A stretch of 64,000 nt of DNA, taken from contig DIPH01000051.1 of NCBI GenBank assembly GCA_002424045.1, forward strand, positions 65,858 to 129,857, in the 5' to 3' direction. This DNA comes from Firmicutes bacterium UBA5493 (GTDB lineage: Bacteria; Bacillota; Limnochordia; Darwinibacteriales; Darwinibacteriaceae). A program made the position numbers and the translations under genes. Shown one piece after another: positions 1-64,000 of this stretch. The notes beneath the pieces were generated by a model. That model saw nothing but the letters and a program-made list of their open reading frames with translations. It had not been told where the DNA came from and did not search any database. How positions within the stretch are numbered: the stretch's first letter is position 1; each line of letters begins with the position of its first letter.

Positions 1-230
1 GCCGCATCTTTAAGGTTCTCATCGGTGGACTTTACGATTCCCAAGAACTTGCCTAAGCGTCTGGCATGTTCTTTTTCATGGAGAGCGGTCTCCTCGAAAA
101 TACCGGAAATTTGGTTATAGCCTTCTTTTCTAGCGGCGCTAGCGTACCAATCGTACTTATTACGGGCCATTGACTCGCCAGAAATGGCCTCCCATAAATT
201 CTTCTCAGTTTGTGTTCCCTTCAGCTTCAT
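1..230 (-). CDS. rbr: Rubrerythrin, N-terminal part only (gene continues beyond window start)
   Basis: Minus-strand translation from the ATG at 230 gives MKLKGTQTEKNLWEAISGESMARNKYDWYASAARKEGYNQISGIFEETALHEKEHARRL... The EXXH diiron motif and overall N-terminus are typical of rubrerythrin. A strong RBS (GGAGGAG) lies 6 nt upstream. Confidence 0.8.
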   Translation of the reverse strand, partial: MKLKGTQTEKNLWEAISGESMARNKYDWYASAARKEGYNQISGIFEETALHEKEHARRLGKFLGIVKSTDENLKDA

Positions 231-460
231 AGTAACTCCTCCTTTTCAACTTTCTTTAATAGTTTCCCCATCAAGAGGTCCAGATCCTCCTCGAAATAGG
301 GAAGTTCATATAAATAGTGATAACCTTTAACGTTAATGCAGGAAAACTAGGGCTCATCCCGAAAATAGGGGGAAGGACGTTTCACTTCATGAACTTCCGA
401 TGATTGCAACATCCTTAGATTGCCTGCAATCAACACTGTACTTTCATGTGGAGGACTCTC

Positions 461-1294
461 ATGCAGAATAAAAAATGGGGGCTTGTGGCCCCGGTATATA
501 TTCTTCTCGTGCTGCTCATTTCCGCAGGAACAGTTCAAAGCAACCAATTGTACATAAATGAACTCTTGGAGGGAAACCCACCGCCCCAAGTGCTGAAAGA
601 AGGGCCCGTTGTGCGAGTAGTACAACCTAACGTTCAAAAACCAACTCCAGACGAAGGCGATGTGGAGGAACAGGGAGAGGTAGAGATAGAGGTAGAGGTA
701 GAGGTAGAGGTCACACCAGAACCAAAGCCCCTTCGCAAAGTAGCTCTAACCTTTGATGACGGTCCCGATGCCCACTATACCCCTAGAATTCTGGATATTC
801 TCCAAGCTGAAGATGTTTTAGCCACATTTTTTGTCCTCGGTGAGTACGTGGAGCGCCACCCAGAACTTCTGAAACGCATGTTTAACGAAGGTCACTTAAT
901 TGCCAACCACTCCCGAACCCATGGGGACCTTGCCCTTTTGACGAATGAAGAGATTATAGCCTTAGAACTTGGTCCAACATCACAGGTGATAGAGAACCTC
1001 ACGGGGTGTTATCCCATGGTTATGCGTCCTCCCTATGGCTCTCTGCGGCAAGATTCGGTGAATTTCTTGAAAGAGACGGGTTGGCATATTGTGCGCTGGT
1101 CACTGGATACCTTTGACTGGGACAGTCGCCGCAATAAGCCTGAGCAGATTATCAATCGTATCCAGGCGCAACACCACAACGGCGCCATCATTCTCATGCA
1201 CTGCAATGGACCGGCAACAACCGCAGTACTACCCGATGTAATCAAGACGTTGCGGGAGCTGGGATACGAATTTGCAACCGTGACGCAGCTGTGA
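461..1294 (+). CDS. Polysaccharide deacetylase (NodB homology domain, CE4 family), secreted or membrane-anchored
   Basis: The NodB motifs TFDDGP and HSRTHGD are present. The N-terminus is a hydrophobic signal/anchor. The ATG at 461 is preferred over 446 because GTGGAGGA sits 6 nt upstream. An acidic EVEIEVEVEVEV low-complexity linker is encoded by a GAGGTA repeat at about 680-715. Confidence 0.85.
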   Translation: MQNKKWGLVAPVYILLVLLISAGTVQSNQLYINELLEGNPPPQVLKEGPVVRVVQPNVQKPTPDEGDVEEQGEVEIEVEVEVEVTPEPKPLRKVALTFDDGPDAHYTPRILDILQAEDVLATFFVLGEYVERHPELLKRMFNEGHLIANHSRTHGDLALLTNEEIIALELGPTSQVIENLTGCYPMVMRPPYGSLRQDSVNFLKETGWHIVRWSLDTFDWDSRRNKPEQIINRIQAQHHNGAIILMHCNGPATTAVLPDVIKTLRELGYEFATVTQL

Positions 1295-1591
1295 GGGGGT
1301 GCCACTTGGCCTTTACAGCAAAACGTCAAGTCGGCAATTGTCGTCTGAGTTGTTCAATTGTCTAATGCCCTTACAACCCCGCCTTTGAGTTCTTGGGCTC
1401 TTGAGGAGGGGTCTTTTTGTCGACCCAAATGGTAGCGATAACTAGATTTCGATAGTGGTTGCGGCACCACAAATTCTATGCTACAATTAAGTGCAATTGT
1501 TTGTCTTTTCCGAATTTACCAGGCCTAATTGGGGCTTTTGTTTTACCTATCAGGTAAATATCCGTTGCCAAAAGGAGGGGTTTGCACTATA

Positions 1592-1930
1592 ATGAACATA
1601 GAATATAAGTCCAAGAAACTCAAGCGCTGTTGCGAGGATCCGAGATTTGCCCAAGCTACCTATGGTCTACAGAATGCGCGCAAGTTAATACAGAGAATTG
1701 GGGAGTTTGATGCGGCAGTGAGTTTGTCCGACATTGCCAATAATCCAGCCGCGAGGCTTCATAAGCTAGAAGGAAAACGGAGGCAACAGTACGCAGTTGA
1801 CTTAGAACACCCCTTTCGCCTCGTCTTCACACCTATTGTAACAGGCGACGCAGAGCACATCCACAGTTTGGAGAAGATACAAGTGATTCGCATTGAGGAG
1901 GTAGTGAATTATCATGGCAAACAAAAGTAA
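1592..1930 (+). CDS. higB: HigB-like toxin (RelE/ParE superfamily, plasmid-maintenance killer protein)
   Basis: About 112 aa, MNIEYKSKKLKRCCEDPRF...LHKLEGKRRQQYAVDLEHPFRLVF, resembles HigB (Pfam HigB-like toxin). It overlaps the downstream antitoxin gene by 17 bp. The RBS AAGGAGGGG is upstream of the ATG at 1592 (the ORF track start at 1529 has no RBS). Confidence 0.7.
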   Translation: MNIEYKSKKLKRCCEDPRFAQATYGLQNARKLIQRIGEFDAAVSLSDIANNPAARLHKLEGKRRQQYAVDLEHPFRLVFTPIVTGDAEHIHSLEKIQVIRIEEVVNYHGKQK

Positions 1931-2972
1931 CACGGCTTTCACGCCCACTGTCGCCATTCCACCGGGCGAGACCATAGCTGAGAACATAGCGTCTCTCGGT
2001 CTAAACCAACAAGAGCTGGCCAAGCGGTTGGGGATATCCGAGAAACATCTTAGCCACATCATAAACGGCAAGGCACCTATCACTTACGAGACAGCCTTAG
2101 GGTTAGAAAAGACCATTGGTCCGAGCGCTCAGTTTTGGCTCAACTTGGAAAGTAATTTCCAGCTTCATCTCGCCCGCCTAAGGAACGAAGCATCCATGGA
2201 AAAAGAGCTTGACGTTCTTCGGAACATTCCGTATAAAGAAATGGCGAACCTCAACTGGGTTACCGCCACCAAGAACAAGGCTGAGCAGATTCAAGAGTCT
2301 CGAAGCTATTATGGGGTCAGCAACCTCACGCTGATCGAGGATAGCTACCAGGTTGCCTTTAGAAAGCAAAAGCAGCTTGGACCAATCTCCGATTTGGGAG
2401 TCATCGCCTGGTTGCGCAAAGCTGAGCTAGACGGAATTCACATGAACACCCTCGATTTTGCGAGTAAGAATTTAGAAGCTACGATACCTGAGTTGCGAAA
2501 CCTATCGACAGCACCAATCGATCAGGTAATTCCCATATTGCAGAAGATCTGCTCAGAATGCGGCATAGCACTGGTGGTGCTGCCGTACCTTGCCAAGACA
2601 TACATCTGCGGCGCAACCATCTGGAGAAAGAAGAAACCAATTGTTGCCATCAGCTCTAGAGGAAAGCGCATCGACACTTTTTGGTTTACACTATTTCACG
2701 AGTTTGCGCACCTCCTGCTCCATGGCGTTAATCACATCCACATTCACTATGAGCATGATGCTGAAGACGAAGCTAATGCCCTCGCTACAGATTTACTCGT
2801 TCCTGATGACCTCTATCGAGATTTCGTGGAGAAAAGACCGTATCAACAGAAACAGGAAATTACTGGGTTTGCAAGGAGCGTTGGTGTAGCTCCAGGAATC
2901 ATCGTCGGAAGACTACAACATGATGGACTGCTAGCTCATTCCAGCCACCGTGACTTACTTGAACTTCGTTAG
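1914..2972 (+). CDS. higA: HigA-type antitoxin (XRE-family HTH) fused to a C-terminal ImmA/IrrE-family Zn-metallopeptidase domain
   Basis: The N-terminus LGLNQQELAKRLGISEKHLSHIINGKAPIT is an XRE HTH as in HigA/VapI (COG3093). The C-terminus contains FTLFHEFAHLLLHG, an HEXXH zinc-peptidase motif as in ImmA/IrrE (DUF955, COG2856). It is translationally coupled to higB. Confidence 0.8.
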   Translation: MANKSNTAFTPTVAIPPGETIAENIASLGLNQQELAKRLGISEKHLSHIINGKAPITYETALGLEKTIGPSAQFWLNLESNFQLHLARLRNEASMEKELDVLRNIPYKEMANLNWVTATKNKAEQIQESRSYYGVSNLTLIEDSYQVAFRKQKQLGPISDLGVIAWLRKAELDGIHMNTLDFASKNLEATIPELRNLSTAPIDQVIPILQKICSECGIALVVLPYLAKTYICGATIWRKKKPIVAISSRGKRIDTFWFTLFHEFAHLLLHGVNHIHIHYEHDAEDEANALATDLLVPDDLYRDFVEKRPYQQKQEITGFARSVGVAPGIIVGRLQHDGLLAHSSHRDLLELR

Positions 2973-2973
2973 T

Positions 2974-3004
2974 CAAAAAGCCCCTCGGATGCTCCGTGGG
3001 GCTT
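2974..3004 (-). terminator. Rho-independent terminator for the FMN-binding gene (also lies 3' of higA)
   Basis: A 7-bp GC stem (aagcccc ... ggggctt) around a 13-nt loop. On the minus-strand transcript it is followed by a UUUUU run. Confidence 0.55.
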
Positions 3005-3019
3005 CATTATCCCAGGACT

Positions 3020-3448
3020 TTACATTCCTTGCAACGCATTCTCGATAGCCTTTTGCAGAGCCTTGGTAGTCACCGTAGCCCCGGAAATTCCTTGAATGTC
3101 TAGAGACTGCTTCTCTAGGATCTCCTGGATGACTTCCTCATTCCACTTTCCTACAACACTTTCATGATTACTCTTGGTGATGGTGATATCTTCAAGGATT
3201 CCAGAACTCACCTGTACCAAGACACTATAGGACCATCGATTTTGCGTGTAGCTACCCTCGTACGTGCCATCCGGAAGCGTGGCCACGTCAATGGAACCAA
3301 TGTTTAGAGCCAATACTTTATCCATTCCCTGGTTGAAGATAGTCAATCCGACCCACGCTACTAGTGCAATCCCCACAATAACGATGATAACGTTGCGTAA
3401 CCATTTAGGCAATCCGTCCACCCCTTTCTTAAAGCTGATCGACATCAT
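3020..3448 (-). CDS. FMN-binding domain protein (NqrC/RnfG-type FMN_bind fold) with N-terminal transmembrane anchor
   Basis: The protein has one TM helix (VIIVIVGIALVAWVGLTIF). The C-terminal GISGATVTTKALQKAIENAL carries the S(G)AT flavin-attachment motif of FMN_bind domains. Confidence 0.7.
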   Translation of the reverse strand: MMSISFKKGVDGLPKWLRNVIIVIVGIALVAWVGLTIFNQGMDKVLALNIGSIDVATLPDGTYEGSYTQNRWSYSVLVQVSSGILEDITITKSNHESVVGKWNEEVIQEILEKQSLDIQGISGATVTTKALQKAIENALQGM

Positions 3449-3725
3449 AATCTACACTGGAAAGCTCGGAATCAAAATACGCCAAGTCTCCTTCTGGCAT
3501 TTCCCAGATGCCTCGAAAGCGACTAGGCAGAACCATTCCGTCTTGCTCCCTTAATCCCACGACTTCTGCCCGCCAGAGAACCAGTTCGAAGATACCACTA
3601 CCCTTATCCATATAGCGGTCTGTGCTCCTAAAGGTTACACTCTCACAGTCGTCACTAACGGTAAAAATGCCCGTAGCTTCGGCTCCTTTGTACCGAATGG
3701 TTGCCTTCGCTTGATGCCCATCCAT
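3429..3725 (-). CDS. Hypothetical 98-aa protein, overlapping and likely co-transcribed with the FMN-binding protein gene
   Basis: The ORF has protein-like composition. Its 20-bp overlap with the downstream gene suggests translational coupling. The RBS is weak and close (AGGAAGag-ATG). I recognise no family. Confidence 0.4.
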   Translation of the reverse strand: MDGHQAKATIRYKGAEATGIFTVSDDCESVTFRSTDRYMDKGSGIFELVLWRAEVVGLREQDGMVLPSRFRGIWEMPEGDLAYFDSELSSVDYDVDQL

Positions 3726-3902
3726 CTCTTCCTAGGTAATATAGTCCTGTAGAGCATAACTTGGCACTACCAAGCATTCGGCTAAGATTGTCCTTCGAAG
3801 GGAACCACGCCGCCAATTTTGGCGATCATGTACGCAATGCGGGCCGGCTCCCGCACAAAGTTAAACTGCTCGCAGTACATTTTAAGGTCCATATTTCCGT
3901 TC

Positions 3903-4115
3903 TTAAAAAGCCACCTCATCATAGATGATCTTGACCGTCGACGTTTTTCGCTGCCCTACATAACCCAAGTGCCGAAAATACCGTTCTATGGGAGCTGGAA
4001 GACCGGCAAAATCCTCTGCAGTGAAAACCTCTGCAGAAAAAAACGTTGCCTTATCCGGTTCTTCCTGAACCTCAGAGGCAAAGAGCTTCTTCATCTGTAT
4101 CCCATCTCCCATCAT
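3903..4115 (-). CDS. Small hypothetical protein (about 70 aa), possibly the 5' part of a frameshifted gene
   Basis: The ATGATG start has a GAAGGG RBS. Sequence is MMGDGIQMKKLFASEVQEEPDKATFF... A further protein-like ORF (…MDLKMYCEQFNFVREPARIAYMIAKIGGVVPFEGQS) follows in a different frame at 3760-3880. Confidence 0.25.
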   Translation of the reverse strand: MMGDGIQMKKLFASEVQEEPDKATFFSAEVFTAEDFAGLPAPIERYFRHLGYVGQRKTSTVKIIYDEVAF

Positions 4116-4273
4116 GTAAACCCTTCTTCTCTTCACATCTTACTATGTGTTAGCGGAAGTGTGGCATAAATCCTGCAGAGGTCTGAAATCCCCTGCCGAT
4201 TAACAGGGATTCAAATATGGGTGCAGAAATGCTAAGTTCGACTAGACTATTCCCTCAAGAAGTGGAGGTTACA

Positions 4274-5902
4274 ATGATGACAAAACCAGTAAAGCCCACT
4301 CAAGTTTTCTATAATGCCAAGATCATCACCCTCGATCAAACACACCCCGAGGCCGAAGCCATGGCCCTTGAAGGGGACCAGATTCTGGCTGTAGGTACGA
4401 ATGAAAAGATCAAAGCTCTCGCCGGCGAAGAAACCGAGACCCATGATCTAGAGGGACAGGTGGTCATACCTGGTTTCAACGATAGCCACATGCATCTCAT
4501 TAATTTAGGTCAAGGCATGGACGGCGTGGACTTGACCAAAGCCCGTTCTATTTCGGATCTGGTCCGCCTTGGTCAAGAATATGTAGATAAGAATCCTGAC
4601 CACGCCTGGATCCTCGGCCGGGGTTTCAATGATGAGACATTTGAAACCAAGGCACTTCCCACCAAGGCCGATCTGGACCAAATTTCTAAGACCCAACCGG
4701 TCTTTTTCACCCGGGTTTGTGGACATATCTGTGTAGCGAACTCCAAGGCACTTCAGATGGCCAGACTTGATACTACAACACCCAATCCTGCCGGCGGTGG
4801 CCTCGACCGCGAAATGAAGACTGGTGAACCCACCGGCGTTCTACGAGAAAACGCCATAGACCTCGTCAGGAGCCTTATTCCATCTCCAACCATTGATGAC
4901 TTAAAGCGGGTGATCCGCATCGCAAGCCAGGCCGCAGCCTCTTTAGGCCTAACTTCTGTACAGAGCAATGATCTACACGGAACTAGGACACTAATCAATC
5001 GTTTGGAGGCTTACGGCCAATTGGCGGAAAGTGGAGAGCTTCCCATCAGGGTAGAACTCCAATCTACCATGTCTACTCCCGAAGAACTCAAGACCTACTT
5101 AGAAGTAAGGAAGACTCACCCCACCCTTGGAACAAAGGTCACCCTAGGGCCCTTGAAGCTCTTTACCGATGGTTCCTTAGGTGGACGCACCGCGGCCCTT
5201 ACCCATCCTTATGCCGATGATCCCACGACTTCGGGGATGGCTATCTTTACCCAGGAGGAACTGGATGAGCTGGTGCTAATGGCTGCGCACGCAAACCTCC
5301 AAGTTGCCATCCATGCTATTGGAGATCGGGCCATGGACATGGTCATGGACAGCTATGAGAAAGCTAAGGCGGCTGAACCAGGATGGACCGCTCGCCCGCG
5401 GATCATTCATGCCCAAATAACAAGATATGATCAACTCGAACGCATGGCTCGGCTCGGAATCGTCTGTGATATCCAGCCTATCTTTGTTCCCACAGATTTA
5501 CATTTTGTGGAATCCAGGGTTGGACTGGAAAGTTCCAAGTACTCCTATGCCTGGAAAACCATGAAGGAGCTAGGTATCCACACTGCAGGAGGATCCGATT
5601 GTCCTGTGGAATCCTGTAACCCTCTGTGGGGCATGCACGCCGCCATAACTCGCCAAGACCAGGGAAGATACCCTAAGGAAGGCTGGCACCCCAACGAGCG
5701 CCTAACTCCCCAAGAAGCCCTCGCCCTCTTTACCACAGGCTCCGCCTATGCAGCCCATGAAGAAGATATCAAGGGCACCTTACGTGCGGGGAAACTCGCG
5801 GATTTTGTCGTTCTGCCCGAAGATCCAACAAAGATTGATCCAGAAAAGCTCCTAACGGTGAAGGTTACAGCCACCTATGTGGGAGGACAGAGAGTTTTCT
5901 GA
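4274..5902 (+). CDS. Metal-dependent amidohydrolase (Amidohydro_3 family)
   Basis: VIPGFNDSHMHL is the metal-binding HxH motif. The length (about 540 aa) and overall pattern fit amidohydrolase-3 enzymes. GGAGGT lies 6 nt upstream of the ATGATG at 4274. Confidence 0.85.
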   Translation: MMTKPVKPTQVFYNAKIITLDQTHPEAEAMALEGDQILAVGTNEKIKALAGEETETHDLEGQVVIPGFNDSHMHLINLGQGMDGVDLTKARSISDLVRLGQEYVDKNPDHAWILGRGFNDETFETKALPTKADLDQISKTQPVFFTRVCGHICVANSKALQMARLDTTTPNPAGGGLDREMKTGEPTGVLRENAIDLVRSLIPSPTIDDLKRVIRIASQAAASLGLTSVQSNDLHGTRTLINRLEAYGQLAESGELPIRVELQSTMSTPEELKTYLEVRKTHPTLGTKVTLGPLKLFTDGSLGGRTAALTHPYADDPTTSGMAIFTQEELDELVLMAAHANLQVAIHAIGDRAMDMVMDSYEKAKAAEPGWTARPRIIHAQITRYDQLERMARLGIVCDIQPIFVPTDLHFVESRVGLESSKYSYAWKTMKELGIHTAGGSDCPVESCNPLWGMHAAITRQDQGRYPKEGWHPNERLTPQEALALFTTGSAYAAHEEDIKGTLRAGKLADFVVLPEDPTKIDPEKLLTVKVTATYVGGQRVF

Positions 5903-5911
5903 TAGAAGTAA

Positions 5912-5940
5912 ATTGATCGAGGGACAGTCCCTCGATCAAT
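5912..5940. repeat. Perfect 14-bp-arm palindrome (TGATCGAGGGAC-A-GTCCCTCGATCA), bidirectional terminator-like, between convergent genes
   Basis: Read directly: attgatcgagggacagtccctcgatcaat. The same GAGGGAC/GTCCC core recurs at several other gene ends in this window. Confidence 0.5.
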
Positions 5941-5968
5941 TTGGCTCAGTTTCGCACGCTGATTCTGC

Positions 5969-7963
5969 CTACCTGCTTACGATTCTGTAGTATACCCTGG
6001 CCGTTATGGCATAGACAAAGGCATAAAAAAGGGCAAAGACCAAAAAGGTTCCCACCGTACACCAGGCAAAGAGTGCGGTGTTCCTCAAATTAAAGATGGT
6101 CAGAAGTCTGGTAATGAATCTAAAAGCCGCTGCAATATGGATCGCGGCAGTAACCAATGGCAAGAAGAAGACTGTCAAAACTTGACTGCGAATAGATTTC
6201 TTCACTTCTTCACGGCTCATCCCCACTTTTTGCATAATCTCAAAGCGTTCTTTGTCCTCATAACCTTCTGTGATTTGTTTGTAGTAGATGATCAGCACCG
6301 TTCCCATGATGAACAAGGTCCCCAAGAATAATCCGAGAAAGAACAAACCACCGTATAAGGAGTAGAATTCATCCTTAGCTGCTTCGGCTGACTCCACATG
6401 ACTAGAGGGGTCACCACCAGGGAGGCTTAAAAGAATATCCTGGTGGATGGAGACAGCGTCCCTATCCTTTGGAAGGTCAAAACCTAGGTAGTGGGTGAGC
6501 TCCGAACCGTATTCACCGTGAAAGACCGCCTGGGCCTCATAGAGTTCTCCTAGAACAGACATGTCTTTTACGATCACATAATGGTTACCTGTAAGGTACC
6601 CAGTATGCAAAGAAGCCCCAACAAATTCACTGAGTTTTCCCTTCACGATAAATGTTTGGCCAAGCAGGGTTAAGGTCTCGTATTCGTAATCTCCGCCCTC
6701 AGAGTAGATCAAGACCTCATCGTCTGCTAAATGAATTGTTTCTCCTTGGAGGCGGCTGTAGTCCTCTCCAGGAATGAAAGTCAGAGCCTGGAGTCTTTCT
6801 GCAAAACCAGTGATGAATGCGCGGTCTGTCAAGAACTCGCTGGCCTGCTCCTCCCCTAGAAACACAAGGCTGCGATACTCTAGCGTGTTATCAGCGGCGA
6901 CGCCGTGGTTTCTCAAGACTTCAGCAACCCCACGATGAAGCTCTGCGATATACTCGTCTGTTATCCTATAGGAAGAAATCGTGATCTCCCTCGGATATCG
7001 AGTCCTCAGGACATCTTCAACCCCAATATAAAGGGAGACCGTCGTTGAGAGTGTAACCAGAACCATCGTCGAAAGAATACAGATATTGGCAAGACCCACA
7101 GCATTTCTCTTCATACGGTAGATCAGGCCTGCTACCGTCGTAAAGTGATTGGGTCTATAATAGTAACCTTTGTTCTTACGCATTAACTTCAAGAGTGTGA
7201 TACTTCCAGAAGCAAATAGGGAGTACGTTCCCATCATCACAAAAATCACCGCCACAAAGAAGAGTGACAGGGCTGCGATAGGTGACTCGGTGGTAAGAGC
7301 CAGGTAGTAGCCGGCACCTATGGACGCCAGGCCAAACAGGGTCAAAAGCCACTTCGTCTTCGGTTCCCTCTCCCCTACTTGACCACCCTTTAGAAGTTCA
7401 ATGGGCTTGGCCAAATGAATCTGCCGCAGGTTCCCCAGCAAAGTCAAAAAAAAGATGGCTCCAAAGAGGATCAACGTAGACAGAATCGATGGGCCGGAGA
7501 TCTCAAAACCCATCTGTACCTCAAAGCGCAAGAGTTTGAGGAGAAGCAAGAACATAGCCTTAGAAAGGAGTATACCTCCCAGCAAGCCAGAAAAGATGCT
7601 GATGATGGTAATATAGATGGTCTCATACATCATGATTCTGGCAATATGCTTTTTTTCCATCCCCAAAACATTAAAGAGGCCAAACTCCTTTTTCCGCCGT
7701 TTGATCAAGAAACTATTGGTATAGAGCAAGAAAATGGCCGAAAAAAGCCCCACGATCGTAGAACCAAAGGACAGCATCGATTGCACAGTTGTGCCGCCAC
7801 TCATTTTACTTAAGCCCGTATTTCCTGAAAGGGAATGTATGAGATAGTACATCATCACCGTAGAAATACTCGTCAAAATATAGGGAACATAGACCCTAGA
7901 ATTCTTCCGGATATTATCGGCAGCAAGCTTCCAATAAAAGAACCTACCCACGGCGCCCACCAC
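5969..7963 (-). CDS. ABC transporter permease, FtsX-like, BceB type (10 TM with large extracellular loop)
   Basis: A 664-aa protein with FtsX-like TM blocks and a large hydrophilic domain between TM7 and TM8. It overlaps the upstream ATPase gene. Confidence 0.85.
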   Translation of the reverse strand: MVGAVGRFFYWKLAADNIRKNSRVYVPYILTSISTVMMYYLIHSLSGNTGLSKMSGGTTVQSMLSFGSTIVGLFSAIFLLYTNSFLIKRRKKEFGLFNVLGMEKKHIARIMMYETIYITIISIFSGLLGGILLSKAMFLLLLKLLRFEVQMGFEISGPSILSTLILFGAIFFLTLLGNLRQIHLAKPIELLKGGQVGEREPKTKWLLTLFGLASIGAGYYLALTTESPIAALSLFFVAVIFVMMGTYSLFASGSITLLKLMRKNKGYYYRPNHFTTVAGLIYRMKRNAVGLANICILSTMVLVTLSTTVSLYIGVEDVLRTRYPREITISSYRITDEYIAELHRGVAEVLRNHGVAADNTLEYRSLVFLGEEQASEFLTDRAFITGFAERLQALTFIPGEDYSRLQGETIHLADDEVLIYSEGGDYEYETLTLLGQTFIVKGKLSEFVGASLHTGYLTGNHYVIVKDMSVLGELYEAQAVFHGEYGSELTHYLGFDLPKDRDAVSIHQDILLSLPGGDPSSHVESAEAAKDEFYSLYGGLFFLGLFLGTLFIMGTVLIIYYKQITEGYEDKERFEIMQKVGMSREEVKKSIRSQVLTVFFLPLVTAAIHIAAAFRFITRLLTIFNLRNTALFAWCTVGTFLVFALFYAFVYAITARVYYRIVSR

Positions 7964-8711
7964 CTGTGGCGATCATGGTCAGGGTGTCCGCAATCTTCTG
8001 GTACATCTCTTCTTCCGATGAAGAGCCTTTATAGAGTTGATGGAAAATCTCGCCGTCCTTGATAAAGAGAACGCGCCTGGCGAAGCTCGCAGCCTTGGTG
8101 CTGTGAGTAACCATGAGAATGGTCTGACCCTCACCATTAATCTCCCGAAATAGCCGTAGAAGGCTGTCTGTGGATCTAGAGTCCAAAGCCCCCGTAGGCT
8201 CATCGGCCAACACCAATTGGGGTTCTATGATTAGAGCCCTGGCAATGGCTGTTCGTTGCTTTTCACCACCCGATACTTCATAAGGGTACTTCGATAGGAT
8301 TGGTTCAATCCCCAGCCTGCAGGCAACGGGTTTAAGGCGACGCTCCATTTCCTGGAGATCCGTATTTGCTAAGACCAGGGGCAGAAAGATATTGTCCCGA
8401 ATCGAAAATGTGTCCAGTAGGTTGAAGTCTTGAAAGACAAACCCGAGATTGTCCCGGCGAAAGGCCGCGATCTCCCTTTGGGGAATGGATACGATACTCC
8501 GCCCGTTTAAAAGGACCTCCCCAGCTGTGGGTTTATCCAAAGCTGCTAGGATATTGAGAAGCGTTGTCTTCCCTGAACCCGATTCGCCCATAATGGCCAC
8601 GTACTCGCCCTTCTCCACTCCAAAGGACACATCAGATAATGCTTGAACATGGTTTCCCCCAAAGCGGGTGGTATATACTTTTTTGACGTTTTTTACCTCT
8701 AAGATATGCAT
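7944..8711 (-). CDS. ABC transporter ATP-binding protein (BceA/MacB-like)
   Basis: Walker A GESGSGKTT, signature LSGGEKQR and Walker B LVLADEPT are present. The start is set at MHILEVKNV (8711) with AAGGAGG 7 nt upstream. The ORF-track start at 8729 lies inside that RBS. Confidence 0.9.
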   Translation of the reverse strand: MHILEVKNVKKVYTTRFGGNHVQALSDVSFGVEKGEYVAIMGESGSGKTTLLNILAALDKPTAGEVLLNGRSIVSIPQREIAAFRRDNLGFVFQDFNLLDTFSIRDNIFLPLVLANTDLQEMERRLKPVACRLGIEPILSKYPYEVSGGEKQRTAIARALIIEPQLVLADEPTGALDSRSTDSLLRLFREINGEGQTILMVTHSTKAASFARRVLFIKDGEIFHQLYKGSSSEEEMYQKIADTLTMIATGGGRRG

Positions 8712-8779
8712 GAGGTAACCTCCTTCCATCCTTGGGCCTAGTATAACAAAGGGGGGAAATGCGTTGCCATCGCTTTGGC

Positions 8780-9814
8780 TTACACTTCCCCGCCTAACCT
8801 TACATTCCCGTAAGGATCGAAGGTATCCACTGTATCCAACCTAATTTTTACCCTAGTACCTTGCCCCACCTCTGATTCTAAAGTAATGGTGTGGGACAGT
8901 TTGTCTAGAATTCTCTTGCACAAATAGAGTCCAATCCCTGTGGCCCTCTTCTCCATACGGCCAGTATATCCCGTGAACCCTTGCTCAAAAACCCGGGGGA
9001 GGTCTTCCGAAGAAATGCCTATGCCCGTGTCTTCGATCACAAGTATCTTCTTTTCCCGATCCTCCAGGTAAATGGAGATGGTCCCCTCCTTGGTGTATTT
9101 CAAGGCATTCGACAAGACCTGACCAATCACGAAGACGAGCCATTTTTCGTCAGTGAGCACTTCGCAGTCCAGCTCCTGAAAGTCCAGTCGTATTTTCTGG
9201 CGAATAAACAACTTGGCGTAGCGATGAACCACCTGCCGCACTATGGTATCAAGGCTATAACGCTTGAGTACAAAGTCGGTGGAAGGGCTTTCTACCCGCA
9301 AATACTGCAAAACCATGTCGGCATACTGCTCGATCTTGAAAAGTTCCATCAGAAGTTCCCTAGAGTCTCCATCGTCCCGGGACTGTAAAGCCAAACGCAT
9401 GGCGGCAATGGGAGTCTTGATTTGGTGGGCCCACAGGGTGTAATATTCCACAAGATCCCTACGATTTCTCTCGGAAGAGGAAGAAAGTTGACGTTTGTCC
9501 TCGAACAAAATGGCGACCAACTCCTGATAACCCTCTTCCAACAAACACTTCGGTTTTGGAAGGGCAGAAAGCTCCAGGGTAATGCTGCTTTTCAGGGCAT
9601 GCAACGCCTTGTGGCGCCTGCTAAAGGCAGAGAAGTCAAGGACCAAAAGGATGCAACCGATCCAAAGACACAAAAGGACTGCATACCACAGGGGTTCTCT
9701 GGGAAGATCGTACAAAAAGAAGACCGCTGAGAAGATCAAGACAAAGACTGCAAATAGGGCTAGCGTTCTTAGGCGAATTCGTAGATAGGGAAGAATCACG
9801 TTTGTTCTACTCAT
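8780..9814 (-). CDS. Sensor histidine kinase, BceS-like (intramembrane-sensing)
   Basis: Two N-terminal TM helices with almost no extracellular loop. An H-box-like HQIKTPIAAM is followed by an HATPase_c domain (N, G1 DTGIGI, G2 GIGLYL). The gene overlaps the response-regulator gene by 4 bp. Confidence 0.85.
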   Translation of the reverse strand: MSRTNVILPYLRIRLRTLALFAVFVLIFSAVFFLYDLPREPLWYAVLLCLWIGCILLVLDFSAFSRRHKALHALKSSITLELSALPKPKCLLEEGYQELVAILFEDKRQLSSSSERNRRDLVEYYTLWAHQIKTPIAAMRLALQSRDDGDSRELLMELFKIEQYADMVLQYLRVESPSTDFVLKRYSLDTIVRQVVHRYAKLFIRQKIRLDFQELDCEVLTDEKWLVFVIGQVLSNALKYTKEGTISIYLEDREKKILVIEDTGIGISSEDLPRVFEQGFTGYTGRMEKRATGIGLYLCKRILDKLSHTITLESEVGQGTRVKIRLDTVDTFDPYGNVRLGGEV

Positions 9815-10482
9815 TTCACCCCATACCCCATACCCTTTTTTGTGGTAATAAAGTCAGTTAGGCCCAGGGCTTCGAGTTTGCGTCGCAGTCTGGTGATATT
9901 GACCGTCAGAGTGTTATCATCCACATAACTGTCTGTTTCCCAAAGCATTGTCATGAGGGATTCCCTCGTAACCACCCTCCCGTTGTTCTCCATAAGCATC
10001 TTTAAGATCTTGAATTCATTGCGCGTCAAATCTATCTGCTCACCCTGATAGATCAGGGTAGCATCGCTGGTATTTAGAATTGCTCCCTTATGCTCAAAAA
10101 GGTTCGTCTGCCCTGAAAAGTCATAGGTGCGGCGGAGCATGGCCTGAACCTTGGCGGTCAAGACAGATAGATCAAAGGGCTTGGCAATGAAATCGTCACC
10201 GCCCATGTTCATGGCCATGACAATATTCATGTTATCAGACGCCGAGGAGATGAAGATGATGGGAACCTTGGAGACTTTGCGAATTTCACTGCACCAATGG
10301 TAGCCATTGTAAAAGGGGAGGGAAATATCGAGCAAGACCAGCTGGGGGTGGAAGGCGACAAAAAGAGACAGTACGTCTCTAAAGTCCGTGACGCACTTCA
10401 CTTCATAACCCCAGCTTGCAATATGCTTTTCCATCGTCTTGGCGATGATAGCGTCATCTTCCACAATGAGAATCCGGTACAT
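9811..10482 (-). CDS. Response regulator, OmpR family (BceR-like)
   Basis: A receiver domain (MYRILIVEDD ... LLDISLP) plus a C-terminal winged-helix trans_reg_C domain. It is the first gene of the RR-HK-ABC operon. Confidence 0.9.
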   Translation of the reverse strand: MYRILIVEDDAIIAKTMEKHIASWGYEVKCVTDFRDVLSLFVAFHPQLVLLDISLPFYNGYHWCSEIRKVSKVPIIFISSASDNMNIVMAMNMGGDDFIAKPFDLSVLTAKVQAMLRRTYDFSGQTNLFEHKGAILNTSDATLIYQGEQIDLTRNEFKILKMLMENNGRVVTRESLMTMLWETDSYVDDNTLTVNITRLRRKLEALGLTDFITTKKGMGYGVK

Positions 10483-10504
10483 AGGTAAGCCCCCAACATC
10501 TTCC

Positions 10505-11530
10505 TTACAAGAGTTTCGTCAAGTCGGCAATAAATTCATCCACGGCACTTTCTCTTGTGGCCCAGGATGTGACTAAGCGCACCATGGAATGGTCCCCATC
10601 CACCCGCTTCTGGACCTCAAAGGAGTAGTTCTTTTCCAGTTCTGAAATGACCCCGTTAGGCATAATGGGAAAGAGCTGGTTGGACGGTGAGTGCAGTAAA
10701 AGTGGGCAACCCAAGGAAACCAAGGTATCTTGAATTTTCGCTGCCATCGAATTAGCGTGCTCGGCGAGCTCAAAAAACAAGTTGTCACGAAATAGTTCTC
10801 TAAACTGAATCCCTAGCAAACGGCCCTTGGCCAGCAAAGCACCCTTTTGCTTGATATGAAAACGGAAGTCTTCCTTCAAACTGTCGGTACAGATCACCAG
10901 GGCTTCTCCAATTAATGCGCCGTTCTTGGTTCCCCCAATATAAAAGGCGTCTACTAAGGTAGAAATCTCCCTAAGGGTGAGATCGTTCTTGGACGAGGTC
11001 AAGGCCGAGCCGAGCCTGGCACCATCCATGAACAGAAGAAGTTTGTGCTCACGGCACACCTCACTTAGGGCCTTAAGCTCGGCCTTGGTGTAGATAGAGC
11101 CTAGTTCGGTGGCGTTTGAGATATAAACGAGTCTTGGTTTTACCATATGCTCATCTGTATGGGCCCCGACCGCTTCCTTAACGTCAGAGGGACTGAGTTT
11201 TCCCTCAGTTCCTACCATCGTGATAATCTTATGTCCAGTAGCCTCGATAGCTCCCGTTTCGTGGACCTCAACATGTCCTGTCAGAGGGGCGATGACTGCC
11301 TCATGGGGCCTGAGAAAGGCGGAAATAGCGATGAGGTTGGTCTGTGTTCCCCCTGGTATGAGGTGGATGTCCACATCTTCGCGGCCTAGTTTCTTTTTAA
11401 TCAGATCCGCTGCTTCTAGGGAAAACTTGTCCTCTCCGTAGCCAATCGTCTGCTCTAGATTGGTTTCCACAAGAGCTTTAAGAATTTGGGGGTGTGCTCC
11501 TTCACTGTAATCGTTCGTAAACCTATACAT
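10505..11530 (-). CDS. ltaE: Low-specificity L-threonine aldolase (beta-eliminating lyase family, PLP-dependent)
   Basis: MYRFTNDYSEGAHPQIL...GGTQTNLIAISAFLRPHEAVI matches the threonine aldolase N-terminus and the PLP-fold region. The start is set at the ATG (11530) preceded by GGAGG with a 7-nt spacer. Confidence 0.75.
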   Translation of the reverse strand: MYRFTNDYSEGAHPQILKALVETNLEQTIGYGEDKFSLEAADLIKKKLGREDVDIHLIPGGTQTNLIAISAFLRPHEAVIAPLTGHVEVHETGAIEATGHKIITMVGTEGKLSPSDVKEAVGAHTDEHMVKPRLVYISNATELGSIYTKAELKALSEVCREHKLLLFMDGARLGSALTSSKNDLTLREISTLVDAFYIGGTKNGALIGEALVICTDSLKEDFRFHIKQKGALLAKGRLLGIQFRELFRDNLFFELAEHANSMAAKIQDTLVSLGCPLLLHSPSNQLFPIMPNGVISELEKNYSFEVQKRVDGDHSMVRLVTSWATRESAVDEFIADLTKLL

Positions 11531-11670
11531 ATAACAGCCTCCACTCGAAAGTAATGGTCTACCTTGGATTTTCGCCACAGGATGAAGAAGACCTTTTTGT
11601 CCATGGCTTGTGATTTAAGCCAATCCTCATTTCGTCAAATTGTGTGAGGGATTGTCCCTCAAATGGGCTC

Positions 11671-12972
11671 TCAAATGAGAATCAACTCTTCTTGACGACC
11701 ATCGATGAAGTCTGCGGTTCCGTCTTTGCAGATCACTTCTTCCAAGTACATGTAGACAAGCTGTTCGTCCCAGGCTTTGATTTTACCTGAGACATTGAGT
11801 TCCAGGGCATAGCAGGTCTGATCGTGGATAGGACGCTCCCCGGTTATGGGAATAAAAGCCTGCTGGTCATACTTTCCAATGGTTGGACCAGCCCCGTGGC
11901 CGAATGTTCCTAGAGGATGGGTGTACACCATGGCTTGGATACCCTCGGCTTTCGCCATCTCCAACGATTCAAAGAAGGCATCATTACCCGTTGAAGACCT
12001 TCCAATCCTCTCCCTTACTATATCCTGTAGCCTCTTACCCTGGACGAAAAGGGCCGATAATTCTTGGTGTTCCTTGGTTTCCCTACTTTTCAGTATATAG
12101 GCCATCCACTGCATATCGGTATGGAGCTGAATGTACGTCCCCTTCAGACCTATGTCGCAATGGATTAGATCACCGGGAAGGATCACTTCGTTCACCATCA
12201 TGGGGTTACCACTACCCTGACGCTGAAGATTAACATCGGGTCCGAACCAATAGTGAAATCCCAAACGATTGATGACATCCCTCATAAACCACTCCACGTC
12301 CGTTGTTGTGGTTTCTCCTACGCGAATGAACTGTTTGGAGAAGGAGTACTTGATAATATCATGGGTCATACTTGCCAGAATCTTCATGGTCTGTTTTTCC
12401 AGGGGAGATACTCTTTGGAGCCAAAGAAGGGAAAGAGCATCACCATCTTGAACCTTTGAAGTATTTTCTCCCAGGGCCACTTGCAGATGTTCGTACATCG
12501 TCGATGAGAGTCCGTCACAAAAACCATCTTCATTACTTCTGTTGATGGCGATCCGGTCTGGATTACACTCCCTTACAACTCTCCCGATGGCTTCCCAAAT
12601 GTCTTCATCGGGGTTTTGTGCCTGCTCGTAGATACTCTTCATCACTGGAGAGCTGCGCCCGATGACCATTTTGCGAATGATCCCCGTTTTTTTATCCCTG
12701 TGGAAGGCTAAGATCCCCGTTCTTCTCACGTCAATCATGTCCCAAGGATAGAGGGTTTTCAGTACGGGATCCATGCAATTTTCCCGGGCCGCTATGATCC
12801 AAAAGTCAAATCCCGACTCTTCCATAGCCCAAGGAAGAACAACCTCGAGCCTTTCTTTGAGAATCCTGGTGCTTAGCTCTGCCTGCTTTCTCAAGGGCAA
12901 AAGACCCTCTGTGATAAGTTTTTCTTCAATCTGCTTGACTAGATCTTCGTGCATGTGGCACCTCATTTCCAA
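11671..12972 (-). CDS. M24-family metallopeptidase (Xaa-Pro aminopeptidase/creatinase-like)
   Basis: A creatinase-like N-terminal domain is followed by a pita-bread catalytic domain with ligand motifs (HCDIGL ... HPLGTFGHGAGP ... E ... E). The start could instead be MHEDL, 6 codons in. Confidence 0.7.
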   Translation of the reverse strand: MEMRCHMHEDLVKQIEEKLITEGLLPLRKQAELSTRILKERLEVVLPWAMEESGFDFWIIAARENCMDPVLKTLYPWDMIDVRRTGILAFHRDKKTGIIRKMVIGRSSPVMKSIYEQAQNPDEDIWEAIGRVVRECNPDRIAINRSNEDGFCDGLSSTMYEHLQVALGENTSKVQDGDALSLLWLQRVSPLEKQTMKILASMTHDIIKYSFSKQFIRVGETTTTDVEWFMRDVINRLGFHYWFGPDVNLQRQGSGNPMMVNEVILPGDLIHCDIGLKGTYIQLHTDMQWMAYILKSRETKEHQELSALFVQGKRLQDIVRERIGRSSTGNDAFFESLEMAKAEGIQAMVYTHPLGTFGHGAGPTIGKYDQQAFIPITGERPIHDQTCYALELNVSGKIKAWDEQLVYMYLEEVICKDGTADFIDGRQEELILI

Positions 12973-13464
12973 TCACACAATTGTCGCCAATGGTCACCCC
13001 CGGGCAGACAACCATATTGGCACCAAGCCAACAGTCATTGCCAATCGTCACTGGCTTAGCATAACACATATGCTTGATTTTCCCGTCCTTATCCATGATT
13101 CCGCGGCGTTCGTCTGGAAGCATGGGATGAACTGGAGTTACAATAGTCACATTGGTCCAAAGCTGCAGTGGTCGCCAATCTGGACTCTCGCGTCATCTTG
13201 GATGGTCAAATTGAAGTTCCCAAAAAAGTTTCTACCGATTGTGGTATGAATTCCATAATGGATGAAAATCGGCCCTTGAATGAAGCCGCCCGCGCCGAAG
13301 GAGGCAAAAATCTCCCCAATTAGCTTGGCCCTTCGTTCCACTTCATCTTCGAAGGTGAGATTGTACTCAGAACACAAATTATGTGTCTTAAGCTTGATCT
13401 CCCTCAAACTTGTATCTCCGGGCGCAAATAAGACGCCCGCGAAAATCTTTTTCTCTTCACGCAT
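12926..13464 (-). pseudogene. Maltose/galactoside O-acetyltransferase (hexapeptide-repeat, Maa/LacA family) disrupted by a frameshift near 13147-13150
   Basis: The N-terminal ORF (13147-13464) reads ...FGNFNLTIQDDARVQIGDHCSFGPM then stop. The next frame resumes MTIVTPVHPMLPDERR...AKPVTIGNDCWLGANMVVCPGVTIGDNCVIGN, which is the Maa C-terminus. The 3' end also overlaps the start of the M24 gene. Confidence 0.7.
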
Positions 13465-13552
13465 TCTTCTTCCTCCTTGATCCCCTGTACGTTTTCATCA
13501 CATCAACACGCAGGAAAAACCTGGTTATTGACGAAAGAGCAACACATATCTA

Positions 13553-14596
13553 TTGGGAAAGACTCTACCACAAAAGAATCTATTGGAAAGAAGGGATACT
13601 GTGCTGAAAATTGCCATGCTCGGTGCCTGGCATGTCCATGCTCCCGATTATGCCGCGGAAGTCAGAGCTCACCCAGAGACGGAGATCGCTCTTGTCTGGG
13701 ATAATCATGCCCCGAGGGGTGAAAAGTTCGCCAAGAGTCTCGGGGTTCCGTTCGAAGCTGACTTAACGAAGGTTCTCGAGGATCCAGACATTCATGGTGT
13801 TGTCATTAATACGCCTACAAACCTCCACCGCGATGTGATCATCGAGGCAGCTCGGGCCGGCAAGCATGTTTTCACCGAAAAGGTCTTAACTTCAACTCTA
13901 GCCGAAGCCATGGAAGTGGCAAGCGCCATTCGGGGAGCCGACATCAAGTTTACGATCTCTTTTCCCCATCGCACGATGCCCCACAATCTCTTTGCCAAAA
14001 AGGCGGTGGAAAAAGGTTGGCTGGGTGAGATTTCTCTCTTGCGCATCCGAAATGCCCATAATGGAACAGTGGCAAATTGGTTGCCAGAACACTTTTATGA
14101 CCGCAACGAATGTGGCGGCGGGGCCATGATCGACCTCGGTGCCCACGGAATGTACCTCAGTACCTGGTTACTCGGGAAACCAAAGCGCATTTCCTCTATG
14201 TTTAGTCATGTAACGGGCAAGGATGTAGAAGATAACGCTGTTGCTGTCATTGAGTTTGAAACAGGAGCAACTGCGATCAACGAAACCTCATTTCTGTCTT
14301 CCCATAGTCCATTTTCATTGGAACTCTATGGGACGGAGGGGAGTCTTTACATCGGTGGACCTGAAGGAAAGGTGCGCCTCAACTCACCTTTAGTACAAGG
14401 GGAAATTGAGGGCTGGATTCAGCCCAGCCAGCTTCCCAAAGCCCTTCCCACGCCTCTTGAGCAGTGGGTTGGAGCCATTCTTCGTGATGAACCGAATTAC
14501 TTTAGTATCGATAGTGCCGTCGCCCTTACAGAGTTGATGGATGGGGCCTACCGTTCCCATAATCTCCGACGTCAGATCATGTTCCCCCTGACCTAA
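13553..14596 (+). CDS. Gfo/Idh/MocA-family NAD(P)-dependent oxidoreductase
   Basis: Rossmann N-terminus LKIAMLGAWHVHAPDYAAE... plus the C-terminal alpha/beta domain. The likely true start is the GTG at 13601, preceded by GGAAAGAAGGGA. Confidence 0.85.
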   Translation: MGKTLPQKNLLERRDTVLKIAMLGAWHVHAPDYAAEVRAHPETEIALVWDNHAPRGEKFAKSLGVPFEADLTKVLEDPDIHGVVINTPTNLHRDVIIEAARAGKHVFTEKVLTSTLAEAMEVASAIRGADIKFTISFPHRTMPHNLFAKKAVEKGWLGEISLLRIRNAHNGTVANWLPEHFYDRNECGGGAMIDLGAHGMYLSTWLLGKPKRISSMFSHVTGKDVEDNAVAVIEFETGATAINETSFLSSHSPFSLELYGTEGSLYIGGPEGKVRLNSPLVQGEIEGWIQPSQLPKALPTPLEQWVGAILRDEPNYFSIDSAVALTELMDGAYRSHNLRRQIMFPLT

Positions 14597-14631
14597 AAAT
14601 ACCATCGCATTATCTAGAGGAGTTGTCAACC

Positions 14632-15108
14632 ATGCCAGATATGTTAGTCAAACTCTATGAGTTACCTAGGCTTGACCCGATCATGCAGGTGATGGAGGAG
14701 CGGGGTATTACAATTCGCCTGGGGCTGCCACCAGAAAAGCGCATAGTCGTGGATTGGATTCGGGAGCATTTTGGCGAACAATGGGCTAGCGAAGCGGATG
14801 TGGCCTTTACCAGTAAACCCAGTTCCATCTATTTAGCGGTAGACAACAAACCGGGACAGCTGGCGGGATTTGGTTGTTATGAAACGACCTGTAAGTCTTT
14901 CTTTGGCCCCACCGGAGTCCATCCCGATTACCGGGGAAGAGGAATCGGGAAAGCTTTGCTCTTAGCCTGCTTACATGGTTTGGCTCATCTGGGATACGCC
15001 TATGCTGTGATAGGTGGCGCTGGCCCCATGGAGTTTTATAGGAAGAGTGTGGGGGCCATAGAAATCCCTGACTCGGTACCCGGGGTTTACAAAGGTATGT
15101 TGCGATAA
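14632..15108 (+). CDS. GNAT-family N-acetyltransferase
   Basis: The acetyl-CoA binding motif HPDYRGRGIGKALL is present. The protein is about 160 aa. A palindromic hairpin follows the stop codon. Confidence 0.8.
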   Translation: MPDMLVKLYELPRLDPIMQVMEERGITIRLGLPPEKRIVVDWIREHFGEQWASEADVAFTSKPSSIYLAVDNKPGQLAGFGCYETTCKSFFGPTGVHPDYRGRGIGKALLLACLHGLAHLGYAYAVIGGAGPMEFYRKSVGAIEIPDSVPGVYKGMLR

Positions 15109-15365
15109 TGAGGGGCAGTCCCCTAATTAGGGAGGAATTCTGCTTAGTTTATAGAATTAGTAAAATATAACAAACACATAACAATATACTCCACTAGAAC
15201 ATCGAAGCCACGTTTGCAGAAATATGGCTTATTTTGCGTATCTGCGAAGATTTGCTGCTACTACTGTTGTCAGAATAGGCGAAAAAAAGCGAGCGGAGGT
15301 GATCCGAAAAGACGAAAAAACGGTGGGTTTGAAAGGCGGAACAACAAGAAGATGGAGGGATAGAC

Positions 15366-16625
15366 GTGAAAACGCTTAAATGGCTCAAAGCTGCTACTGT
15401 CTGTGCAGCGCTCATTTTGACACTAGGTACAATTGCCAGTGCCGCCATAGGCGGAGAGCTCGAAATCTTCTCTTGGTGGGCTGGAGATGAAGGTCCTGCC
15501 CTGGAAGCTCTAATCGAGCTATACGAATCCAAGTATCCGGAAGTCACAGTGATCAATGCAACTGTAACAGGCGGATCGGGAGTGAATGCCAAAGCTGTAC
15601 TGAAGACGAGAATGCTGGGCGGAGATCCGCCAGATGCGTTCCAAGTCCACGCTGGTCAGGAACTGATCGGCACCTGGGTTGTGGCACAAAGAATGGAAGA
15701 CCTAACCTGGCTTTTTGAAGAAGAGGGCTGGTTTGAAGTGTTTCCAGACGACTTATTTGATTTGCTCAGCACAGAAGAGGGAATCTGGTCAGTCCCTGTT
15801 AACATCCACCGCTCCAACGTTCTCTATTTCATACCAGAGAACCTTGAAAGATGGGGTGTGGAAGCTCCGAGCACATGGGATGAGTTTCTGGAAATTGCAC
15901 CAAAACTTATGAACCAGGGAGTCATCCCCATGTCTCTTGGTGAGAACTGGACAGCAACTCACCTTTGGGAAAGTGTGGCTTTGAGTGAGCTTGGTCCCGA
16001 TAAATATGGCGATTTGTGGAATGGTGAACTTTCCTGGACAAGTCCCGAGGTAGTTGGAGTATGGGAACTGTTTGGGGAAATCTTGGAGTACACCAATCCC
16101 GATGCTCCTTCCCTGTCGTGGCAGCAGGCCACCGATATGATCGTTGAAGGCCAGGCCGCCTTCAATATCATGGGAGACTGGGCCTCTGGTTATCTGTCTG
16201 TTACGCTCAATGTTCAGCCAGTAACCGGATATGGATGGGCAGCATCGCCAGGTACAGAAGGTATGTTCATGGCTTTATCCGACTCTTTCGGCTTGCCTGT
16301 GGGTAGCCCTAATCGGGACAATACCATAGCATGGCTGAAGACCATTGGCGGCCTTGATGGCCAAGATAGCTTTAATCCGCTCAAGGGTTCTATCAGCGCT
16401 AGAATTGACTCCGATCTAACCAAATACGATCTCTATCTGCAAAGTGCAGCCAGCGATTATCAAACCGGTCAGATTGTAGGGTCCTTAGCGCATGGAGTTG
16501 TCGCTAACGAAAGATTCATGAACGACTTTGCTACGGTAATGGACATATTCTTGGCAAACAAAGACGCCAGGGCAGCTGCCAACGCTGCACATATTGTGGC
16601 AATCCAAAGTGGAATGACGAAGTAA
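15366..16625 (+). CDS. ABC transporter substrate-binding protein, family 1 (carbohydrate)
   Basis: GTG start with GATGGAGGGA RBS. Signal peptide MKTLKWLKAATVCAALILTLGTIASA. The fold resembles MalE/UgpB. Confidence 0.85.
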   Translation: MKTLKWLKAATVCAALILTLGTIASAAIGGELEIFSWWAGDEGPALEALIELYESKYPEVTVINATVTGGSGVNAKAVLKTRMLGGDPPDAFQVHAGQELIGTWVVAQRMEDLTWLFEEEGWFEVFPDDLFDLLSTEEGIWSVPVNIHRSNVLYFIPENLERWGVEAPSTWDEFLEIAPKLMNQGVIPMSLGENWTATHLWESVALSELGPDKYGDLWNGELSWTSPEVVGVWELFGEILEYTNPDAPSLSWQQATDMIVEGQAAFNIMGDWASGYLSVTLNVQPVTGYGWAASPGTEGMFMALSDSFGLPVGSPNRDNTIAWLKTIGGLDGQDSFNPLKGSISARIDSDLTKYDLYLQSAASDYQTGQIVGSLAHGVVANERFMNDFATVMDIFLANKDARAAANAAHIVAIQSGMTK

Positions 16626-16731
16626 GCGAGAGGAACAAGGAGACAGCCCGTCACCCCTCGGTGGCGGGCTTATCGTGACGCCACACTTGGCGACAGTTAC
16701 CCTTCAATCTACGAGAAAGGACTGAAAGGAT

Positions 16732-17838
16732 ATGCGGTCACGCCGGGAACAGTTAATGGCGGCTCTCACCATCTTGCCATCCATTGCGTTATTAGGAATC
16801 TTTGTCTACGGGTTTATTGGGAACTCCATCCACATGTCAACAACCGATTGGGGTCAAGAAGCTGCCATGTCGCTGACCCCCAACATACAAAGCGTAGGGA
16901 TGGACAATTACCGCGACCTCTTCACTGGCTTTTTAAACGTTCGCTTTAGGCAAGACCTCGTAAACATGTTTTTCTTCACACTACTTTTCGTTGGCCTTTC
17001 CCTATTAATAGGGCTGTTTCTAGCCACCCTCATTGACCAGCTCATCTGGGGTGAGACATTTTTCCGCACAGTCTTTTTGTATCCCATGTCTCTTTCTATG
17101 GTGGTCACCGGAACCATTTGGCGCTGGATATTGCAACCCAGAGGAGGTATAAACATTTTGCCTACCTTAATTGGGCTTCCGCCAGGCGAGTTTCTGTGGC
17201 TATCCAGCAGAACCCAAACTTTGGTATTTGACTGGTCTCATATTTTTCATTATATCTGTCTAATACTGCTAATCGCGGTTGCTGTGAGCACCTATGGCCA
17301 ATGGCGCCGACGAGAAAACAAGAACCTCGCCCGTAAGCTGGTTCTCTGTGCTGTACTCATGGGCATTTTCCTCAGCGGTATCTTAACTCGTATCGGGCTT
17401 CTTAATTTCCCAGAGGCCCATGGCTTCAACGAAGCTCTGTGGGGCGTGGTGCTCGCCGCCGTCTGGCAGATGTCAGGTTATACTATGGCTCTGTACCTCG
17501 CGGGGCTACGCACCATACCCCATGAACTTCGCGAGGCTGCTAGGGTTGACGGAGGTAGCGAGTTTCAGATTTACAGGTATGTGGACCTGCCGCTACTCAA
17601 GCCCATTACGGCTAGCGCCATCGTGATCTTAGGACATATTGCGCTCAAAATCTTTGACCTTATCTTTGCGATCGCCGGACCTGATCACTATCCCACTTCA
17701 ATGCCTGCCATAACTATGTTTCTAAAAACATTTCGCGGTAACGAACTCGCAGTTGGGTCTGCTATAGGAGTTATCTTATTCTTGATAGTCTCGCTTTTGA
17801 TCGTCCCTTACTTAGTTGTTTCGTTCAGGGAGGAATGA
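16732..17838 (+). CDS. ABC transporter permease (MalF/UgpA-like, sugar)
   Basis: Six TM helices and the EAA loop ([27 protein letters not shown]). Confidence 0.85.
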
Positions 17839-17842
17839 CATC

Positions 17843-18664
17843 ATGAGATCTAGAGGAATCCTTGGTGTATCAGCACAAATCCTAGCAATTCTCCTGGCTA
17901 TTGTTTATTTAGTCCCTATCTACATGACGGTTGTTACGAGCCTCAAGGCACCTGGAGAGATCAGCTTGGTAAGTGCCTGGGAGCTACCATCCTCCATAAA
18001 CTGGGCAGGCTACGTAGTAGCTTGGGAGAGATTTGCCCCCAACCTAAGAAATAGTTTTGTGTTAGCAATTGGTGCCACGCTCATTTCCGCGATCATGGGC
18101 TCTTTAAACGGCTATGTGCTCAGTAAATATCGCTTTCCGGGCGCAAAGATTGTTATGCCACTCATTGTATTTGGCATGTTCATTCCCTACCAAAGTGTCT
18201 TGGTGCCCCTTTTCCGGTTTATGCAAAAAACGGGATTGTATGGGGGGCTACCGGGGCTGATCCTTGTCCACGTAGTCTATGGCCTACCCATAACCACCCT
18301 ACTATTTAGAAGTTTTTATCACGAAATACCCAATGAGCTCTTGGATGCCAGCAGTATAGATGGGGCTGGCTTCTTTGGGATATTCCGGTACTTGATTCTG
18401 CCCCTTTCTGGCCCACCCTTTCTAGTAGTCTGCATTTGGCAGTTCACCCAGATCTGGAATGAATTCCTCTTTGCTGTCACGCTAACTCGGCCCAGTTCAC
18501 AACCGATAACAGTGGCCCTGGCCAATCTCGCTGGCGGCCAAGCAGTCTCCTGGAATCTACCCATGGCCGGTTCGGTTCTGGCAGCTTTACCAACGACAAT
18601 CATCTACGTACTCTTGGGCCGTTACTTCGTGCGCGGCCTCTTGGCGGGGGCCTTAAAAGGCTAG
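17843..18664 (+). CDS. ABC transporter permease (MalG/UgpE-like, sugar)
   Basis: EAA loop [30 protein letters not shown] lies 8 nt upstream of the ATG at 17843. The ORF-track start at 17816 lies inside the preceding gene. Confidence 0.85.
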
Positions 18665-18687
18665 AGACATCTTAAGGGGACTGTTCT

Positions 18688-19326
18688 TCAAACACTGGCT
18701 TTAAGTTGTGCCTGAAGTCTTTCAAAGAACTCCATTTGGAAGGCAATCCGATCTTTCCACAGTTGGGTTCCAGTCTTCGTTGCAAACTCCATGTCCTTAT
18801 ACTTGTTCAACCTATCTAGAACATTGCCCACATATTCCGCCTGTTCTTCGTAGGGTAAGTCTGTAAATGACTTGTTCTTCAAAGTCTCATGAATTCTATA
18901 AACATCGAATCGGTCAATATTGTCGCAGTCGCCTATGCTCAAAGCCAAAGGCGAACGTTCACCAGGAAAATCGGCTTGGTCATCCACATGAATGGCGATC
19001 CCATAACAGATCGCATCGATTTGATCCTGGCGTAGATTCAAAGTTTCCAAGAAAGGCCTTGCCATCTTAGCAGCAGTCCTCCCATGGTTCAACCAGTCAT
19101 CCTCAGAGTCGAAGGTATCCACATAACTTAGATCGTGCAAAAGGCAACCTATAATCAAGGTTTCCTCTTCAAAACCCTCGCCCCTAGCAATCTCCTTGCC
19201 AATATTGGTGACCCTCATGGTATGTTCCAACCTGTATTTCTTATCCATGGGGTTTGCCGACATATACACACTTTGGTCGAATTGATGTTTAAGGAAGTCC
19301 AATGTACGCCTGATATTCTGTTCCAT
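18688..19326 (-). CDS. HD-domain phosphohydrolase
   Basis: H...HD motif (RLEHTMRV ... CLLHDLSY). RBS AAGGAGG. Confidence 0.8.
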   Translation of the reverse strand: MEQNIRRTLDFLKHQFDQSVYMSANPMDKKYRLEHTMRVTNIGKEIARGEGFEEETLIIGCLLHDLSYVDTFDSEDDWLNHGRTAAKMARPFLETLNLRQDQIDAICYGIAIHVDDQADFPGERSPLALSIGDCDNIDRFDVYRIHETLKNKSFTDLPYEEQAEYVGNVLDRLNKYKDMEFATKTGTQLWKDRIAFQMEFFERLQAQLKASV

Positions 19327-19353
19327 GGTGATGATTTTCCTCCTTGTAGTGCC

Positions 19354-19980
19354 TTACCAATCAATCTCCTCAGGATAATCTATGTCAAGCTCAACAAAAC
19401 TCGGCGAGCAATTATGAGCCTGTGCAGCCTCGTTTACCACTTCCCGATACTCCTGATACTCATCGCCCTTCTCTACGAGTCGTTTCACCATGATAGAGAT
19501 ATTCTTCACCCGTTTTTCCTTATCCAGGTCAAGAAATCTGGTATTAAGGACATCCAAGTACTGTGTCGTATAGTGTTCAAAGGAAACGTAGTATCCAAAC
19601 ATCATGTTTGTAATGCGACCTAGAACCGTTGGAGACACGGCTTGTTCAATGCACTTATACACTTCGGCCTGAAATAATCTCACCTGAGCCAAAGCTGAAT
19701 CCCAGGCCACATTTTTGTGCGTGAATGGAGCATAGTGGCTCTTAGAGAGTTTCTTGGCCCGAAGTTTGACAAAGCCATTGAGAACCATAGTGTAGAATAG
19801 CAACTCGGGCCATAGGACATTGGTACTTACGTAGACATTCTTATCAGGCGCGACAATGCCTAGCCAACGCCTACTGCATTCAGTAGTATTCGTTAGAAAG
19901 CAAGGGAATCCTGCCTTTGCGAAATTCGTCAAGTTGATTGGGGACTGTCCTGCGATCACCGCGATCAGAAAAAAGCGCAA
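19354..19980 (-). CDS. Hypothetical protein (208 aa); faint similarity to the C-terminal region of aminoglycoside 6-nucleotidyltransferase-like proteins
   Basis: Clean ORF, divergent from the nitroreductase gene. The similarity to ANT(6)-like proteins is weak and from memory only. Confidence 0.45.
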   Translation of the reverse strand: MRFFLIAVIAGQSPINLTNFAKAGFPCFLTNTTECSRRWLGIVAPDKNVYVSTNVLWPELLFYTMVLNGFVKLRAKKLSKSHYAPFTHKNVAWDSALAQVRLFQAEVYKCIEQAVSPTVLGRITNMMFGYYVSFEHYTTQYLDVLNTRFLDLDKEKRVKNISIMVKRLVEKGDEYQEYREVVNEAAQAHNCSPSFVELDIDYPEEIDW

Positions 19981-20037
19981 GAACGGACAAATGACTCCCC
20001 TTCCAGTGTATTATGATTGATTCAGAAAGGAGGAGTT

Positions 20038-20613
20038 ATGGTGGATACAGTTGAAATAATACGGTCCAGACGTAGCATCCGCCGCTTTAAATCCGACAAA
20101 ATCGGGCGGGACGTCATTGAAAAGCTCTTGGATCTGGCGACTCAAGCGCCGAGTGCCAAGAACGATCAGCCCTGGAAATTTGTGGTGGCCACGGGCAGAG
20201 CCAAAACATCCTTAGTGAACGTTCTTATGGAAGGCATGGAAAGGGCCGAGGCCCAAGGACTATCAACTGGGAGTATGCGGGTGAGTATTCGGGCTATGTC
20301 CGAGGCTCCTGTGGTTATCTTGGTCTTTAACCGTTTCGGACGTGAAAACCTCCCACAAGAGTACCAATACGCCAAATGCCTTGTAGATACTCAATCAATC
20401 GGAGCGGCTATTCAAACCTTCTTATTAGCAGCATGGGATGCGGGATTAGGAACACTTTGGATCTGCGATGTTCTTTACGCAAGAGACCAAGTCCAAGCCT
20501 TTGTCTCAACCAAGGAAGAACTGGTCGCGACCATCGCTCTGGGAGTTCCCTCGGAGTCACCGGGGAAGCGCCCAAGGGAAGACTTAAACGAACTTACCAC
20601 ATGGATGGACTAA
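20038..20613 (+). CDS. Nitroreductase-family protein (FMN-dependent NAD(P)H oxidoreductase)
   Basis: IRSRRSIRRFKSDKI ... nitroreductase fold. AAAGGAGGA RBS before the ATG at 20038. Confidence 0.85.
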   Translation: MVDTVEIIRSRRSIRRFKSDKIGRDVIEKLLDLATQAPSAKNDQPWKFVVATGRAKTSLVNVLMEGMERAEAQGLSTGSMRVSIRAMSEAPVVILVFNRFGRENLPQEYQYAKCLVDTQSIGAAIQTFLLAAWDAGLGTLWICDVLYARDQVQAFVSTKEELVATIALGVPSESPGKRPREDLNELTTWMD

Positions 20614-20638
20614 GCGGTAACAAAAGGGGGGAAAGGTC

Positions 20639-21187
20639 TTGAGCTACCTGAACCAAATTCAACACAGCTTAGACTATGTGGAAGGGCATCGTACCGAGCC
20701 CCTAACTGTCGAGGATCTGGCAAGTCAAATCGGCTTTTCCCCGTATCACTATTCTGAAAACGGCCAAAACGTTAGGGATATACCAAAATTCTGGGAAGAG
20801 TATCTAAGACTCGAGAAGGGCAAACACCTTCATTCCCAGCCCAATGTGGTGAGCGATGCCGAGTATGGAATTTGCTTTGATATGAGTATGGAAACAAACA
20901 GTTTCAACTACTATATCGGAGTAGAGGTTTCTGATTTTTCAGGTCTAGACCCCCAGTTCCAGACAACAGAAATACCGGCCGCAACATACGCCGTCTTTAC
21001 CACACCACCAACAGAGCGTTCCAAACTCAGCGATCAAATTCAGAGTACCTGGGCTTATATCTACAACGAATGGTTTCCTAATTCTGCCTATGAATTTGCG
21101 CAAGGTTGTGCTGACTTTGAGCTCTATGATGAACGCTGCCTAAGGGACACCGGTTGTGTGATGGAAATTTGGATCCCCATAGGATAG
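20639..21187 (+). CDS. AraC-N-terminus/GyrI-like effector-binding protein with an apparent internal deletion of the second half of the HTH domain
   Basis: The N-terminus MSYLNQIQHSLDYVEGHRTEPLTVEDLASQIGFSPYHY matches AraC/GyrI-like regulators (…IAGFSKYHFHRIF…) but runs directly into the GyrI-like domain (IPKFWEEY...). The protein is 182 aa versus about 290 aa typical. TTG start. Confidence 0.55.
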   Translation: MSYLNQIQHSLDYVEGHRTEPLTVEDLASQIGFSPYHYSENGQNVRDIPKFWEEYLRLEKGKHLHSQPNVVSDAEYGICFDMSMETNSFNYYIGVEVSDFSGLDPQFQTTEIPAATYAVFTTPPTERSKLSDQIQSTWAYIYNEWFPNSAYEFAQGCADFELYDERCLRDTGCVMEIWIPIG

Positions 21188-21313
21188 GGGACTGTCGGGG
21201 AATGTCCCGCGATTAACTTGCTCCATTCCATTCGTATCAACAAAGGCAAGAGCAGAAGCCATAAATAGCTCCAGCTCTTGCCTTTGAACATAGGGGACTA
21301 TCCCCTAAAGAAG

Positions 21314-21754
21314 CTAGAGGTTGGAATAATACTCTTCTGGACGCTGCAGCAGCTGGAGAATCCTCCACAACAGGGCCTTGTGCCCCTCTTCCTCCCGCTC
21401 AAGCATGAGAAAGACGTCCCTCTCCTGCTGGGATGTGGCTTTCCTAGCGAGTTCTCCAAACAAATCGATGGCCTTCTCCTCAAACTCTAGAGCCTGCTGG
21501 TAGATGGCGATGTAACTAGAGCTGTTCACAGGGGCATCAAAAATAGTCTCCACGCGATCGGTAACCCTACTTTCCCTAAAGTCATACACTCCAGAGTCTC
21601 TGATCTGTTTGAGGAGCTGGTAGTGCTTCTCTTCATCCTTCGCCAATCCTTCGAAAATCTCTCGGAATGCCGAGTCTTCCGTGACACTCGCCTGCTTTAG
21701 ATAGAACTCCTTGCCTTGTAGTTCTACCTCCATTGCATAATCTAACGGATGCAA
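21314..21754 (-). CDS. Rubrerythrin-like/ferritin-like diiron four-helix-bundle protein (no rubredoxin domain)
   Basis: Two E...EXXH pairs (EVELQGKEFY...DEEKHYQLL; EFEEKAIDLF...EREEEGHKALL). TTG start preferred because GAGGTGGA lies 4 nt upstream. It is the last gene of the Nqr-like operon. Confidence 0.6.
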   Translation of the reverse strand: MHPLDYAMEVELQGKEFYLKQASVTEDSAFREIFEGLAKDEEKHYQLLKQIRDSGVYDFRESRVTDRVETIFDAPVNSSSYIAIYQQALEFEEKAIDLFGELARKATSQQERDVFLMLEREEEGHKALLWRILQLLQRPEEYYSNL

Positions 21755-21764
21755 GACTTCCACC

Positions 21765-22229
21765 TCACTTTGGGTTTTTGATTTCTAGTACTTCAGCATA
21801 TTCGGCTGGGTCGACCCGAAAAGGAGCTCCATAACCCTCATAAAAACCATGACTGGCTATGAGATGGATGTTTAAATCCGACCATACCACCGTTTTCCCC
21901 GACTCCATGTTGGTCACCCGCGTAATGGACTTGGATGCTTGGACATTATCGGCAAACGGGCAGAGAATCCTGCCTTTATGTTCTTCTCGCTCAACTCTAA
22001 ACTTATGGTCCGCATTTTTTGGCCCAGGATTATCTGCTAGTTTGTCCGTAAAGTAGCGCATTCTGTCTGAAATATCTTGATTGGTCAAGCCTAATGGTTC
22101 CAGAAGAAGCTGATCATGGAGGATAACATCTGCAAGAGTACGGGTATCTGTCCCTAGAAACTGGTGGGCAGCCAATGGGCCCGAACGCATATTATCCTCA
22201 ATACGCTTAAAGTTTGGCCCTTGTTTCAT
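21765..22229 (-). CDS. Hypothetical 154-aa protein co-transcribed with the Nqr/Rnf-like complex
   Basis: Strong RBS AAAGGGGGA. It starts 13 nt after the NqrF-like stop. I recognise no family. Confidence 0.5.
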   Translation of the reverse strand: MKQGPNFKRIEDNMRSGPLAAHQFLGTDTRTLADVILHDQLLLEPLGLTNQDISDRMRYFTDKLADNPGPKNADHKFRVEREEHKGRILCPFADNVQASKSITRVTNMESGKTVVWSDLNIHLIASHGFYEGYGAPFRVDPAEYAEVLEIKNPK

Positions 22230-22242
22230 TTTTCATCCCCCT

Positions 22243-23340
22243 TTAGAATTCGTCGTAGAAAATGGCCTCTTTACCAAAGCCAATCTTGGTCAATACGTTG
22301 ACACAGGCATTGATCATTCCCGGACTTCCGCACAGATAGGCTTGCCTACCTACGGCATCAGGCACATGGCGAGCAACAACATCTGTGATCAGTCCTTCTT
22401 CTCCATCCCATTTATCTTCAGGAGTCGCTCCAGATAGGGCAGGTATGTACGTGAAGTTATCGTATTTTTCTTCTAGTTCACGGAAGAATTCCACATAGTA
22501 GAGATCCCTTGGTCGGACTGCACCGAAAAAGAATTTCATCTTTTTATCTAGCTTCTTCTCGAGAATATCCAAGACTAAAGAGCGAATGGGTGCTAGCCCT
22601 GATCCTCCCGCAATGAAGATGAGTTCGTCCCCGCCCTCATGCAAATAAAACTGACCAAAGGGGCCCGCAAAGGTGATCTCATCGCCTTCCTTGACATGAT
22701 TATGCATAAATGTGGTACAAATACCTCCCGGAACGAGTCGGATAATCAGCTCAATTATGTTTTTTTCCGATGGGACAGAGGAAACGGAATAGGCACGGCT
22801 CACCGCTTCAGTGACTTGGTCATAGGGTTTGCTATCGATTTGGACATATTGTCCCGCCTTGAAATCAATGGTCTGGGGCTCAATGAGTCTAAAACGAAAC
22901 TGTTTGATATCATGGGTGAGCTGCGTAATCTCCTCTACCCTGGAACGATACTGTTTTACATTAAAGAATTCCTCTGGAATCATGATCCTTAGGTCATGTT
23001 TCACCTTCAGCTGGCAAGCCAGGCGGACCCCACCTTCAATCTCTGCATCCGATAAGTAAGGTTCTTCCGTAGGAAGTACGGGACCTGCGCTCTCCGCTAG
23101 CGTCACCTTACACAGACCACAGGTCGCCTTTCCCCCACATGCAGAGGGAATAAAGACTCTGTGGCTTGCTAGACTGGATAGGAGGCTCGACCCTCCGTTG
23201 ACCTCTAGACGTTTAGTGCCATCATTGATGTCAATGGTACAAACGCCATAGTTATTGAGTTTATAATCTGCCAGGACTACCAGGCCTGCGAGGACTGTTG
23301 CTAGGACAGATAAGCTTAGAACTGTTAGCACAACTGACAT
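22243..23340 (-). CDS. nqrF: NqrF-like subunit: TM helix + 2Fe-2S ferredoxin + FAD/NAD(H)-binding ferredoxin-reductase domain
   Basis: N-terminal TM. 2Fe-2S motif SACGGKATCGLCKV...C. FAD motifs RAYSVSS and GGICTTFM. NAD motif IFIAGGSGLAPIRS. C-terminal YLCGSPGMI. The ATG at 23340 is preceded by GGAGTGAGG. Confidence 0.85.
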   Translation of the reverse strand: MSVVLTVLSLSVLATVLAGLVVLADYKLNNYGVCTIDINDGTKRLEVNGGSSLLSSLASHRVFIPSACGGKATCGLCKVTLAESAGPVLPTEEPYLSDAEIEGGVRLACQLKVKHDLRIMIPEEFFNVKQYRSRVEEITQLTHDIKQFRFRLIEPQTIDFKAGQYVQIDSKPYDQVTEAVSRAYSVSSVPSEKNIIELIIRLVPGGICTTFMHNHVKEGDEITFAGPFGQFYLHEGGDELIFIAGGSGLAPIRSLVLDILEKKLDKKMKFFFGAVRPRDLYYVEFFRELEEKYDNFTYIPALSGATPEDKWDGEEGLITDVVARHVPDAVGRQAYLCGSPGMINACVNVLTKIGFGKEAIFYDEF

Positions 23341-23389
23341 AGACCTCACTCCATTTCTATTCAGCAAGTTGCAGACATCGGAAACACCC

Positions 23390-23989
23390 CTACATCACCA
23401 CAAAAATCCCAGAAAAGCCCACAAATGCCAGAGCCATGATCCCTGTGATTATAAAGGTGATGGCCGGTCCGTCCAAGCCACGAGGAAGTTGATTTCCAGC
23501 CATTTTCTCGCGAATGGCGGCTAGAGCAGCAATCGCTAACCACCAGCCCAGTCCGCTTCCTAGGCCGAAGAGCAAGGTTTGCAAAAATCCATAGCTTCGA
23601 ATTACCATGAATAGACTGATACCCAAGATCGCACAATTCACAGTAATCAGAGGCAGGAAGATACCAAGTTTCATGTGTAAATCAGGTAAATAGCGATCCA
23701 TCACCATCTCGATGATCTGTACCGTGGCGGCAATGACTATAATGAAGATCAGGTAACGCAAGTAATCGAGTCCTAAGGGAATCATGATGAAGTGGTAAAT
23801 GAGCCAGTTGAGTGTGGTGGTGAACACCATAACCAGGGCCACAGCTTTTCCCAGACCAGATGCTGTTCTATATTCGGTGGATACAGAGATAAACGAGCAC
23901 ATCCCCAAGAAATTCGCCAGAACCATGTTGCTGGTAAAGATCGATGCAAGGAAAATCACTAAGGGGCTTATGGCTGGTGCATTACCCAT
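23390..23989 (-). CDS. NqrE/RnfA-family membrane subunit
   Basis: FTSNMVLANFLGMCSFISVS matches the NqrE/RnfA N-terminus. Six TM helices. RBS GGAGGTGG before the ATG at 23989. Confidence 0.85.
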   Translation of the reverse strand: MGNAPAISPLVIFLASIFTSNMVLANFLGMCSFISVSTEYRTASGLGKAVALVMVFTTTLNWLIYHFIMIPLGLDYLRYLIFIIVIAATVQIIEMVMDRYLPDLHMKLGIFLPLITVNCAILGISLFMVIRSYGFLQTLLFGLGSGLGWWLAIAALAAIREKMAGNQLPRGLDGPAITFIITGIMALAFVGFSGIFVVM

Positions 23990-24611
23990 TCTTACCACCT
24001 CCAACGGCTTGTTTACGAGCAACAATGTTATTCACAATCCAAATCATAACCCCCACAAGGAAAAACGCAGCCGGGGGCATTACCATAATTGTCCAGGTTT
24101 CCAGTCCGAGGAAATTGACATCATACCCGAAAATGGTTCCGAAACCCATGAGTTCCCGGATGAAGGCGATAATGACCAAAACGATGGTATAACCTAGTCC
24201 TGCAAAGACTCCGTCTAGAAAGGATTCAATTGGTGGGTTCATCTGGGCAAAAGCTTCGGCCCTTCCCATAATAATACAGTTGGTGATGATCAAGCCTATA
24301 TAGGGACCGAGGGCCCGGCTGACATCGGGAAGGGTAGCCTTGATAATGATATCAAAGAGGATTACCCAAGAAGCAATGATCAAGGTCTGGACAATCATCC
24401 GTACTCTATGGGGAATATAGTTCCTCAAAAGTGAGATCGTCAGACTGGAGAGAGCGACCGAAAAGATCAAGCCTGCACCCATCACCAGAGAATTGGAGAG
24501 TACGTTGGTGACAGCCAAGAGAGAGCAAATTCCGAGAATCTGACGTAAGACTTGGTTTTCATCCCATACATTACGCCTGAAAAGGGCCTTAAGCTCACCT
24601 TTTTTCATCAT
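23982..24611 (-). CDS. NqrD/RnfE-family membrane subunit
   Basis: LRQILGICSLLAVTN...IITNCIIMGRAEAF matches NqrD/RnfE. Confidence 0.85.
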   Translation of the reverse strand: MMKKGELKALFRRNVWDENQVLRQILGICSLLAVTNVLSNSLVMGAGLIFSVALSSLTISLLRNYIPHRVRMIVQTLIIASWVILFDIIIKATLPDVSRALGPYIGLIITNCIIMGRAEAFAQMNPPIESFLDGVFAGLGYTIVLVIIAFIRELMGFGTIFGYDVNFLGLETWTIMVMPPAAFFLVGVMIWIVNNIVARKQAVGGGKNG

Positions 24612-25189
24612 CTCGCCAGCACCTCCTTGAGTGGCATGAGTTCAGAAATTGTGTTATTGAGAATATTAAGGACAGCATTGGAACTACTCGTGGCTCCAGT
24701 AATGGCGTCAATTCCGCTTCCGTAGACCAGGTTTTCCCCTGGTATCAGTGGTACTCCTGCGAATTGCTCCTTGAACCAAGGTTCATCAATCCTACCTCCT
24801 AGACCAGGAGTCTCGTTTTGCTCAACAAACTCCATTCCAAGGAGACGATCAAAGGTGGCTGAAACACCAATATAACCTCGAATGGAACCCCATAGGCCTT
24901 GCCCATCGAGGGGAAATGCATAGCTTATGGGACTACCATCTTCATCATACACCGCAAAGGTTGACGACGTTCCAGCCGTAACCGGTGTCACTTGCCCTTC
25001 AAATGTAGTTACCAGATCGAACTCCGAGGTAATGCCGAGTACTTTTAGAATCGCTTGCCGCTCTACATTTGCCTCGTTTTCCGTAATCGTCGGGAGGTAG
25101 TAGGCTTGCGTCACGGCTAGTACAGTGGCAAAGACAGCCGTTAAAACAAATGTGAATGTTATGGTGTAGAGGTAGCTATCCTTTTTCAT
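24608..25189 (-). CDS. NqrC/RnfG-family FMN-binding subunit
   Basis: One TM helix. GQGLWGSIRGYIGV...EQNETPGLGGRI...SGIDAITGATSSSNAV carries the flavin-attachment motif. RBS AAGGAGGA before the ATG at 25189. Confidence 0.8.
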   Translation of the reverse strand: MKKDSYLYTITFTFVLTAVFATVLAVTQAYYLPTITENEANVERQAILKVLGITSEFDLVTTFEGQVTPVTAGTSSTFAVYDEDGSPISYAFPLDGQGLWGSIRGYIGVSATFDRLLGMEFVEQNETPGLGGRIDEPWFKEQFAGVPLIPGENLVYGSGIDAITGATSSSNAVLNILNNTISELMPLKEVLAR

Positions 25190-26126
25190 GGGCCATCCTC
25201 CTTTGAGCCGCAAATTCTTTGACCCTCATTTCAATTAAGGGTCCGAATGTATTCGCCAGGAGAATCGCGAACATCGCTCCCTCGCGAAATACGGAAAAAG
25301 TACGAATGGTCAGGGCCAAAAGTCCAACCAAAGCGCCAAAGAAGATCTGGGCTACCTTATTTCTTGGAGCTGAGATGGGGTCTGTGGCCATAAACACAAT
25401 CGCAAAGAGAAAACCCCCGGTTAGTAAGGATTCCAGTGGTGTTGATGGAAAGGCTCCAACTGCAGATAAAATGGTTCCCAAACCAAGAAAGGCTACGACG
25501 CCGGAGAGCATAATACGTATGGATGCTGTCTTGGTGTAGACCAGGTATACTGCTGCTAGTAGGATCAAAAGGGCGCTGATTTCACCGCTTGACCCGGGAA
25601 TCTGCCCTAAAAATAAGCGTGACAAATCTGTTCCTGTTTGGACAAGTGGAGTAGCCGCTGAGATGGCATCTACTCCTTGGCTATAGCGGAGTAGACCTCC
25701 TGGGAACCCGTTGAAGGGCGTAGCCCACGTTACTGTCATAGAGCTCGGAAAAGAGATGAACACAAAACACCGCCCCACCAAGGCTGGGTTAAAAATGTTC
25801 TTGCCGAAACCTCCAAAAACTCCTTTCCCAAATAGAACTCCAAAGGCAATGCCCACTACCGCCACCCACAAAGGAACGGTTGAGGGTAAAATCAGGGTAA
25901 ATAAGACGCAGGTGACAAAAATCGCTTCGGGAATCTTGAAGTCGGTACCACCCTTCATGAACCTCAAGATCAGATACTCCGTCAAGACACCGGCCGCTGT
26001 TACCACAGCTAAGATAAGTAGGACACGTAATCCAAATGAGTAGACTGCCCAGAGCAGGATGGGTACCAGGCTAATTAATACCCTCCTCATGATTGATTGT
26101 CGCATAAACAGTGCTCCCAGTTGCAT
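25176..26126 (-). CDS. RnfD/NqrB-family membrane subunit (RnfD-sized, about 317 aa)
   Basis: GKGVFGGFGKNIFNPALVGR and GVDAISAATPL are NqrB/RnfD signatures, the latter holding the covalent-FMN threonine. The start at 26126 has a GGAGGAGGA RBS. The size is closer to RnfD than to NqrB (about 410 aa). Confidence 0.8.
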   Translation of the reverse strand: MQLGALFMRQSIMRRVLISLVPILLWAVYSFGLRVLLILAVVTAAGVLTEYLILRFMKGGTDFKIPEAIFVTCVLFTLILPSTVPLWVAVVGIAFGVLFGKGVFGGFGKNIFNPALVGRCFVFISFPSSMTVTWATPFNGFPGGLLRYSQGVDAISAATPLVQTGTDLSRLFLGQIPGSSGEISALLILLAAVYLVYTKTASIRIMLSGVVAFLGLGTILSAVGAFPSTPLESLLTGGFLFAIVFMATDPISAPRNKVAQIFFGALVGLLALTIRTFSVFREGAMFAILLANTFGPLIEMRVKEFAAQRRMAHEKG

Positions 26127-26380
26127 ACATCCTCCTCCTCGAAAACTCGATGAATTCTCACTAAAATGTATCTCCAACCTTACAGAAGTAGAACACAAAA
26201 ACGGGCTTACCACCGCCTCTCCATGCATTTTCTGTCCTACTGATATATGAGTAGTTGAATTCGACGTAATGCTAAGAAATCCTTTCTTTTTCGACGGTCA
26301 ATTAACTCCTTTTCGTAAAGCGATATGTCTTTTAGAACGCATTCACCTTTCCCGAGCGGGGGATCGTCCCTCGATCAGAA

Positions 26381-26407
26381 CAAAAAAAGCACCTCCATTG
26401 GAGATGC
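26381..26407 (-). terminator. Rho-independent terminator of csp
   Basis: On the minus transcript an 8-bp stem (gcaucucc/ggaggugc, one G-U) is followed by UUUUUUUG. Confidence 0.6.
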
Positions 26408-26426
26408 TTTTTGTTTTACTTAAGAA

Positions 26427-26624
26427 TTATATGCGAGTTACGTTAGCTGCTTGAGGTCCGCGATCACCCTGGGTGATGTCGAATTCTACTTCTTGACCCT
26501 CATCCAAAGATTTGAAACCGTCTCCCTGAATTGCTGAGAAGTGAACAAAAACATCGTCGCCACCCTCACGCTCGATGAAACCGAATCCCTTGTCATTGTT
26601 AAACCATTTTACTCTTCCAACCAT
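26427..26624 (-). CDS. csp: Cold-shock protein, CspA family
   Basis: [48 protein letters not shown] contains the canonical RNP1/RNP2 motifs. RBS AAGGAGG. Confidence 0.95.
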
Positions 26625-26722
26625 ATAATTTATGGCCTCCTTTAAAACAAAATCACAGATGTCACAAACAACTCATTTCCAATTAAGGCCATAAATAGTT
26701 CGTTCTTTCGCGTGTAAGTCTT

Positions 26723-26751
26723 ACTATATCAAATCCATCGCACAAATGCAA
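26723..26751 (-). promoter_or_regulatory. Sigma-A-type promoter of csp
   Basis: On the minus strand the sequence is TTGCAT, a 17-nt spacer, then TATAGT. The leader is long (about 95 nt), as is typical for csp. Confidence 0.5.
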
Positions 26752-26778
26752 CCTTTTCTTTTTTTCCACAGTTTTTTG

Positions 26779-26787
26779 TGGTATAAT
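26779..26787 (+). promoter_or_regulatory. Extended -10 element (TGgTATAAT) for the DEAD-box helicase gene, divergent from csp
   Basis: tgtggtataat read on the plus strand. The -35 is weak. The leader of about 125 nt begins with a stem-loop at 26796-26840. Confidence 0.4.
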
Positions 26788-26913
26788 GTTCTTGGTGATG
26801 TCCCTCTAATCTATGTCGAGGCCGAGGGTTCATCACCCTTTTGATTTTGGGCATAACTATTCTGAAGGACGAGCTTGCCTGTGATCATGAATACGTAGAG
26901 AAGAGGAATCACT

Positions 26914-28302
26914 ATGTCTGCATTTGAACAACTGGGGCTGAGCTCAGCTACGCTACAAGCCATCTACAGGCTGGGCTTTGAAGAACCCACTCCCATTCAG
27001 AAAAAGGCCATCCCCATAGCCCTTGATGGTAGAGATGTAATCGGACAGGCGCCTACTGGGACCGGAAAGACTGCTGCCTTTGGATTACCGATCATTGAAA
27101 GAATCCTGGTGGACAGCGACACCATTCAAGGTCTGGTGGTGGTTCCCACACGGGAGCTGGCCATTCAGGTGGCGGAGGAATTGAATAAGATCGGTGAGTA
27201 CAAGAGAGTTCGCACACTACCCATCTATGGTGGACAAGACATGATGCGGCAGATTAAGCTTCTCAAAAAACGGCCTCAAATTGTTGTAGGTACTCCAGGA
27301 CGATTGATGGACCATATGCGCCGCCGGACAATTCGTCTACATAATATTTCCATCGTGGTCTTAGATGAGGCCGATGAAATGCTCAATATGGGCTTTATTG
27401 ACGATATAGAGTACATCCTTGGAGATATCCCTGAAGATAGGCAGACCCTTCTCTTTTCCGCTTCCATCACCAAGGCTGTAGAAACCATATCCAATCAATT
27501 CATGCGCGATCCTGCCCTGATTAAGGCTACACCACGGAATATTACCGTTCCTAGTACAGAGCAACACTACATAGAGCTTCCAGAAGGAAAGAAATTTGAT
27601 GTCCTGTGTAATCTCCTCGATCTCCACTCACCGGAAGCAGCCATCATCTTTGGGCGCACCAAAAAAAGGGTCGATGAGATCAATCAAGCCCTTGCCCGAC
27701 GAGGTTATTCTTCAGGTGCTATCCATGGGGATCTCAACCAAAGTCAACGGAACACAGTAATGAACCAATTCCGCACAGGATCCATCGAGATCTTAGTGGC
27801 AACAGATGTGGCTGCTAGGGGACTCGACATCGAAGGAGTGAGCCATGTCTACAACTTTGATATTCCACAGGACCCTGAAAGCTATGTTCATCGCATTGGA
27901 CGCACAGGACGTGCAGGGCGCAAAGGAGCCGCCTTCACTTTCATCACACATCGAGAGCTTGATCACCTGAAAATTATCGAGCGGCTTACGCAGCGCAAGA
28001 TCATCCGCCACCCCATTCCTACACTTACAGATGCGCTGGCGGGACAACAGCAAGTCACGGTGGAGAAGGTTCTGAAGGCCGCCGAAGAACCTGTACTTGC
28101 GGCCTACAAAAACATGGCCGAAGACCTGCTTGAGCACCATGATTCTGTCACCCTCTTGGCTGCAACTCTGAAGCTTCTTACTAAAGAGCCAGACACTACA
28201 CCTGTGCACTTCACTGAGGAGGCGCCCCCACGAGAAAGGAAGTCGCGTACATCCGGATCCCAGCGTCACATCCGGGGTCCTCGCAGATCTAGAAAAAAAT
28301 GA
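26914..28302 (+). CDS. cshA: DEAD-box ATP-dependent RNA helicase (CshA-like) with basic C-terminal tail
   Basis: Q motif, Walker [11 protein letters not shown], the DEAD box (VLDEADEM), SAT, and [10 protein letters not shown] are all present. The C-terminal RG-rich extension is basic. Confidence 0.9.
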
Positions 28303-28315
28303 GGAAATAAGCAAG

Positions 28316-28362
28316 GAAGTGTTGCCCAACTACTGACCGTAGCGAGCAACACTTCTTTTATT
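28316..28362 (+). terminator. Rho-independent terminator after the helicase gene
   Basis: A 10-bp stem gaagtgttgc / gcaacacttc followed by ttttatt. Confidence 0.5.
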
Positions 28363-28366
28363 ATCT

Positions 28367-28558
28367 TTACTGACCTAGACAGTCCAGAAGAAAGACTTGA
28401 ATATCATCCATCAAGTCTCGATTGAGATCTTGGGCTAGTTCTCGATCTATCGTTGAGTAAAAGTCCTGTCTCACCTCATAGGGGATCTTTTGTTCATAGA
28501 GGTCATAGAGTTCTCGATATAGAACGTTGACTTCAGAATTTCGCAAACAAGTTGACAT
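28367..28558 (-). CDS. Small hypothetical protein (63 aa) downstream of oppF
   Basis: ORF only, with no recognisable domain. Confidence 0.25.
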   Translation of the reverse strand: MSTCLRNSEVNVLYRELYDLYEQKIPYEVRQDFYSTIDRELAQDLNRDLMDDIQVFLLDCLGQ

Positions 28559-28564
28559 AGTTCG

Positions 28565-29557
28565 TCAAAGTGCGCGCGGGACAGTCCCCTCAAACAGCGG
28601 ATGATAACACAGCACTCTTCTTGTCCCGAGTTCCCTCATCTCTGGCCTAGTTCGACGGCATTCTTCCGTTGAATAGGGACAACGAGGTGCAAACTTGCAG
28701 TAGGTAATGGCATACTCCTTCTCCTCCAAATCCGGCATGACCAATTCCTGATCCCACTTTTCTCCTACCCTGGGAACAGCACTCACCAGAAGTTCTGTAT
28801 AGGGGTGGGCCGGATTATCCATAATTTCCTTCGCCACTCCATATTCAATCAAACTTCCACGGTACAATGTGGCCATATAATCCGAGACATAGTAAGCGGT
28901 GGACAGATCATGGGTTACATAGATAAAGGACACATTGTACTCATCTTTTAGTTCCTTAAAAAGATTAACAATGTTCATCTTCATGGAGGCGTCAACCGCC
29001 GATACTGGCTCGTCGGCAATAATCAGTTTAGGACGTGTAATAAGGGCACGGGCAATAGACACCCTCTGGAGCTCTCCTCCGGAAAACTGAGTCGGATACT
29101 TATCCTTCACAACCGAAAGCGACATCCCCACACTCTTTAGAGTCTCATCGACAAGCTCATCCGCCTCCTTGCGATTCGTAGCAATTCCCAGACGCAGAGC
29201 TGTATTATAAAGATAGGTGTCCACCTTCTTGCGGGCCGAGAACGCTTCATAAGGATTTTGGAAGATAGGCTGAACATCCAGGCGAAAGCGAGTCGGGTCA
29301 TAGTCTTTTTTATCGCCATAGGAGTTCCCCGAAAGTACAATATCCCCCATATCCGGCTTGTGGATCCTCAAAAGCATCCGGCAAAGAGTAGACTTCCCAC
29401 ATCCAGATTCCCCCACAATGGAGAGAATCACAGGCTTTTCCGCATCAATACCAAAGGATATATCGTCCACGGCCACTAGCTTCTTGCCCCTGATAAGACC
29501 CCCGATTCGGAATATCTTAGTAACATGATTAACTTCCAGAAGCTTTTGTGTCATCAC
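28565..29557 (-). CDS. oppF: Oligopeptide/dipeptide ABC transporter ATP-binding protein (OppF-like)
   Basis: Walker A GESGCGKST, signature FSGGELQRV, Walker B, and the C-terminal oligopeptide-ABC extension with a Cys cluster (CKFAPRCPYSTEEC). Confidence 0.9.
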   Translation of the reverse strand: MMTQKLLEVNHVTKIFRIGGLIRGKKLVAVDDISFGIDAEKPVILSIVGESGCGKSTLCRMLLRIHKPDMGDIVLSGNSYGDKKDYDPTRFRLDVQPIFQNPYEAFSARKKVDTYLYNTALRLGIATNRKEADELVDETLKSVGMSLSVVKDKYPTQFSGGELQRVSIARALITRPKLIIADEPVSAVDASMKMNIVNLFKELKDEYNVSFIYVTHDLSTAYYVSDYMATLYRGSLIEYGVAKEIMDNPAHPYTELLVSAVPRVGEKWDQELVMPDLEEKEYAITYCKFAPRCPYSTEECRRTRPEMRELGTRRVLCYHPLFEGTVPRAL

Positions 29558-30524
29558 TCATCACCTTCTCAGAGAAATGGCAGGCAACAAAACGCCCTGG
29601 CCTCACCTCTCGAAATTCGGGAACATCGCGGCCACAAATCTCACCTGGATGGGGACAGCGGGGTGCAAAGCGGCATCCCGGTGGAGGATCGGTCAAGGAC
29701 GGAGGACGTCCAGGAATCCCCACCTTCTGACTCTTATCTCCCACCCGGGGAAGGGCACCGATCAGCATTTTAGTATAGGGATGAATGGGGTCGTCGAAAA
29801 TATCATCTGTCGTACCGAGTTCAGCAAAACTTCCGGAGTACATAATTCCCATACGCTTGGTCACTTGGTAATGAACCCCCATATCATGGCTCACTACAAC
29901 CAAAGTATTCTGCAACTCCCTTTGAAGACGCATCAGCATCATCAAAATGCCCCTTTGAACTACCACATCAAGGGCGGTAGTCGGTTCGTCCGCCAAGACT
30001 ACATTGGGAGACATAAATGTAGCCAGGGCAATAATCACCCTCTGCCTCATGCCTCCAGAGAGCTGGAATGGGAAAGCGTCCAAGAGATCCCGGGAGAGAC
30101 TTAGTTCCTCCAGGTACTTGGCCACCCTCTCCAGAGTTTCTTCCTTTGATTCATTCTTTTTCTCTTCCTCGGGGATAGAATCCAAAAACTGACTCTTCAA
30201 GCGGGTGATGGGATTTAGGACACTTTGGGCCGCCTGGGGTACGTAGGAAATATTCTTCCACCAAGCTTCGCGGATCGTTCCAGATTCATAGGAAAAAGAA
30301 TCACCGTTTTTCTTCCCACTTAACAAAACCCTTCCCCCATCGATCTTGAGGGGAAAATCTATAATATCGTACAATACCTTCAAGAGTGTTGTCTTTCCGC
30401 AGCCAGATTCTCCAGCGATCCCAAAGATCTCATTCTCATAGATCTCAAAATTCAAGTCCTTAAGAACATGTACATCACCATCAATTGTCTTATATGATGT
30501 GGAAAGGTTCTCGACTTTCAGCAT
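29529..30524 (-). CDS. oppD: Oligopeptide/dipeptide ABC transporter ATP-binding protein (OppD-like)
   Basis: GESGCGKTT, LSGGMRQRV, and C-terminal CRFAPRCPH. Confidence 0.9.
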   Translation of the reverse strand: MLKVENLSTSYKTIDGDVHVLKDLNFEIYENEIFGIAGESGCGKTTLLKVLYDIIDFPLKIDGGRVLLSGKKNGDSFSYESGTIREAWWKNISYVPQAAQSVLNPITRLKSQFLDSIPEEEKKNESKEETLERVAKYLEELSLSRDLLDAFPFQLSGGMRQRVIIALATFMSPNVVLADEPTTALDVVVQRGILMMLMRLQRELQNTLVVVSHDMGVHYQVTKRMGIMYSGSFAELGTTDDIFDDPIHPYTKMLIGALPRVGDKSQKVGIPGRPPSLTDPPPGCRFAPRCPHPGEICGRDVPEFREVRPGRFVACHFSEKVMSDDTKASGS

Positions 30525-30526
30525 CC

Positions 30527-31369
30527 CTACCTACCTCTTTTCATGGACAAGTAATCATTGTATCCAGTGATTAGAAGGAACAAACCAATAAAAAGGACAA
30601 TCGTGGCGATAATAGGGGGACCGATCCAATTCCACTGGTTGGTGAAAATGGCATTGCGCTCTCTGGCCCATTGAATCATATTCCCAAGGGAAATTAGGTT
30701 GGCCGGAGATAGTCCCAAAACGGCAAGGGCCGATTCAGAGGCAATAGCCGATAATGTCGCATTCATAAAGTTCGATAAAGACCAGGTTAGAGCATAGGGA
30801 AGAATCTCGGTGACAATCACCTGCACCGTTCCTTCCCCCGAGAACCAGGCCGTGTGGATAAAGTCCCGTTCTTTAAGGGACAGAGCCAATGAGCGAATCT
30901 GCCTGCTAGGCCAGGCCCAGGCAAAGATGGCCAGGACTAAGGCCATTAGAATAACGGTAGCCGATCCCCGCATGAGAGATGTCATTAAGATCAAGATCGG
31001 AAGAGAGGGAATCACAACGAAGGTATCGGTGACCACCATTAAGATGCGGTCCAGGAAGCCTCCACTAAAACCTGCCAGAAGACCCACAAAGACTCCAACC
31101 ACCGTACCTATAAGTGCCACAATGAAACCTATCACCAAGGAATTATGAATAGCCTCAATCAAAAGCCAGAAAACATCCTGACCCATACTGGTTGTTCCAA
31201 AGAAGTGATCCGGGGAAGGAGACAGCCTTCGGGGATAGGTATTATAGCTGAAAGGGTTAGGGTGTGGGATATAGTACACCACGAAACCAAGAATTAAGAA
31301 AAAAAGTGTGATACTTATGCCGGCCCTGAGACGGCCGTTGGCATTTTTTAGGAACTTTCTCACGTCCAC
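30527..31369 (-). CDS. oppC: Oligopeptide ABC transporter permease (OppC-like)
   Basis: Six TM helices in the BPD_transp_1 fold with the OppC-type N-terminus. Confidence 0.9.
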   Translation of the reverse strand: MDVRKFLKNANGRLRAGISITLFFLILGFVVYYIPHPNPFSYNTYPRRLSPSPDHFFGTTSMGQDVFWLLIEAIHNSLVIGFIVALIGTVVGVFVGLLAGFSGGFLDRILMVVTDTFVVIPSLPILILMTSLMRGSATVILMALVLAIFAWAWPSRQIRSLALSLKERDFIHTAWFSGEGTVQVIVTEILPYALTWSLSNFMNATLSAIASESALAVLGLSPANLISLGNMIQWARERNAIFTNQWNWIGPPIIATIVLFIGLFLLITGYNDYLSMKRGR

Positions 31370-31378
31370 TTCCCCCTT

Positions 31379-32386
31379 CTAGCTGTAGCGAATTCTAGGA
31401 TCAATCAGAGGATAGATTAGATCCACGATAAGTGTTGCGGTGGCAATGGCCACAATGGAAATGGTAATACATCCCAGGATCATGTTGTAATCGGACTGTA
31501 AGATAGCCTTTTGAATGAGAGTACCAACTCCAGGATATCCGAAGATAATTTCGGTCATAATGGAGCCGCTAAAGACACCGCCAAGACTCATGGCCAGGGC
31601 TGTGACCTGAGTAATGATGGAATTTCGAAGGACATAACTTTGACCAATCTTCTGTTCAGAGAGCCCCCGATAGCGGGCATATAATACAAAATCCTCCTCA
31701 GATACAGTGCCCGAAAGAGATTTCATGGAGATGATCCACCATCCTGTTCCCACAAGTAAGAGGGAAACAGCAGGAAGGACTGAGGCGCGCAGAAGAGTTC
31801 TTATAAATGTTCCAAAACCACCCATGGTGATGATCGTTGATTGAAGGGGAAACCAACCAAGTAAGAAGGCGAATACAATCTGAAGAACTAGAGCCACAAT
31901 GAAGTAAGGTACGGGATAAATGCAGATGGCAACTCCCTCCAAGAACTTAGAGGAAAGGCGATCTTTGCGAAACCCCGCTTGTAGGCCAATGAAATTTCCA
32001 ATGATCCAGGCTAGAACGGTGGTCATAAGCATGAGACCTAAGGTATAGGGAAGGTATGTCTTAATGATATCTCCCACAGGGGTAGGAAAGCTCATGAGGG
32101 ATGGTCCAAAATCAAATTGCAGGAGGCCCTTTTTGAGAAAGGAGACGTATTGTTCCAGCAAGGAACCTTCAAGGCCAAACTGGACCCGTAAAGATTTTCG
32201 GAGAGATTCCATTTCCAAGGGGTCCATTTGCCCCGAGCGGGATTGAATCCTCCCAATCATGTTCTCCACAGGATCAGAGGGAAACATTCGGGGCACGAAA
32301 AAGATGAAGGTCACACCAATCCATATGGTCAGAGCCCAGGTTAAGATACGAAGTCCAAAGTATTGCGTGAATTTCAACTGCGTCAC
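31379..32386 (-). CDS. oppB: Oligopeptide ABC transporter permease (OppB-like)
   Basis: OppB/DppB-type permease. EAA-like motif ARYRGLSEQKIGQSYVLRNS. Confidence 0.9.
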   Translation of the reverse strand: MTQLKFTQYFGLRILTWALTIWIGVTFIFFVPRMFPSDPVENMIGRIQSRSGQMDPLEMESLRKSLRVQFGLEGSLLEQYVSFLKKGLLQFDFGPSLMSFPTPVGDIIKTYLPYTLGLMLMTTVLAWIIGNFIGLQAGFRKDRLSSKFLEGVAICIYPVPYFIVALVLQIVFAFLLGWFPLQSTIITMGGFGTFIRTLLRASVLPAVSLLLVGTGWWIISMKSLSGTVSEEDFVLYARYRGLSEQKIGQSYVLRNSIITQVTALAMSLGGVFSGSIMTEIIFGYPGVGTLIQKAILQSDYNMILGCITISIVAIATATLIVDLIYPLIDPRIRYS

Positions 32387-32511
32387 TCCCCTAGATATAC
32401 ACTCGACTCTTGCTCCTTATAGTTTTACAAAAGACACGTGCTGCTGCTATCATGGAAGGCGCCAGCACGTGTCTTGGTGCGCCCAGTATTTCAGGCGACT
32501 CAAATACTCGT

Positions 32512-34401
32512 TTAGTCTACAGGAGTAATCTCGGTTGTGATGTACTTAAAGCAGCTCCACCACCACCAGGGACCATTGTAAGGATTCTCGGCGCTGGGAT
32601 AATTCTCCCAGAAGGTGCTGTTGGTCGGTACAAACTTAACACCAGAATGGAAGCCGAGGAAAGGCATATCGGCCGTGGCCGCCTTCATAAACTCCATACC
32701 CAGTTCGTAGGACTCGTCACTATCAGGGGACACGACGGCCATCTCATGAATGATCCGGGTTGCTTCTGCATTATTCCAGCGGCTGCCCTGACCTGCACCA
32801 CGCTCACCTAGAGGAACAATCAAATTGGCATCCCAACCGCTGATTTGGGAGTAGAGATCTCTGGTGATTCCTCCAGTTGGCCAATAGCCACCAATTTCGT
32901 AGTTTCCTGTAGCAGCGTTGCTATCCCATGTGGCACTACTTTCACTGGCCAAATTACAGTTAAATCCGAACTTAACCAATTGGTCATACGCAGCAATCAA
33001 ACCGCGTCCTGCTTGGGCTTCTGTGTCGGCCAAGTAGGTCATGTTAATGGTGAAGGGTTGACCCTCGAAGTACCATCCGTCAGCCCTCTTCTCGAGGCCG
33101 GCCTTGATAAAGAGCTTCTCGGCTACATCAGGAGCATACTTCCAGCAACCAATACCAAACATGTCGATTAAAGCATCGTGGTCGGTAGGAATATCATAGC
33201 CCTGGGCCCTGAGGGTTTCAGCCATTCTATAGGCATACCCGGTGTCGAAAGGCTTGAAGGTTGTGCCATCACCTAGATCGAGAGCAAACTCTTCCAACCA
33301 GGACAGCAAAGGAATGTAATACAGCTCCTGCATTGCAGATGTCGCAGTTAGAATCGGTAGTGCACTAGCACGACCTACGCCATCAAAGATATTAACAGAA
33401 ATCTCGTCAAAGTTCATGGCCAAGGTTACACCCCAACGGAAGTCAGGATTGTCGTAGGGTTCTTTGGCCATTTGGAAGGAAATCCCCTTGGAACAAGGAT
33501 CATCACTTGTAGCATAGGGGAAGTCCTTATACCAGCAAGCAATATTAGGATTCATGGCAGTCATGACCTCTACCATTTCAGGTGTGACTTCACAAAGAAT
33601 ATCGACTTCGTTGTTGACCATGGCCATTTGGCGTGTTGTATCGTCACCAACATACTTGAACAAGATGTACTGAGCCTGGGGCATCTTGCCCGTTACTACA
33701 CCAACAGTACTATGTTGCCAGTCTTCACGGCGCTCATAGAGCACCCATTTGCCTAGATTGTCAAAGGCCTTGACAGTATATGGTCCGGCTACGACAGGAT
33801 CGCTGTCTTTAAAGGTTGTTACGTCCTCCACCTTAGAATAGATGTGCTCAGGAACGATGCGCAGGTCGTTACCCCAAATCGTAACACCAAAGCGCAGTGC
33901 CAGACGGGGGAAGGAGTCTAGAGTCTTGATCAGAACTGTATAGTCGTCAATTTTCTCAATTGACTCAAACACAGCGTTGTAGTAAGCACTCGGGCCAATT
34001 CCAGGGTTATCCATGATCATATTGAAGGTAAATATCACGTCATCTGCGTTCAGAACCTCACCATCAGACCAGCGAATACCCTCACGGATTCTCACAATAT
34101 GTTCGGTAAAGTCTTCATTGGATTCAGGGGCTCCTGCGGCTACTTCGCCGAATTGCTCACCCTTGGTCGTATCCATTTCCCACATCATGGCGGACATCAG
34201 TTGATGAATGCCAAATCCCATTTGCGTCCCTTGCATGTACGAGTTGAATTGCCCGGGAACGTCAGTTGGTGTCTGGGTTTCCACGATGAGAGTTTCCCTG
34301 CGAGGGGTGCCTACCTCAGTCATGGCATATACATTCACGGCGGTAAACACTAGCAAGACTAAAAGCGGGAGCACAAGAAAAGCGGACACTTTCCTTTTCA
34401 T
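32512..34401 (-). CDS. oppA: ABC transporter substrate-binding protein, family 5 (OppA/DppA-like), unusually large (about 629 aa)
   Basis: Signal peptide MKRKVSAFLVLPLLVLLVFTAVNVYA. SBP_bac_5 architecture. The start is at 34401 with an AGAGGAGGA RBS. It is the first gene of the five-gene operon. Confidence 0.8.
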   Translation of the reverse strand: MKRKVSAFLVLPLLVLLVFTAVNVYAMTEVGTPRRETLIVETQTPTDVPGQFNSYMQGTQMGFGIHQLMSAMMWEMDTTKGEQFGEVAAGAPESNEDFTEHIVRIREGIRWSDGEVLNADDVIFTFNMIMDNPGIGPSAYYNAVFESIEKIDDYTVLIKTLDSFPRLALRFGVTIWGNDLRIVPEHIYSKVEDVTTFKDSDPVVAGPYTVKAFDNLGKWVLYERREDWQHSTVGVVTGKMPQAQYILFKYVGDDTTRQMAMVNNEVDILCEVTPEMVEVMTAMNPNIACWYKDFPYATSDDPCSKGISFQMAKEPYDNPDFRWGVTLAMNFDEISVNIFDGVGRASALPILTATSAMQELYYIPLLSWLEEFALDLGDGTTFKPFDTGYAYRMAETLRAQGYDIPTDHDALIDMFGIGCWKYAPDVAEKLFIKAGLEKRADGWYFEGQPFTINMTYLADTEAQAGRGLIAAYDQLVKFGFNCNLASESSATWDSNAATGNYEIGGYWPTGGITRDLYSQISGWDANLIVPLGERGAGQGSRWNNAEATRIIHEMAVVSPDSDESYELGMEFMKAATADMPFLGFHSGVKFVPTNSTFWENYPSAENPYNGPWWWWSCFKYITTEITPVD

Positions 34402-34622
34402 TTGAATTCCTCCTCTTTTATTTTGATTAATACGAGCAAGACCAGACTCTCTTGTTCGCACTTAATCACACAATCACCATCTTGCTTGCAACGTACCAGC
34501 TGTAATGTACTAGTCCAAATCCATCTCCATTCCTGTGGCTTCATACTATAGGTTTGTTTAATCTTATAGTTGATGGTATGGTTTCATCATAGAACTTTAC
34601 CGTGGCTTTACCTCTTTAAAAT

Positions 34623-34651
34623 ATTATATAACCCTGTCCTAATATTGTCAA
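34623..34651 (-). promoter_or_regulatory. Consensus sigma-A promoter of the opp operon (TTGACA-17-TATAAT), giving a leader of about 215 nt
   Basis: On the minus strand: ttTTGACAatattaggacagggttaTATAATat. Confidence 0.6.
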
Positions 34652-35058
34652 ACAATTGTGGCTTTTATGTTCTGCTCGAGGAACTGTCCCTGGCGCAATT
34701 CGCGCGCAATTGGCGCAATGAGCAAACGACCTCTACCTTGGGGTGGTAGAGGTCACTTCGTGGTGGATGCGGGGAGCCCTATAGGGACAGCGCATTCCCG
34801 TTCCCGTCCCGCCGATTTGCAGGAATGTATAAGGATACGATCAACTAGAAAAAGATAACGGTTCCCTACGCCTATCAGTTCCGTATCGGACTGTCCCTCA
34901 AGCCCCGCAGCATTTCTTATACCTCTTACCACTGCCACAGGGGCAGGGATCATTTCTACCTACTTTCTTTGGCCTTACGATAGGTTGGTCAAAGGCCAAA
35001 GGAGCGATGTTTTCCTCCTCTGTTTCTTGAAAACAGGCGCACCAGTACATCTCTTCGA

Positions 35059-35418
35059 TCACATCGTCAATATATCTTGATTCTCGTCATCTTGCATCCA
35101 GGCCAAAAAGTCCTCGAAATCACCGTACATAGTTGGATCAACTCGCTCTTTGTCAAACAAAAATCTTATGTCCTCTATCATGTCAAAAAGACTGCAGTCA
35201 TCGACAACCCCTTGAATAATCACCAACTCAAGAACTTCATCTAAAGCCTTGAGTAAGAGGGCTGTTGTTTCGTCTTTTCTGGAGGCGGCTAGCTCCAGTG
35301 CTCCTCGGGGGAATGTTTCATCTAAATATCTCAGTTCATTGATGATTTTATCCATATCGATCATCCTCGCTTTTCGAATGTCTTTTCGTCGCACTGCGGC
35401 TTTCAGTGCTTTCTTCAC
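35059..35418 (-). CDS. Hypothetical acidic protein (about 119 aa, GTG start); possibly a gene remnant
   Basis: The ORF continues upstream of the first possible start with no ATG. No recognisable domain. It lies in a decayed region. Confidence 0.3.
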
Positions 35419-35702
35419 TTCGGGGATTTTCTCTCCAGGGTTGCCCCTTATGTGCTTCTTGGCATATTCCTCAATAGAAATGAGTCAGCGTGATCACACT
35501 TTCTAAGAGAGGAACAAGTTCCTCAACCTGAGTGACGAAATTCGTAGAACTGTAGGAGGACTTGTCCCGAACTTTCCAACACAGAAACCTTAGTTCTACT
35601 TTTGTGTCCTTCCACGGTTGAAGCGAAATTCCTTGTCTAAGACTGGTTCTCCGTTACGGTGGGTAGATTGCTGGCGGGAACTTGATAAGGAAGAAAACAC
35701 CC

Positions 35703-35731
35703 TTGACATCCTTGCCCTATCAACGTATACT
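35703..35731 (+). promoter_or_regulatory. Sigma-A promoter of ahpC (TTGACA-17-TATACT) with an adjacent imperfect TGATAAT/ATTAACA inverted repeat at 35733-35752
   Basis: cTTGACAtccttgccctatcaacgTATACTattgataatcgctattaacaa. Confidence 0.5.
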
Positions 35732-35821
35732 ATTGATAATCGCTATTAACAAGGAGTTGTGTCTTCGACAACTGACACACCGGTAGCTGAAAGAAAATAA
35801 CTACACAGGAGTGATCTTTTA

Positions 35822-36382
35822 GTGCTTATTGGCAAGGAAGTAATGGACTTTACAGTTGATGCGTTCGTTGATGGTGAATTCAAGAAGGTCAGAAGATCCG
35901 ATTTACTAGGTCAATGGTCGGCCTTTGTGTTCTACCCTGCTGACTTCACCTTTGTATGCCCCACAGAATTAGAAGACTTAGCAGATCTATATGAAGAGTT
36001 TAAGAAAATCGGTGTGGAAATATATTCGGTGTCGACAGACACACACTTCACCCATAAGGCCTGGCATGATACTTCCGATACGATCAAGAAGATTAAGTAC
36101 CCCATGCTTGCTGATCCGACAGGAAAACTCTGTAAGGACTTCCGAGTGTATATAGAGGAAGAAGGTTTAGCCCTGAGGGGTAGTTTCATTGTGAACCCAG
36201 AGGGAAGGATTGTGTCCTATGAGGTGAATGATAACAGCATAGGAAGAGATGCTTCTGAACTTCTCCGCAAGGTGCAAGCTGCTCAGTTTGTGGCCAAGCA
36301 TGGAGACCAAGTTTGTCCTGCTAAGTGGCGTCCTGGTTCAGCCACCCTGAAGCCTGGCATTGATTTGGTCGGAAATATCTAG
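35822..36382 (+). CDS. ahpC: Alkyl hydroperoxide reductase subunit C (typical 2-Cys peroxiredoxin)
   Basis: Peroxidatic Cys in FTFVCPTE and resolving Cys in VCPAKW. GTG start. No ahpF follows. Confidence 0.9.
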   Translation: MLIGKEVMDFTVDAFVDGEFKKVRRSDLLGQWSAFVFYPADFTFVCPTELEDLADLYEEFKKIGVEIYSVSTDTHFTHKAWHDTSDTIKKIKYPMLADPTGKLCKDFRVYIEEEGLALRGSFIVNPEGRIVSYEVNDNSIGRDASELLRKVQAAQFVAKHGDQVCPAKWRPGSATLKPGIDLVGNI

Positions 36383-36397
36383 CGAAGAATTAGGCAA

Positions 36398-36432
36398 CCC
36401 CTGCCTCAGTGACTACTGTAGCAGGGGTTTTC
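36398..36432 (+). terminator. Rho-independent terminator of ahpC
   Basis: cccctgc ... gcagggg stem followed by tttt. Confidence 0.6.
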
Positions 36433-36651
36433 GTATCTCCTGTTGCAATAACGATGTATGGAAATCTCCAGGATGATAATGGCATCGATACAAATAGCAA
36501 CGTGATCGGACATATCTTATATGAGCAGGTAGCCAATAGGGGGACCAGCGCATTTTACGGCATCTTGTTCCGTGCCCAATTCCTTCGTACCGTAAAAAAC
36601 ACCCCGGAGCTCCCTGGATATTAACCCAAGGGAACTCAGGGGGATTATCAG

Positions 36652-36777
36652 TTAGCTTATTTTAAAATACTCGACGAGCTCTCTGAGCTTTACACTCATA
36701 TCCATGAAATCTTGAGCCGAAGTTGCTACCTGTTGCATCGAGGCTGCTTGTTCTTCAATTGCGCTAGATATCTCGTG
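36652..36777 (-). pseudogene. C-terminal about 40 codons of a methyl-accepting chemotaxis protein (gene remnant)
   Basis: The minus-strand translation HEISSAIEEQAASMQQVATSAQDFMDMSVKLRELVEYFKIS* matches the extreme C-terminus of MCP signalling domains. An in-frame stop lies immediately upstream, so no intact gene is present. Confidence 0.6.
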
Positions 36778-36866
36778 TTATACACCCTCCCAACCAAGTC
36801 ATCAACCGGTGGAAGTGTCAAAACGTGAAGGTGGTCACAAATCCACGCCAACGCCTGGCCTCGGGA

Positions 36867-37505
36867 TTAAGTCTGCTCAAAAAAAGCCTCCTCAAGCATG
36901 GCGCAAAGCGTATGATACATCGCCTGATGACATTCTTGAATACGGTACGTCTCCTGGTGGGGAGCCCTAATCGTCACATCACATAAATCAGCCATTTGAC
37001 CGCCACTAGAACCTGTAAAACCGATAGTCACAAGCCCCCGCAGTGTCGCTACCTGAATTGCGTTAATCACATTCTTGGAGTTTCCACTTGTACTTAAAGC
37101 GATTAACACATCTCCTGGCACTCCGTATCCATAGACCTGCTGGGCGTATACCGTGTCAAAAGTCACATCATTGCCAAATGCGGTCACCAGTCCTGTGTGG
37201 CTAGACAAAGATATGGTTGGTAACGCTCCCTGTAAATGTGATGCCAAATAACGGCCGTGATCGCCAAAAGCTTCCACCGCTTGTTTGAAAAATGCCCCAC
37301 CTAAGGGGCGTTCAAGCAAAAAGCCCTTCATCAGCTCACCAACAATATGCTCGCTATCAGCGGCACTGCCACCATTTCCGCAGACTAGAGTCTTGTACCC
37401 TGAGGCGAATGACTCCCTCCACAATTGAAAAGCCTCTTCCAAGTCGGCGACACAAGCCTCTAGTTCGGGACAGCGGCTAATCATCAGTTCCAGATGTTTG
37501 TTCAT
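36867..37505 (-). CDS. gmhA: SIS-domain sugar-phosphate isomerase, phosphoheptose isomerase (GmhA/DiaA)-like
   Basis: CGNGGSAADSEHIVGELM ... LSTSGNSKNVI matches GmhA. Confidence 0.75.
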   Translation of the reverse strand: MNKHLELMISRCPELEACVADLEEAFQLWRESFASGYKTLVCGNGGSAADSEHIVGELMKGFLLERPLGGAFFKQAVEAFGDHGRYLASHLQGALPTISLSSHTGLVTAFGNDVTFDTVYAQQVYGYGVPGDVLIALSTSGNSKNVINAIQVATLRGLVTIGFTGSSGGQMADLCDVTIRAPHQETYRIQECHQAMYHTLCAMLEEAFFEQT

Positions 37506-37566
37506 GTCCGTTCCTCCAAGTTTCTAATCGCCCTTCACTCTGCATCAACTGCCAAATGCCCTTTCT

Positions 37567-38580
37567 TTAGTAACCACTTTTCCACTCATCATAACGCTCC
37601 AAAACGTCTTGAGGGCTCGCTGCACCTGTTGTACCAAGCTGAGTAATGGTGACCGAAGAGACCAGATTACCCATAAAGGCAGCATCTTGATAACTTGCTC
37701 CAGCAGCCAGTGCAACAACAGTTCCGGCACTAGCACTGTCGCCAGCGCCTACAATATCAATGGGTCCTTGCAAAGCAGGCACATGCAAAGCCTGATCCCC
37801 ATCGTATACCCACTGCCCCTTCTCACCACAGGTCATAAATACCGGTTTACCCGTCTTGCAGAAAAGAGCCTTTACAGCCTGCTCGGGCTCATCTGCAGCT
37901 GATCCCACTCCCAAGACCTTCCCAGCTTCAAACTCATTAGGCTTAATTATAACTTGGGAAAATTGGTCGATGTGCTTTCTGGAGTCCACAGAAATAATCA
38001 GGTCAGGATGCTCCCGGCCCAGCTCTGTAAGAGCGGCTCGCACATTTTTGGTGACTACTCCGCAATCTGCTTCCTCAACTTGGTCTACCACAACAATGGC
38101 ATCACAATTAGGCCCTCTATTCTCTAGAATGTCAAGAAGTTGTGCTTCGAGCTTTGCAGGGGTTGGTGTCCAGTTCTTAAGATCAAGGCGGTCTAGTTCC
38201 TCTTCCTGGCCATCCTTTCCCCGCATAGGCTTAATATACGTAGGTGTAATTCTGGCTAAGCTCACCAACATATTTGTGGTATCCACGCCTTGGGCGTTCA
38301 AGGATTCTTTGAGTTGATACCCATAACCATCAGAACCAAGCAAACCTACGGCCAAGATTTCTTGTACGCCTAAAGTCGAAAGGTTGTTGGCAACATTACC
38401 AGCGGCCCCAGGTGTTGCCCTGATCCTGGTTACTTGGTGAGCAGCCTTTCCCGTTTCGATAGACCGTTCTTCCTTAGATGGATCAATGAATAGGTAGTGA
38501 TCGAGAAAGAAGTCGCCGATAACCATGATCTTCAATTTGGCTGCCCGATGCAAAATACGTTCTAGAACTCCGCGTTTCAT
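37567..38580 (-). CDS. PfkB-family carbohydrate kinase resembling the kinase domain of RfaE/HldE (heptose-7-phosphate kinase-like)
   Basis: ribokinase-like fold with the C-terminal GAGDSASAG motif. The overall pattern resembles HldE domain I (…MVIGDFFLDHY…). Confidence 0.7.
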   Translation of the reverse strand: MKRGVLERILHRAAKLKIMVIGDFFLDHYLFIDPSKEERSIETGKAAHQVTRIRATPGAAGNVANNLSTLGVQEILAVGLLGSDGYGYQLKESLNAQGVDTTNMLVSLARITPTYIKPMRGKDGQEEELDRLDLKNWTPTPAKLEAQLLDILENRGPNCDAIVVVDQVEEADCGVVTKNVRAALTELGREHPDLIISVDSRKHIDQFSQVIIKPNEFEAGKVLGVGSAADEPEQAVKALFCKTGKPVFMTCGEKGQWVYDGDQALHVPALQGPIDIVGAGDSASAGTVVALAAGASYQDAAFMGNLVSSVTITQLGTTGAASPQDVLERYDEWKSGY

Positions 38581-38592
38581 GCTATCACCCCA

Positions 38593-39555
38593 TCACTTCG
38601 TTAGTTTGGACCACAAGCTTGAGACCGTTCGTTGGTGATCGCCCTCAATATAGAAGCTGGTACCTCCATCACGCACGGTTCGCACCAAAATCGTCTTCCA
38701 AAAACGATGATAATACTCCGGCCGATCCTTTGCTGGCTCTATGTGATAATCTCTGGAACGAATGGGCTGGATATCCAAGACCGAAGTGGTAAAATTAGAG
38801 ATTGCACTTCCTTCCTGGTGAGCGACATTACGGGCCATCGACAAAGCCTTTAGATACACCTCTGGACCCATAACGGCTGTTCCAACATTGAGAAGCACCC
38901 CACCCTCTAAATTGCGAACACTTTCGGCGAGAATTAGAAAATCCGTGTGACTGCCATGCCCAAAACTGGCTCCATCGAAATTCGGGTGTTCGTGAATGAT
39001 GTCTTGTCCGATGGAGACATGAACCGTAACAGGTACCTTGAGGCGATAACCTGACGCTAAGATGCTAACATCCTTATGGGGATAGTCTCCCTCAAAGATC
39101 GCTTTGCCTAGTGTTTCACCAATCCCATACCCTTTGTGGGCACCCTCTTTAACCAGATCATTGATCTGGCCCGTTTCCTTCCAGAGGCCAAACTGCCCTT
39201 CACTGATGTAACGGGGTACACTCTCTGTGGTTGCACCGATTAAAGCTAACTCATAATCGTGAATTGCGCAAGCCCCATTCAGTCCCACGTGAGTAATAAA
39301 ACCTCTTTCCATCAAGTCGATGATAAAGCGGCTCATTCCGGTCTTGATTACATGCGCACCCATCATCAAAATTACCGCGGCTCCATCGTTTCTTGCCCTA
39401 ACGACCCTCGAGACCAGCTCATCTAGCTCTGGTTCTTCCATTTCCTGCACACAATTCAGTTGTTTTACATCCTCAAGCGTCATATCATGCTCGCGTTCAT
39501 TAAGAGGTTTAAGCTTCAGCTTTGTTAAGTCAAACCGAGGATACATCGAGATCAA
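38593..39555 (-). CDS. Conserved hypothetical protein (320 aa); possibly deoxyhypusine-synthase-like fold
   Basis: Clean ORF in the middle of the sugar operon. AVILMMGAHVIKTGMSRFIIDLMERGFITHVGLNGA resembles DHS-family proteins only loosely. Confidence 0.45.
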   Translation of the reverse strand: MISMYPRFDLTKLKLKPLNEREHDMTLEDVKQLNCVQEMEEPELDELVSRVVRARNDGAAVILMMGAHVIKTGMSRFIIDLMERGFITHVGLNGACAIHDYELALIGATTESVPRYISEGQFGLWKETGQINDLVKEGAHKGYGIGETLGKAIFEGDYPHKDVSILASGYRLKVPVTVHVSIGQDIIHEHPNFDGASFGHGSHTDFLILAESVRNLEGGVLLNVGTAVMGPEVYLKALSMARNVAHQEGSAISNFTTSVLDIQPIRSRDYHIEPAKDRPEYYHRFWKTILVRTVRDGGTSFYIEGDHQRTVSSLWSKLTK

Positions 39556-40363
39556 CTCCTTCCGTCAATCCAAGAAACAGGGCTTCTTGGCATCTATAGT
39601 CTCCGATTATTACGTCCGCACCAGCTTTGATCAATCTCGAGCGTTTCCAACGGTCAATACCCCTGCGCTCCTTCTCCCTAGACGCCACCCCTACAGCAAT
39701 TCCACCTACGACCTTCACATTTTCAATTTCCACATAGCCATCACCAAAGCCCAACAGAGCTTCAGCGGTCTGTATTCTAGGAAGGATAAGCTCCTTAATC
39801 ACCTTCTCTTTGGAAAACATTTTATAATCGTCCAAAGCCCCATAAATACCGCCATTAAAATAGTCGCTAACCCCTAAAGCAGCGGCCTCTTCCTGCACAT
39901 ATTCATGATCCGTTCCGCTCGCCAAATACAAGTCCAATCCTTGGCTACGTAAATAATCTAGTAGCTCCAGACTACCAGGAACCAAATACTGTTCTGGTTC
40001 AACTTTTCCTGTCTTCAATCCCCAGACCCGATCCTCGATATGGAGCAGTAACCTCCGGCTATACTCAGCTTTGTACACAGAAGGGTCTTCTGGTCTTCCG
40101 CCCCTTCTTCTTATTTCATCGGCCAAATACATGCACTGATAGATGGTTTGTTTACCAGTGAGTAAATCCACAAACTCACGCACGCATTGGCCAATCTCTT
40201 CCTGTGACTGCCCCTGAGATACCTCAGTTAATACCTCAGCAAAGTAGGAATACATGATGGGCTGCCACCCCTCACGTATCAAAGAGATGGTTCCGTCAAA
40301 ATCAAATAGGACTGCCTGAAAATTCCTTTGCACGTCTTCATTAATCCATTCGATATGCCCCAT
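39530..40363 (-). CDS. HAD-superfamily hydrolase (probable sugar-phosphate phosphatase)
   Basis: Motif I VLFDFDGT, plus motifs III/IV (GFGDGYVE). 277 aa with a cap domain. Confidence 0.75.
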   Translation of the reverse strand: MGHIEWINEDVQRNFQAVLFDFDGTISLIREGWQPIMYSYFAEVLTEVSQGQSQEEIGQCVREFVDLLTGKQTIYQCMYLADEIRRRGGRPEDPSVYKAEYSRRLLLHIEDRVWGLKTGKVEPEQYLVPGSLELLDYLRSQGLDLYLASGTDHEYVQEEAAALGVSDYFNGGIYGALDDYKMFSKEKVIKELILPRIQTAEALLGFGDGYVEIENVKVVGGIAVGVASREKERRGIDRWKRSRLIKAGADVIIGDYRCQEALFLGLTEGVDLDVSSV

Positions 40364-40471
40364 TAACTTGCTCCTTAGAAAAGATAGTCTTTGTAACCGG
40401 TATGTTTAATAGAAAGCGATCGCCAGAAGACCTCACCTGCGGAAAGGTGAGATCTTCTGGGTTAGTCCATC

Positions 40472-43400
40472 CTATTTGAACCTGACCTTGAAGGTTTTGA
40501 TTTGGTAAGGTTTAATAGTGAACTCGAAGGAGTTATCAGTAACTAGATCCAATGTCCGCTCAGTCTCTTCCATCAGATTTGTTTCCCATACTTGTTGTAT
40601 TGACTTGAAGAGATCTACACGCACCGTTTCCCTGGAGTTGCCATATTCATAGAAACGCAAGATCAGACTGTCATCATCCTCTGCGCGTTTTACCGTTTCC
40701 AGCATGGTGGATTGACCAGTAGCAGTGATGAAGGACTGGTGGCTTGGCAGCTCGCCTTCTGAGCTTGTTGCAATCACTGCTTTTAGAGGACAATTTAGGT
40801 TATAAGCCTCTTGTGCAGTCCCGCCTGTCAACCAATCCCCTGGATGAGGATACAAGCTATATGTGAAGGAATGGTGCCCCTGATCTTGGTTAGGGTCAGG
40901 ATACACACCGGACTTAAGCAGTGTAAGGCTTAAGGTATTGCCCTTCACATCATAGCCGTACTTGCAGTCGTTGAGCAAACTGACCCCATAGCTCCGTTCA
41001 GACAAGTCGGCCCACTTTTGGGCTGCAGTTTCGAACTTCGCATAATCCCAAGTTGTATTGTCATGTGTGGGTCTTTCCACGTTACCAAACTGGATCTCAT
41101 AGGTTGCCTTAGTGGCTCTTAAATCTACCGGAAACGCCGCCTTCAACAAAATCTGGTTTTGATGCCAATCCACCTCGGTTTTGAAGTCTACCCGACGTTT
41201 GTCAGCATAAATGACCATGCGCTGTTCAATTGTGGAATCAAGAAAGTTCCACCTTAAGGTGAGTACTCCACGGTCAGGTCCCGCTTCTTCCACCGAAATT
41301 TCTTCTAAATCATCGACAATATACTCTTTGTCTTTGTAATAAACATCGATATCCCAAGCGCTGTAATTCATGGGGCGATCCTCAAAGGCGCGGATAACGT
41401 TGGCCTTAGCACCGTCAGGAACCAACTCGCGATCAGTTTCTTTATCATACCAAGAGATAATGTGACCGTTTTGATCTAGTTTGATCTGGTAGAATCGGTT
41501 CTCCACATAGTCTTTCCTTACTATAAGCTCATCTTCAAAGGAATGGTCTTCTGTAGCACCATCAACCATGCGAAACGCCTTATAGCCTAGTGCTGGTATT
41601 TCCTGTACGCGCACCAAGAGTTCCTTCTCGTTCTTACCCACTACCTTAGTTGGGAGTAGGTCGCCTCCAGAGTTCATAAAGCACTTCTTCGCCAGCTCCT
41701 CCGTCCATGGCAAGGAGACAAAGCCATCCCGCTCCCAAGGCAAAGAGTTGAACACCACTAGGTTCTCCCCATGTATCGTAATGTTCTCTGCAATTGTTGT
41801 TAGCCCCTTGTTTAGGGTATCTCTTCCAGTCTCGATAATTTCGGCAAATTGCTCCTCGCTATCCTCGTAGACCTCACCAATGGAAGAACCGGGTAATATG
41901 TCATGGAATTGATTTAGCAGAATCGTTTTCCAACCTGAATCAATCACGTCTTTCGGATACTTGTGAATGGGTTGCACCAAGCTGGCCACTGAGTTAAACA
42001 ATTCAACATCATGATAAAGAAATTCGCTTACCCTGTTATTCTTCTTCACCTTACCCTGGGACGTGTAGGTACCGCGGTGGAACTCTAAGTAAAGCTCGCC
42101 ATCCCACACTGGAAGATCAGGATTGGATTCCACTCTTTCTTCAAGTCCTGCAAAGAACTCCTCTGCTTCTGTGAACTTTACATCTGGTAGCACAGGCAAT
42201 TCAGCTATAATCTTAGCTGTCTCAATCATCCCTTCAGTGGGTCCACCCCCACCATCACCCCAGCCATAGGCCAAGAGGAGTTCGTCATTAATGTCTTTTT
42301 GCCGATAATTATCCCAAATTCCCTGTACGCTCTTGGGATCAACGACGGCGTTATACGCATAGAATGCGCGTCCAAGGTATTCTGGAGTCGTAATGAAATG
42401 CGTTAAGACCTCTGTGCCATCCATACCTTTCCACAAGAAGGTGTCGTGTTCAGGCCGGTTGAACTGACTCCAGCTAATTTTTGTGGTCATAAAATACTTT
42501 AAGCCACTACGTTTAATAATCTGAGGCAACGCCCAAGAGTAACCAAAAACATCAGGCAACCAAAGAACAGTGCATATCTTGCCGAACTCCTCCTTGATAA
42601 AGCGAGTTCCGTATAAAAATTGTCGAACCAAAGACTCACCAGAAGGTATGTTACAATCTGCCTCGACCCACATTCCCCCCGTTACTTCCCACTGACCCGC
42701 TTGCACACGTTTCTTAATCTGCTCGTAAATCTCCGGATTGTCCTCTTTAATGAACTCATATAGTTGGGGCTGAGTCTGAATGTACTTAAACTCGGGATAA
42801 CGATCCATCAAGTTAAGCATCGTGGTAAATGTACGTTCCACCTTCTCCCTGGTATGCCGCAATCTCCACAACCAGGCCACATCAATATGCGAGTGACCAA
42901 CTAGATGCACCATCGGTTTATTCTCAATTGCTGGTTTGTATTCGCTGAGGCGCGTCTTTAGAGAGCAATTGGCTTTCTTTACGGAGGCATAGAACTCTTC
43001 GCTTCTAGGAACCCGAAAGTCAATCATATTGATTGCTTCGTCTAGAAACTGGAGCAAATTATTCCGATCATAGACATGTTCCTTGATGTTCTGAATCGCC
43101 TCAAAGGTTACAGAGGCTCTCAAATAAAACTCCTCTGCCTCTGGGTTAACCAGGCATAAACGAGCCACCTCGAAGCAGCGCTTCTCGTCCTGCAAACCGC
43201 TGAAGGCCTTGATGAGAAACTCGACCCTGCCGCCGCCATACATTTCGGGTTCTAACCTTACCTGAGTATGATTCATGTCTAGAGCTTGAACAGGCTTGCC
43301 ACTGATCAAGAGCAGGCCTTCAGCACCCTTTGTTGCAAACAAATCGCCGTCACCCATGTTCAGTTCCAAGACCAGGGAATCACCAATCCATGCTGTAGGT

Positions 43401-43594
43401 ACATCCACAGAGCCTCTAAACCAGGCTGTTACATCTCTGCCTCCCCAAAAGTCTCCAACTCGAAATGCTTCCCACTGCCCTGGCACTTCGTCAGTGCAAA
43501 TCTGTAGATTTTCAATTGGAACAACGCCGGAGTTCACATATTCCCCTAAGTCCTCAAGGTATCGCTTGACCTTGCCATCGATCATATTACGCAT
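40472..43594 (-). CDS. Alpha-mannosidase, glycoside hydrolase family 38 (cytoplasmic, 1040 aa)
   Basis: GH38 signature LVGHSHIDVAWLW, a central helical bundle and a C-terminal beta-domain. RBS AAGGAGG. Confidence 0.9.
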   Translation of the reverse strand: MRNMIDGKVKRYLEDLGEYVNSGVVPIENLQICTDEVPGQWEAFRVGDFWGGRDVTAWFRGSVDVPTAWIGDSLVLELNMGDGDLFATKGAEGLLLISGKPVQALDMNHTQVRLEPEMYGGGRVEFLIKAFSGLQDEKRCFEVARLCLVNPEAEEFYLRASVTFEAIQNIKEHVYDRNNLLQFLDEAINMIDFRVPRSEEFYASVKKANCSLKTRLSEYKPAIENKPMVHLVGHSHIDVAWLWRLRHTREKVERTFTTMLNLMDRYPEFKYIQTQPQLYEFIKEDNPEIYEQIKKRVQAGQWEVTGGMWVEADCNIPSGESLVRQFLYGTRFIKEEFGKICTVLWLPDVFGYSWALPQIIKRSGLKYFMTTKISWSQFNRPEHDTFLWKGMDGTEVLTHFITTPEYLGRAFYAYNAVVDPKSVQGIWDNYRQKDINDELLLAYGWGDGGGGPTEGMIETAKIIAELPVLPDVKFTEAEEFFAGLEERVESNPDLPVWDGELYLEFHRGTYTSQGKVKKNNRVSEFLYHDVELFNSVASLVQPIHKYPKDVIDSGWKTILLNQFHDILPGSSIGEVYEDSEEQFAEIIETGRDTLNKGLTTIAENITIHGENLVVFNSLPWERDGFVSLPWTEELAKKCFMNSGGDLLPTKVVGKNEKELLVRVQEIPALGYKAFRMVDGATEDHSFEDELIVRKDYVENRFYQIKLDQNGHIISWYDKETDRELVPDGAKANVIRAFEDRPMNYSAWDIDVYYKDKEYIVDDLEEISVEEAGPDRGVLTLRWNFLDSTIEQRMVIYADKRRVDFKTEVDWHQNQILLKAAFPVDLRATKATYEIQFGNVERPTHDNTTWDYAKFETAAQKWADLSERSYGVSLLNDCKYGYDVKGNTLSLTLLKSGVYPDPNQDQGHHSFTYSLYPHPGDWLTGGTAQEAYNLNCPLKAVIATSSEGELPSHQSFITATGQSTMLETVKRAEDDDSLILRFYEYGNSRETVRVDLFKSIQQVWETNLMEETERTLDLVTDNSFEFTIKPYQIKTFKVRFK

Positions 43595-44534
43595 GCGCTC
43601 GCCTCCTTGTCATTTTTCCTAAAAACTCTTCCACTTCTTGCTCCGTTGGCAACGAGGGAATTGCCCCCTGCCTAGTCACGGTAAGAGCTCCTACTGCATT
43701 GGCATACTGAACCGCTTCCTCAAGGGGAAAACCGCAGGAAACTTGGGTTGCCAAAGCACCATTAAAGGCATCTCCTGCCGCCACCGTATCTACTGGCTGA
43801 ACCGAAAACCCATCAACATGGATAAACGAATCTCCAGAAGCAAGCAGAGCACCTTTCTCGCCCAAGGTGATAATCACGTTCTTTGGTCCCCTATCCAAAA
43901 GGACTGCCGCAGCCCTCTTCGCCGATTGCAGATCACGAACGGGAACCCCAGTTAACAGTTCTGCCTCTGTCTCGTTGGGCGTCAAGTAGGTTACAGTCGC
44001 CAAAAGATCATCCTCAAGCTCACGGGCTGGTGCGGGATTGAGAACCACAGGGACGCCGTGTTTGCTGCCCATTTTCACAGCCTCTTTCACCGTTTCAATG
44101 TCCATCTCTAGCTGTAGCATCAAGAGGTCGTGGGACGCCATAACAGGTTCTAAAGTAGCCAAGTCAGCTAGATTGAACCTGAGGTTGGCACCTGGCACTA
44201 CTACGATCCTGTTGTCTCCCCCATCGTCGAGAGTAATGGAACCTATACCAGTAGAAGCGCTAGCATCACGTAATACATGTCCCACAGAGATACCTTCTTC
44301 TTCTAAGGCAACCAACATTTCGTCGCCGAAGAAATCTTTGCCGAGCTTGCCCGCCATAGTGACGGAAGCTCCTAAACGTGCTGCGGCCACTGCCTGGTTA
44401 GCTCCTTTACCCCCAAGAAACCGGTTGAAGCTGCTCCCAATCACTGTCTCTCCGCTCTTGGGTGCCCGAGGCGTTCTTACCACTAAATCAATCATGAAGC
44501 TACCAATGACCATAATGCGCGGTTTTTTTACCAT
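43587..44534 (-). CDS. Ribokinase-family (PfkB) sugar kinase
   Basis: GGKGANQAVAAARLGA and DTVAAGDAFNGAL motifs. It overlaps the mannosidase gene by 8 bp. Confidence 0.85.
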   Translation of the reverse strand: MVKKPRIMVIGSFMIDLVVRTPRAPKSGETVIGSSFNRFLGGKGANQAVAAARLGASVTMAGKLGKDFFGDEMLVALEEEGISVGHVLRDASASTGIGSITLDDGGDNRIVVVPGANLRFNLADLATLEPVMASHDLLMLQLEMDIETVKEAVKMGSKHGVPVVLNPAPARELEDDLLATVTYLTPNETEAELLTGVPVRDLQSAKRAAAVLLDRGPKNVIITLGEKGALLASGDSFIHVDGFSVQPVDTVAAGDAFNGALATQVSCGFPLEEAVQYANAVGALTVTRQGAIPSLPTEQEVEEFLGKMTRRRAHA

Positions 44535-44539
44535 AGCCG

Positions 44540-45145
44540 TTACCTCCCCTCATCTTTCAATGCGGAAAGTTGCTCTCCGAGGCTTCCACCAGGATGATAA
44601 CGGTGAAAGTCGCTATCCTCAAATCCGCCCAGCATGGAGAGGGTCACCGCCAAAGCATCCCCAAGCACTAGGGTCATGACCGCGCTAGTTGTGGGAGCTA
44701 GATTAAGGTGGTCTGACTCTCGACTATATGTGTAAACCAAAGCTATATCAGTCAGTTGAGCCAAGGTCGACTCAGCTTTTCCTGTAATGGCTATTTTGCT
44801 ACACCCAATCTTCTTGAGAATGGGCAACACGCTGAGTACTTCTTTGGTTTCACCGCTATTGGAGATAAGTATAACCACGTCTCCGTTTTCAATCATTCCT
44901 GAATCTCCATGTACAGCCTCGCAGGCATGAACAAAGAAAGCTGGAGTACCTGTACTGGCCAGTGAAGCTGCAATCTTGCGCCCAATAATGCCCGACTTTC
45001 CGACTCCCGAGACAACAACCTTGCCTTTGCACTTTCGAATTAGATCTACAGCCTTCACAAAGCTCTGATCAAGTTGATCAACTAAACTAGTGATGGCATC
45101 TGCTTCGATTTTGATAGCATTCTTAGCAAACCCCAATACATTCAT
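44540..45145 (-). CDS. SIS-domain sugar-phosphate isomerase (KpsF/GutQ N-terminal-domain type, no CBS pair)
   Basis: GKVVVSGVGKSGIIGRKIAASLASTGTPAFFVHACEAVHGD closely matches the SIS domain of arabinose-5-phosphate isomerases. Confidence 0.8.
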   Translation of the reverse strand: MNVLGFAKNAIKIEADAITSLVDQLDQSFVKAVDLIRKCKGKVVVSGVGKSGIIGRKIAASLASTGTPAFFVHACEAVHGDSGMIENGDVVILISNSGETKEVLSVLPILKKIGCSKIAITGKAESTLAQLTDIALVYTYSRESDHLNLAPTTSAVMTLVLGDALAVTLSMLGGFEDSDFHRYHPGGSLGEQLSALKDEGR

Positions 45146-45259
45146 TTTACGATCACCCTTTGAGAGAGAAATAAAGAAGCAGAGCGAGGCACCAGTCCAT
45201 CACACTCTGCTCCGTTAACATTTTGTCAAGTGCAACTGCTCTGGCCCGAAATGGACTGT

Positions 45260-46087
45260 TTAGCCTTTCACAGCACCTTCTGTGAGGCCCATGATAATAT
45301 ACCTTTGGGCGAAGGCAAACACCAACATTGTTGGTAGCAAGGCTACGACAATACCTGCACTGAGCACTCCCCAATTCACTCCAGCTTTGGAGATAAAGGA
45401 ATTGAGTGCAACGGGCACAGTCATGTTATGGTTGGAACTCAACAGCATAACCGCCAAGAACAACTCGTTCCAAATATTCACAAAAGCGAAACTAAAGATG
45501 GCTGCTAAACCAGGCAGAGTCAGAGGCAACACGACTTTGACAATCGTCTGGGTACGAGTACATCCATCAGTCATTGCCACTTCCTCTAGAGCTACGGGAA
45601 TACGGTCAAAGAAGCTCTTGGCCATAATTGTGGAGAAAGCTATCATCATGGATACGTAGACAAAAGTGATGGCAATGAGACTGTCTGTCATGCCTATTTT
45701 CGCTAGAGAAATAAAGAGCGGGCTCATCAACATATACGTAGGGATGATTTGGGTAAAGTACATGCCCAAAAGCAAAATCAGTTTAGGTCTTCTGCTCCTG
45801 ATTCGCGATAGGGCATAACCGCTAAATACAGAGATTAGTAACGCACCTGCGGATGCCAATAAGGAGATAAGCAAACTGTTCTTAAAGTAGATGGAGAAAT
45901 CGCTGATTCGAAAGAGATATTTGTAGTTCTCAAACGTCACCTCAGATGGCCAGTACCGAATGGGAAAAGTGTAAATCTCCTGACCTCCTTTGAGGGAGGT
46001 TACAATTACCCAATAAAGAGGTCCCAAGGCCACTACTAAAAACAAACCAAGCAAGAGCACTTTCAGAGTACGCAGAAGTAGCTTCAA
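45260..46087 (-). CDS. ABC transporter permease (MalG-like, sugar)
   Basis: A TTG start at 46087 overlaps the upstream stop (TTGA) and is preceded by GGAGGAG. EAA loop MTDGCTRTQTIVKVVLP. The ORF-track N-terminal extension is implausible. Confidence 0.8.
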   Translation of the reverse strand: MKLLLRTLKVLLLGLFLVVALGPLYWVIVTSLKGGQEIYTFPIRYWPSEVTFENYKYLFRISDFSIYFKNSLLISLLASAGALLISVFSGYALSRIRSRRPKLILLLGMYFTQIIPTYMLMSPLFISLAKIGMTDSLIAITFVYVSMMIAFSTIMAKSFFDRIPVALEEVAMTDGCTRTQTIVKVVLPLTLPGLAAIFSFAFVNIWNELFLAVMLLSSNHNMTVPVALNSFISKAGVNWGVLSAGIVVALLPTMLVFAFAQRYIIMGLTEGAVKG

Positions 46088-46971
46088 AACGTCTCCTCCT
46101 TCCCAGAGGTCAGGCGCAGATAAAGGAGAGCATACGTGAACAAAAGAACCATGATCACTACACCGAAAGCAGAACCCTGGCCGTAGTCGTAAAATTTCAG
46201 GATCTTGTTGATCATCTGCGTGGCCAAAATGTTCGTACTGTTGCTGGGTCCTCCTCCGGTCATGGCGTAGATAATATCGGGGAAGTTCATAATCCACATG
46301 GTCCTTAGCAATGTTGTGCTAATAATCGTAGGTTTAATGTATGGAATGGTAATACTAAATAGCCTGCGAAGTGGACCTGCTCCGTCAATTTTACCTGCTT
46401 CCATCAGCTCAGCAGGGACAGACTGCAGGGCAGCGAGGAGCATAATGGCAAAAAACGGTACACCATACCAGATGTTCGCCACAATCACTGAAGCCATAGC
46501 GTAGCTGGGGTTGGAAAGAAACCCAACAGGATTGCTAATTAGACCCAGGCGCAGAAGAATATCATTAACCAGGCCAAACTGTCCGTTGAAAATCCAGGCC
46601 CAAACCAACCCGATGGCAAAACCAGACAAGGCCCAAGGATAGAAGACTAGGGACGAGTAGATTCCCCTGCCCCGAAAAGGTTTCTGCATAAGCAAGGCCA
46701 AAATAAACCCCAGCACGAACTGGAGGGCCAAGGAGACGCAAACCCAAATCAACGTATTGAGCATGATTTGACCAAAGTTGAAGTTGATATCCGTGAAAAT
46801 TGCTTTGAAGTTGTCAAAACCTATGAACGGAGTATTAGTCATGTCAAAAAGCGTGTACTTCTGAAAAGCTATAACCGTGCCTTGAATAATGGGATAATAC
46901 AGAAAGAGAGTAAGCAGAACGAAAGCCGGTATCATGATTAGAAAAAAGTAGCGCGCACTCTGTTCGCGCAT
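46084..46971 (-). CDS. ABC transporter permease (MalF-like, sugar)
   Basis: Six TM helices. EAA loop MEAGKIDGAGPLRRLFSITIP. Confidence 0.85.
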   Translation of the reverse strand: MREQSARYFFLIMIPAFVLLTLFLYYPIIQGTVIAFQKYTLFDMTNTPFIGFDNFKAIFTDINFNFGQIMLNTLIWVCVSLALQFVLGFILALLMQKPFRGRGIYSSLVFYPWALSGFAIGLVWAWIFNGQFGLVNDILLRLGLISNPVGFLSNPSYAMASVIVANIWYGVPFFAIMLLAALQSVPAELMEAGKIDGAGPLRRLFSITIPYIKPTIISTTLLRTMWIMNFPDIIYAMTGGGPSNSTNILATQMINKILKFYDYGQGSAFGVVIMVLLFTYALLYLRLTSGKEETF

Positions 46972-47050
46972 ATCATCACCTCTTTAGTAGCAGCAGTTAT
47001 CGTAAAAGTGCCGGGTGGCACCTACTGTGCCACCCTGTCTTAATGAGTGA

Positions 47051-48304
47051 TTACTTCGTCCAGTAATCGGTCCATTTCTGGAGCATTTGATCAAGCGTCA
47101 TCCTGCCAAGGAGAACACTTTGTACGTCGGTTTCGTAAACGACATCCCATCCGGGCCATTTTGCGGACGCCAAAGGATAGGTCTTCAGCAAGAATGTGTC
47201 AGGGTTAGCCATTTCATAGCGATATGCCTGATAATGCTTGCCTTGGAAGTGTTCATTGATGTCGAACGTTGTTCTGTGAACTGGCAGTGGACCCCAATGT
47301 TCATTGAAATAGCCATTCTTCTCAGCACTGGAAATCCATTGGATGAAATTCCATGCTTCCTCTTTGTGCTTGGAGTAACTTGGAATACCCATACCGCAGA
47401 AGCCGTAGTCAATCAGAGTAAAGTCGTGGGGACCTACAGGTAAGGGAACAACTTCGTACTTATCCTCGCCAAGCAAGTTGTTAATCAGTGGAATGGCGTC
47501 TGGATCTTGAATCAAGAAAGGAGTTGTTCCTGAAACAAAACCATTTACCTGCTCATTGAAGCCCCAGTTAATTCCGTCTGGAGGTGTGCCTTCTTTAAAG
47601 AGAGTTATATAAGCTTCCATACCCTGTTTGAATCCGGGGTCTAAGAAAAAGGTCTCATCTTCAGAATAGATGAATTCGCTGTTAGCAACGTCATCAACAC
47701 ATACTGAGGCAAACAAGTCACCAAACTTCATCGTAGCGCCCTTACCTCTCCAGGCAAAACCATACTGGTTCTTGGAAGGATCGGTAATCTGGCGGCAAAT
47801 TTCAATGAGCTCCTCTACCGTTTCGGGCATTTCGGTAATACCGTATTCAGCCAGGACGTCGGTTCTTGCATAGAGTGCTTTAATGAAAATCGCCTGAGGA
47901 ACCAAGTAGGGCGTATCATCCACAGTCTTAGCAGCTGCAATCGCCACAGGAGTCAGAGTCTCAGCCTCAGACCAAGCTTCATAATAAGGCGTCAAGTCGG
48001 TAAGCTTCTTGTTATTCACAAACTGCTTAACCGTATAGTCTCGGATTTCGATAATGTCCAGATCTTGGTTTGTATTAAGCATCAACGTTGCTTTTTGGTC
48101 TGCCTGCTCATAAGGTGGCGAAATGAGGTTGATCTTAATGCTAGGATTCATGGCCTCATATTCTGCAATCAAGTCCCTGAGTAAAGCAGTTCTTTCTGGA
48201 CTAGTCATAACCTCAAGGAAATTCAAAGTAATTGTGTTAGCTGATACCGTAGCGCTAACCAAGAGTGTTAATACAACCAACATTAGAAGACTTCGTTTCA
48301 ACAT
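47051..48304 (-). CDS. ABC transporter substrate-binding protein, family 1 (carbohydrate)
   Basis: Signal peptide MLKRSLLMLVVLTLLVSATVSA. RBS AAGGAGG. Confidence 0.85.
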   Translation of the reverse strand: MLKRSLLMLVVLTLLVSATVSANTITLNFLEVMTSPERTALLRDLIAEYEAMNPSIKINLISPPYEQADQKATLMLNTNQDLDIIEIRDYTVKQFVNNKKLTDLTPYYEAWSEAETLTPVAIAAAKTVDDTPYLVPQAIFIKALYARTDVLAEYGITEMPETVEELIEICRQITDPSKNQYGFAWRGKGATMKFGDLFASVCVDDVANSEFIYSEDETFFLDPGFKQGMEAYITLFKEGTPPDGINWGFNEQVNGFVSGTTPFLIQDPDAIPLINNLLGEDKYEVVPLPVGPHDFTLIDYGFCGMGIPSYSKHKEEAWNFIQWISSAEKNGYFNEHWGPLPVHRTTFDINEHFQGKHYQAYRYEMANPDTFLLKTYPLASAKWPGWDVVYETDVQSVLLGRMTLDQMLQKWTDYWTK

Positions 48305-48415
48305 AGTGTACCTCCTTAGTATTAAGCGTGTGTGTTTTCTTAACTTCCTGGATGAGCTAACACGTTACCCCCTTTCCCAAACTTCTTGTTTACCAGACAT
48401 TTCTCGCAACCAGCC

Positions 48416-49513
48416 CTAAACAAACCCGTAAATTCTACGTCTGTTGTCAGGATCATGTGGCTGAATATCTGGCAGTGGTAGTCGATCTTGCACGCAAGGA
48501 AGCTTGCGGAAAGACCGGTGTGGTTCTGTTTGGTACCAATATGCAGTACTGGAATAATCGTCACTGCGGTGATTGTTGTGTCCATGTTCAATCGTGACTC
48601 GAATGGACTTATTAAACATGATTGGATCTTCTATATGATAACGATACATGGAAATTTTACCCGACCAATTGGGCCCTCCCCCTAGAATAATCCCATGATA
48701 AGGAGTACAAATCTCTTGAGTGGGACACCACGCCGTATTAAAATAGTCTTCCATGCCCGTTCCATGCAAACTTGGCGGCCAAGGTTCTCCGTCAATAAAG
48801 ATCATGTCGTCCCCTTCACCATACCAATTCCACTTGTCAGTAAAACGCCGATTATGAATATTCAGGTTGCAGCCCACATAGTGGCCGGCTCCCACTGCAT
48901 CCAAAATCACATAATTACCATCTCCAGTTACGTTAGAGCCACCAAAGGAGAAATCCTCGTTGGAAATATTGGTATCATCAACGCCATCGGTTAAGCGCTC
49001 AGAATTCCATTGAGCATGAAAACGAAGCTCATCGCCGTTTAACTCGTCATACTCTTCGTAGTCCACATAAAAATACACTCGAACAGCACTCTCTGTCTCG
49101 TTTTCTACCTCCAAACGAGCCTGAGATGCAAAGGGCATGGGGAAGTAACAATTGAACGATTTCCCGTCCTCTGGACTCATCATTAAAACTGCAGAAGTAT
49201 AATTCCTCGTCATTCCATGACCTAAACCAAAAAAGTCACCTAAAGGAACTTCCACACTGGGGTCTTCCTCACCATCCCAGTACATGCGGAGCACAAGTTT
49301 GCGTGGCAAGTACAGTTCATCTTTGTTCAGTGAGGCTGTAGTCATCCAAATGTGAGTTATCTTCCCGCATCCCTGGAGATCAGCTATTACTCGATTCTCC
49401 CCAGGCTCAAGCATGTAAAAATCCTTATTTCCGCCAGAGCGGTCAAAACTAGAAACACGTTTTCGTCGTCCAGGTCGCCTAAGGCTCAACTCGCGCAATG
49501 AACTTCCCAGCAA
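48416..49513 (-). CDS. DUF2961-family protein (the family now classified as glycoside hydrolase GH172)
   Basis: A 365-aa cytoplasmic protein with the jelly-roll-like DUF2961 pattern (…SSFDRSGGNKDF…, W/Y-rich). Family assignment is from memory. TTG start 10 nt after AAGGAGG. Confidence 0.6.
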   Translation of the reverse strand: MLGSSLRELSLRRPGRRKRVSSFDRSGGNKDFYMLEPGENRVIADLQGCGKITHIWMTTASLNKDELYLPRKLVLRMYWDGEEDPSVEVPLGDFFGLGHGMTRNYTSAVLMMSPEDGKSFNCYFPMPFASQARLEVENETESAVRVYFYVDYEEYDELNGDELRFHAQWNSERLTDGVDDTNISNEDFSFGGSNVTGDGNYVILDAVGAGHYVGCNLNIHNRRFTDKWNWYGEGDDMIFIDGEPWPPSLHGTGMEDYFNTAWCPTQEICTPYHGIILGGGPNWSGKISMYRYHIEDPIMFNKSIRVTIEHGHNNHRSDDYSSTAYWYQTEPHRSFRKLPCVQDRLPLPDIQPHDPDNRRRIYGFV

Positions 49514-49666
49514 TTTTCATCTTCCTCCTTAAGAAATGTCAAACACGTTTTGAATTTTATAATCAGAAGGATCCCCTGTACGTGCCATTGTAAACGATTA
49601 CAAATGCATCAAAATAAAAAGGGGCTTTCTTTTGATCCACCAACAACCCTATTAACAGCTTAACAT

Positions 49667-49695
49667 AATTGTATAGCCTGTGTGTCTTTTTGTCA
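49667..49695 (-). promoter_or_regulatory. Consensus sigma-A promoter (TTGACA-17-TACAAT) reading into the DUF2961/sugar operon
   Basis: Minus strand: gTTGACAaaaagacacacaggctaTACAATtat. Confidence 0.55.
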
Positions 49696-49789
49696 ACTTC
49701 GTGTATTTGGATGATAGTGGCAACCCACAGTAGGGTCGAAGAAGAATCCCTGGTATTCTATGGCGAGCAAAAGTGTGCTTTTTGGAACT

Positions 49790-50154
49790 GGAAATCAAGA
49801 GCTGTGGGAGCGGCCATTTTTTCGAGGGCATCTAAAGCTGCTTCAGCCTTGCTTTCTTGGACTGTTCCTAAAATGGCGTTCAGAAAGATCACAACTAAGA
49901 TAATGCTTGCGTCAATCCACTCGCCAACCAATCCAGAGATGACCGCGGCGAATCAAGATCCAGATCATCATGTCTGTGAATTGAGCTAGGAAAATGCCAA
50001 GTACGGTTTTTTCAGCTATCAGTTGATTTGGTCCCTGTTCTGCCAAGCGGAACTTGGCCACAGAACCTCTGAGACCGATTCCTTCGGTGGTGAGCCTTTC
50101 ATAAACCTGTTCTATAGGTAAAGTATGCCAGCTTTTTTTCCATCTGCGTTTCAC
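49790..50154 (-). pseudogene. N-terminal fragment of a P-type cation-transporting ATPase, frameshifted near 49930 and truncated after about 130 codons
   Basis: Frame 1: MKRRWKKSWHTLPIEQVYERLTTEGIGL...LIAEKTVLGIFLAQFTDMMIWILI. A second frame then reads AAVISGLVGEWIDASIILVVIFLNAILGTVQESKAEAALDALEKMAAPTA, after which stops occur in all frames. Confidence 0.7.
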
Positions 50155-50396
50155 CCTTCTATAGATATGATCTTACCCAATTCTTCGACCGAAAGAACAA
50201 AAAAGACTCTCGCAGTCAAAAACTGCAAAAGTCTCATTGAACAAATGTCCTCGGACCAGGCCTAAGGCCAGAATGTTGATACGAAGCTGCGCTGAGGCGC
50301 GCCAATTACTCCCTTTCCATTACGGCGACTGATAGTGCCGGCTCTTGCTTGACCCAAAATACCCGCATCATGAAGAACTCAAGTCCTGAGCAAAAA

Positions 50397-51626
50397 TCAT
50401 ATAAGGTGTGCGGGCACAACCCAAACGTCACTAGTTAGAGGAAGCCGTTGCTTAGCCAAGCAGATTAAGGCGCCGGGTCCAATGGTCTTCGTTGGTATGT
50501 TTTTTAAGTAGCGAAAAGCGCTGACCATTTTCTTTGTCGGATCGCTGCTTGTCTTAATCTCTACAGGGTAAAGAGTACTTCCGTCCTCAATCAGCAAGTC
50601 AATTTCGTTCTTGTCTTTATCGCGATAATAGTAGAGAGGTGGTCGAACGAAGCCATCATTATAGTAACTTTTCAGAACTTCGGAAAATACGAAACTCTCG
50701 AACATATGTCCCCACATGGCGCCGCTCACAAGTTGTTCCGGCGTGTTCCAGCCTAGTAGCCAGCAGGCCAGACCCGTGTCAAGGAAATACAGTTTAGGCG
50801 TCTTGATCATCCGTTTATTGAAATTATTGTAATAGGGTTCCAAGAGGTAGATGAGACCGCTTGATTCCAGCGCAGAAAGCCAGGATTTTACTGTCTTGGC
50901 ATCCTTGCCACAGATTTCGCTTAAGGTTTTGACGTTCAACATTTCACCCGATAGGGAAGCTGTGGCCCGAACAAACTTGATGAATGCAGATTCGTCCAAG
51001 ATGTTTAAGACATCTCTAATGTCCTTTTCGATGTAGGTCTGGAAATAGGAGCTGTAATAGTCATTCCAGTCCTTAAGATCGCTTTCGGCTTCGTATAATT
51101 CCGGGAAGAAACCCTTGTGGATGCGCTGGACAATTTGCTCATAATCAAACTTTAACTCCTCTGCCCCCATCGCCTCCAAATGCCCTTCGGTTGGAAGAAA
51201 GGGTTCACGGTGCTTTACAAGGTCAAGTTCCCTCATGGAAATACCGAGCAGTTTTACAATACCGGCCCTACCCGCCAGACTCTCCCCAACATTCTTCATC
51301 AGTTTTAGGCTCTGCGAACCTGTTAAGTAAAACTGACCTTTGGTCTTATCTGCATCAACAATGTCTTTAATATAATCGAAAATTTCAGCGGCTTTTTGGA
51401 TCTCGTCTACAATGATGGGAGGCTTGTGGAGATCAAAAAAGAGCGACGGGTTTTCCTTAGCGCTTTGACGTACAAGAGGATTATTCAGTGTAATGTAATT
51501 TACGTCGCGATACACTTCCTTCAGCATTGTTGATTTCCCAACTTGCCGCGCGCCAGTCAAGACTATTACTGGTTTCCGTTTTGCCATCCGTTCAATAACC
51601 GGTTCCATGTGTCTTGGGTAGTACAT
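50397..51626 (-). CDS. AAA+ ATPase with C-terminal DUF4143 domain (COG1373 family)
   Basis: Walker A LTGARQVGKST, Walker B IIVDEIQ, and the DUF4143-like C-terminus. Intact 409-aa ORF. Confidence 0.85.
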   Translation of the reverse strand: MYYPRHMEPVIERMAKRKPVIVLTGARQVGKSTMLKEVYRDVNYITLNNPLVRQSAKENPSLFFDLHKPPIIVDEIQKAAEIFDYIKDIVDADKTKGQFYLTGSQSLKLMKNVGESLAGRAGIVKLLGISMRELDLVKHREPFLPTEGHLEAMGAEELKFDYEQIVQRIHKGFFPELYEAESDLKDWNDYYSSYFQTYIEKDIRDVLNILDESAFIKFVRATASLSGEMLNVKTLSEICGKDAKTVKSWLSALESSGLIYLLEPYYNNFNKRMIKTPKLYFLDTGLACWLLGWNTPEQLVSGAMWGHMFESFVFSEVLKSYYNDGFVRPPLYYYRDKDKNEIDLLIEDGSTLYPVEIKTSSDPTKKMVSAFRYLKNIPTKTIGPGALICLAKQRLPLTSDVWVVPAHLI

Positions 51627-51719
51627 TTCACCGCCTCTTTCCGTCTAATAATGGGTTCAACTCCATTATAGTCGGATTTTGGGCAGGAATCAAGTCTAGA
51701 TAAAAGTGTACTTTGAACA

Positions 51720-52136
51720 GAAACACTATTTGGAGATTCGAGAGGAGTGGAGCCAACTCAGTACGTTAGATGGTATCGCCGGTGGGAAAGAAGGTATTGT
51801 CAAAATTCTGGCCCAGCAACACAAGCCAACGGCTGTCTTTGCTTGTAATGGCCTGACGGCTGTGGGGCAGTTAATGCCATCCGCCAAATGGACCTCCGTG
51901 TCCCTGATGACATAGCAATTGCTGGATTTGACAACATAGAGCTCGCGGAATACCTAGAGGTTCCTTTGACAACCATGGAACAGCCAAAGGCAGAAATGGG
52001 GTCCCTTGCTGCCAAAATGCTTATTAACAACATTAACGGCGTAGAGCCAAACCCCTGGCAAAGGGTACTCTTTCCTAAACTTATTGTTAGACAATCTTGC
52101 GGAAGTGTTCTGGCAACCAAGCGTTCTGCACGATAG
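51720..52136 (+). pseudogene. C-terminal third of a LacI-family transcriptional regulator, with a frameshift in a GGGG run at about 51866
   Basis: Frame A …PTAVFACNGLTAVGQ switches to frame B NAIRQMDLRVPDDIAIAGFDNIELAEYLEVPLTTMEQPKAEMGSLAAKMLINNI. The HTH and first sugar-binding lobe are absent. Confidence 0.7.
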
Positions 52137-52215
52137 ACCCACTTCTTTTCGAAGGTAGGTGTTGCCAAACAGCCTAAAGTGTTTCGTACAACCAAGACTA
52201 AGGGAGGATAACACA

Positions 52216-52695
52216 TTGAAGAGAGTTCTACTGAGTACCATTGTTGCGTTACTTTTGCTTCTCACGATCATGCCAGTCTTTGCAGAAGAACCTGTGACCT
52301 TAACCTTCTGGACAGATCCCCGTTTTCGGAATATTGAAGGTCTCAAAGACCAAACTAGCCTCCCGGGGCAATGGGAAGTAATGCAGGCTGAAGCCTTTAT
52401 GAAGTTACACCCTCATGTGAAAATCGAAGTCGAAGTCATCCCCTTTGAAGACCTCACAGTTCGTGTTCCAGCAGCCATTGCTGCCGGCGGCGCTCCAGAC
52501 CTTCTAAAAGATTTCTTGGGACGTACCGCCCAATATTGGCATGAAGGTGTATTGGAGCCAATGGAAAATCCGGTTCCCCAAGAGGAGTTAGATGATTATC
52601 TACCGAGTTTTGTTGATATGTGTACTTTAGATGGTCATTTGCATGGTCTTCCCACGTATTCTTGGACCGATCACTTAGTGGCTAACAAAGCCTGA
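52216..52695 (+). pseudogene. Truncated family-1 sugar-binding protein (N-terminal about 160 aa only)
   Basis: TTG start after GGGAGGA. Signal peptide LKRVLLSTIVALLLLLTIMPVFA followed by TLTFWTD. The ORF stops at 52695 and is followed by stops in all frames. Full-length homologues are about 420 aa. Confidence 0.55.
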
Positions 52696-52866
52696 TGTTA
52701 GTATTGTCAAGGGGGTGTTAAGCATCTGAACTCCTATGTTGCTTTTCGTGATAACTCTTAGGTGGTGCAGCAGCCCGTATAAGGTTCACACTAGGTTCTC
52801 TACCTTTACGTTTCTCTTTGATCGGCCTAACGCTTCTCGTGCTTGCCTAGTAAAGCTCAGGTGTTT

Positions 52867-53739
52867 CTACTTCTCCGTCTCAATCATCAACTCCACAAAG
52901 TATTTTTGCAGGCTTAAAATGACAATGACCGGTAAAACTAGAGCGATCATGGCTGCGGCCATTACGATATTCCATTCTGGGAGCATCTCTCCGCCTCCAG
53001 GAATGAGACTGCGCAACCCTACTACCACGACCCTCATTTCCTTAGTGTGAGTAATCATGAGTGGCCACAAGTATTGATTCCAGCCGAAGATGAACAAGAC
53101 CACAAACAAGGCGGCAATATTGGCCCATGAATTGGGAAGTAAGACAGACCACAGAAACCTCATGGGGCCGGCCCCGTCAATTTGGGAAGCTTCAACTAAC
53201 TCCCCAGGTATCGTACGGTAAAACTGCCTGAAGAAAAACGTACCTGTGGCGGAAGCCATCAAAGGAACTGTCAATCCCACATAACTATTCAACCAGCCTA
53301 AATCACTAATCACCTGATACGTTGAGACGATCCTGACAGGAACCGGCAACATGAGCGTGATGAAGATTGTCCAGAAGGCTAAAGACTTGAAACGGAAATT
53401 GAAAAACACAATGGCAAACGCGGAAAGAATCGCCATCGTGATCTTCCCAATAGTAGAGGTCAAGGCCACAAAAATGCTGTTGAACAACAGCCTACCCAAG
53501 TCGCTGCGCACCCAAGCCTCACGATAGTTCCCCAAAAGGTTATTAGAAATTCTCAGTGTGGGACGTCCCACTACTTCTTGCAGACTTTGGGTGGAAATGG
53601 CAAAGGCATAAATTAGAGGGAACCCAATAATTAAGACGATAGTAATCAGCAAAAGATGGATGTACAGCTTCTCCCAATTTACTTTATTGAGCTGCAAACC
53701 ACCCAAGACGTTCGTTTGTTTTGCAGTTTTCTGGCTCAA
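52867..53739 (-). CDS. ABC transporter permease (UgpE-like, sugar)
   Basis: EAA loop LVEASQIDGAGPMRFLWSVLLP. Confidence 0.85.
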   Translation of the reverse strand: MSQKTAKQTNVLGGLQLNKVNWEKLYIHLLLITIVLIIGFPLIYAFAISTQSLQEVVGRPTLRISNNLLGNYREAWVRSDLGRLLFNSIFVALTSTIGKITMAILSAFAIVFFNFRFKSLAFWTIFITLMLPVPVRIVSTYQVISDLGWLNSYVGLTVPLMASATGTFFFRQFYRTIPGELVEASQIDGAGPMRFLWSVLLPNSWANIAALFVVLFIFGWNQYLWPLMITHTKEMRVVVVGLRSLIPGGGEMLPEWNIVMAAAMIALVLPVIVILSLQKYFVELMIETEK

Positions 53740-54623
53740 TATGAAACCTTCCTCTCAATAAATCCAAACTGAAATACTGTCAATAGGGTTGCTAAAACCA
53801 TCAGAATTACCGATTGGGCCGCAGACGAACCTAAATTGAGACTGATAATTCCATCTTTATATGCTTTGTAGATTAAGATCTCAGTTGCGTTACCTGGACC
53901 ACCTTTGGTAACAGCATCAATCAAGCCAAAGGTGTCAAATAAGGAGTACACAACATTCATGACCAACAGAAAAAACGTTGTGGGCGATAATAAGGGAAGT
54001 GTGATGTAGCGAATTGCTTTCAGGGATGTCGCACCATCCACCAAAGCCGCTTCTTGAAGTGATTTGGGAATAGCCTGGAGTCCAGCTAGGAAAAATGCCA
54101 CATTATACCCTAAGTTAGTCCAAATCGCTGTGAGAATAACCAAGAGCATAGCCGCATTTCCATTTAGGATCCAGTCGAAATTAAAATCGATAATACCCTC
54201 GAAAAAGTAGGGAACAATGCCAAAGGTCGGATGCATCATGAACATCCAAAGGATTCCTGAGATGGGTAAAGCAACCCCATAGGGCCATAAAATTGCAGTA
54301 CGATAAACTGTGCGGCCACGCACCGCTTGATTTAACAACAATGCAATGCACAGAGAAATGGCTACACCTAGGAGCGTAACGCTGGCTGAAAACATGAGCG
54401 TAGTAATTAAGCTTCGTTGATACTGGGGTGAAGCAAATAATCTTTGGAAGTTCTGGGAACCCACAAAAAAGGTGCGATCCCCAAATGGAGTGGTTCTATA
54501 TAATGCAAGTCGCAAGGACGTGATGGCTGGCCAAAAAAAGAAGACAATGGTTATCACTATTTGCGGAGCAAGCAGAATGTACGGTAGCCACTTGTTCTTC
54601 TTGAATACAACCTGCTGAGACAT
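53736..54623 (-). CDS. ABC transporter permease (UgpA-like, sugar)
   Basis: The start is taken at MSQQVVFKKNKWLPYILLAP (54623). The first 63 codons of the ORF-track extension overlap the upstream gene. EAA loop LQEAALVDGATSLKAIRYITLP. Confidence 0.85.
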   Translation of the reverse strand: MSQQVVFKKNKWLPYILLAPQIVITIVFFFWPAITSLRLALYRTTPFGDRTFFVGSQNFQRLFASPQYQRSLITTLMFSASVTLLGVAISLCIALLLNQAVRGRTVYRTAILWPYGVALPISGILWMFMMHPTFGIVPYFFEGIIDFNFDWILNGNAAMLLVILTAIWTNLGYNVAFFLAGLQAIPKSLQEAALVDGATSLKAIRYITLPLLSPTTFFLLVMNVVYSLFDTFGLIDAVTKGGPGNATEILIYKAYKDGIISLNLGSSAAQSVILMVLATLLTVFQFGFIERKVSY

Positions 54624-54690
54624 AACAATAACCCTTTCTTTCGAGGTAGCACACGGTTTGGATAGGCTCCAAACCGTGTGTTGATTCCTT

Positions 54691-56004
54691 CTATTGGTAC
54701 ATTTCGGCAAATTCCTCAAGGAGCTGGTTAGCTCTCTTGACTGCATCATTGAGACCATCCTCGACTGATTTATTACCCGCGAAGATATTCTCCATCTCCT
54801 CCTCAACAACATTGCGGATTTCTACGAAGTTGCCAAGGCGGAGTCCCTTGGTATCAGGAGTAGGATCAGAATAGTTTAGTTGATCAATAGCTATGCGTTG
54901 ATATGGCTCTTTTTCAAAGTGTCCTTCTGCCTCCAAGATAGCTGCAGCAGAGTTAGTGATGGGCACGTATCCAGTTTGTTTATGCCACCAAGCTTGTTGT
55001 TCAGGTTGAGCAACGAAATTGAGAAACTCAGCTACGCCGCGGTATTCTTCCTCGCTATGCCCCTTCAAAACCCATAGTGTTGCTCCACCAATAATGGTGT
55101 TAGTCATTGGGTATGGCTCCCCCCAATGGGGAAGCATGGCTGCGTCCCAATTCAAGCCACTTTGTTTCATACTACCGATTAGGGCCGAGGAGTGAGGCAT
55201 CATGGCAGCATCTTCATTCATGAAGATCCAGTTAGCACTATCACCCCGTCCTCCGTAGTGGAAGATCCCTTCTTCTTGCCATCTTGCCAAGGCAGACATG
55301 TGCTTCATGCCAAACTCACCGTTAATGAGCAGCTCTACATCTAGCCCATCGAAGCCATTACCTTGGCTAGCAAATGGTAGGCCATGCCAAGCATGCATCG
55401 TCTCAAGTTGCACCCACGCAGGCCATCCAGTAGTAAACCCATAATGGGCAGCACCAGATTCGATGATTTGCCGACTATACTCTTCTACCTCTTGCCAGGT
55501 CTGTGGAGGACGATCTGGGTCTAAGCCAGCGGCTTCAAAGATATCCCTGTTATAGAAGAAAATTGGGCTGGATGAGTTAAAAGGTAACGAATAGAGATCT
55601 CCTTCGTGTGTATAGTAGGCATAAACTGCTGAGACGAAGTCATCCCAGTCGATCTCGATGCCTTGCTCTTCCATGAGTTGATACACAGGGTAAATGGCTC
55701 CAGATAAGAGCATGGTTTGTGTACCCACTTCGTAAACTTGCAGAATATGAGGTGCATTGCCTGCGCGATAGGCAGCAATGGCTGCGGTCATAGATTCGGC
55801 ATAGGCTCCTCTAAAAAAGGCGACTACTTCAAACTCATCTTGGCTATTGTTGAAGTCTGTTACGAGTTGTTGTACGGTCTCTCCTAGTTGCCCGCCCAAC
55901 GAAAACCAAAAGTCAATTTGAGTCTTGGCGTTAGCTACACTGGCACCCGCCAAAATGACTGTGAGTACAACGAGAGCCACCAGGTTTTTTGAACTAAATC
56001 TCAC
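54691..56004 (-). CDS. ABC transporter substrate-binding protein, family 1 (UgpB-like)
   Basis: A GTG start at 56004 after GGGGGGGAA. Signal peptide VRFSSKNLVALVVLTVILAGASVANA. Confidence 0.85.
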   Translation of the reverse strand: MRFSSKNLVALVVLTVILAGASVANAKTQIDFWFSLGGQLGETVQQLVTDFNNSQDEFEVVAFFRGAYAESMTAAIAAYRAGNAPHILQVYEVGTQTMLLSGAIYPVYQLMEEQGIEIDWDDFVSAVYAYYTHEGDLYSLPFNSSSPIFFYNRDIFEAAGLDPDRPPQTWQEVEEYSRQIIESGAAHYGFTTGWPAWVQLETMHAWHGLPFASQGNGFDGLDVELLINGEFGMKHMSALARWQEEGIFHYGGRGDSANWIFMNEDAAMMPHSSALIGSMKQSGLNWDAAMLPHWGEPYPMTNTIIGGATLWVLKGHSEEEYRGVAEFLNFVAQPEQQAWWHKQTGYVPITNSAAAILEAEGHFEKEPYQRIAIDQLNYSDPTPDTKGLRLGNFVEIRNVVEEEMENIFAGNKSVEDGLNDAVKRANQLLEEFAEMYQ

Positions 56005-56279
56005 TGAAATTCCCCCCCTGATTCTAAAGTCTTGGTAAACTAGCACTACCCTCCCTCTGATAATTTTGTGTAGGCAATATAGATCTAGCTTGTGTGAATG
56101 CGTTACAGTTATGGGTAATCTATAATCCATTCCGCCTGATAAATTTCCTTCTTTAAGAATCGTAAAAATGCACCCAGTTATAACCAAGGGGCCTGTCCCT
56201 CGCGCGGTTTAACGAATATCGTACAAACAACAACCCTCACCACAGTCCCAACTTAAAAAACACACCTCCCCATACCCAA

Positions 56280-56588
56280 CTAGTATGTAGGAAGATGTGT
56301 TTTTGCTCTTTGTATGTTACTAGCCCAGCAATTGTGGCCATCCATACAGAAATGGAATCCATTATTCGTTATTGAAACAGAAGCGATAGACTCGAGGCCA
56401 ACGGGCAGAATATGGATGGCAGTGTTCGACTCTCCAAACAGCTCACTTATACACTGTTTGTGATGTTCTCCAGGTTTCCAGCTGATCTTTGCTCCCCCCA
56501 CAAACATATTGAGGTGTGGAATCCTAGGTCTCTTATAATCATACTTGACATAGAGCCGTACTGTCATCTGTTTCTCGTGTGAATACAT
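56280..56588 (-). CDS. Hypothetical protein (102 aa), possibly a fragment
   Basis: ORF only. Confidence 0.25.
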   Translation of the reverse strand: MYSHEKQMTVRLYVKYDYKRPRIPHLNMFVGGAKISWKPGEHHKQCISELFGESNTAIHILPVGLESIASVSITNNGFHFCMDGHNCWASNIQRAKTHLPTY

Positions 56589-56848
56589 GGGCTACTTCCT
56601 GACTCTAGAAGTCAAGGTTTTCGTCCGCCCCCCGAACTACCAAATAAAAGCCACGCTTACCAATCAGGTCAGTTACACCCTCGCACATAATTGTATCCTT
56701 TGCAGAAGCCATCTCTGCCGATCACTGCAAGCCGTAAGAGTTGTTATCTTCACCCTTTTGGCAAGAAATATCGTCCAAGAACTGACAAGGCGGGCAGAGG
56801 AAACCGCCTTTACGATTCAAGTTTCGCCGAATTGCGCGGTCGCCGACC

Positions 56849-57130
56849 CTATGGTCGGCGGTGGAGTTTGTTAGATGTTTGTTCATCAATTTCCAAGTAC
56901 TCAATTAGTGCGGCCTTCAGAATTTTCGAGTAGTTCACGCCCTGTTCCTCAGCGATGTCCTTCAACCATGCTGGAATTGTAAGATTCGTCTTAACTGCCC
57001 GATTATCTAGTTCGTTCTTGATCATCCCCGGGAACACCGATATGGGAGTAACTATACTTCCTTGTGCTGTATGCGGATCCAGTTCCGGATTTTTACTAGG
57101 GGAGGGTAACTCATCGCCGTCCTTTTCCAT
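56849..57130 (-). CDS. Ribbon-helix-helix (HicB/CopG-like) antitoxin-type protein
   Basis: The C-terminus LTIPAWLKDIAEEQGVNYSKILKAALIEYLEI has the RHH pattern of HicB-family antitoxins. Confidence 0.45.
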   Translation of the reverse strand: MEKDGDELPSPSKNPELDPHTAQGSIVTPISVFPGMIKNELDNRAVKTNLTIPAWLKDIAEEQGVNYSKILKAALIEYLEIDEQTSNKLHRRP

Positions 57131-57230
57131 CCCATAGACATGTCTAGTTGGATGTGTGAACCTTTCGTTCTAGCTTCAATCTCTCGCCAACGTCTTGGCC
57201 GAGAATTTTCAGAAGTTCTCTGGCAGCCAT
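57131..57230 (-). pseudogene. Degenerate HicA-like toxin gene (frameshifted remnant) immediately upstream of the RHH gene
   Basis: AGGAGG-7nt-ATG gives MAARELLKILGQD... then stops. The +2 frame continues RRWREIEARTKGSHIQL, which contains the HicA GSH motif. Confidence 0.4.
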
Positions 57231-57506
57231 TCCTGAACCTCCTGGAATAAATATACGCCTTTTTTATGCGTACGTCAATTTGCAGGGATAGTAAACTAAG
57301 GGCAATTCAATGTAGGACTTGGCTTTACGTAGCCCAAGGTTCGACACAGCTGCCTGCACTCCTACAACTATTCCCAATTTTCCGTTATTGGGGTGCAAAA
57401 ATCGACCGTAGGGTCACGCTGCGCATTTTCCATGTTCTGCACATGAAAAGAGGGCCGCGAAAAATGAATCAACTCGAGTTCATTTGCCACAGCCCCTTTT
57501 CTTATT

Positions 57507-58250
57507 CTAGCTTCCTAACCAGTTGACTAATTGTTGCCAAAACTGATTATACTGTCGCCACTCTACAAACTCAGCTGAACCCCAGTGGGGTGCACAATCA
57601 GATGCAAAAGCAGCAGTCTTGCCCTTTCCATACGAACCAACGACCAAAATTGGATCTTGATCGGCTGTCACTAGTACGCTTGCGTCAACCTTTGGGGTCA
57701 ATTTATTGTACCCTAGAAGCATAGGCCAGGTAGTATCTAAACCCTGGACAACTGGATGTGCAGAGTTAACGACTTTGGGATACAAGCCTTCAGGAACTTC
57801 CACCCGATCATCGTATTCCATCATTGTAACGGGTAGAATCTCTTCCACAGGGGTATGTCTATACTTTCCTTTGCCATCAATTCCAGTGAAGGATAAATAA
57901 CCCCCTACCATAAGGAAAGCACCGCCTTGATCAACATAGTCCCGAAACAGCTTAAGACGATTAGGCGTTGCAATGGATCTTTCAAACGTATCGGGATGCA
58001 GCAACAGCGTATTAGCACCAATATCACTTAAAATGACGGCACTGTACTCCTGCAGATCTCTTAACGCTGTTGGCACTTTACTTGGGGCGTGATGGTTTGG
58101 AATATAGTCAACTTGGTAACCCCCAGCCTCTAGGGCCCCAATCAACCACTCGGCACCCTCACCATACTTTGTGGTGAAAAATGCATCAAAACCCTTCTGG
58201 TGTACTGAAAATACTTCCCAGCTTTCACCGACCAATAATACTTTCTTCAT
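57507..58250 (-). CDS. ThuA-like/class-I glutamine-amidotransferase-like domain protein
   Basis: Flavodoxin-like fold pattern MKKVLLVGESW...AVILSD...FLMVGG. Assignment is tentative. Confidence 0.45.
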   Translation of the reverse strand: MKKVLLVGESWEVFSVHQKGFDAFFTTKYGEGAEWLIGALEAGGYQVDYIPNHHAPSKVPTALRDLQEYSAVILSDIGANTLLLHPDTFERSIATPNRLKLFRDYVDQGGAFLMVGGYLSFTGIDGKGKYRHTPVEEILPVTMMEYDDRVEVPEGLYPKVVNSAHPVVQGLDTTWPMLLGYNKLTPKVDASVLVTADQDPILVVGSYGKGKTAAFASDCAPHWGSAEFVEWRQYNQFWQQLVNWLGS

Positions 58251-58263
58251 CTGTTTTCCCTCC

Positions 58264-59526
58264 TTATGAATCTACGCCACACCACTTGATTAACAGGCTG
58301 GCATACATATAGATCGCAGTTAAATAGTCTTCTACTCCTATAGCCTCATTAATGCTGTGGGCATCTTCGGGTTTACCAGGACCGAGAACAATTGTTGGAA
58401 TCCCGGTAATGTTCTGAAGCAAGCGTGCATCATTTCCTGCTGGTGAAGCAGTAATTACTTTGCCCTCGGGAATAACTGACTTGGCGACTTTCACCAACTG
58501 GTGCTCAATATCAATTTCATAAGGCTTGCCCTCTTGGTACATTTCCACCCCAACAGGGTTTTCTTGTAGCCATGGTTCTGACGCTTCTAATGATCTTACT
58601 GCTTGCAAGATATCGTCCTCGATGACTGCTTTTGTAAGTCCAGGAAAATAATGGACACAAATCTTAAACTCGCAATCAGGTGGAACAGTAGATCCTGCCT
58701 CTCCTCCATGTATTTCCCCAATATTTAAGGTTGGTGGAGGCATTAAGGGATGCTTGTAATTCATTAGCCACTTATGTTCTAGCTCGTAAAGGCGAGCAAT
58801 GAGCTTGATGGCGTAATCTATGGCATTTTCCCCTTCCCACTTGCGTCCAGAATGGATAGCCTTACCCCGAAAGGAAAACTTATAGAACAAAAATCCCATG
58901 TGGCCAACTTGGAGATGTAAGTCAGTTGGTTCACAGACGACGGCCGCATCAGCCTCACATCCCTCAACAGCAAAGGCTAATGTGCCATTGCCACCGCCCT
59001 CTTCATCAATTACACTCTGGAAATAAACATCCCCTTTCAGGGATAACCCAGCCGACTTTACTAGATCGATGGCTGATAAAGCTGCCATTAAGCCACCTTT
59101 CATGTCCGTGCTTCCTAACCCAAGGATCTTCCCATCAACCTCTTCACCGCTAAAGGGATCAAAATCCCAAAGTTCCCGATTTCCATATGGCATCGTATCT
59201 ACGTGCCCATTTAAAATAATGGAATTGCCTCCGCCACTGCCGCGAAACGTGCCAAGCAAGTTGGGTCGATCGGTATAGTTGTGACCAGGATTACCCTCGC
59301 CATAGTCTTTAATTCCCTTTTGAATAATCTCTTCATTTACTTCGCGAAACTCGGGAACACCACCCATTCTCTCAATTTGTTCTGCTAGCACCTTTTGACC
59401 CTTAAGCTCATTACCGCCATCAATGCCATGACCAATCACGCTGGTATCACATCTGATGAGTTCTTGTAACAAACCAATGTACTTGGTTCTGTTCTTGGTA
59501 AGTGCAGTTTGTAAAATGTCAGTCAT
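58264..59526 (-). CDS. M20-family metallopeptidase (ArgE/DapE/acetylornithine-deacetylase-like)
   Basis: LNGHVDTMP, GLGSTDMKGG and the Zn-ligand pattern of M20 enzymes. Confidence 0.85.
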   Translation of the reverse strand: MTDILQTALTKNRTKYIGLLQELIRCDTSVIGHGIDGGNELKGQKVLAEQIERMGGVPEFREVNEEIIQKGIKDYGEGNPGHNYTDRPNLLGTFRGSGGGNSIILNGHVDTMPYGNRELWDFDPFSGEEVDGKILGLGSTDMKGGLMAALSAIDLVKSAGLSLKGDVYFQSVIDEEGGGNGTLAFAVEGCEADAAVVCEPTDLHLQVGHMGFLFYKFSFRGKAIHSGRKWEGENAIDYAIKLIARLYELEHKWLMNYKHPLMPPPTLNIGEIHGGEAGSTVPPDCEFKICVHYFPGLTKAVIEDDILQAVRSLEASEPWLQENPVGVEMYQEGKPYEIDIEHQLVKVAKSVIPEGKVITASPAGNDARLLQNITGIPTIVLGPGKPEDAHSINEAIGVEDYLTAIYMYASLLIKWCGVDS

Positions 59527-59538
59527 TCAGTCATCACC

Positions 59539-60465
59539 CTAGTATTTCTGGATAGTGTCAATCAAAAGATCCCAGAATCTGTTCTGGTCAAGCTCCAAGG
59601 CTACATCCACATTAGCTGATTTCGCCGTTACTCCATAGAAATCACAGACAGTTCGACCATAACAAGGTCCTTTGCTCGTATCAATAACAACAGGTAGCTT
59701 TTGGGTCTTGATTAAACTGGGGTCGATTACATAGGCCACAGCACACACATCATGCAAAGGCGGAGCTTCGAAGTTGAACTCTCTCTTATACGTGGAGCCA
59801 AAGAACTCCAGCAATTCCACAACCACCTGCGCTACTGGTGAGTTAATCTGACCAATACGGGCCACAACATCCGGATACGCCTTGGCCTGATGTGTAAGAT
59901 CTAAACCAATCATGGTAACCGGTAATCCACTTTCAAAAACTACATGGGCTGCCTCAGGGTCAACATAAATATTGAACTCCGCCGAAGGGGTATGGTTTCC
60001 CATACCATAAGCCCCACCCATCAACACGATCTCTTTGATTCCCTCTTTGATGCGAGGTTCTTTCATAAGTGCCAATGCTATATTGGTTAGTGGTCCAGTG
60101 GGAATCAGAACTAACTCCTTATCGTACTTGAGGCATTCTTCAATAATAAAATCCACAGCACTCTGAGACTCGGCTTGTCGATTCGTCTCGGGGAACTCAG
60201 GTCCATCCAATCCGGAATCGCCATGAATATTATCAGCTATGACCTGGTCTCGAAATAACGGCATACCTTGACCTGCATACACAGGAACACTGATTCCTGC
60301 CAAGCTACAAATATTGAGCGCGTTTTGCAATGTCTTCTCTAACACCTGATTACCGGCAACTACGGTGATCCCCCGCAAATCTAGGCTTTCGTGTTTAGCT
60401 GCCAGCAAAATTGCGACTGCATCATCATGTCCTGGATCCACATCTAGAATAATCTTGGTCTTCAT
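59539..60465 (-). CDS. Inosine-uridine-preferring nucleoside hydrolase
   Basis: N-terminal IILDVDPGHDDAVAILLA (DxDxxxDD Ca-binding motif). Confidence 0.9.
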   Translation of the reverse strand: MKTKIILDVDPGHDDAVAILLAAKHESLDLRGITVVAGNQVLEKTLQNALNICSLAGISVPVYAGQGMPLFRDQVIADNIHGDSGLDGPEFPETNRQAESQSAVDFIIEECLKYDKELVLIPTGPLTNIALALMKEPRIKEGIKEIVLMGGAYGMGNHTPSAEFNIYVDPEAAHVVFESGLPVTMIGLDLTHQAKAYPDVVARIGQINSPVAQVVVELLEFFGSTYKREFNFEAPPLHDVCAVAYVIDPSLIKTQKLPVVIDTSKGPCYGRTVCDFYGVTAKSANVDVALELDQNRFWDLLIDTIQKY

Positions 60466-60479
60466 TGTCCTACTCCTCT

Positions 60480-61403
60480 CTAGAATGGTTGTTTTTGTGT
60501 TAGTCTTCTTTGTTGGCGGATCATACTAAAGGTAATAGCAAAGACAGTTGCCAAATAAGGCATCATCAAAATAAACTGAGACGGAAACCCCATAGTCTGC
60601 AAACGTGCGCCAACACCTTCAGTAAATCCGAAGAATAGGCTAGCAAACCAAGTAGTTATTGGAGCCACTCCTCCAAAGTACATGGCAGCTACGCCAATAA
60701 AACCGCGGCCATTGGTCATGTTTTCAATAAACTGTGTAGTATAACCTAAGGAGAGATGGGCACCGGCCAAACCTCCTAGAACTCCACTAATCAACAAAGC
60801 TTGCACTTTTTTCGTGGTTACACTAATACCACCTGTTTCCACCGCTGCAGGGTGGACACCAGTAAAACGCAAGCGCAAACCCCAGACTGTCTTATAGATA
60901 AGAAAGTTGAACACAAATACTAAAACTATCGCCAGGTAATCCATTAAGTTGTAATTGTTGAATAGAGTGTTGATAACAGGGTGTATTTCTAAAAAGCTCA
61001 GGTTAATTCTAGGGATGGGAGAAATCTGGGGACTATAAAAAGACCCTGCCACCCCGAACCAGTTTGTAAGCAAAAATCTGGTGAAAGCTAGACTAAAGAG
61101 GTTGATCGCGATACCAGCCACAAACACGTCAGCCTTGAATTTCAGGTGAATGAGGGCCATCAAAGCAGCGATTAACACACCAGCAACGACGGCGGCCATA
61201 ATTCCCACTATCCAGCTACCAGACCAATAACTAGCCGCGACCGCGATAAAGGCAGACACTAACATAATGCCTTCAATGCCGATATTGGTAATGTTAGCAA
61301 GCTCAGTCACGATCAATCCGAGGGCAGCTAACAAAATCGGCGTGGACATTCTAACTGTTGCTCGAATCAAAGTCAGGGTAAAAATTTCAGAGAGATCAAA
61401 CAA
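60480..61403 (-). CDS. ABC transporter permease (BMP/nucleoside family, NupQ/YufQ-like)
   Basis: BPD_transp_2-type branched-chain/ribose-like permease. Confidence 0.85.
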   Translation of the reverse strand: MFDLSEIFTLTLIRATVRMSTPILLAALGLIVTELANITNIGIEGIMLVSAFIAVAASYWSGSWIVGIMAAVVAGVLIAALMALIHLKFKADVFVAGIAINLFSLAFTRFLLTNWFGVAGSFYSPQISPIPRINLSFLEIHPVINTLFNNYNLMDYLAIVLVFVFNFLIYKTVWGLRLRFTGVHPAAVETGGISVTTKKVQALLISGVLGGLAGAHLSLGYTTQFIENMTNGRGFIGVAAMYFGGVAPITTWFASLFFGFTEGVGARLQTMGFPSQFILMMPYLATVFAITFSMIRQQRRLTQKQPF

Positions 61404-62466
61404 CCTCAGCTCCTCCCTTCGCTAAAGAGACTCGTTTCCTAATTACAATCAAGGCCTCAGCAGCTGCAAAGAGAATGATAACAGCCTCCATTATCCCTAT
61501 CAATTCTCGGGGAATACCAGTGAATCGCTCCATGCCTATGGCCCCGGATTTTAGGACTGCTAAGAAAAAGGCAACAAAGGGAATTGCTTTTAGATTGTTT
61601 CTTGCTAACAAGGCAACCATGATCCCATCAAATCCATAGCCAACCGAGAAATTATCTAAGAAATAGCCATGAATTCCAATGACTTGAATTGCACCGGTAA
61701 TGCCTCCAATTAGGCCACTTAAAGCCATCGTTCCGATCATGATCCAGCGCGAACGAAAGCCAACATATGTCGCAAAATGAGCATTAAATCCCACAGCTTT
61801 AATCTTGTAACCAATCGTGGTATAATCCATCAACCAGATAAAAAGGACTACAATCCCAAGGGCGATGAAAATGCCTGTATTCGCCCTGCTAGGCATCAGA
61901 ATCTTCGTTAAGCGAGCACTTTCCTGTATAGTTGGAGTCTGAGGTACACCAATATTGGGATTCTTAAAGACGTGATTCACAATATAGCTAGTAAAGAATA
62001 TGGCTACATAGTTAAGCATAATGGTGGTACAAACCTCATTCACCCGCCATGTAGCACGGAGAAACCCGGGGATAACTGCCCATAATGCACCAGCTATGCC
62101 CCCAAGAAGTAAGACCAAGATTATGTGTAAAACACTAGGCAGACCTACGATAATATAACCGAAGTAAGCGGCAACAATTGCCCCAAAATATAGCTGACCC
62201 TCTACCCCTACATTAAAAACGGAAGCCTGCGATGCCACCGCAAAGGCTAAGCCAGACAGCAATAGAGGGACAAATCGTTCTAGTGTACCACCAAAGTTGA
62301 AACGCCCACTAAAAGCACCATTAAGCAGAGCAGTATAAGCTTCAATTACATTGTGACCTTGGATCGCCATCAATGCGGTACCGATAATCAAGCCCAACAA
62401 AACAGCTGCTAATACATTTATTGGTGACTGCAATTTATTCAATCTATCCAAAATACTAGGCTTCAA
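61396..62466 (-). CDS. ABC transporter permease (BMP/nucleoside family, NupP/YufP-like)
   Basis: BPD_transp_2 fold. 8-bp overlap with the next gene. Confidence 0.85.
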   Translation of the reverse strand: MKPSILDRLNKLQSPINVLAAVLLGLIIGTALMAIQGHNVIEAYTALLNGAFSGRFNFGGTLERFVPLLLSGLAFAVASQASVFNVGVEGQLYFGAIVAAYFGYIIVGLPSVLHIILVLLLGGIAGALWAVIPGFLRATWRVNEVCTTIMLNYVAIFFTSYIVNHVFKNPNIGVPQTPTIQESARLTKILMPSRANTGIFIALGIVVLFIWLMDYTTIGYKIKAVGFNAHFATYVGFRSRWIMIGTMALSGLIGGITGAIQVIGIHGYFLDNFSVGYGFDGIMVALLARNNLKAIPFVAFFLAVLKSGAIGMERFTGIPRELIGIMEAVIILFAAAEALIVIRKRVSLAKGGAEVV

Positions 62467-64000
62467 CTACCTCATCCTCCTTTCTCTTCGCTGTCTCGTC
62501 GTATCCGCCACCAGCCATCATTAAGCCCAATACCCGCTCGTTCCCATCAGTAGCTGGTAATATTCCCACAATCTTCCCCTCATACATCACAGCAATGCGA
62601 TCACTTAGAGACATAATCTCTTCAAGATCCGCGGAAACTAGCAAAATGGCCTTGCCTTGCTCGCGCTGTGACAAAAGAATGGAACGGATAAATTCAATAG
62701 ACCCAATATCCACACCCCGGGTAGGATGGGCCGCAATTAGCAAGTCTGCATCTTCGGATACTTCGCGAGCCACAATTACCTTTTGCTTATTCCCACCCGA
62801 GAGATTTTCCGTGCGTATCCGGTGATTAGCGGGACGGATATCATATTCTTTCACTAGCTTAGACGCAAGTGTGTTTACTTCTTGAAACTTAATCACCCGA
62901 TGTTTTGAGAGCGGAGGATTGTCTAGGGTGGTGGCAATCAGATTCTCACCAACGGTCATTTCTTTACATAAGCCCGATGTATTTCGGTCTTCGGGAATAT
63001 GTGCCACACGCCTCTTGCGAATTTCTCCAGGTGACAAGTTGGCGATGGGAGTACCCAAGATAGTGATCTCGCCCTGCTCAATTTTACTAAGCCCAGTTAG
63101 AACTTCGACCAATTCGCTCTGGCCATTGCCATCTACCCCAGCAATGCCCAAGATCTCCCCTGCATGTACCTGGAAGGAAATGTCGGTGAGCTCCGATAGT
63201 TTTCGCCGGCCTTTAGCTGAGACACCTTGCACATTTAAGACGACGGGGCCTGTTTTGGTACTAGGTGCCTTAATATTCAGGAAAACTTCTCTACCAACCA
63301 TCAACATGGCCAATTTTTCTTTTGTAGCATCAGCAACGTCTAGTGTTCCTTGCACTTTTCCATCACGCATAACCGTAATCCGATCGGATATTTCCATCAC
63401 TTCTTGTAACTTATGGGAGATGAAGATGACTGTCTTTCCATGCTGCTTCAACGTATCAATCACCTTAAATAAGTCATCAGTCTCCTGAGGAGTTAACACT
63501 GCTGTGGGCTCATCAAGAATGAGCACTTCAGCTCCTCGATACAAGGCCTTAAGTATTTCCACCCGTTGTGCCTCACCGACCGAGTTATCCATGATTTTAC
63601 TATCTGGGCGAACGGCTAAGCCATATTCCCGTGATAACTCGGTGATTTTATTGAAAGCGTGGTCATAGTCTAATACACTGCGATTATTAGGCTCAAAACC
63701 CAGAATAATATTTTCCAGCACAGTCATAGTCGGGGCCAACATAAATTCTTGATGAACCATACCAATCCCAAAACTCATGGCATCTCTAGCTGAATTAATT
63801 ATTTGCTTCTCTCCCCTGATAAATATATCTCCCATATCAGGTTGAATGACTCCATACAGCACATTCATTAAGGTAGATTTTCCTGCACCATTCTCACCGA
63901 CTAGGGAATGAACCTCACCTTCGAGCAAAGAAAAGTCCACTTCTTTTAACGCAATTACATTAGGAAATTGTTTAATGATCCCAGATAGCTTTACTAATGG
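62456..64000 (-). CDS. ABC transporter ATP-binding protein with duplicated ATPase domains (nucleoside/BMP family); 5' end beyond the window
   Basis: Two Walker A boxes (GENGAGKST; GVDGNGQSEL) and two signature/Walker B sets. The reading frame stays open to the window edge (…PLVKLSGIIKQFPNVIALKEVDFSLL). Confidence 0.85.
   Translation of the reverse strand, partial: PLVKLSGIIKQFPNVIALKEVDFSLLEGEVHSLVGENGAGKSTLMNVLYGVIQPDMGDIFIRGEKQIINSARDAMSFGIGMVHQEFMLAPTMTVLENIILGFEPNNRSVLDYDHAFNKITELSREYGLAVRPDSKIMDNSVGEAQRVEILKALYRGAEVLILDEPTAVLTPQETDDLFKVIDTLKQHGKTVIFISHKLQEVMEISDRITVMRDGKVQGTLDVADATKEKLAMLMVGREVFLNIKAPSTKTGPVVLNVQGVSAKGRRKLSELTDISFQVHAGEILGIAGVDGNGQSELVEVLTGLSKIEQGEITILGTPIANLSPGEIRKRRVAHIPEDRNTSGLCKEMTVGENLIATTLDNPPLSKHRVIKFQEVNTLASKLVKEYDIRPANHRIRTENLSGGNKQKVIVAREVSEDADLLIAAHPTRGVDIGSIEFIRSILLSQREQGKAILLVSADLEEIMSLSDRIAVMYEGKIVGILPATDGNERVLGLMMAGGGYDETAKRKEDEVVEA

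Follow-up and report, generated by a model that had tools for sequence, protein, structure and literature searches.

Described NQR- and Rnf-type systems

The closest described systems are the Na+-NQR (NqrABCDEF) and the Rnf complex (RnfCDGEAB; ferredoxin:NAD+ oxidoreductase; 7zc6, 9eri, 8ahx). In current NQR structures the quinone is placed in NqrB and not in NqrA (review PMC12174285), so that the loss of NqrA alone does not exclude quinone reduction. NqrA-less NqrBCDEF clusters were already remarked on in genome papers, namely for Thermotoga thermarum (2014) and Pseudothermotoga lettingae (PMC4148951), Clostridium ultunense (2018) and Alkaliphilus metalliredigens (PMC5924567), and Ca. Izimaplasma ZiA1 (PMC6256511). 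These papers (PMC4148951, PMC5924567, PMC6256511) list the five genes, do not mention the gene X described below, and call the second substrate unknown; described hosts already possess a normal Rnf (PMC4148951, PMC5924567). Partial systems termed "NQR/RNF-like" (Meheust et al. 2021, PMC8238504) consist of single fusion proteins with one transmembrane path; for the most part they occur in Actinobacteria and CPR.

The locus described here is situated in a window of 64 kb, i.e., the whole stretch of DNA that was analysed. Judged by its sequence, it is a real operon of a predicted membrane-bound, NADH-oxidising ion-pump complex, which represents a widespread family, sister to the NADH:quinone reductase that pumps sodium. 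With Na+-NQR the family shares the B, C, D, E, F gene order, an NqrF-type entry module with 2Fe-2S, FAD, and NADH sites, the covalent-FMN threonines in B and C, the four D/E cysteines, and the acidic ion-path residues. It differs in the lack of NqrA and of the N-terminal extension of NqrB, in the absence of apbE and nqrM from the window and the family loci, in the extra gene X, and in its shorter C and F proteins (by about 60-90 aa and about 40 aa, respectively, compared to reference NQR operons). Shared with Rnf are a B subunit of RnfD size and the membrane core, which is formed by homologues of D, G, E, and A, whereas RnfC and RnfB are lacking and, due to NqrF as the entry module, the substrate on that side would be NADH and not ferredoxin. 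The literature clusters, likened here by description, come from anaerobes and have the B-C-D-E-F order, likewise lacking nqrA; the window with its NqrF-type subunit fits them. In the systems of Meheust et al. (PMC8238504), too, a membrane domain of the NqrB/RnfD type is paired with an NAD-binding domain of the NqrF type, and A and C are lacking, but B, C, D, E, and F of the present family are separate and complete. The A-less layout, which a sequence-only reading of this DNA had regarded as a hybrid architecture, is already in the literature, and X is not mentioned in those papers; B-C-D-E-F-X is a family defined here from sequence, to which the window belongs by the position of X immediately 3' of the NqrF-type gene.

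Gene content and boundaries of the operon

All genes are located on the minus strand in the order B-C-D-E-F-X, with the five core genes at 22243-26126. From 5' to 3' of the operon, the features are as follows.

26427-26624, minus strand: csp, the upstream neighbour, on the same strand as the cluster
26384-26412, minus strand: intrinsic terminator of csp, 13-bp stem with a T-run behind it; delimits the operon at its 5' end
25176-26126, minus strand: B subunit, NqrB/RnfD family, 316 aa (Pfam PF03116, 9.5e-84)
24608-25189, minus strand: C subunit, NqrC/RnfG family, 193 aa (Pfam FMN_bind, 8.4e-15)
23982-24611, minus strand: D subunit, NqrD/RnfE family, 209 aa (Rnf-Nqr domain)
23390-23989, minus strand: E subunit, NqrE/RnfA family, 199 aa (Rnf-Nqr domain)
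22243-23340, minus strand: NqrF-type NADH dehydrogenase subunit (F), 365 aa (Pfam Fer2, FAD_binding_6, NAD_binding_1)
21765-22229, minus strand: X, 154 aa, soluble, conserved sixth gene 3' of the NqrF-like gene
21314-21754, minus strand: erythrin/rubrerythrin-like four-helix-bundle protein, 146 aa (Pfam Rubrerythrin, 1.3e-9)
21245-21282, minus strand: possible terminator 3' of the erythrin-like gene, stem GGCAAGAGC/GCTCTTGCC, 20-nt loop, then TTTGTTG

The five co-directional core genes had been placed exactly right in the sequence-only reading. Its gene set ended at 22243, but the unit is continued by X and the erythrin-like gene, and the terminator that it described as convergent belongs to a csp gene which is in fact co-directional with the cluster. 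X, the most informative feature of the locus, was overlooked. A ribosome-binding site, GAGGAGGAGG, precedes the ATG of B at 26126; the NqrF-like gene and X are spaced by 13 nt that include the ribosome-binding site of X, and the erythrin-like gene starts 10 nt behind the X stop codon. The possible terminator at 21245-21282 results from direct reading of the sequence and is not a scan call, since its loop exceeds the 8 nt up to which the terminator scan would have reported it.

In tblastn searches of the 64-kb window with NqrA, RnfC, RnfB, ApbE, and NqrM references no match was obtained (all E > 0.5; for NqrA E > 2), and the CxxCxxCxxxC motif is absent from every ORF of the window. The same holds for the relatives: neither was NqrA found next to the family loci (approximately 75 loci, flanks up to 10 kb) nor were RnfC and RnfB found adjoining them. 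The proposed lack of NqrA, RnfC, and RnfB therefore stands for the window as well as for the family loci, and the predicted transcript carries neither nqrA nor rnfC plus rnfB, its upstream neighbour being csp with its own terminator.

All core cofactor ligands of NQR and RNF are directly seen to be conserved, i.e., the FMN threonines, the four cysteines of D and E, and the F module. The threonines of the RnfD-like B and the RnfG-like C subunit are both present and align with the known sites ("DAISAAT" in B and "DAITGAT" in C). In case of C, which has a membrane anchor at its N-terminus and a domain that binds FMN, the SGAT-type threonine lies in "GIDAITGATSSSN", aligned with "GVDGLSGATLTSN" (T225) of V. 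cholerae NqrC. In B, it is situated within "VDAISAATPL"; the extended motif "GVDAISAATPL" had been taken as an RnfD-like flavin site, but ATPL is also present in NqrB of Klebsiella and Bacteroides. The RnfD-like size of B was borne out, with a length of 316 aa and 102-112 residues before the FNPAL block in the family (111 in the window protein with its annotated start) vs. 173-201 in NqrB. B thus lacks roughly 70-90 residues of the NqrB N-terminal extension, a region which in the V. cholerae structures helps to form the quinone/inhibitor pocket and contacts NqrA.

In V. cholerae numbering, D contains both cluster-binding cysteines ("LGICS", C29; "ITNCI", C112) together with E119 and D133, and E contains its two ("LGMCSF", C26; "TVNCAI", C120) together with E95 ("QIIEM"). 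B, aligned with residues 132-411 of V. cholerae NqrB (PDB), retains MATDP (D346), while D397 is replaced by E. Hence the acidic ion-path residues as listed in PMC7414866 are kept (NqrB D346, D397 as E, NqrD D133 and E119, NqrE E95). The entry module was recognised correctly in the sequence-only reading as NqrF-type (2Fe-2S, FAD, NADH), as is evident from its Pfam domains and from the alignment with V. cholerae NqrF, in which all four cysteines and RAYS correspond; it comprises a membrane anchor, a 2Fe-2S ferredoxin domain ("SACGGKATCGLC...LACQ"), the FAD site "RAYS", and an NAD-binding domain. Its homologues have 365 aa, about 40 aa less than canonical NqrF.

Distribution and phylogenetic position

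A neighbourhood survey of relatives revealed that the A-less layout recurs: about 70 genome loci, which represent at least seven phyla, all show the order B-C-D-E-F-X. Hosts are found among the Bacillota, Spirochaetota, Thermotogota (e.g., Fervidobacterium thailandense, L071), Fusobacteriota, KSB1, Lentisphaerota (Victivallales), Planctomycetota, and Verrucomicrobiota. The layout is hence not a one-off, occurring in L001 and about 150 other loci. In a metagenome search seeded with X, F is located directly upstream of X in 75 out of 76 assessable loci; this obligatory linkage of F and X is a direct observation, as is the gene content. The genes upstream of the operon vary between family loci, as do the flanking genes in general, and due to this lack of conservation the unit is delimited as B to X.

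In a D/E tree rooted through the D-E paralogy, the family is monophyletic in both subtrees and sister to canonical NQR (98-99% bootstrap for the joint clade), with RNF outside; in the B and F trees it forms clades of its own. A placement of the five proteins inside ordinary NQR clades was not observed. D scores 179 bits with V. cholerae NqrD vs. 111-128 bits with three RnfE chains, and E 182 bits with V. cholerae NqrE vs. 156-166 bits with three RnfA chains. All five proteins remain below the NCBIfam NQR equivalog cut-offs (score/cut-off in bits: B 225/414, C 85/144, D 232.7/235, E 223/247.5, and, just below, F 287/295 for TIGR01941). Among the Rnf subfamilies only the cut-offs of rnfD (217 vs. 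207) and RsxE (184.4 vs. 184) are reached, but not those of rnfG (69/102), rnfE (165/213), and rnfA (210/229). The separate, monophyletic D and E clades sister to NQR rule out a hybrid of an Rnf core and an Nqr head. Overall, the interpretation given in the sequence-only reading is partly supported.

Gene X and the electron acceptor

X matches no family in Pfam or NCBIfam, and no PDB fold matches its confidently predicted structure (pLDDT 93); X is related neither to NqrA and RnfC nor to NqrM and ApbE. The X family comprises 1,837 representatives of 50%-identity clusters, nearly all of which stand alone and have a length of about 150 aa. Residues G26, D39, G86, P91, K100, H122, F129, G132, R138, and P141 are invariant, and the N-terminus and several charged residues are so across phyla. 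By sequence reading it has no signal peptide, no membrane segment, no Cys/His cofactor motif, and no obvious redox-cofactor motif. Since, in addition, the single conserved cysteine (Cys90) is replaced by serine in 15 out of 74 copies, X may carry no redox centre, and its role could be a purely structural one or that of an assembly factor. We infer that X belongs to the complex, and we read it as a putative subunit in its own right, or an adaptor, at the exit on the cytoplasmic side.

An erythrin, rubredoxin, ferritin, or nitroreductase is associated with X in only a minority of loci, partly within single lineages. The erythrin-like protein, in whose sequence an E...ExxH...E...ExxH diiron ligand pattern is visible, is encoded by a seventh operon gene only in the lineage of the window; its gene lies 3' of X in six Limnochordia-type genome loci and in 14 out of 80 metagenome loci. 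In-operon fusions join X to erythrin in L182 and to a nitroreductase in L183 (order D-E-F-X::NTR). A rubredoxin gene is located 3' of X in L079, L066 and L086 have one no more than about 3 kb away, and in L056 a ferritin gene lies 3' of X. The fusions to erythrin and nitroreductase suggest a soluble, oxidant-reducing partner.

We give about even chances to the reading that B-C-D-E-F-X represents a third, uncharacterised family of Rnf/Nqr-type redox-driven ion pumps with X at the exit side. The direction of electron flow, the ion pumping, and the acceptor may then be pictured as follows. The membrane-anchored F subunit would oxidise NADH at its FAD, and electrons would pass via its 2Fe-2S cluster to the Fe-S centre that the four D/E cysteines hold within the membrane. 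From there they would reach the outer face, where C carries its covalent FMN. They would return via the covalent FMN, presumably with riboflavin, of B to the cytoplasmic face, a step that would drive export of Na+ or H+ as in NQR. In place of NqrA or RnfC, X would dock on B, either as an adaptor or as the acceptor site, and would serve a soluble partner whose potential is above that of NADH, not a quinone. In the window the co-transcribed diiron protein of the erythrin type probably takes this role, leading to the reduction of peroxide or oxygen; other lineages may use a flavoprotein of the nitroreductase family, a rubredoxin, or a protein whose gene lies elsewhere.

A streamlined Na+-NQR, in which NADH reduces menaquinone at B, NqrA is dispensable, and X is a small structural replacement, appears unlikely. 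B is short of the 70-90 N-terminal residues with the presumed quinone pocket and NqrA contact, the X fusions indicate soluble partners, and many host lineages (Thermotogota, Sphaerochaeta, Christensenellales, Ilyobacter) are fermenters not known to have quinones. The sister position to canonical NQR and the scores of D, E, and F near the equivalog cut-offs nevertheless agree with such a pump, as does a cofactor-free NqrA with electrons reaching a membrane quinone (PMC12174285). Less probable still is that X is a maturation or assembly factor like NqrM or ApbE outside the working complex, with the five subunits reaching the acceptor alone. Canonical nqr operons carry apbE and nqrM 3' of nqrF, both missing at the family loci, and the replaceable Cys90 and the lack of a redox motif would suit this role, but X is unrelated to either protein, has neither a family match nor a membrane segment, and is invariant across phyla at its N-terminus and at several charged residues. 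Its fusion to terminal redox enzymes in two lineages would be unusual for an assembly factor.

The retention of the B FMN threonine and the ion-path residues in all members favours a full U-shaped path back to the cytoplasm. It is improbable that electrons from NADH are instead exported, with the FMN of C passing them to an external acceptor such as a metal, a flavin, or a reductase outside the cytosol, as has been proposed for other flavinylated systems. Flavinylated extracytosolic systems are indeed widespread (PMC8238504), and the metal reducer Alkaliphilus metalliredigens has such a cluster (PMC5924567); X, however, reads as cytoplasmic, and no conserved extracytosolic partner is encoded near the family loci. 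Least probable of all is an operation like that of a reverse Rnf, in which the ion gradient pushes NADH electrons uphill to ferredoxin or flavodoxin bound via X. Many hosts are ferredoxin-dependent fermenters, and electron-bifurcating hydrogenase genes lie near some loci (e.g., L005), but NqrF occupies the entry position of RnfB (PMC12174285), so that NADH would feed the low-potential end; in NQR as well as in RNF, the exit at B is the end of high potential. Described hosts, moreover, already have a normal Rnf (PMC4148951, PMC5924567).

Returning to a third pump class with X as exit adaptor, it is possible, though rather doubtful, that it lets quinone-free anaerobic fermenters couple NADH oxidation to soluble acceptors of relatively high potential and represents a missing stage between Rnf and Na+-NQR. 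If so, the acceptors would be peroxide or oxygen, reduced via systems with erythrin or rubredoxin, or else nitro compounds and quinone-like compounds, reduced via nitroreductase-family enzymes, and energy from the detoxification of oxidants would be stored in a gradient of sodium ions or protons. In the evolution from Rnf to Na+-NQR, this family would then mark a step at which NqrF had already been gained and B was still RnfD-like.

Operon structure and core subunits

The ORF listing and the family scans agree on five tightly packed minus-strand genes encoding the NQR/RNF-like subunits B, C, D, E, and F, as described in the sequence-only reading. The operon does not end with these five genes, since a sixth gene, encoding protein X, begins 13 nt past the stop codon of F with its own ribosome-binding site, and an erythrin-like gene begins 10 nt past X.

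Features of the operon and its surroundings
26427-26624, minus strand: csp cold-shock gene, upstream neighbour, co-directional with the operon
26384-26412: strong intrinsic terminator of csp, 13-bp stem
25176-26126, minus strand: B (RnfD-like), 316 aa
24608-25189, minus strand: C (RnfG-like)
23982-24611, minus strand: D (RnfE-like)
23390-23989, minus strand: E (RnfA-like)
22243-23340, minus strand: F (NqrF-like), 365 aa counted from the start of its homologues
21765-22229: X, 154 aa
21314-21754: erythrin/rubrerythrin-like gene, 146 aa
20639-21187, plus strand: GyrI-like/Cass2 effector-binding gene, converging on the operon 3' end
20017-20613, plus strand: nitroreductase-family gene, likewise converging
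18688-19980, minus strand: HD-domain and DUF6904 genes, a small pair transcribed in one direction, downstream of the operon region

The csp gene, initially called convergent, lies on the operon strand and ends in its own terminator, which is followed by a spacer of about 250 nt and the GAGGAGGAGG ribosome-binding site of B. The reported absence of NqrA, RnfC, and RnfB was borne out, as tblastn with reference proteins found none of these, nor ApbE or NqrM, in the 64-kb window, and a 4Fe-4S motif is absent from every ORF of the window. Across the operon region the window is identical to a 231-kb metagenome contig (L001), and its closest relatives are Limnochordia/Bacillota MAGs. The HD-domain/DUF6904 pair is kept in the identical metagenome contigs L001-L003.

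All five core proteins score between the NQR and RNF models of NCBIfam. Every score falls below the NQR equivalog cut-off (score/cut-off: B 225/414, C 85/144, D 232.7/235, E 223/247.5, F 287/295), and B narrowly exceeds the rnfD subfamily cut-off (217/207). In alignments to the solved V. cholerae NQR and three RNF structures, both covalent-FMN threonine motifs are conserved (“DAISAAT” in B, “DAITGAT” in C), as are the two Cys in D and two in E of the intramembrane Fe-S centre, and in F the RAYS motif for FAD and all four Cys of the 2Fe-2S site are retained. The same holds for the acidic residues assigned a role in Na+ transport (PMC7414866), namely NqrB D346, NqrB D397 (E here), NqrD D133 and E119, and NqrE E95. 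The RnfD-like size of B holds throughout the family, i.e., the NqrA-less B-C-D-E-F-X complexes defined here: the FNPAL block is preceded by 102-112 residues, compared to 120-125 in RnfD and 173-201 in NqrB, so that B is shorter than NqrB by about 70-90 N-terminal residues. The “ATPL” after the flavin threonine, which had been taken as an RnfD-like marker, is not confined to Rnf and was rejected as a discriminator. A short B gene (258 aa, annotated as RnfD-type) also occurs on plasmid pOM-1 of Nitratireductor sp. OM-1 (L094, 3428-4204) in an otherwise canonical nqrA-F/apbE/nqrM operon. It reaches only 26 bits against B of the window, apbE is split into two ORFs, and this operon may be a decaying or divergent variant.

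Phylogenetic placement and distribution of the family

The reference set for neighbour-joining trees with 200 bootstraps comprised annotated records of five canonical nqr operons and of seven rnf operons. Due to the fact that D and E are paralogues, a joint D/E tree roots each of the two subtrees. In these, the family is monophyletic (81% and 76%), as is canonical NQR (69% and 90% in the D and E subtrees), and RNF falls outside the clade that unites the two (98% and 99%). The B tree resolves three clades (family 94.5%, NQR 100%, RNF 100%), and F of the family is clearly apart from canonical NqrF. The placement next to NQR rules out that an Rnf core has borrowed its NqrF, the hybrid suggested from the sequence, and the separate family clade in the D, E, B, and F trees likewise rules out an ordinary NQR having mislaid nqrA, for which all five proteins were expected inside NQR clades. 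The B-C-D-E-F-X family is thus a distinct sister lineage of NQR in these distance-based trees with few references.

Two peptide patterns, derived from an alignment of the NqrF-like family, were scanned against one genome of each species and yielded at least 577 confirmed NqrF-like stretches. For the best 80 of these at least 577 loci, ORFs were called and searched with the window proteins, and the NqrA-less layout was found to recur in the order B-C-D-E-F-X in every locus with a long enough contig. Hosts among these best 80 loci are found in the Bacillota (Limnochordia-like, Clostridia, Christensenellales, Oscillospiraceae, and Peptostreptococcaceae), the Spirochaetota (Sphaerochaeta, Marispirochaeta, Pleomorphochaeta, and Leptospirales), and the Thermotogota (Fervidobacterium thailandense, complete genome), as well as in KSB1, Victivallales, Planctomycetota, and Verrucomicrobiota. 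The cultured Ilyobacter polytropus DSM 2926 (Fusobacteriota) carries the same six genes (ILYOP_RS10220 to RS10195), with X annotated as “hypothetical protein”. Two MAGs (Fastidiosipila, L033/L042; Clostridium sp., L059/L063) each contain two paralogous family NqrF-like genes on different contigs.

Except for a single case, an NqrF-like gene is situated directly upstream of X in the X-seeded metagenome contigs with enough upstream sequence (75 of 76). When flanks were clustered and downstream genes tallied by Pfam family, the flanks proved heterogeneous and no conserved partner gene emerged outside B-X; the gene 3' of X is often on the opposite strand. Since gene conservation stops at B and X, the functional unit extends from B to X. 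The erythrin-like gene joins the operon as a seventh member in a lineage-specific manner, following X in 6 genome loci and in 14 of the 80 metagenome loci. In case of a Clostridia locus (L005), NuoE/NuoF/[FeFe]-hydrogenase sets of the electron-bifurcating type lie on both sides of B-C-D-E-F-X within 10 kb (640-2410 and 14744-18849). In F. thailandense (L071, 14545-14832), a stand-alone 95-aa protein is encoded about 3 kb downstream of X, with unrelated genes in between. It shares 45% identity with residues 4-90 of E. coli RsxB, matches RnfB only in the N-terminal membrane anchor and the Cys-rich domain, and is not conserved in the other loci.

Protein X and its links to soluble redox proteins

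X has no match in Pfam or NCBIfam, and a profile search of the PDB was empty. Among 1.84 billion cluster representatives, the profile search retrieved 1,837 relatives (E<=1e-3), and almost all of these stand alone with a length of about 150 aa. Large Pfam-less proteins likewise contain X-like domains, either at the C-terminus or in two to four tandem copies, i.e., P0175 (885 aa), P0241 (2506 aa), P0304 (945 aa), P0252 (385 aa), P0319, P0323, and P0309; P0175 has SPF in place of the CPF motif and a signal-peptide-like N-terminus. A remnant of NqrA or RnfC was rejected, as hhalign of X against the NqrA/RnfC alignment gave a probability of 0.6%. X lacks a membrane segment. Across 74 operon-linked copies, G26, D39, G86, P91, K100, H122, F129, G132, R138, and P141 are invariant, and K2, D28, R30, and H127 nearly so. 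The sole conserved Cys, C90, is replaced by Ser in 15 of the 74 copies, which weakens the case for a Cys-His metal site and makes an obligatory Cys-ligated centre in X unlikely.

Fusions of X are rare and informative: in L183 an X::nitroreductase fusion occupies the sixth position of a D-E-F-X::NTR operon, and in L182 an X::erythrin fusion directly follows F. In Ilyobacter, a nitroreductase gene is situated at a distance of about 2 kb from the cluster (L088, 10890-11507), and another adjoins the window operon (20017-20613); together with the L183 fusion, these may reflect a weak functional link or coincidence. Of about 75 loci, only 5 have a rubredoxin gene within 10 kb, directly after X in a planctomycete locus and elsewhere in the other four, which is suggestive, not conclusive, of a link to the operon. 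A ferritin gene directly follows X in a KSB1 locus. Rubredoxin, ferritin, and nitroreductase neighbours hint weakly at oxidant or iron chemistry.

Proposed electron path and significance

To our knowledge, a unique class of redox-driven ion pumps has two members so far, Rnf and Na+-NQR. Both have a central role in anaerobe and pathogen bioenergetics, and structures of both exist. At the exit side, NQR delivers electrons to quinone with NqrA, and Rnf employs RnfC with NAD+.

The conserved ligand set implies an NQR-type path, in which electrons would pass from NADH via FAD and the 2Fe-2S centre of F to the D/E Fe-S centre, the FMN of C, and finally FMN and riboflavin of B; the conserved ion-path residues imply that Na+ or H+ would be translocated. 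Based on gene linkage and fusions, we propose that X serves as a dedicated cytoplasmic exit subunit or adaptor delivering electrons to soluble partners whose potential exceeds that of NADH, the candidate in UBA5493 being the co-transcribed diiron erythrin. A plain menaquinone reductase with a merely structural X is unlikely, and we regard it as distinctly unlikely that X is an assembly factor. An outward export of electrons from C is very improbable, and reverse operation towards ferredoxin appears the least probable. Compared to these, we favour the exit through X.

The five-gene NqrA-less layout is already on record: full-text searches retrieved three places remarking on nqrBCDEF without NqrA, for Thermotoga thermarum and Pseudothermotoga lettingae (PMC4148951), Clostridium ultunense and Alkaliphilus metalliredigens (PMC5924567), and Ca. 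Izimaplasma ZiA1 (PMC6256511), none of which mentions a sixth gene. Two reviews on how NQR and RNF evolved and work (PMC4014512, PMC12174285) do not discuss NqrA-less complexes, and the “NQR/RNF-like” systems of PMC8238504 differ in being B::NqrF-domain fusion proteins. Neither a characterisation of an NqrA-less NQR nor a name for a third clade was retrieved from open-access papers and bioRxiv, where genome papers offered only passing remarks. The initial observation therefore stands with corrections and its interpretation was partly right; three aspects appear to be new, i.e., X as an obligatory, putative sixth subunit with a novel fold, the wide distribution of the family, and its placement in a discrete clade sister to Na+-NQR.

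The family is monophyletic and widespread (at least 577 stretches; 1,837 X cluster representatives), and X represents a protein family without fold relative that is tied to a defined complex. Due to the existence of cultured hosts (I. polytropus DSM 2926, F. thailandense, and Pseudothermotoga species), the question is directly testable. The family bears on the origin of NQR from Rnf, in which the gain of NqrF would have preceded that of the NqrB extension, and NqrA or RnfC would have been lost or would never have become fixed. A different exit module would imply an unrecognised respiratory or detoxifying NADH oxidation in abundant fermenters, including Limnochordia and Clostridia of anaerobic digesters, gut Christensenellales, Sphaerochaeta, and Thermotogota.

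What the first reader, a model, noticed from the sequence alone, without database searches (positions are those of the whole stretch)
36867..49513. Large glycan-catabolic locus combining GH38 alpha-mannosidase, a DUF2961/GH172-type hydrolase, two SIS-isomerase + PfkB-kinase pairs, a HAD phosphatase and an unknown 320-aa enzyme
All thirteen genes are on one strand with short or overlapping junctions. A consensus promoter sits at 49667-49695. The combination of a heptose-pathway-like trio (GmhA-like isomerase, HldE-kinase-like PfkB, HAD phosphatase), a second KpsF-type SIS isomerase and ribokinase, and two different glycosidases does not match a textbook mannose, fructan or heptose pathway. It may process an unusual mannoside or fructoside or heptose-containing oligosaccharide via phosphorylated ketose intermediates.
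Basis: partly seen in the sequence, partly recalled or inferred. Interest (0 to 1): 0.65.

Follow-up and report, generated by a model that had tools for sequence, protein, structure and literature searches.

The report
Two-module D-arabinose/mannose sugar-scavenging operon
An 11-gene bacterial operon that most likely imports and digests small sugar chains made of D-arabinose and mannose (the kind found in mycobacteria-type cell envelopes), sends D-arabinose into metabolism by a kinase-plus-isomerase route to which no genes have been assigned, and carries at its end a very widespread four-gene cassette whose central enzyme has no known function.

Summary
The locus is real, with 11 genes rather than 13, and every family call was confirmed by profile search. 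It is two modules, not one pathway.

**Module A (49513-40472):** GH172, a CUT1 ABC importer, a single-SIS arabinose-5-phosphate-isomerase-like protein, a ribokinase-like kinase and an Ams1-type GH38. It recurs as the same 7-gene operon in a relative that lacks the rest. Relatives of this GH172 sit mainly in D-arabinan loci (GH183, GH116). There, either FucI+FGGY or this kinase/isomerase pair is present, never both. I infer this sequence:
- Import of alpha-D-Araf/alpha-Man oligosaccharides.
- Cytoplasmic hydrolysis.
- D-arabinose -> arabinose-5-P -> ribulose-5-P.

**Module B (40363-36867):** HAD, GSU2086-family protein, HldE-like kinase and GmhA-like isomerase. This cassette is conserved across at least seven phyla. 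GSU2086 occurs fused to each enzyme type of the ADP-heptose pathway. It has a deoxyhypusine-synthase/LOR-SDH (dinucleotide, hydride-transfer) fold. Its reaction is unknown.

I rate it a new variant of a known kind, interest about 0.6.

The parts
49668..49696 (-). Sigma-70-type promoter, TTGACA-17-TACAAT
   Evidence: It is the best match (11 of 12) in the scanned stretch 35800-50400. An equivalent TTGACA-17-TATAAT lies upstream of the orthologous operon in L174.
49589..49602 (.). Palindromic cre/LacI-type operator, TGTAATCGTTTACA
   Evidence: It is the only match to TGWAANCGNTNWCA in the 64-kb window (0.15 expected). TGTAAACGTTTACA is conserved at the same position in L174 while the flanks diverge.
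48416..49513 (-). GH172 (DUF2961), cytoplasmic; inferred exo-alpha-D-arabinofuranosidase
   Evidence: Pfam gives 292 bits. PDB matches are 4kq7 at 290, DgGH172 8ah3 at 270 and alphaFFase1 7v1v at 262 bits. W230/E233/E255/D256/W262 reproduce the alphaFFase1 pattern W267/E270/E291/D292/W298; this was matched by motif and spacing, not by a printed alignment. Relatives at 52-69% identity sit with GH183, GH116, FucI and FGGY.
47051..48304 (-). CUT1 ABC solute-binding protein with a signal peptide
   Evidence: SBP_bac_1 and SBP_bac_8. It is 77% identical and syntenic in L174.
46084..46971 (-). ABC permease 1
   Evidence: BPD_transp_1, MalF/UgpA-like. 83% identical in L174.
45260..46090 (-). ABC permease 2; probable GTG start at 46090, although the ORF is open to 46297
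   Evidence: BPD_transp_1, MalG-like. 87% identical in L174.
44540..45145 (-). Single-SIS arabinose-5-phosphate isomerase-like protein, no CBS domains
   Evidence: GutQ 216 and KdsD 213 bits over the SIS half; TIGR00393 gives 201.8 against a cut-off of 203.7. The best PDB match is the 198-aa phosphosugar isomerase 5uqi, then the API 2xhz. It ends in HPGGSLG. It lies next to GH172 in L088, L092 and L174.
43587..44534 (-). Ribokinase-family kinase; inferred D-arabinose 5-kinase
   Evidence: TIGR02152 gives 355 bits. Its motif is GSFMIDLVVR, so the Asn14 of E. coli RbsK is Met. The same change is seen in the GH172-linked copies in L088, L091 and L174. In the GH172 loci it is mutually exclusive with FucI/FGGY.
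40472..43594 (-). GH38 alpha-mannosidase, Ams1/cytosolic type, no signal peptide
   Evidence: Four GH38 Pfam domains. 537 bits to the yeast Ams1 structure. It is the last gene of the 7-gene operon in L174.
40423..40460 (-). 16-bp perfect hairpin at the module junction, with no U-run
   Evidence: dG -27.8 kcal/mol, z -4.6, and 0 of 200 shuffles fold as well. In L174 a GC-rich inverted repeat followed by a T-run, read by eye as a terminator, lies after GH38 at the same place.
39530..40363 (-). HAD-superfamily hydrolase, 277 aa, DFDGT motif, uncharacterised subfamily
   Evidence: Pfam Hydrolase/HAD_2. No NCBIfam match reaches its cut-off and there is no PDB relative. About 50% identical copies flank GSU2086 in 52 of 80 loci.
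38593..39555 (-). GSU2086-family protein, function unknown
   Evidence: NF052581 gives 389 bits. There are more than 8000 homologues, 55-65% identical across phyla. The AF2 model has pLDDT 78.7. Foldseek matches LOR/SDH 3c2q, the AgrE/ArgZ ornithine cyclodeaminase domain and deoxyhypusine synthase. Fusions are listed.
37567..38580 (-). PfkB kinase related to the HldE kinase domain
   Evidence: rfaE_dom_I gives 147 bits against a cut-off of 345. The PDB heptose-7-P kinase 4e84 scores 59 bits. It flanks GSU2086 in 51 of 80 loci.
36867..37505 (-). SIS_2 isomerase related to GmhA
   Evidence: Phosphoheptose isomerase models give 156 and 148 bits against cut-offs of 276 and 209. It carries the GNGGS...STSGNS...RIQECH motifs.
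36594..36642 (-). Intrinsic terminator: hairpin plus UGUUUUUU
   Evidence: dG -31.2 kcal/mol, z -3.6.

Best explanation
The locus is one transcription unit built from two independently evolving modules.

**Module A: GH172, SBP, two permeases, single-SIS isomerase, ribokinase-like kinase, GH38.** This module scavenges small oligosaccharides that carry alpha-D-arabinofuranose and alpha-mannose, such as fragments of actinobacterial arabinomannan or lipoarabinomannan. The proposed steps are:
1. The CUT1 ABC system imports the oligosaccharides. Its ATPase is encoded elsewhere.
2. The cytoplasmic GH172 removes alpha-D-Araf.
3. The Ams1-type GH38 removes alpha-Man.
4. The ribokinase-like enzyme phosphorylates D-arabinofuranose at O5.
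5. The KdsD-like SIS enzyme isomerises D-arabinose-5-P to D-ribulose-5-P, which enters the pentose-phosphate pathway.

Expression starts at the consensus promoter. It is gated by a cre/LacI-type operator.

**Module B: HAD, GSU2086, HldE-like kinase, GmhA-like isomerase.** This is a separate, widely conserved cassette that landed downstream of module A. It interconverts a manno-configured sugar phosphate, either heptose or hexose. The proposed chemistry is phosphorylation, a dinucleotide-dependent hydride-transfer step by GSU2086 (epimerisation or redox), a HAD phosphatase or mutase step, and aldose-ketose isomerisation.

**Shown:** gene content, family membership, synteny, co-occurrence, fusions and fold.

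**Inferred:** every substrate and every reaction.
For: **Modularity**
- L174 carries GH172-SBP-Perm-Perm-SIS-PfkB-GH38 in the same order. Identities are 83/77/83/87/71/71/70%. Unrelated genes follow, and a hairpin with a T-run (read by eye as a terminator) lies after GH38.
- Relatives with 73-83% identical GSU2086 (L171-L173) carry the cassette with their own ABC importer. Each also has a ROK protein or an RpiR regulator. None has a glycosidase in the operon, although L173 has a separate LacI-ABC-GH2 unit just downstream.
- A perfect 16-bp hairpin marks the junction in the window.

**GH172**
- The catalytic pattern of alphaFFase1 is kept.
- Among 84 loci of this clade, co-located genes were: GH183 endo-D-arabinanase 12, GH116 5, DUF6259 9, FucI-like 12, FGGY 9, ribokinase-like 5.
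- Examples are L087, L088 and L089.

**Kinase and isomerase**
- The pair lies next to GH172 in Gracilibacillus (56% and 60% identity), L092 and L174.
- L128 has the kinase together with GH183 and GH116.
- No locus has both this kinase and FucI/FGGY.
- The GH172-linked kinases share N14M at a ribose-ligand position.
- The isomerase matches the catalytic half of KdsD/GutQ and single-SIS APIs.

**Regulation**
- The promoter and the unique operator are conserved in L174.

**Module B**
- HAD flanks GSU2086 in 52 of 80 loci and the kinase in 51 of 80.
- GSU2086 is found fused to HAD, SIS_2, an HldE-I-like kinase, an HldE-II-like adenylyltransferase and a DUF89 phosphatase.
- In Geobacter and Solidesulfovibrio the order is hldE-GSU2086-gmhA/SIS.
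- The fold matches NAD- or NPAD-using ornithine cyclodeaminase and deoxyhypusine synthase.
Against: - No enzyme was assayed.
- The window has no endo-arabinanase, endo-mannanase, GH116, regulator or mannose kinase. The source of the oligosaccharides and the fate of mannose are therefore open.
- The SBP is only about 25% identical to SBPs of D-arabinan loci. Its closest non-syntenic relative lies next to a GH4.
- GH172 alphaFFase1 also cleaves alpha-D-fructofuranosides, and the window enzyme scores nearly as well against it as against DgGH172.
- The kinase passes NCBI's ribokinase cut-off.
- The kinase/isomerase pair accompanies only a minority of GH172 loci, and many of those loci are short contigs.
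- For module B, GH38 is adjacent in only 2 lineages. Nothing fixes the substrate, the direction or the GSU2086 reaction.
- Conserved His/Asp motifs could mean a metal enzyme rather than an NAD enzyme.
Confidence: 0.55

Rival explanations
1. This is one integrated pathway. Module B is the downstream route for the manno-configured sugar released by GH38, either mannose or glycero-manno-heptose from alpha-linked heptosides. All 11 genes then serve a single substrate.
For: - The genes are co-oriented and I found no strong internal promoter.
- The junction hairpin lacks a U-run, so read-through is likely.
- GH38 directly precedes SIS_2-ROK-HAD-GSU2086-PfkB in an unrelated Chloroflexia MAG (L005, 47-bp gap). 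That is an independent second juxtaposition.
- GmhA- and HldE-type enzymes act on manno-configured rings (established knowledge).
Against: - L174 keeps module A intact without the cassette.
- Cassettes in close relatives have their own importers and no glycosidase.
- GH38 is adjacent in only 1 of 80 cassette loci besides the window.
- Mannose needs only a kinase and an isomerase. This leaves HAD and GSU2086 unexplained.
Confidence: 0.25
2. GH172 is an alpha-D-fructofuranosidase/DFA I hydrolase like B. dentium alphaFFase1. The PfkB enzyme is a fructokinase. The locus uses caramel-type or other fructofuranosides.
For: The window enzyme scores 262 bits to alphaFFase1 and shares its catalytic residues. 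PfkB enzymes include fructokinases.
Against: - The clade's neighbours are GH183, GH116, FucI-like and FGGY genes. Clustering all neighbouring ORFs gave no other recurrent glycosidase family.
- An A5P-isomerase-like gene has no role in fructose use.
- The kinase scores 355 bits on the ribokinase model and 93 on the fructokinase model.
- alphaFFase1 itself cleaves alpha-D-Araf (PMC8605356).
Confidence: 0.1
3. Module B is a biosynthetic heptose(-nucleotide)-type pathway for an envelope glycan. It merely lies downstream of a catabolic operon.
For: - It is homologous to GmhA and HldE.
- In Geobacter, GSU2086 lies between hldE and gmhA and has the same Tn-seq phenotype.
- On the Solidesulfovibrio plasmid the trio sits inside a glycan-biosynthesis cluster.
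- Fusions to an HldE-II-like adenylyltransferase exist.
Against: - There is no nucleotidyltransferase or glycosyltransferase in the window.
- A nucleotidyltransferase domain lies next to GSU2086 in only 1 of 80 loci.
- In Bacillota and Chloroflexota the cassette is embedded with ABC importers, and often with ROK kinases or RpiR regulators.
- I found no promoter of its own.
Confidence: 0.15
4. The kinase is a genuine ribokinase, and the SIS protein serves another role such as regulation or Kdo-like synthesis. Their position next to GH172 is then incidental.
For: The ribokinase equivalog model is passed. The physiological roles of single-SIS APIs are unsettled (recalled from the literature).
Against: - The adjacency recurs in four independent loci.
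- The kinase is mutually exclusive with FucI/FGGY.
- N14M sits at a sugar-binding position.
- The tblastn and Pfam checks of the window turned up no Kdo-pathway genes, but none was specifically searched for.
Confidence: 0.1

Closest known systems
D-arabinan degradation loci of Microbacterium arabinogalactanolyticum (Shimokawa 2023, PMC10509167) and Dysgonomonas gadei PUL42 (Al-Jourani 2023, PMC10115798)
   Same: A cytoplasmic GH172 exo-alpha-D-arabinofuranosidase is paired with an oligosaccharide importer. Dedicated genes take D-arabinose to ribulose-5-P.
   Different: - There is no GH183 endo-arabinanase and no GH116 here.
- A GH38 mannosidase is present instead.
- D-arabinose entry is by a ribokinase-like kinase plus an A5P isomerase-like SIS enzyme. 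The published loci use an isomerase (FucI-type) followed by a kinase.
D-arabinokinase (EC 2.7.1.54) / phosphoarabinoisomerase route described biochemically by Volk in Propionibacterium (recalled from memory; not in the searchable library)
   Same: The same two reactions: D-arabinose -> D-arabinose-5-P -> D-ribulose-5-P.
   Different: As far as I know, no gene has been assigned to the kinase. Two library searches aimed at this found no paper linking D-arabinan use to this route. Here the assignment is genomic only.
Single-SIS arabinose-5-phosphate isomerases (the 198-aa 5uqi 'phosphosugar isomerase', the 3etn 'putative phosphosugar isomerase involved in capsule formation', and the KdsD catalytic domain 2xhz)
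   Same: About 200 aa, a SIS domain without the CBS pair, and a C-terminal HPGG motif. The match to 5uqi is 179 bits.
   Different: The context is a glycoside-catabolic operon, not Kdo or capsule synthesis. The activity has not been measured.
Bifidobacterium dentium alphaFFase1 (GH172 founding member, PMC8605356)
   Same: Same family and same catalytic residues. alphaFFase1 also hydrolyses alpha-D-Araf.
   Different: The window enzyme's clade is associated with D-arabinan genes rather than with fructose genes.
[quoted passage not shown]
   Same: Module B has a GmhA-like isomerase, an HldE-kinase-like PfkB and a HAD enzyme. Its partner GSU2086 is fused elsewhere to every enzyme type of this pathway.
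   Different: - All scores are far below the equivalog cut-offs.
- There is no adenylyltransferase and no HldD.
- The HAD is 277 aa; GmhB is about 190 aa (recalled).
- GSU2086 is an extra enzyme with an unrelated fold.
- The context is uptake or catabolism.
Ams1 / MAN2C1-type cytosolic GH38 alpha-mannosidases
   Same: About 1040 aa, the same domain set including the Ams1-like N-terminus, no signal peptide, and 537 bits to the Ams1 structure.
   Different: This one is bacterial and co-operonic with GH172. Its linkage specificity is unknown.

Membership tests
GH172 (DUF2961) | Match to the family profile | tested here: met
   PF11175 gives 292 bits against a cut-off of 27. There are four PDB GH172 relatives.
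GH172 (DUF2961) | Catalytic acid/base and nucleophile Glu with the flanking Trp/Asp (alphaFFase1 W267, E270, E291, D292, W298) | tested here: met
   W230-x-x-E233 and E255-D256...W262 have the same spacing and are invariant in 12 relatives. The match was made by motif and spacing, not by a printed alignment.
GH172 (DUF2961) | Retaining alpha-D-arabinofuranosidase or alpha-D-fructofuranosidase activity | not testable with these tools
   This needs an enzyme assay.
D-arabinan utilisation locus | Endo-D-arabinanase (GH183/DUF4185) | tested here: not met
   tblastn finds no hit in the 64-kb window.
D-arabinan utilisation locus | Exo-beta-D-arabinofuranosidase (GH116 subfamily 4) | tested here: not met
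   No hit in the window.
D-arabinan utilisation locus | GH172 plus an oligosaccharide importer | tested here: met
D-arabinan utilisation locus | D-arabinose isomerase (FucI-type) plus a FGGY kinase | tested here: not met
   Both are absent. A ribokinase-like kinase plus a SIS isomerase is present instead.
Ribokinase (RbsK) | Score above the equivalog cut-off | tested here: met
   TIGR02152 gives 355 against 299.65. NF008353 gives 318 against 341, which is below cut-off.
Ribokinase (RbsK) | Ribose-binding residues of E. coli RbsK (N14, D16, K43, N46, E143, D255; the residue roles are recalled from the 1RKD literature) | tested here: not met
   N14 is Met. D16, K43, N46, E143 and D255 are conserved.
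KdsD/GutQ arabinose-5-phosphate isomerase | SIS catalytic domain with the C-terminal HPGG histidine motif | tested here: met
   It covers residues 5-195 of GutQ at 216 bits, and HPGGSLG is present.
KdsD/GutQ arabinose-5-phosphate isomerase | Tandem CBS domains and the full-length equivalog score | tested here: not met
   The protein is 201 aa with no CBS. Scores are 216 against 481 and 213 against 505. TIGR00393 gives 201.8 against 203.7.
GH38 | N-terminal catalytic, middle and C-terminal domains | tested here: met
   PF01074 gives 320, PF09261 91, PF07748 228 and PF17677 75 bits.
GmhA (sedoheptulose-7-P isomerase) | Equivalog score | tested here: not met
   156 against 276 and 148 against 209. 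The GmhA-like motifs are nevertheless present.
HldE/HldA heptose-7-P kinase | Equivalog-domain score | tested here: not met
   TIGR02198 gives 147 against 345.
HldE bifunctional | C-terminal adenylyltransferase domain | tested here: not met
   The protein is 337 aa and PfkB only. No nucleotidyltransferase is found anywhere in the window.
GSU2086 family (NF052581) | Score above the cut-off over the full length | tested here: met
   389.5 against 250, covering model positions 2-300 of 301.
Deoxyhypusine synthase / LOR-SDH ornithine cyclodeaminase | Sequence-level membership | tested here: not met
   Pfam ArgZ-like_C_2nd gives 26.2 against 27. NCBIfam E-values are 3e-4 or worse. A PDB profile search gives E 0.0015 over 66 residues only.
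Deoxyhypusine synthase / LOR-SDH ornithine cyclodeaminase | Shared fold | tested here: met
   Foldseek probability is 1.00 with TM about 0.5 to 3c2q, 6lrg, 6juy and 7cmc. The model pLDDT is 78.7.
Deoxyhypusine synthase / LOR-SDH ornithine cyclodeaminase | Bound NAD+/NPAD cofactor | not testable with these tools
   This needs protein purification and cofactor analysis.

The most novel reading that the evidence does not exclude
GSU2086 is an unrecognised fifth enzyme of heptose-phosphate metabolism. It would be a nucleotide-sugar-independent hydride-shuttling epimerase or oxidoreductase with a deoxyhypusine-synthase/LOR-SDH fold. One possibility is a C6 epimerase acting on glycero-manno-heptose phosphates, analogous to HldD.

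- In Geobacter- and Desulfovibrio-type operons (hldE-GSU2086-gmhA) it would serve biosynthesis.
- In the uptake-linked cassettes of Bacillota, Chloroflexota and related lineages it would run a 'reverse heptose pathway'. That pathway would salvage or catabolise heptose (or a related manno-sugar) from bacterial necromass, ending at sedoheptulose-7-P.

Together with module A, the operon would then be a dedicated scavenger of the rare sugars of other bacteria's envelopes: D-arabinose, mannose and heptose.
Probability: 0.2. Interest if true: 0.85.

Novelty: new variant of a known kind. Interest (0 to 1): 0.62.

Why it matters
**Module A.** D-arabinan and arabinomannan breakdown was only opened up in 2023, and so far only with the isomerase-then-kinase route. 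If module A works as proposed:
- It gives candidate genes for the D-arabinose 5-kinase step, an activity known biochemically but, to my knowledge, without an assigned gene.
- It gives a physiological role to the puzzling CBS-less arabinose-5-phosphate isomerases of Gram-positive bacteria.
- It shows that uncultured Bacillota scavenge mycobacteria-type envelope sugars with a GH172+GH38 pair.

**Module B.** It flags a very large family: about 2,770 clusters at 50% identity, in at least seven bacterial phyla and in DPANN archaea, typically 55-65% identical between phyla. Gene order and gene fusion tie this family to every enzyme type of the ADP-heptose pathway, yet it has no assigned reaction. 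ADP-heptose metabolites are innate-immune agonists and GmhA and HldE are antibiotic targets, so an overlooked pathway member would be worth testing directly.

Tried and rejected
- **Sequence searches against PDB.** The HAD search gave nothing. For GSU2086 the only hits were a 66-residue ArgZ/AgrE match and noise.
- **Rfam.** A scan of the locus found no riboswitch or leader RNA for the operon. The 5' UTR folds no better than shuffles, z -0.3.
- **Literature.** Searches for GSU2086, for GH38 with lipoarabinomannan, for a D-arabinokinase/A5P catabolic route, and for deoxyhypusine synthase with heptose found no characterisation of this gene set or of GSU2086.
- **Neighbour clustering around 76 GSU2086 loci.** Beyond HAD, PfkB, SIS_2 and ROK, it gave only Gfo/Idh/MocA and transporters, each in a minority of loci. 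Nothing fixed the substrate.
- **One 11-gene pathway.** I considered this as the main reading and set it aside because of L174 and L171-L173. It is kept as a rival.
- **Fructoside reading of GH172.** Rejected as the main reading on context.
- **NPN/Lar dependence of GSU2086.** No recurrent unexplained neighbour family turned up, but Lar genes were not specifically searched for. This is not excluded.
- **Horizontal transfer from composition.** GC is 0.44-0.48 in the locus and 0.44-0.51 in the rest of the window, so there is no signal. The flanking pseudogene fragments are the only sign of insertion.

Full report
**1. Observation**

The minus strand between 49513 and 36867 carries eleven ORFs, not thirteen. 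Junctions run from a 26-nt overlap to a 114-nt gap.

| Coordinates | Result |
|---|---|
| 48416-49513 | GH172/DUF2961, 292 bits |
| 47051-48304 | solute-binding protein |
| 46084-46971, about 45260-46090 | two permeases |
| 44540-45145 | 201-aa SIS protein matching only the catalytic half of KdsD/GutQ |
| 43587-44534 | PfkB kinase passing the ribokinase model TIGR02152 (355 vs 300) |
| 40472-43594 | four-domain GH38 |
| 39530-40363 | HAD hydrolase |
| 38593-39555 | the 'unknown 320 aa' protein, GSU2086 family (NF052581, 389 vs 250) |
| 37567-38580 | PfkB kinase, best match the HldE kinase domain (147 vs 345) |
| 36867-37505 | GmhA-like SIS_2 protein (156 vs 276) |

The promoter TTGACA-17-TACAAT at 49696-49668 is the best sigma-70 match in the 14.6-kb stretch scanned (11 of 12). 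The strong Shine-Dalgarno sequence and the TTG start of GH172 can be read directly from the sequence.

**2. The locus is two modules**

The decisive comparison is L174, a contig from a relative. It carries GH172-SBP-permease-permease-SIS-PfkB-GH38 in the same order. Identities are 83/77/83/87/71/71/70%. After GH38 comes a GC-rich inverted repeat followed by a T-run, which I read by eye as a terminator. Unrelated genes follow, and there is no HAD, GSU2086, kinase or SIS_2.

Conversely, the closest GSU2086 homologues outside the source organism are 73-83% identical (L171-L173). They sit with HAD, in L171 and L173 an HldE-like PfkB, and in L171 and L172 ROK-family proteins. Each has its own CUT1 ABC importer, an RpiR or ROK-type regulator nearby, and no glycosidase in the operon. 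L173 does have a separate LacI-ABC-GH2 unit just downstream.

In the window the seam between GH38 and HAD holds a perfect 16-bp hairpin at 40423-40460 (dG -27.8 kcal/mol, z -4.6) without a U-run. I found no promoter of 9 or more of 12 positions in that gap. Read-through from the upstream promoter is therefore likely but unproven.

The unit ends at an intrinsic terminator at 36594-36642.

Both flanks are gene wreckage:
- **Upstream:** a frameshifted N-terminal fragment of a P-type ATPase. It follows a sub-threshold Mn2+-riboswitch-like element and is cut off where the operon promoter begins.
- **Downstream:** the C-terminal tail of a methyl-accepting chemotaxis protein. In L171 an MCP gene follows the cassette.

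**3. Module A: the glycosidases**

*GH172.* The enzyme has no signal peptide. It keeps the alphaFFase1 catalytic pattern: W267/E270/E291/D292/W298 correspond to W230/E233/E255/D256/W262. I matched these by motif and spacing, and they are invariant in 12 relatives. Sequence alone cannot separate arabinofuranosidase from fructofuranosidase. Scores are 4kq7 290, DgGH172 270, alphaFFase1 262 and ExoMA1 139 bits. alphaFFase1 does both reactions (PMC8605356).

Context separates them. In three genomes with 65-69% identical relatives, the neighbours are as follows:
- Paenibacillus: LacI-FucI-FGGY-GH172-GH183-ABC-DUF6259-GH172.
- Clostridium swellfunianum: GH172-LacI-DUF6259-ABC-GH116-GH172.
- Gracilibacillus: PfkB-LacI-SIS-GH172-GH172-ABC.

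Across 84 loci of this clade, the recurrent neighbours were ABC transporter genes, LacI (14), GH183 (12), FucI-like (12), FGGY (9), DUF6259 (9), GH116 (5) and the ribokinase-like kinase (5). No other glycosidase family recurred. GH183 and GH116 are the endo-alpha and exo-beta D-arabinan enzymes of the 2023 papers (PMC10115798, PMC10509167). I therefore read the window enzyme as an exo-alpha-D-arabinofuranosidase.

*GH38.* It is of the Ams1/cytosolic type (537 bits to the yeast Ams1 structure) and also lacks a signal peptide. It should therefore trim imported oligosaccharides. GH172 is immediately followed by a GH38 in one further metagenomic locus (L105).

*Substrate.* A cytoplasmic alpha-D-Araf-ase plus an exo-alpha-mannosidase behind one importer fits oligosaccharides from arabinomannan or lipoarabinomannan-type glycans of Actinobacteria. 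These are mannan cores carrying D-Araf (background knowledge). This is an inference. The window has no endo-acting enzyme, so the cell would depend on fragments made by others or on enzymes encoded elsewhere.

**4. Module A: the D-arabinose route**

Published D-arabinan loci convert D-arabinose with an isomerase and then a kinase. Here, and in L174, L088 (Gracilibacillus; 56% and 60% identity) and L092, a ribokinase-family kinase and a single-SIS KdsD-like isomerase sit next to GH172 instead. L091, L128 and L141 have the kinase. In L128 it lies with GH183 and GH116. No locus in the sample has both this kinase and FucI/FGGY. That is the pattern expected for non-orthologous displacement.

The GH172-linked kinases with a complete N-terminus (window, L088, L091, L174) share GSFM[IM]DLVVR. 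The Asn14 of E. coli RbsK is Met in them. The three ribokinase structures whose alignments were printed have Asn there. The other ribose ligands and the catalytic Asp are kept. That Asn14 contacts ribose hydroxyls is recalled from the 1RKD literature and was not checked here.

The SIS protein's best solved relatives are a 198-aa phosphosugar isomerase (5uqi), the E. coli API catalytic domain (2xhz) and a putative capsule-related phosphosugar isomerase (3etn).

The simplest chemistry is:
1. Alpha-D-arabinofuranose is released by a retaining GH172.
2. O5 is phosphorylated to give D-arabinose-5-P.
3. D-arabinose-5-P is isomerised to D-ribulose-5-P.

These two reactions were described biochemically decades ago (D-arabinokinase, EC 2.7.1.54; recalled). 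Two library searches aimed at this found no paper tying them to genes or to D-arabinan use.

**5. Regulation**

The only match to the cre consensus TGWAANCGNTNWCA in 64 kb lies between the promoter and the start codon, at 49589-49602 (0.15 expected). L174 has TGTAAACGTTTACA at the same place and a TTGACA-17-TATAAT promoter, while the surrounding leader has diverged. This points to CcpA- or LacI-type repression, as expected for a catabolic operon. No regulator gene is in the window. LacI genes accompany 14 of the 84 GH172 loci.

**6. Module B**

*Distribution.* GSU2086 has more than 8000 homologues at 90% clustering and about 2770 clusters at 50%. Identity to the window protein is 55-65% in Chloroflexota, Armatimonadota, Planctomycetota, Acidobacteriota, Latescibacterota, other Bacillota and one archaeon.

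*Neighbours.* In 80 genome loci the same-strand neighbours are a specific HAD (52 loci, about 50% identity) and an HldE-like PfkB (51 loci, about 44%). Less often there is a GmhA-like SIS_2 (14 loci) or a ROK kinase (14 of 76 loci). GH38 appears only once.

*Gene fusions.* These independently link GSU2086 to HAD, to SIS_2, to an HldE-I-like kinase, to kinase+HAD, to an HldE-II-like adenylyltransferase, and to DUF89 phosphatase plus adenylyltransferase. The last fusion is an 826-aa protein seen on 10 or more contigs, including Woesearchaeota.

*Biosynthetic contexts.* In Geobacter the gene lies between hldE and gmhA and shares their Tn-seq phenotype. A Solidesulfovibrio plasmid has the same order inside a glycan-biosynthesis cluster.

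*Uptake contexts.* In Bacillota and Chloroflexota the cassette sits behind sugar ABC importers, including a CUT2 monosaccharide type.

*Fold.* An AlphaFold model (pLDDT 78.7) matches LOR/SDH, the AgrE/ArgZ ornithine-cyclodeaminase domain and deoxyhypusine synthase at TM about 0.5. All of these use a bound pyridine or nickel-pincer dinucleotide for hydride abstraction. Sequence similarity is limited to about 66 residues of the first Rossmann segment.

*Proposal.* I therefore propose that GSU2086 performs a hydride-transfer step (epimerisation or redox) on a phosphorylated manno-configured heptose or hexose. The kinase would supply the phosphate handle. HAD would remove or move a phosphate. The GmhA-like enzyme would connect to a ketose phosphate. 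Substrate, order and direction are not established.

**7. What is shown and what is inferred**

Shown:
- Gene content and boundaries.
- Family and fold assignments.
- Synteny of each module.
- Co-occurrence counts.
- Fusions.
- Promoter, operator, hairpin and terminator.

Inferred:
- D-Araf specificity of GH172.
- D-arabinose as the kinase substrate.
- A5P/Ru5P isomerase activity.
- Arabinomannan-type substrate.
- Co-transcription of module B.
- Everything about module B chemistry.

**8. Comparison and novelty**

Module A works like the 2023 D-arabinan loci but fails their membership test on three of five defining features: no GH183, no GH116 and no FucI/FGGY. It adds GH38 and a different D-arabinose entry route.

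Module B resembles the ADP-heptose pathway but fails all its equivalog thresholds. It lacks the adenylyltransferase and HldD, and it contains an extra enzyme of unrelated fold.

I rate the whole as a new variant of a known kind. The GSU2086 cassette is the part that could turn out to be new biochemistry.

**9. Limits**

- Many comparison loci are short metagenomic contigs, so absence counts are lower bounds.
- My neighbour detection used tblastn with a limited query set, plus ORF clustering.
- The 64-kb window cannot show whether manA, ROK kinases, endo-enzymes or the regulator lie elsewhere in the genome.

Noticed in passing
window 49740-50313: There is a frameshifted N-terminal fragment of a P-type cation ATPase at about 49740-50170. 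It is preceded by a sub-threshold Mn2+ (yybP-ykoY) riboswitch-like element at 50179-50313 (19.4 bits against a gathering score of 45, E 0.0037). The fragment ends where the operon promoter begins. This suggests the operon was inserted into a former Mn-riboswitch/ATPase unit.
   Followed up: partly
window 36650-36800: Between the last gene and the terminator lies the C-terminal tail of a methyl-accepting chemotaxis protein (...IEEQAASMQQVATSAQDFMDMSVKLRELVEYFKIS*) with no upstream body. In the relative L171 a complete MCPsignal gene follows the cassette. The fragment therefore probably travelled with module B.
   Followed up: partly
window 47051-48304: The solute-binding protein has a signal peptide (MLKRSLLMLVVLTLLVSATVSANT...) but no Cys in its first 40 residues. 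It is therefore not a classical Gram-positive lipoprotein SBP. This may point to a diderm-type Bacillota host.
   Followed up: no
L001 1080-2029 (GCA_036771695.1): In the MAG contig that otherwise matches the window at 97-100% identity, the ribokinase-like gene is called as two ORFs of 142 and 161 aa. This is either a frameshift or an assembly error there. The window copy is intact.
   Followed up: partly
P0288/P0511 and relatives: An 826-aa fusion of DUF89 damage-control phosphatase, HldE-II-like adenylyltransferase and GSU2086 is present on 10 or more independent contigs, some assigned to Woesearchaeota (DPANN archaea).
   Followed up: partly
P0241 (Neobacillus ginsengisoli, 679 aa): A protein with two tandem GSU2086 domains. 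NCBI names it 'GSU2086 family protein' and UniRef names it 'Deoxyhypusine synthase'.
   Followed up: no
L176 7462-15067 (Solidesulfovibrio carbinolicus plasmid pDCAR1): A 509-aa PfkB (HldE-like), GSU2086 and a SIS gene are followed by three radical SAM genes. They sit beside nonulosonic-acid (NeuB/PseF-type) genes, split transketolase genes and methyltransferases. This looks like a biosynthetic glycan cluster that could make a modified heptose.
   Followed up: no
L005 1029-13498 (Chloroflexia MAG): The GH38-SIS_2-ROK-HAD-GSU2086-PfkB run is flanked by a PFL-like glycyl-radical enzyme and several Gfo/Idh/MocA oxidoreductases. Gfo/Idh/MocA genes recur near the cassette in 11 of 76 loci and in the Chloroflexota plasmid L177.
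   Followed up: partly
L174 10942-10955: A second exact copy of the window's operator sequence (TGTAATCGTTTACA) lies about 1.8 kb downstream of the orthologous operon, near an ECF-transporter and PLP-enzyme gene pair. This suggests a shared regulator or CcpA regulon.
   Followed up: no
window 52159-52695 (+): A 178-aa ORF matches only the N-terminal third of an SBP_bac_1 protein. It is probably another gene fragment. It lies between the DUF4143 ATPase gene and a second CUT1 ABC operon at 52867-56187.
   Followed up: no
window 57507-63940: There is a minus-strand run of a GATase1-like protein, an M20 peptidase, an inosine-uridine nucleoside hydrolase and a BMP-type ABC transporter (two permeases and an ATPase). 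It is probably a nucleoside-scavenging operon and is unrelated to the finding.
   Followed up: no
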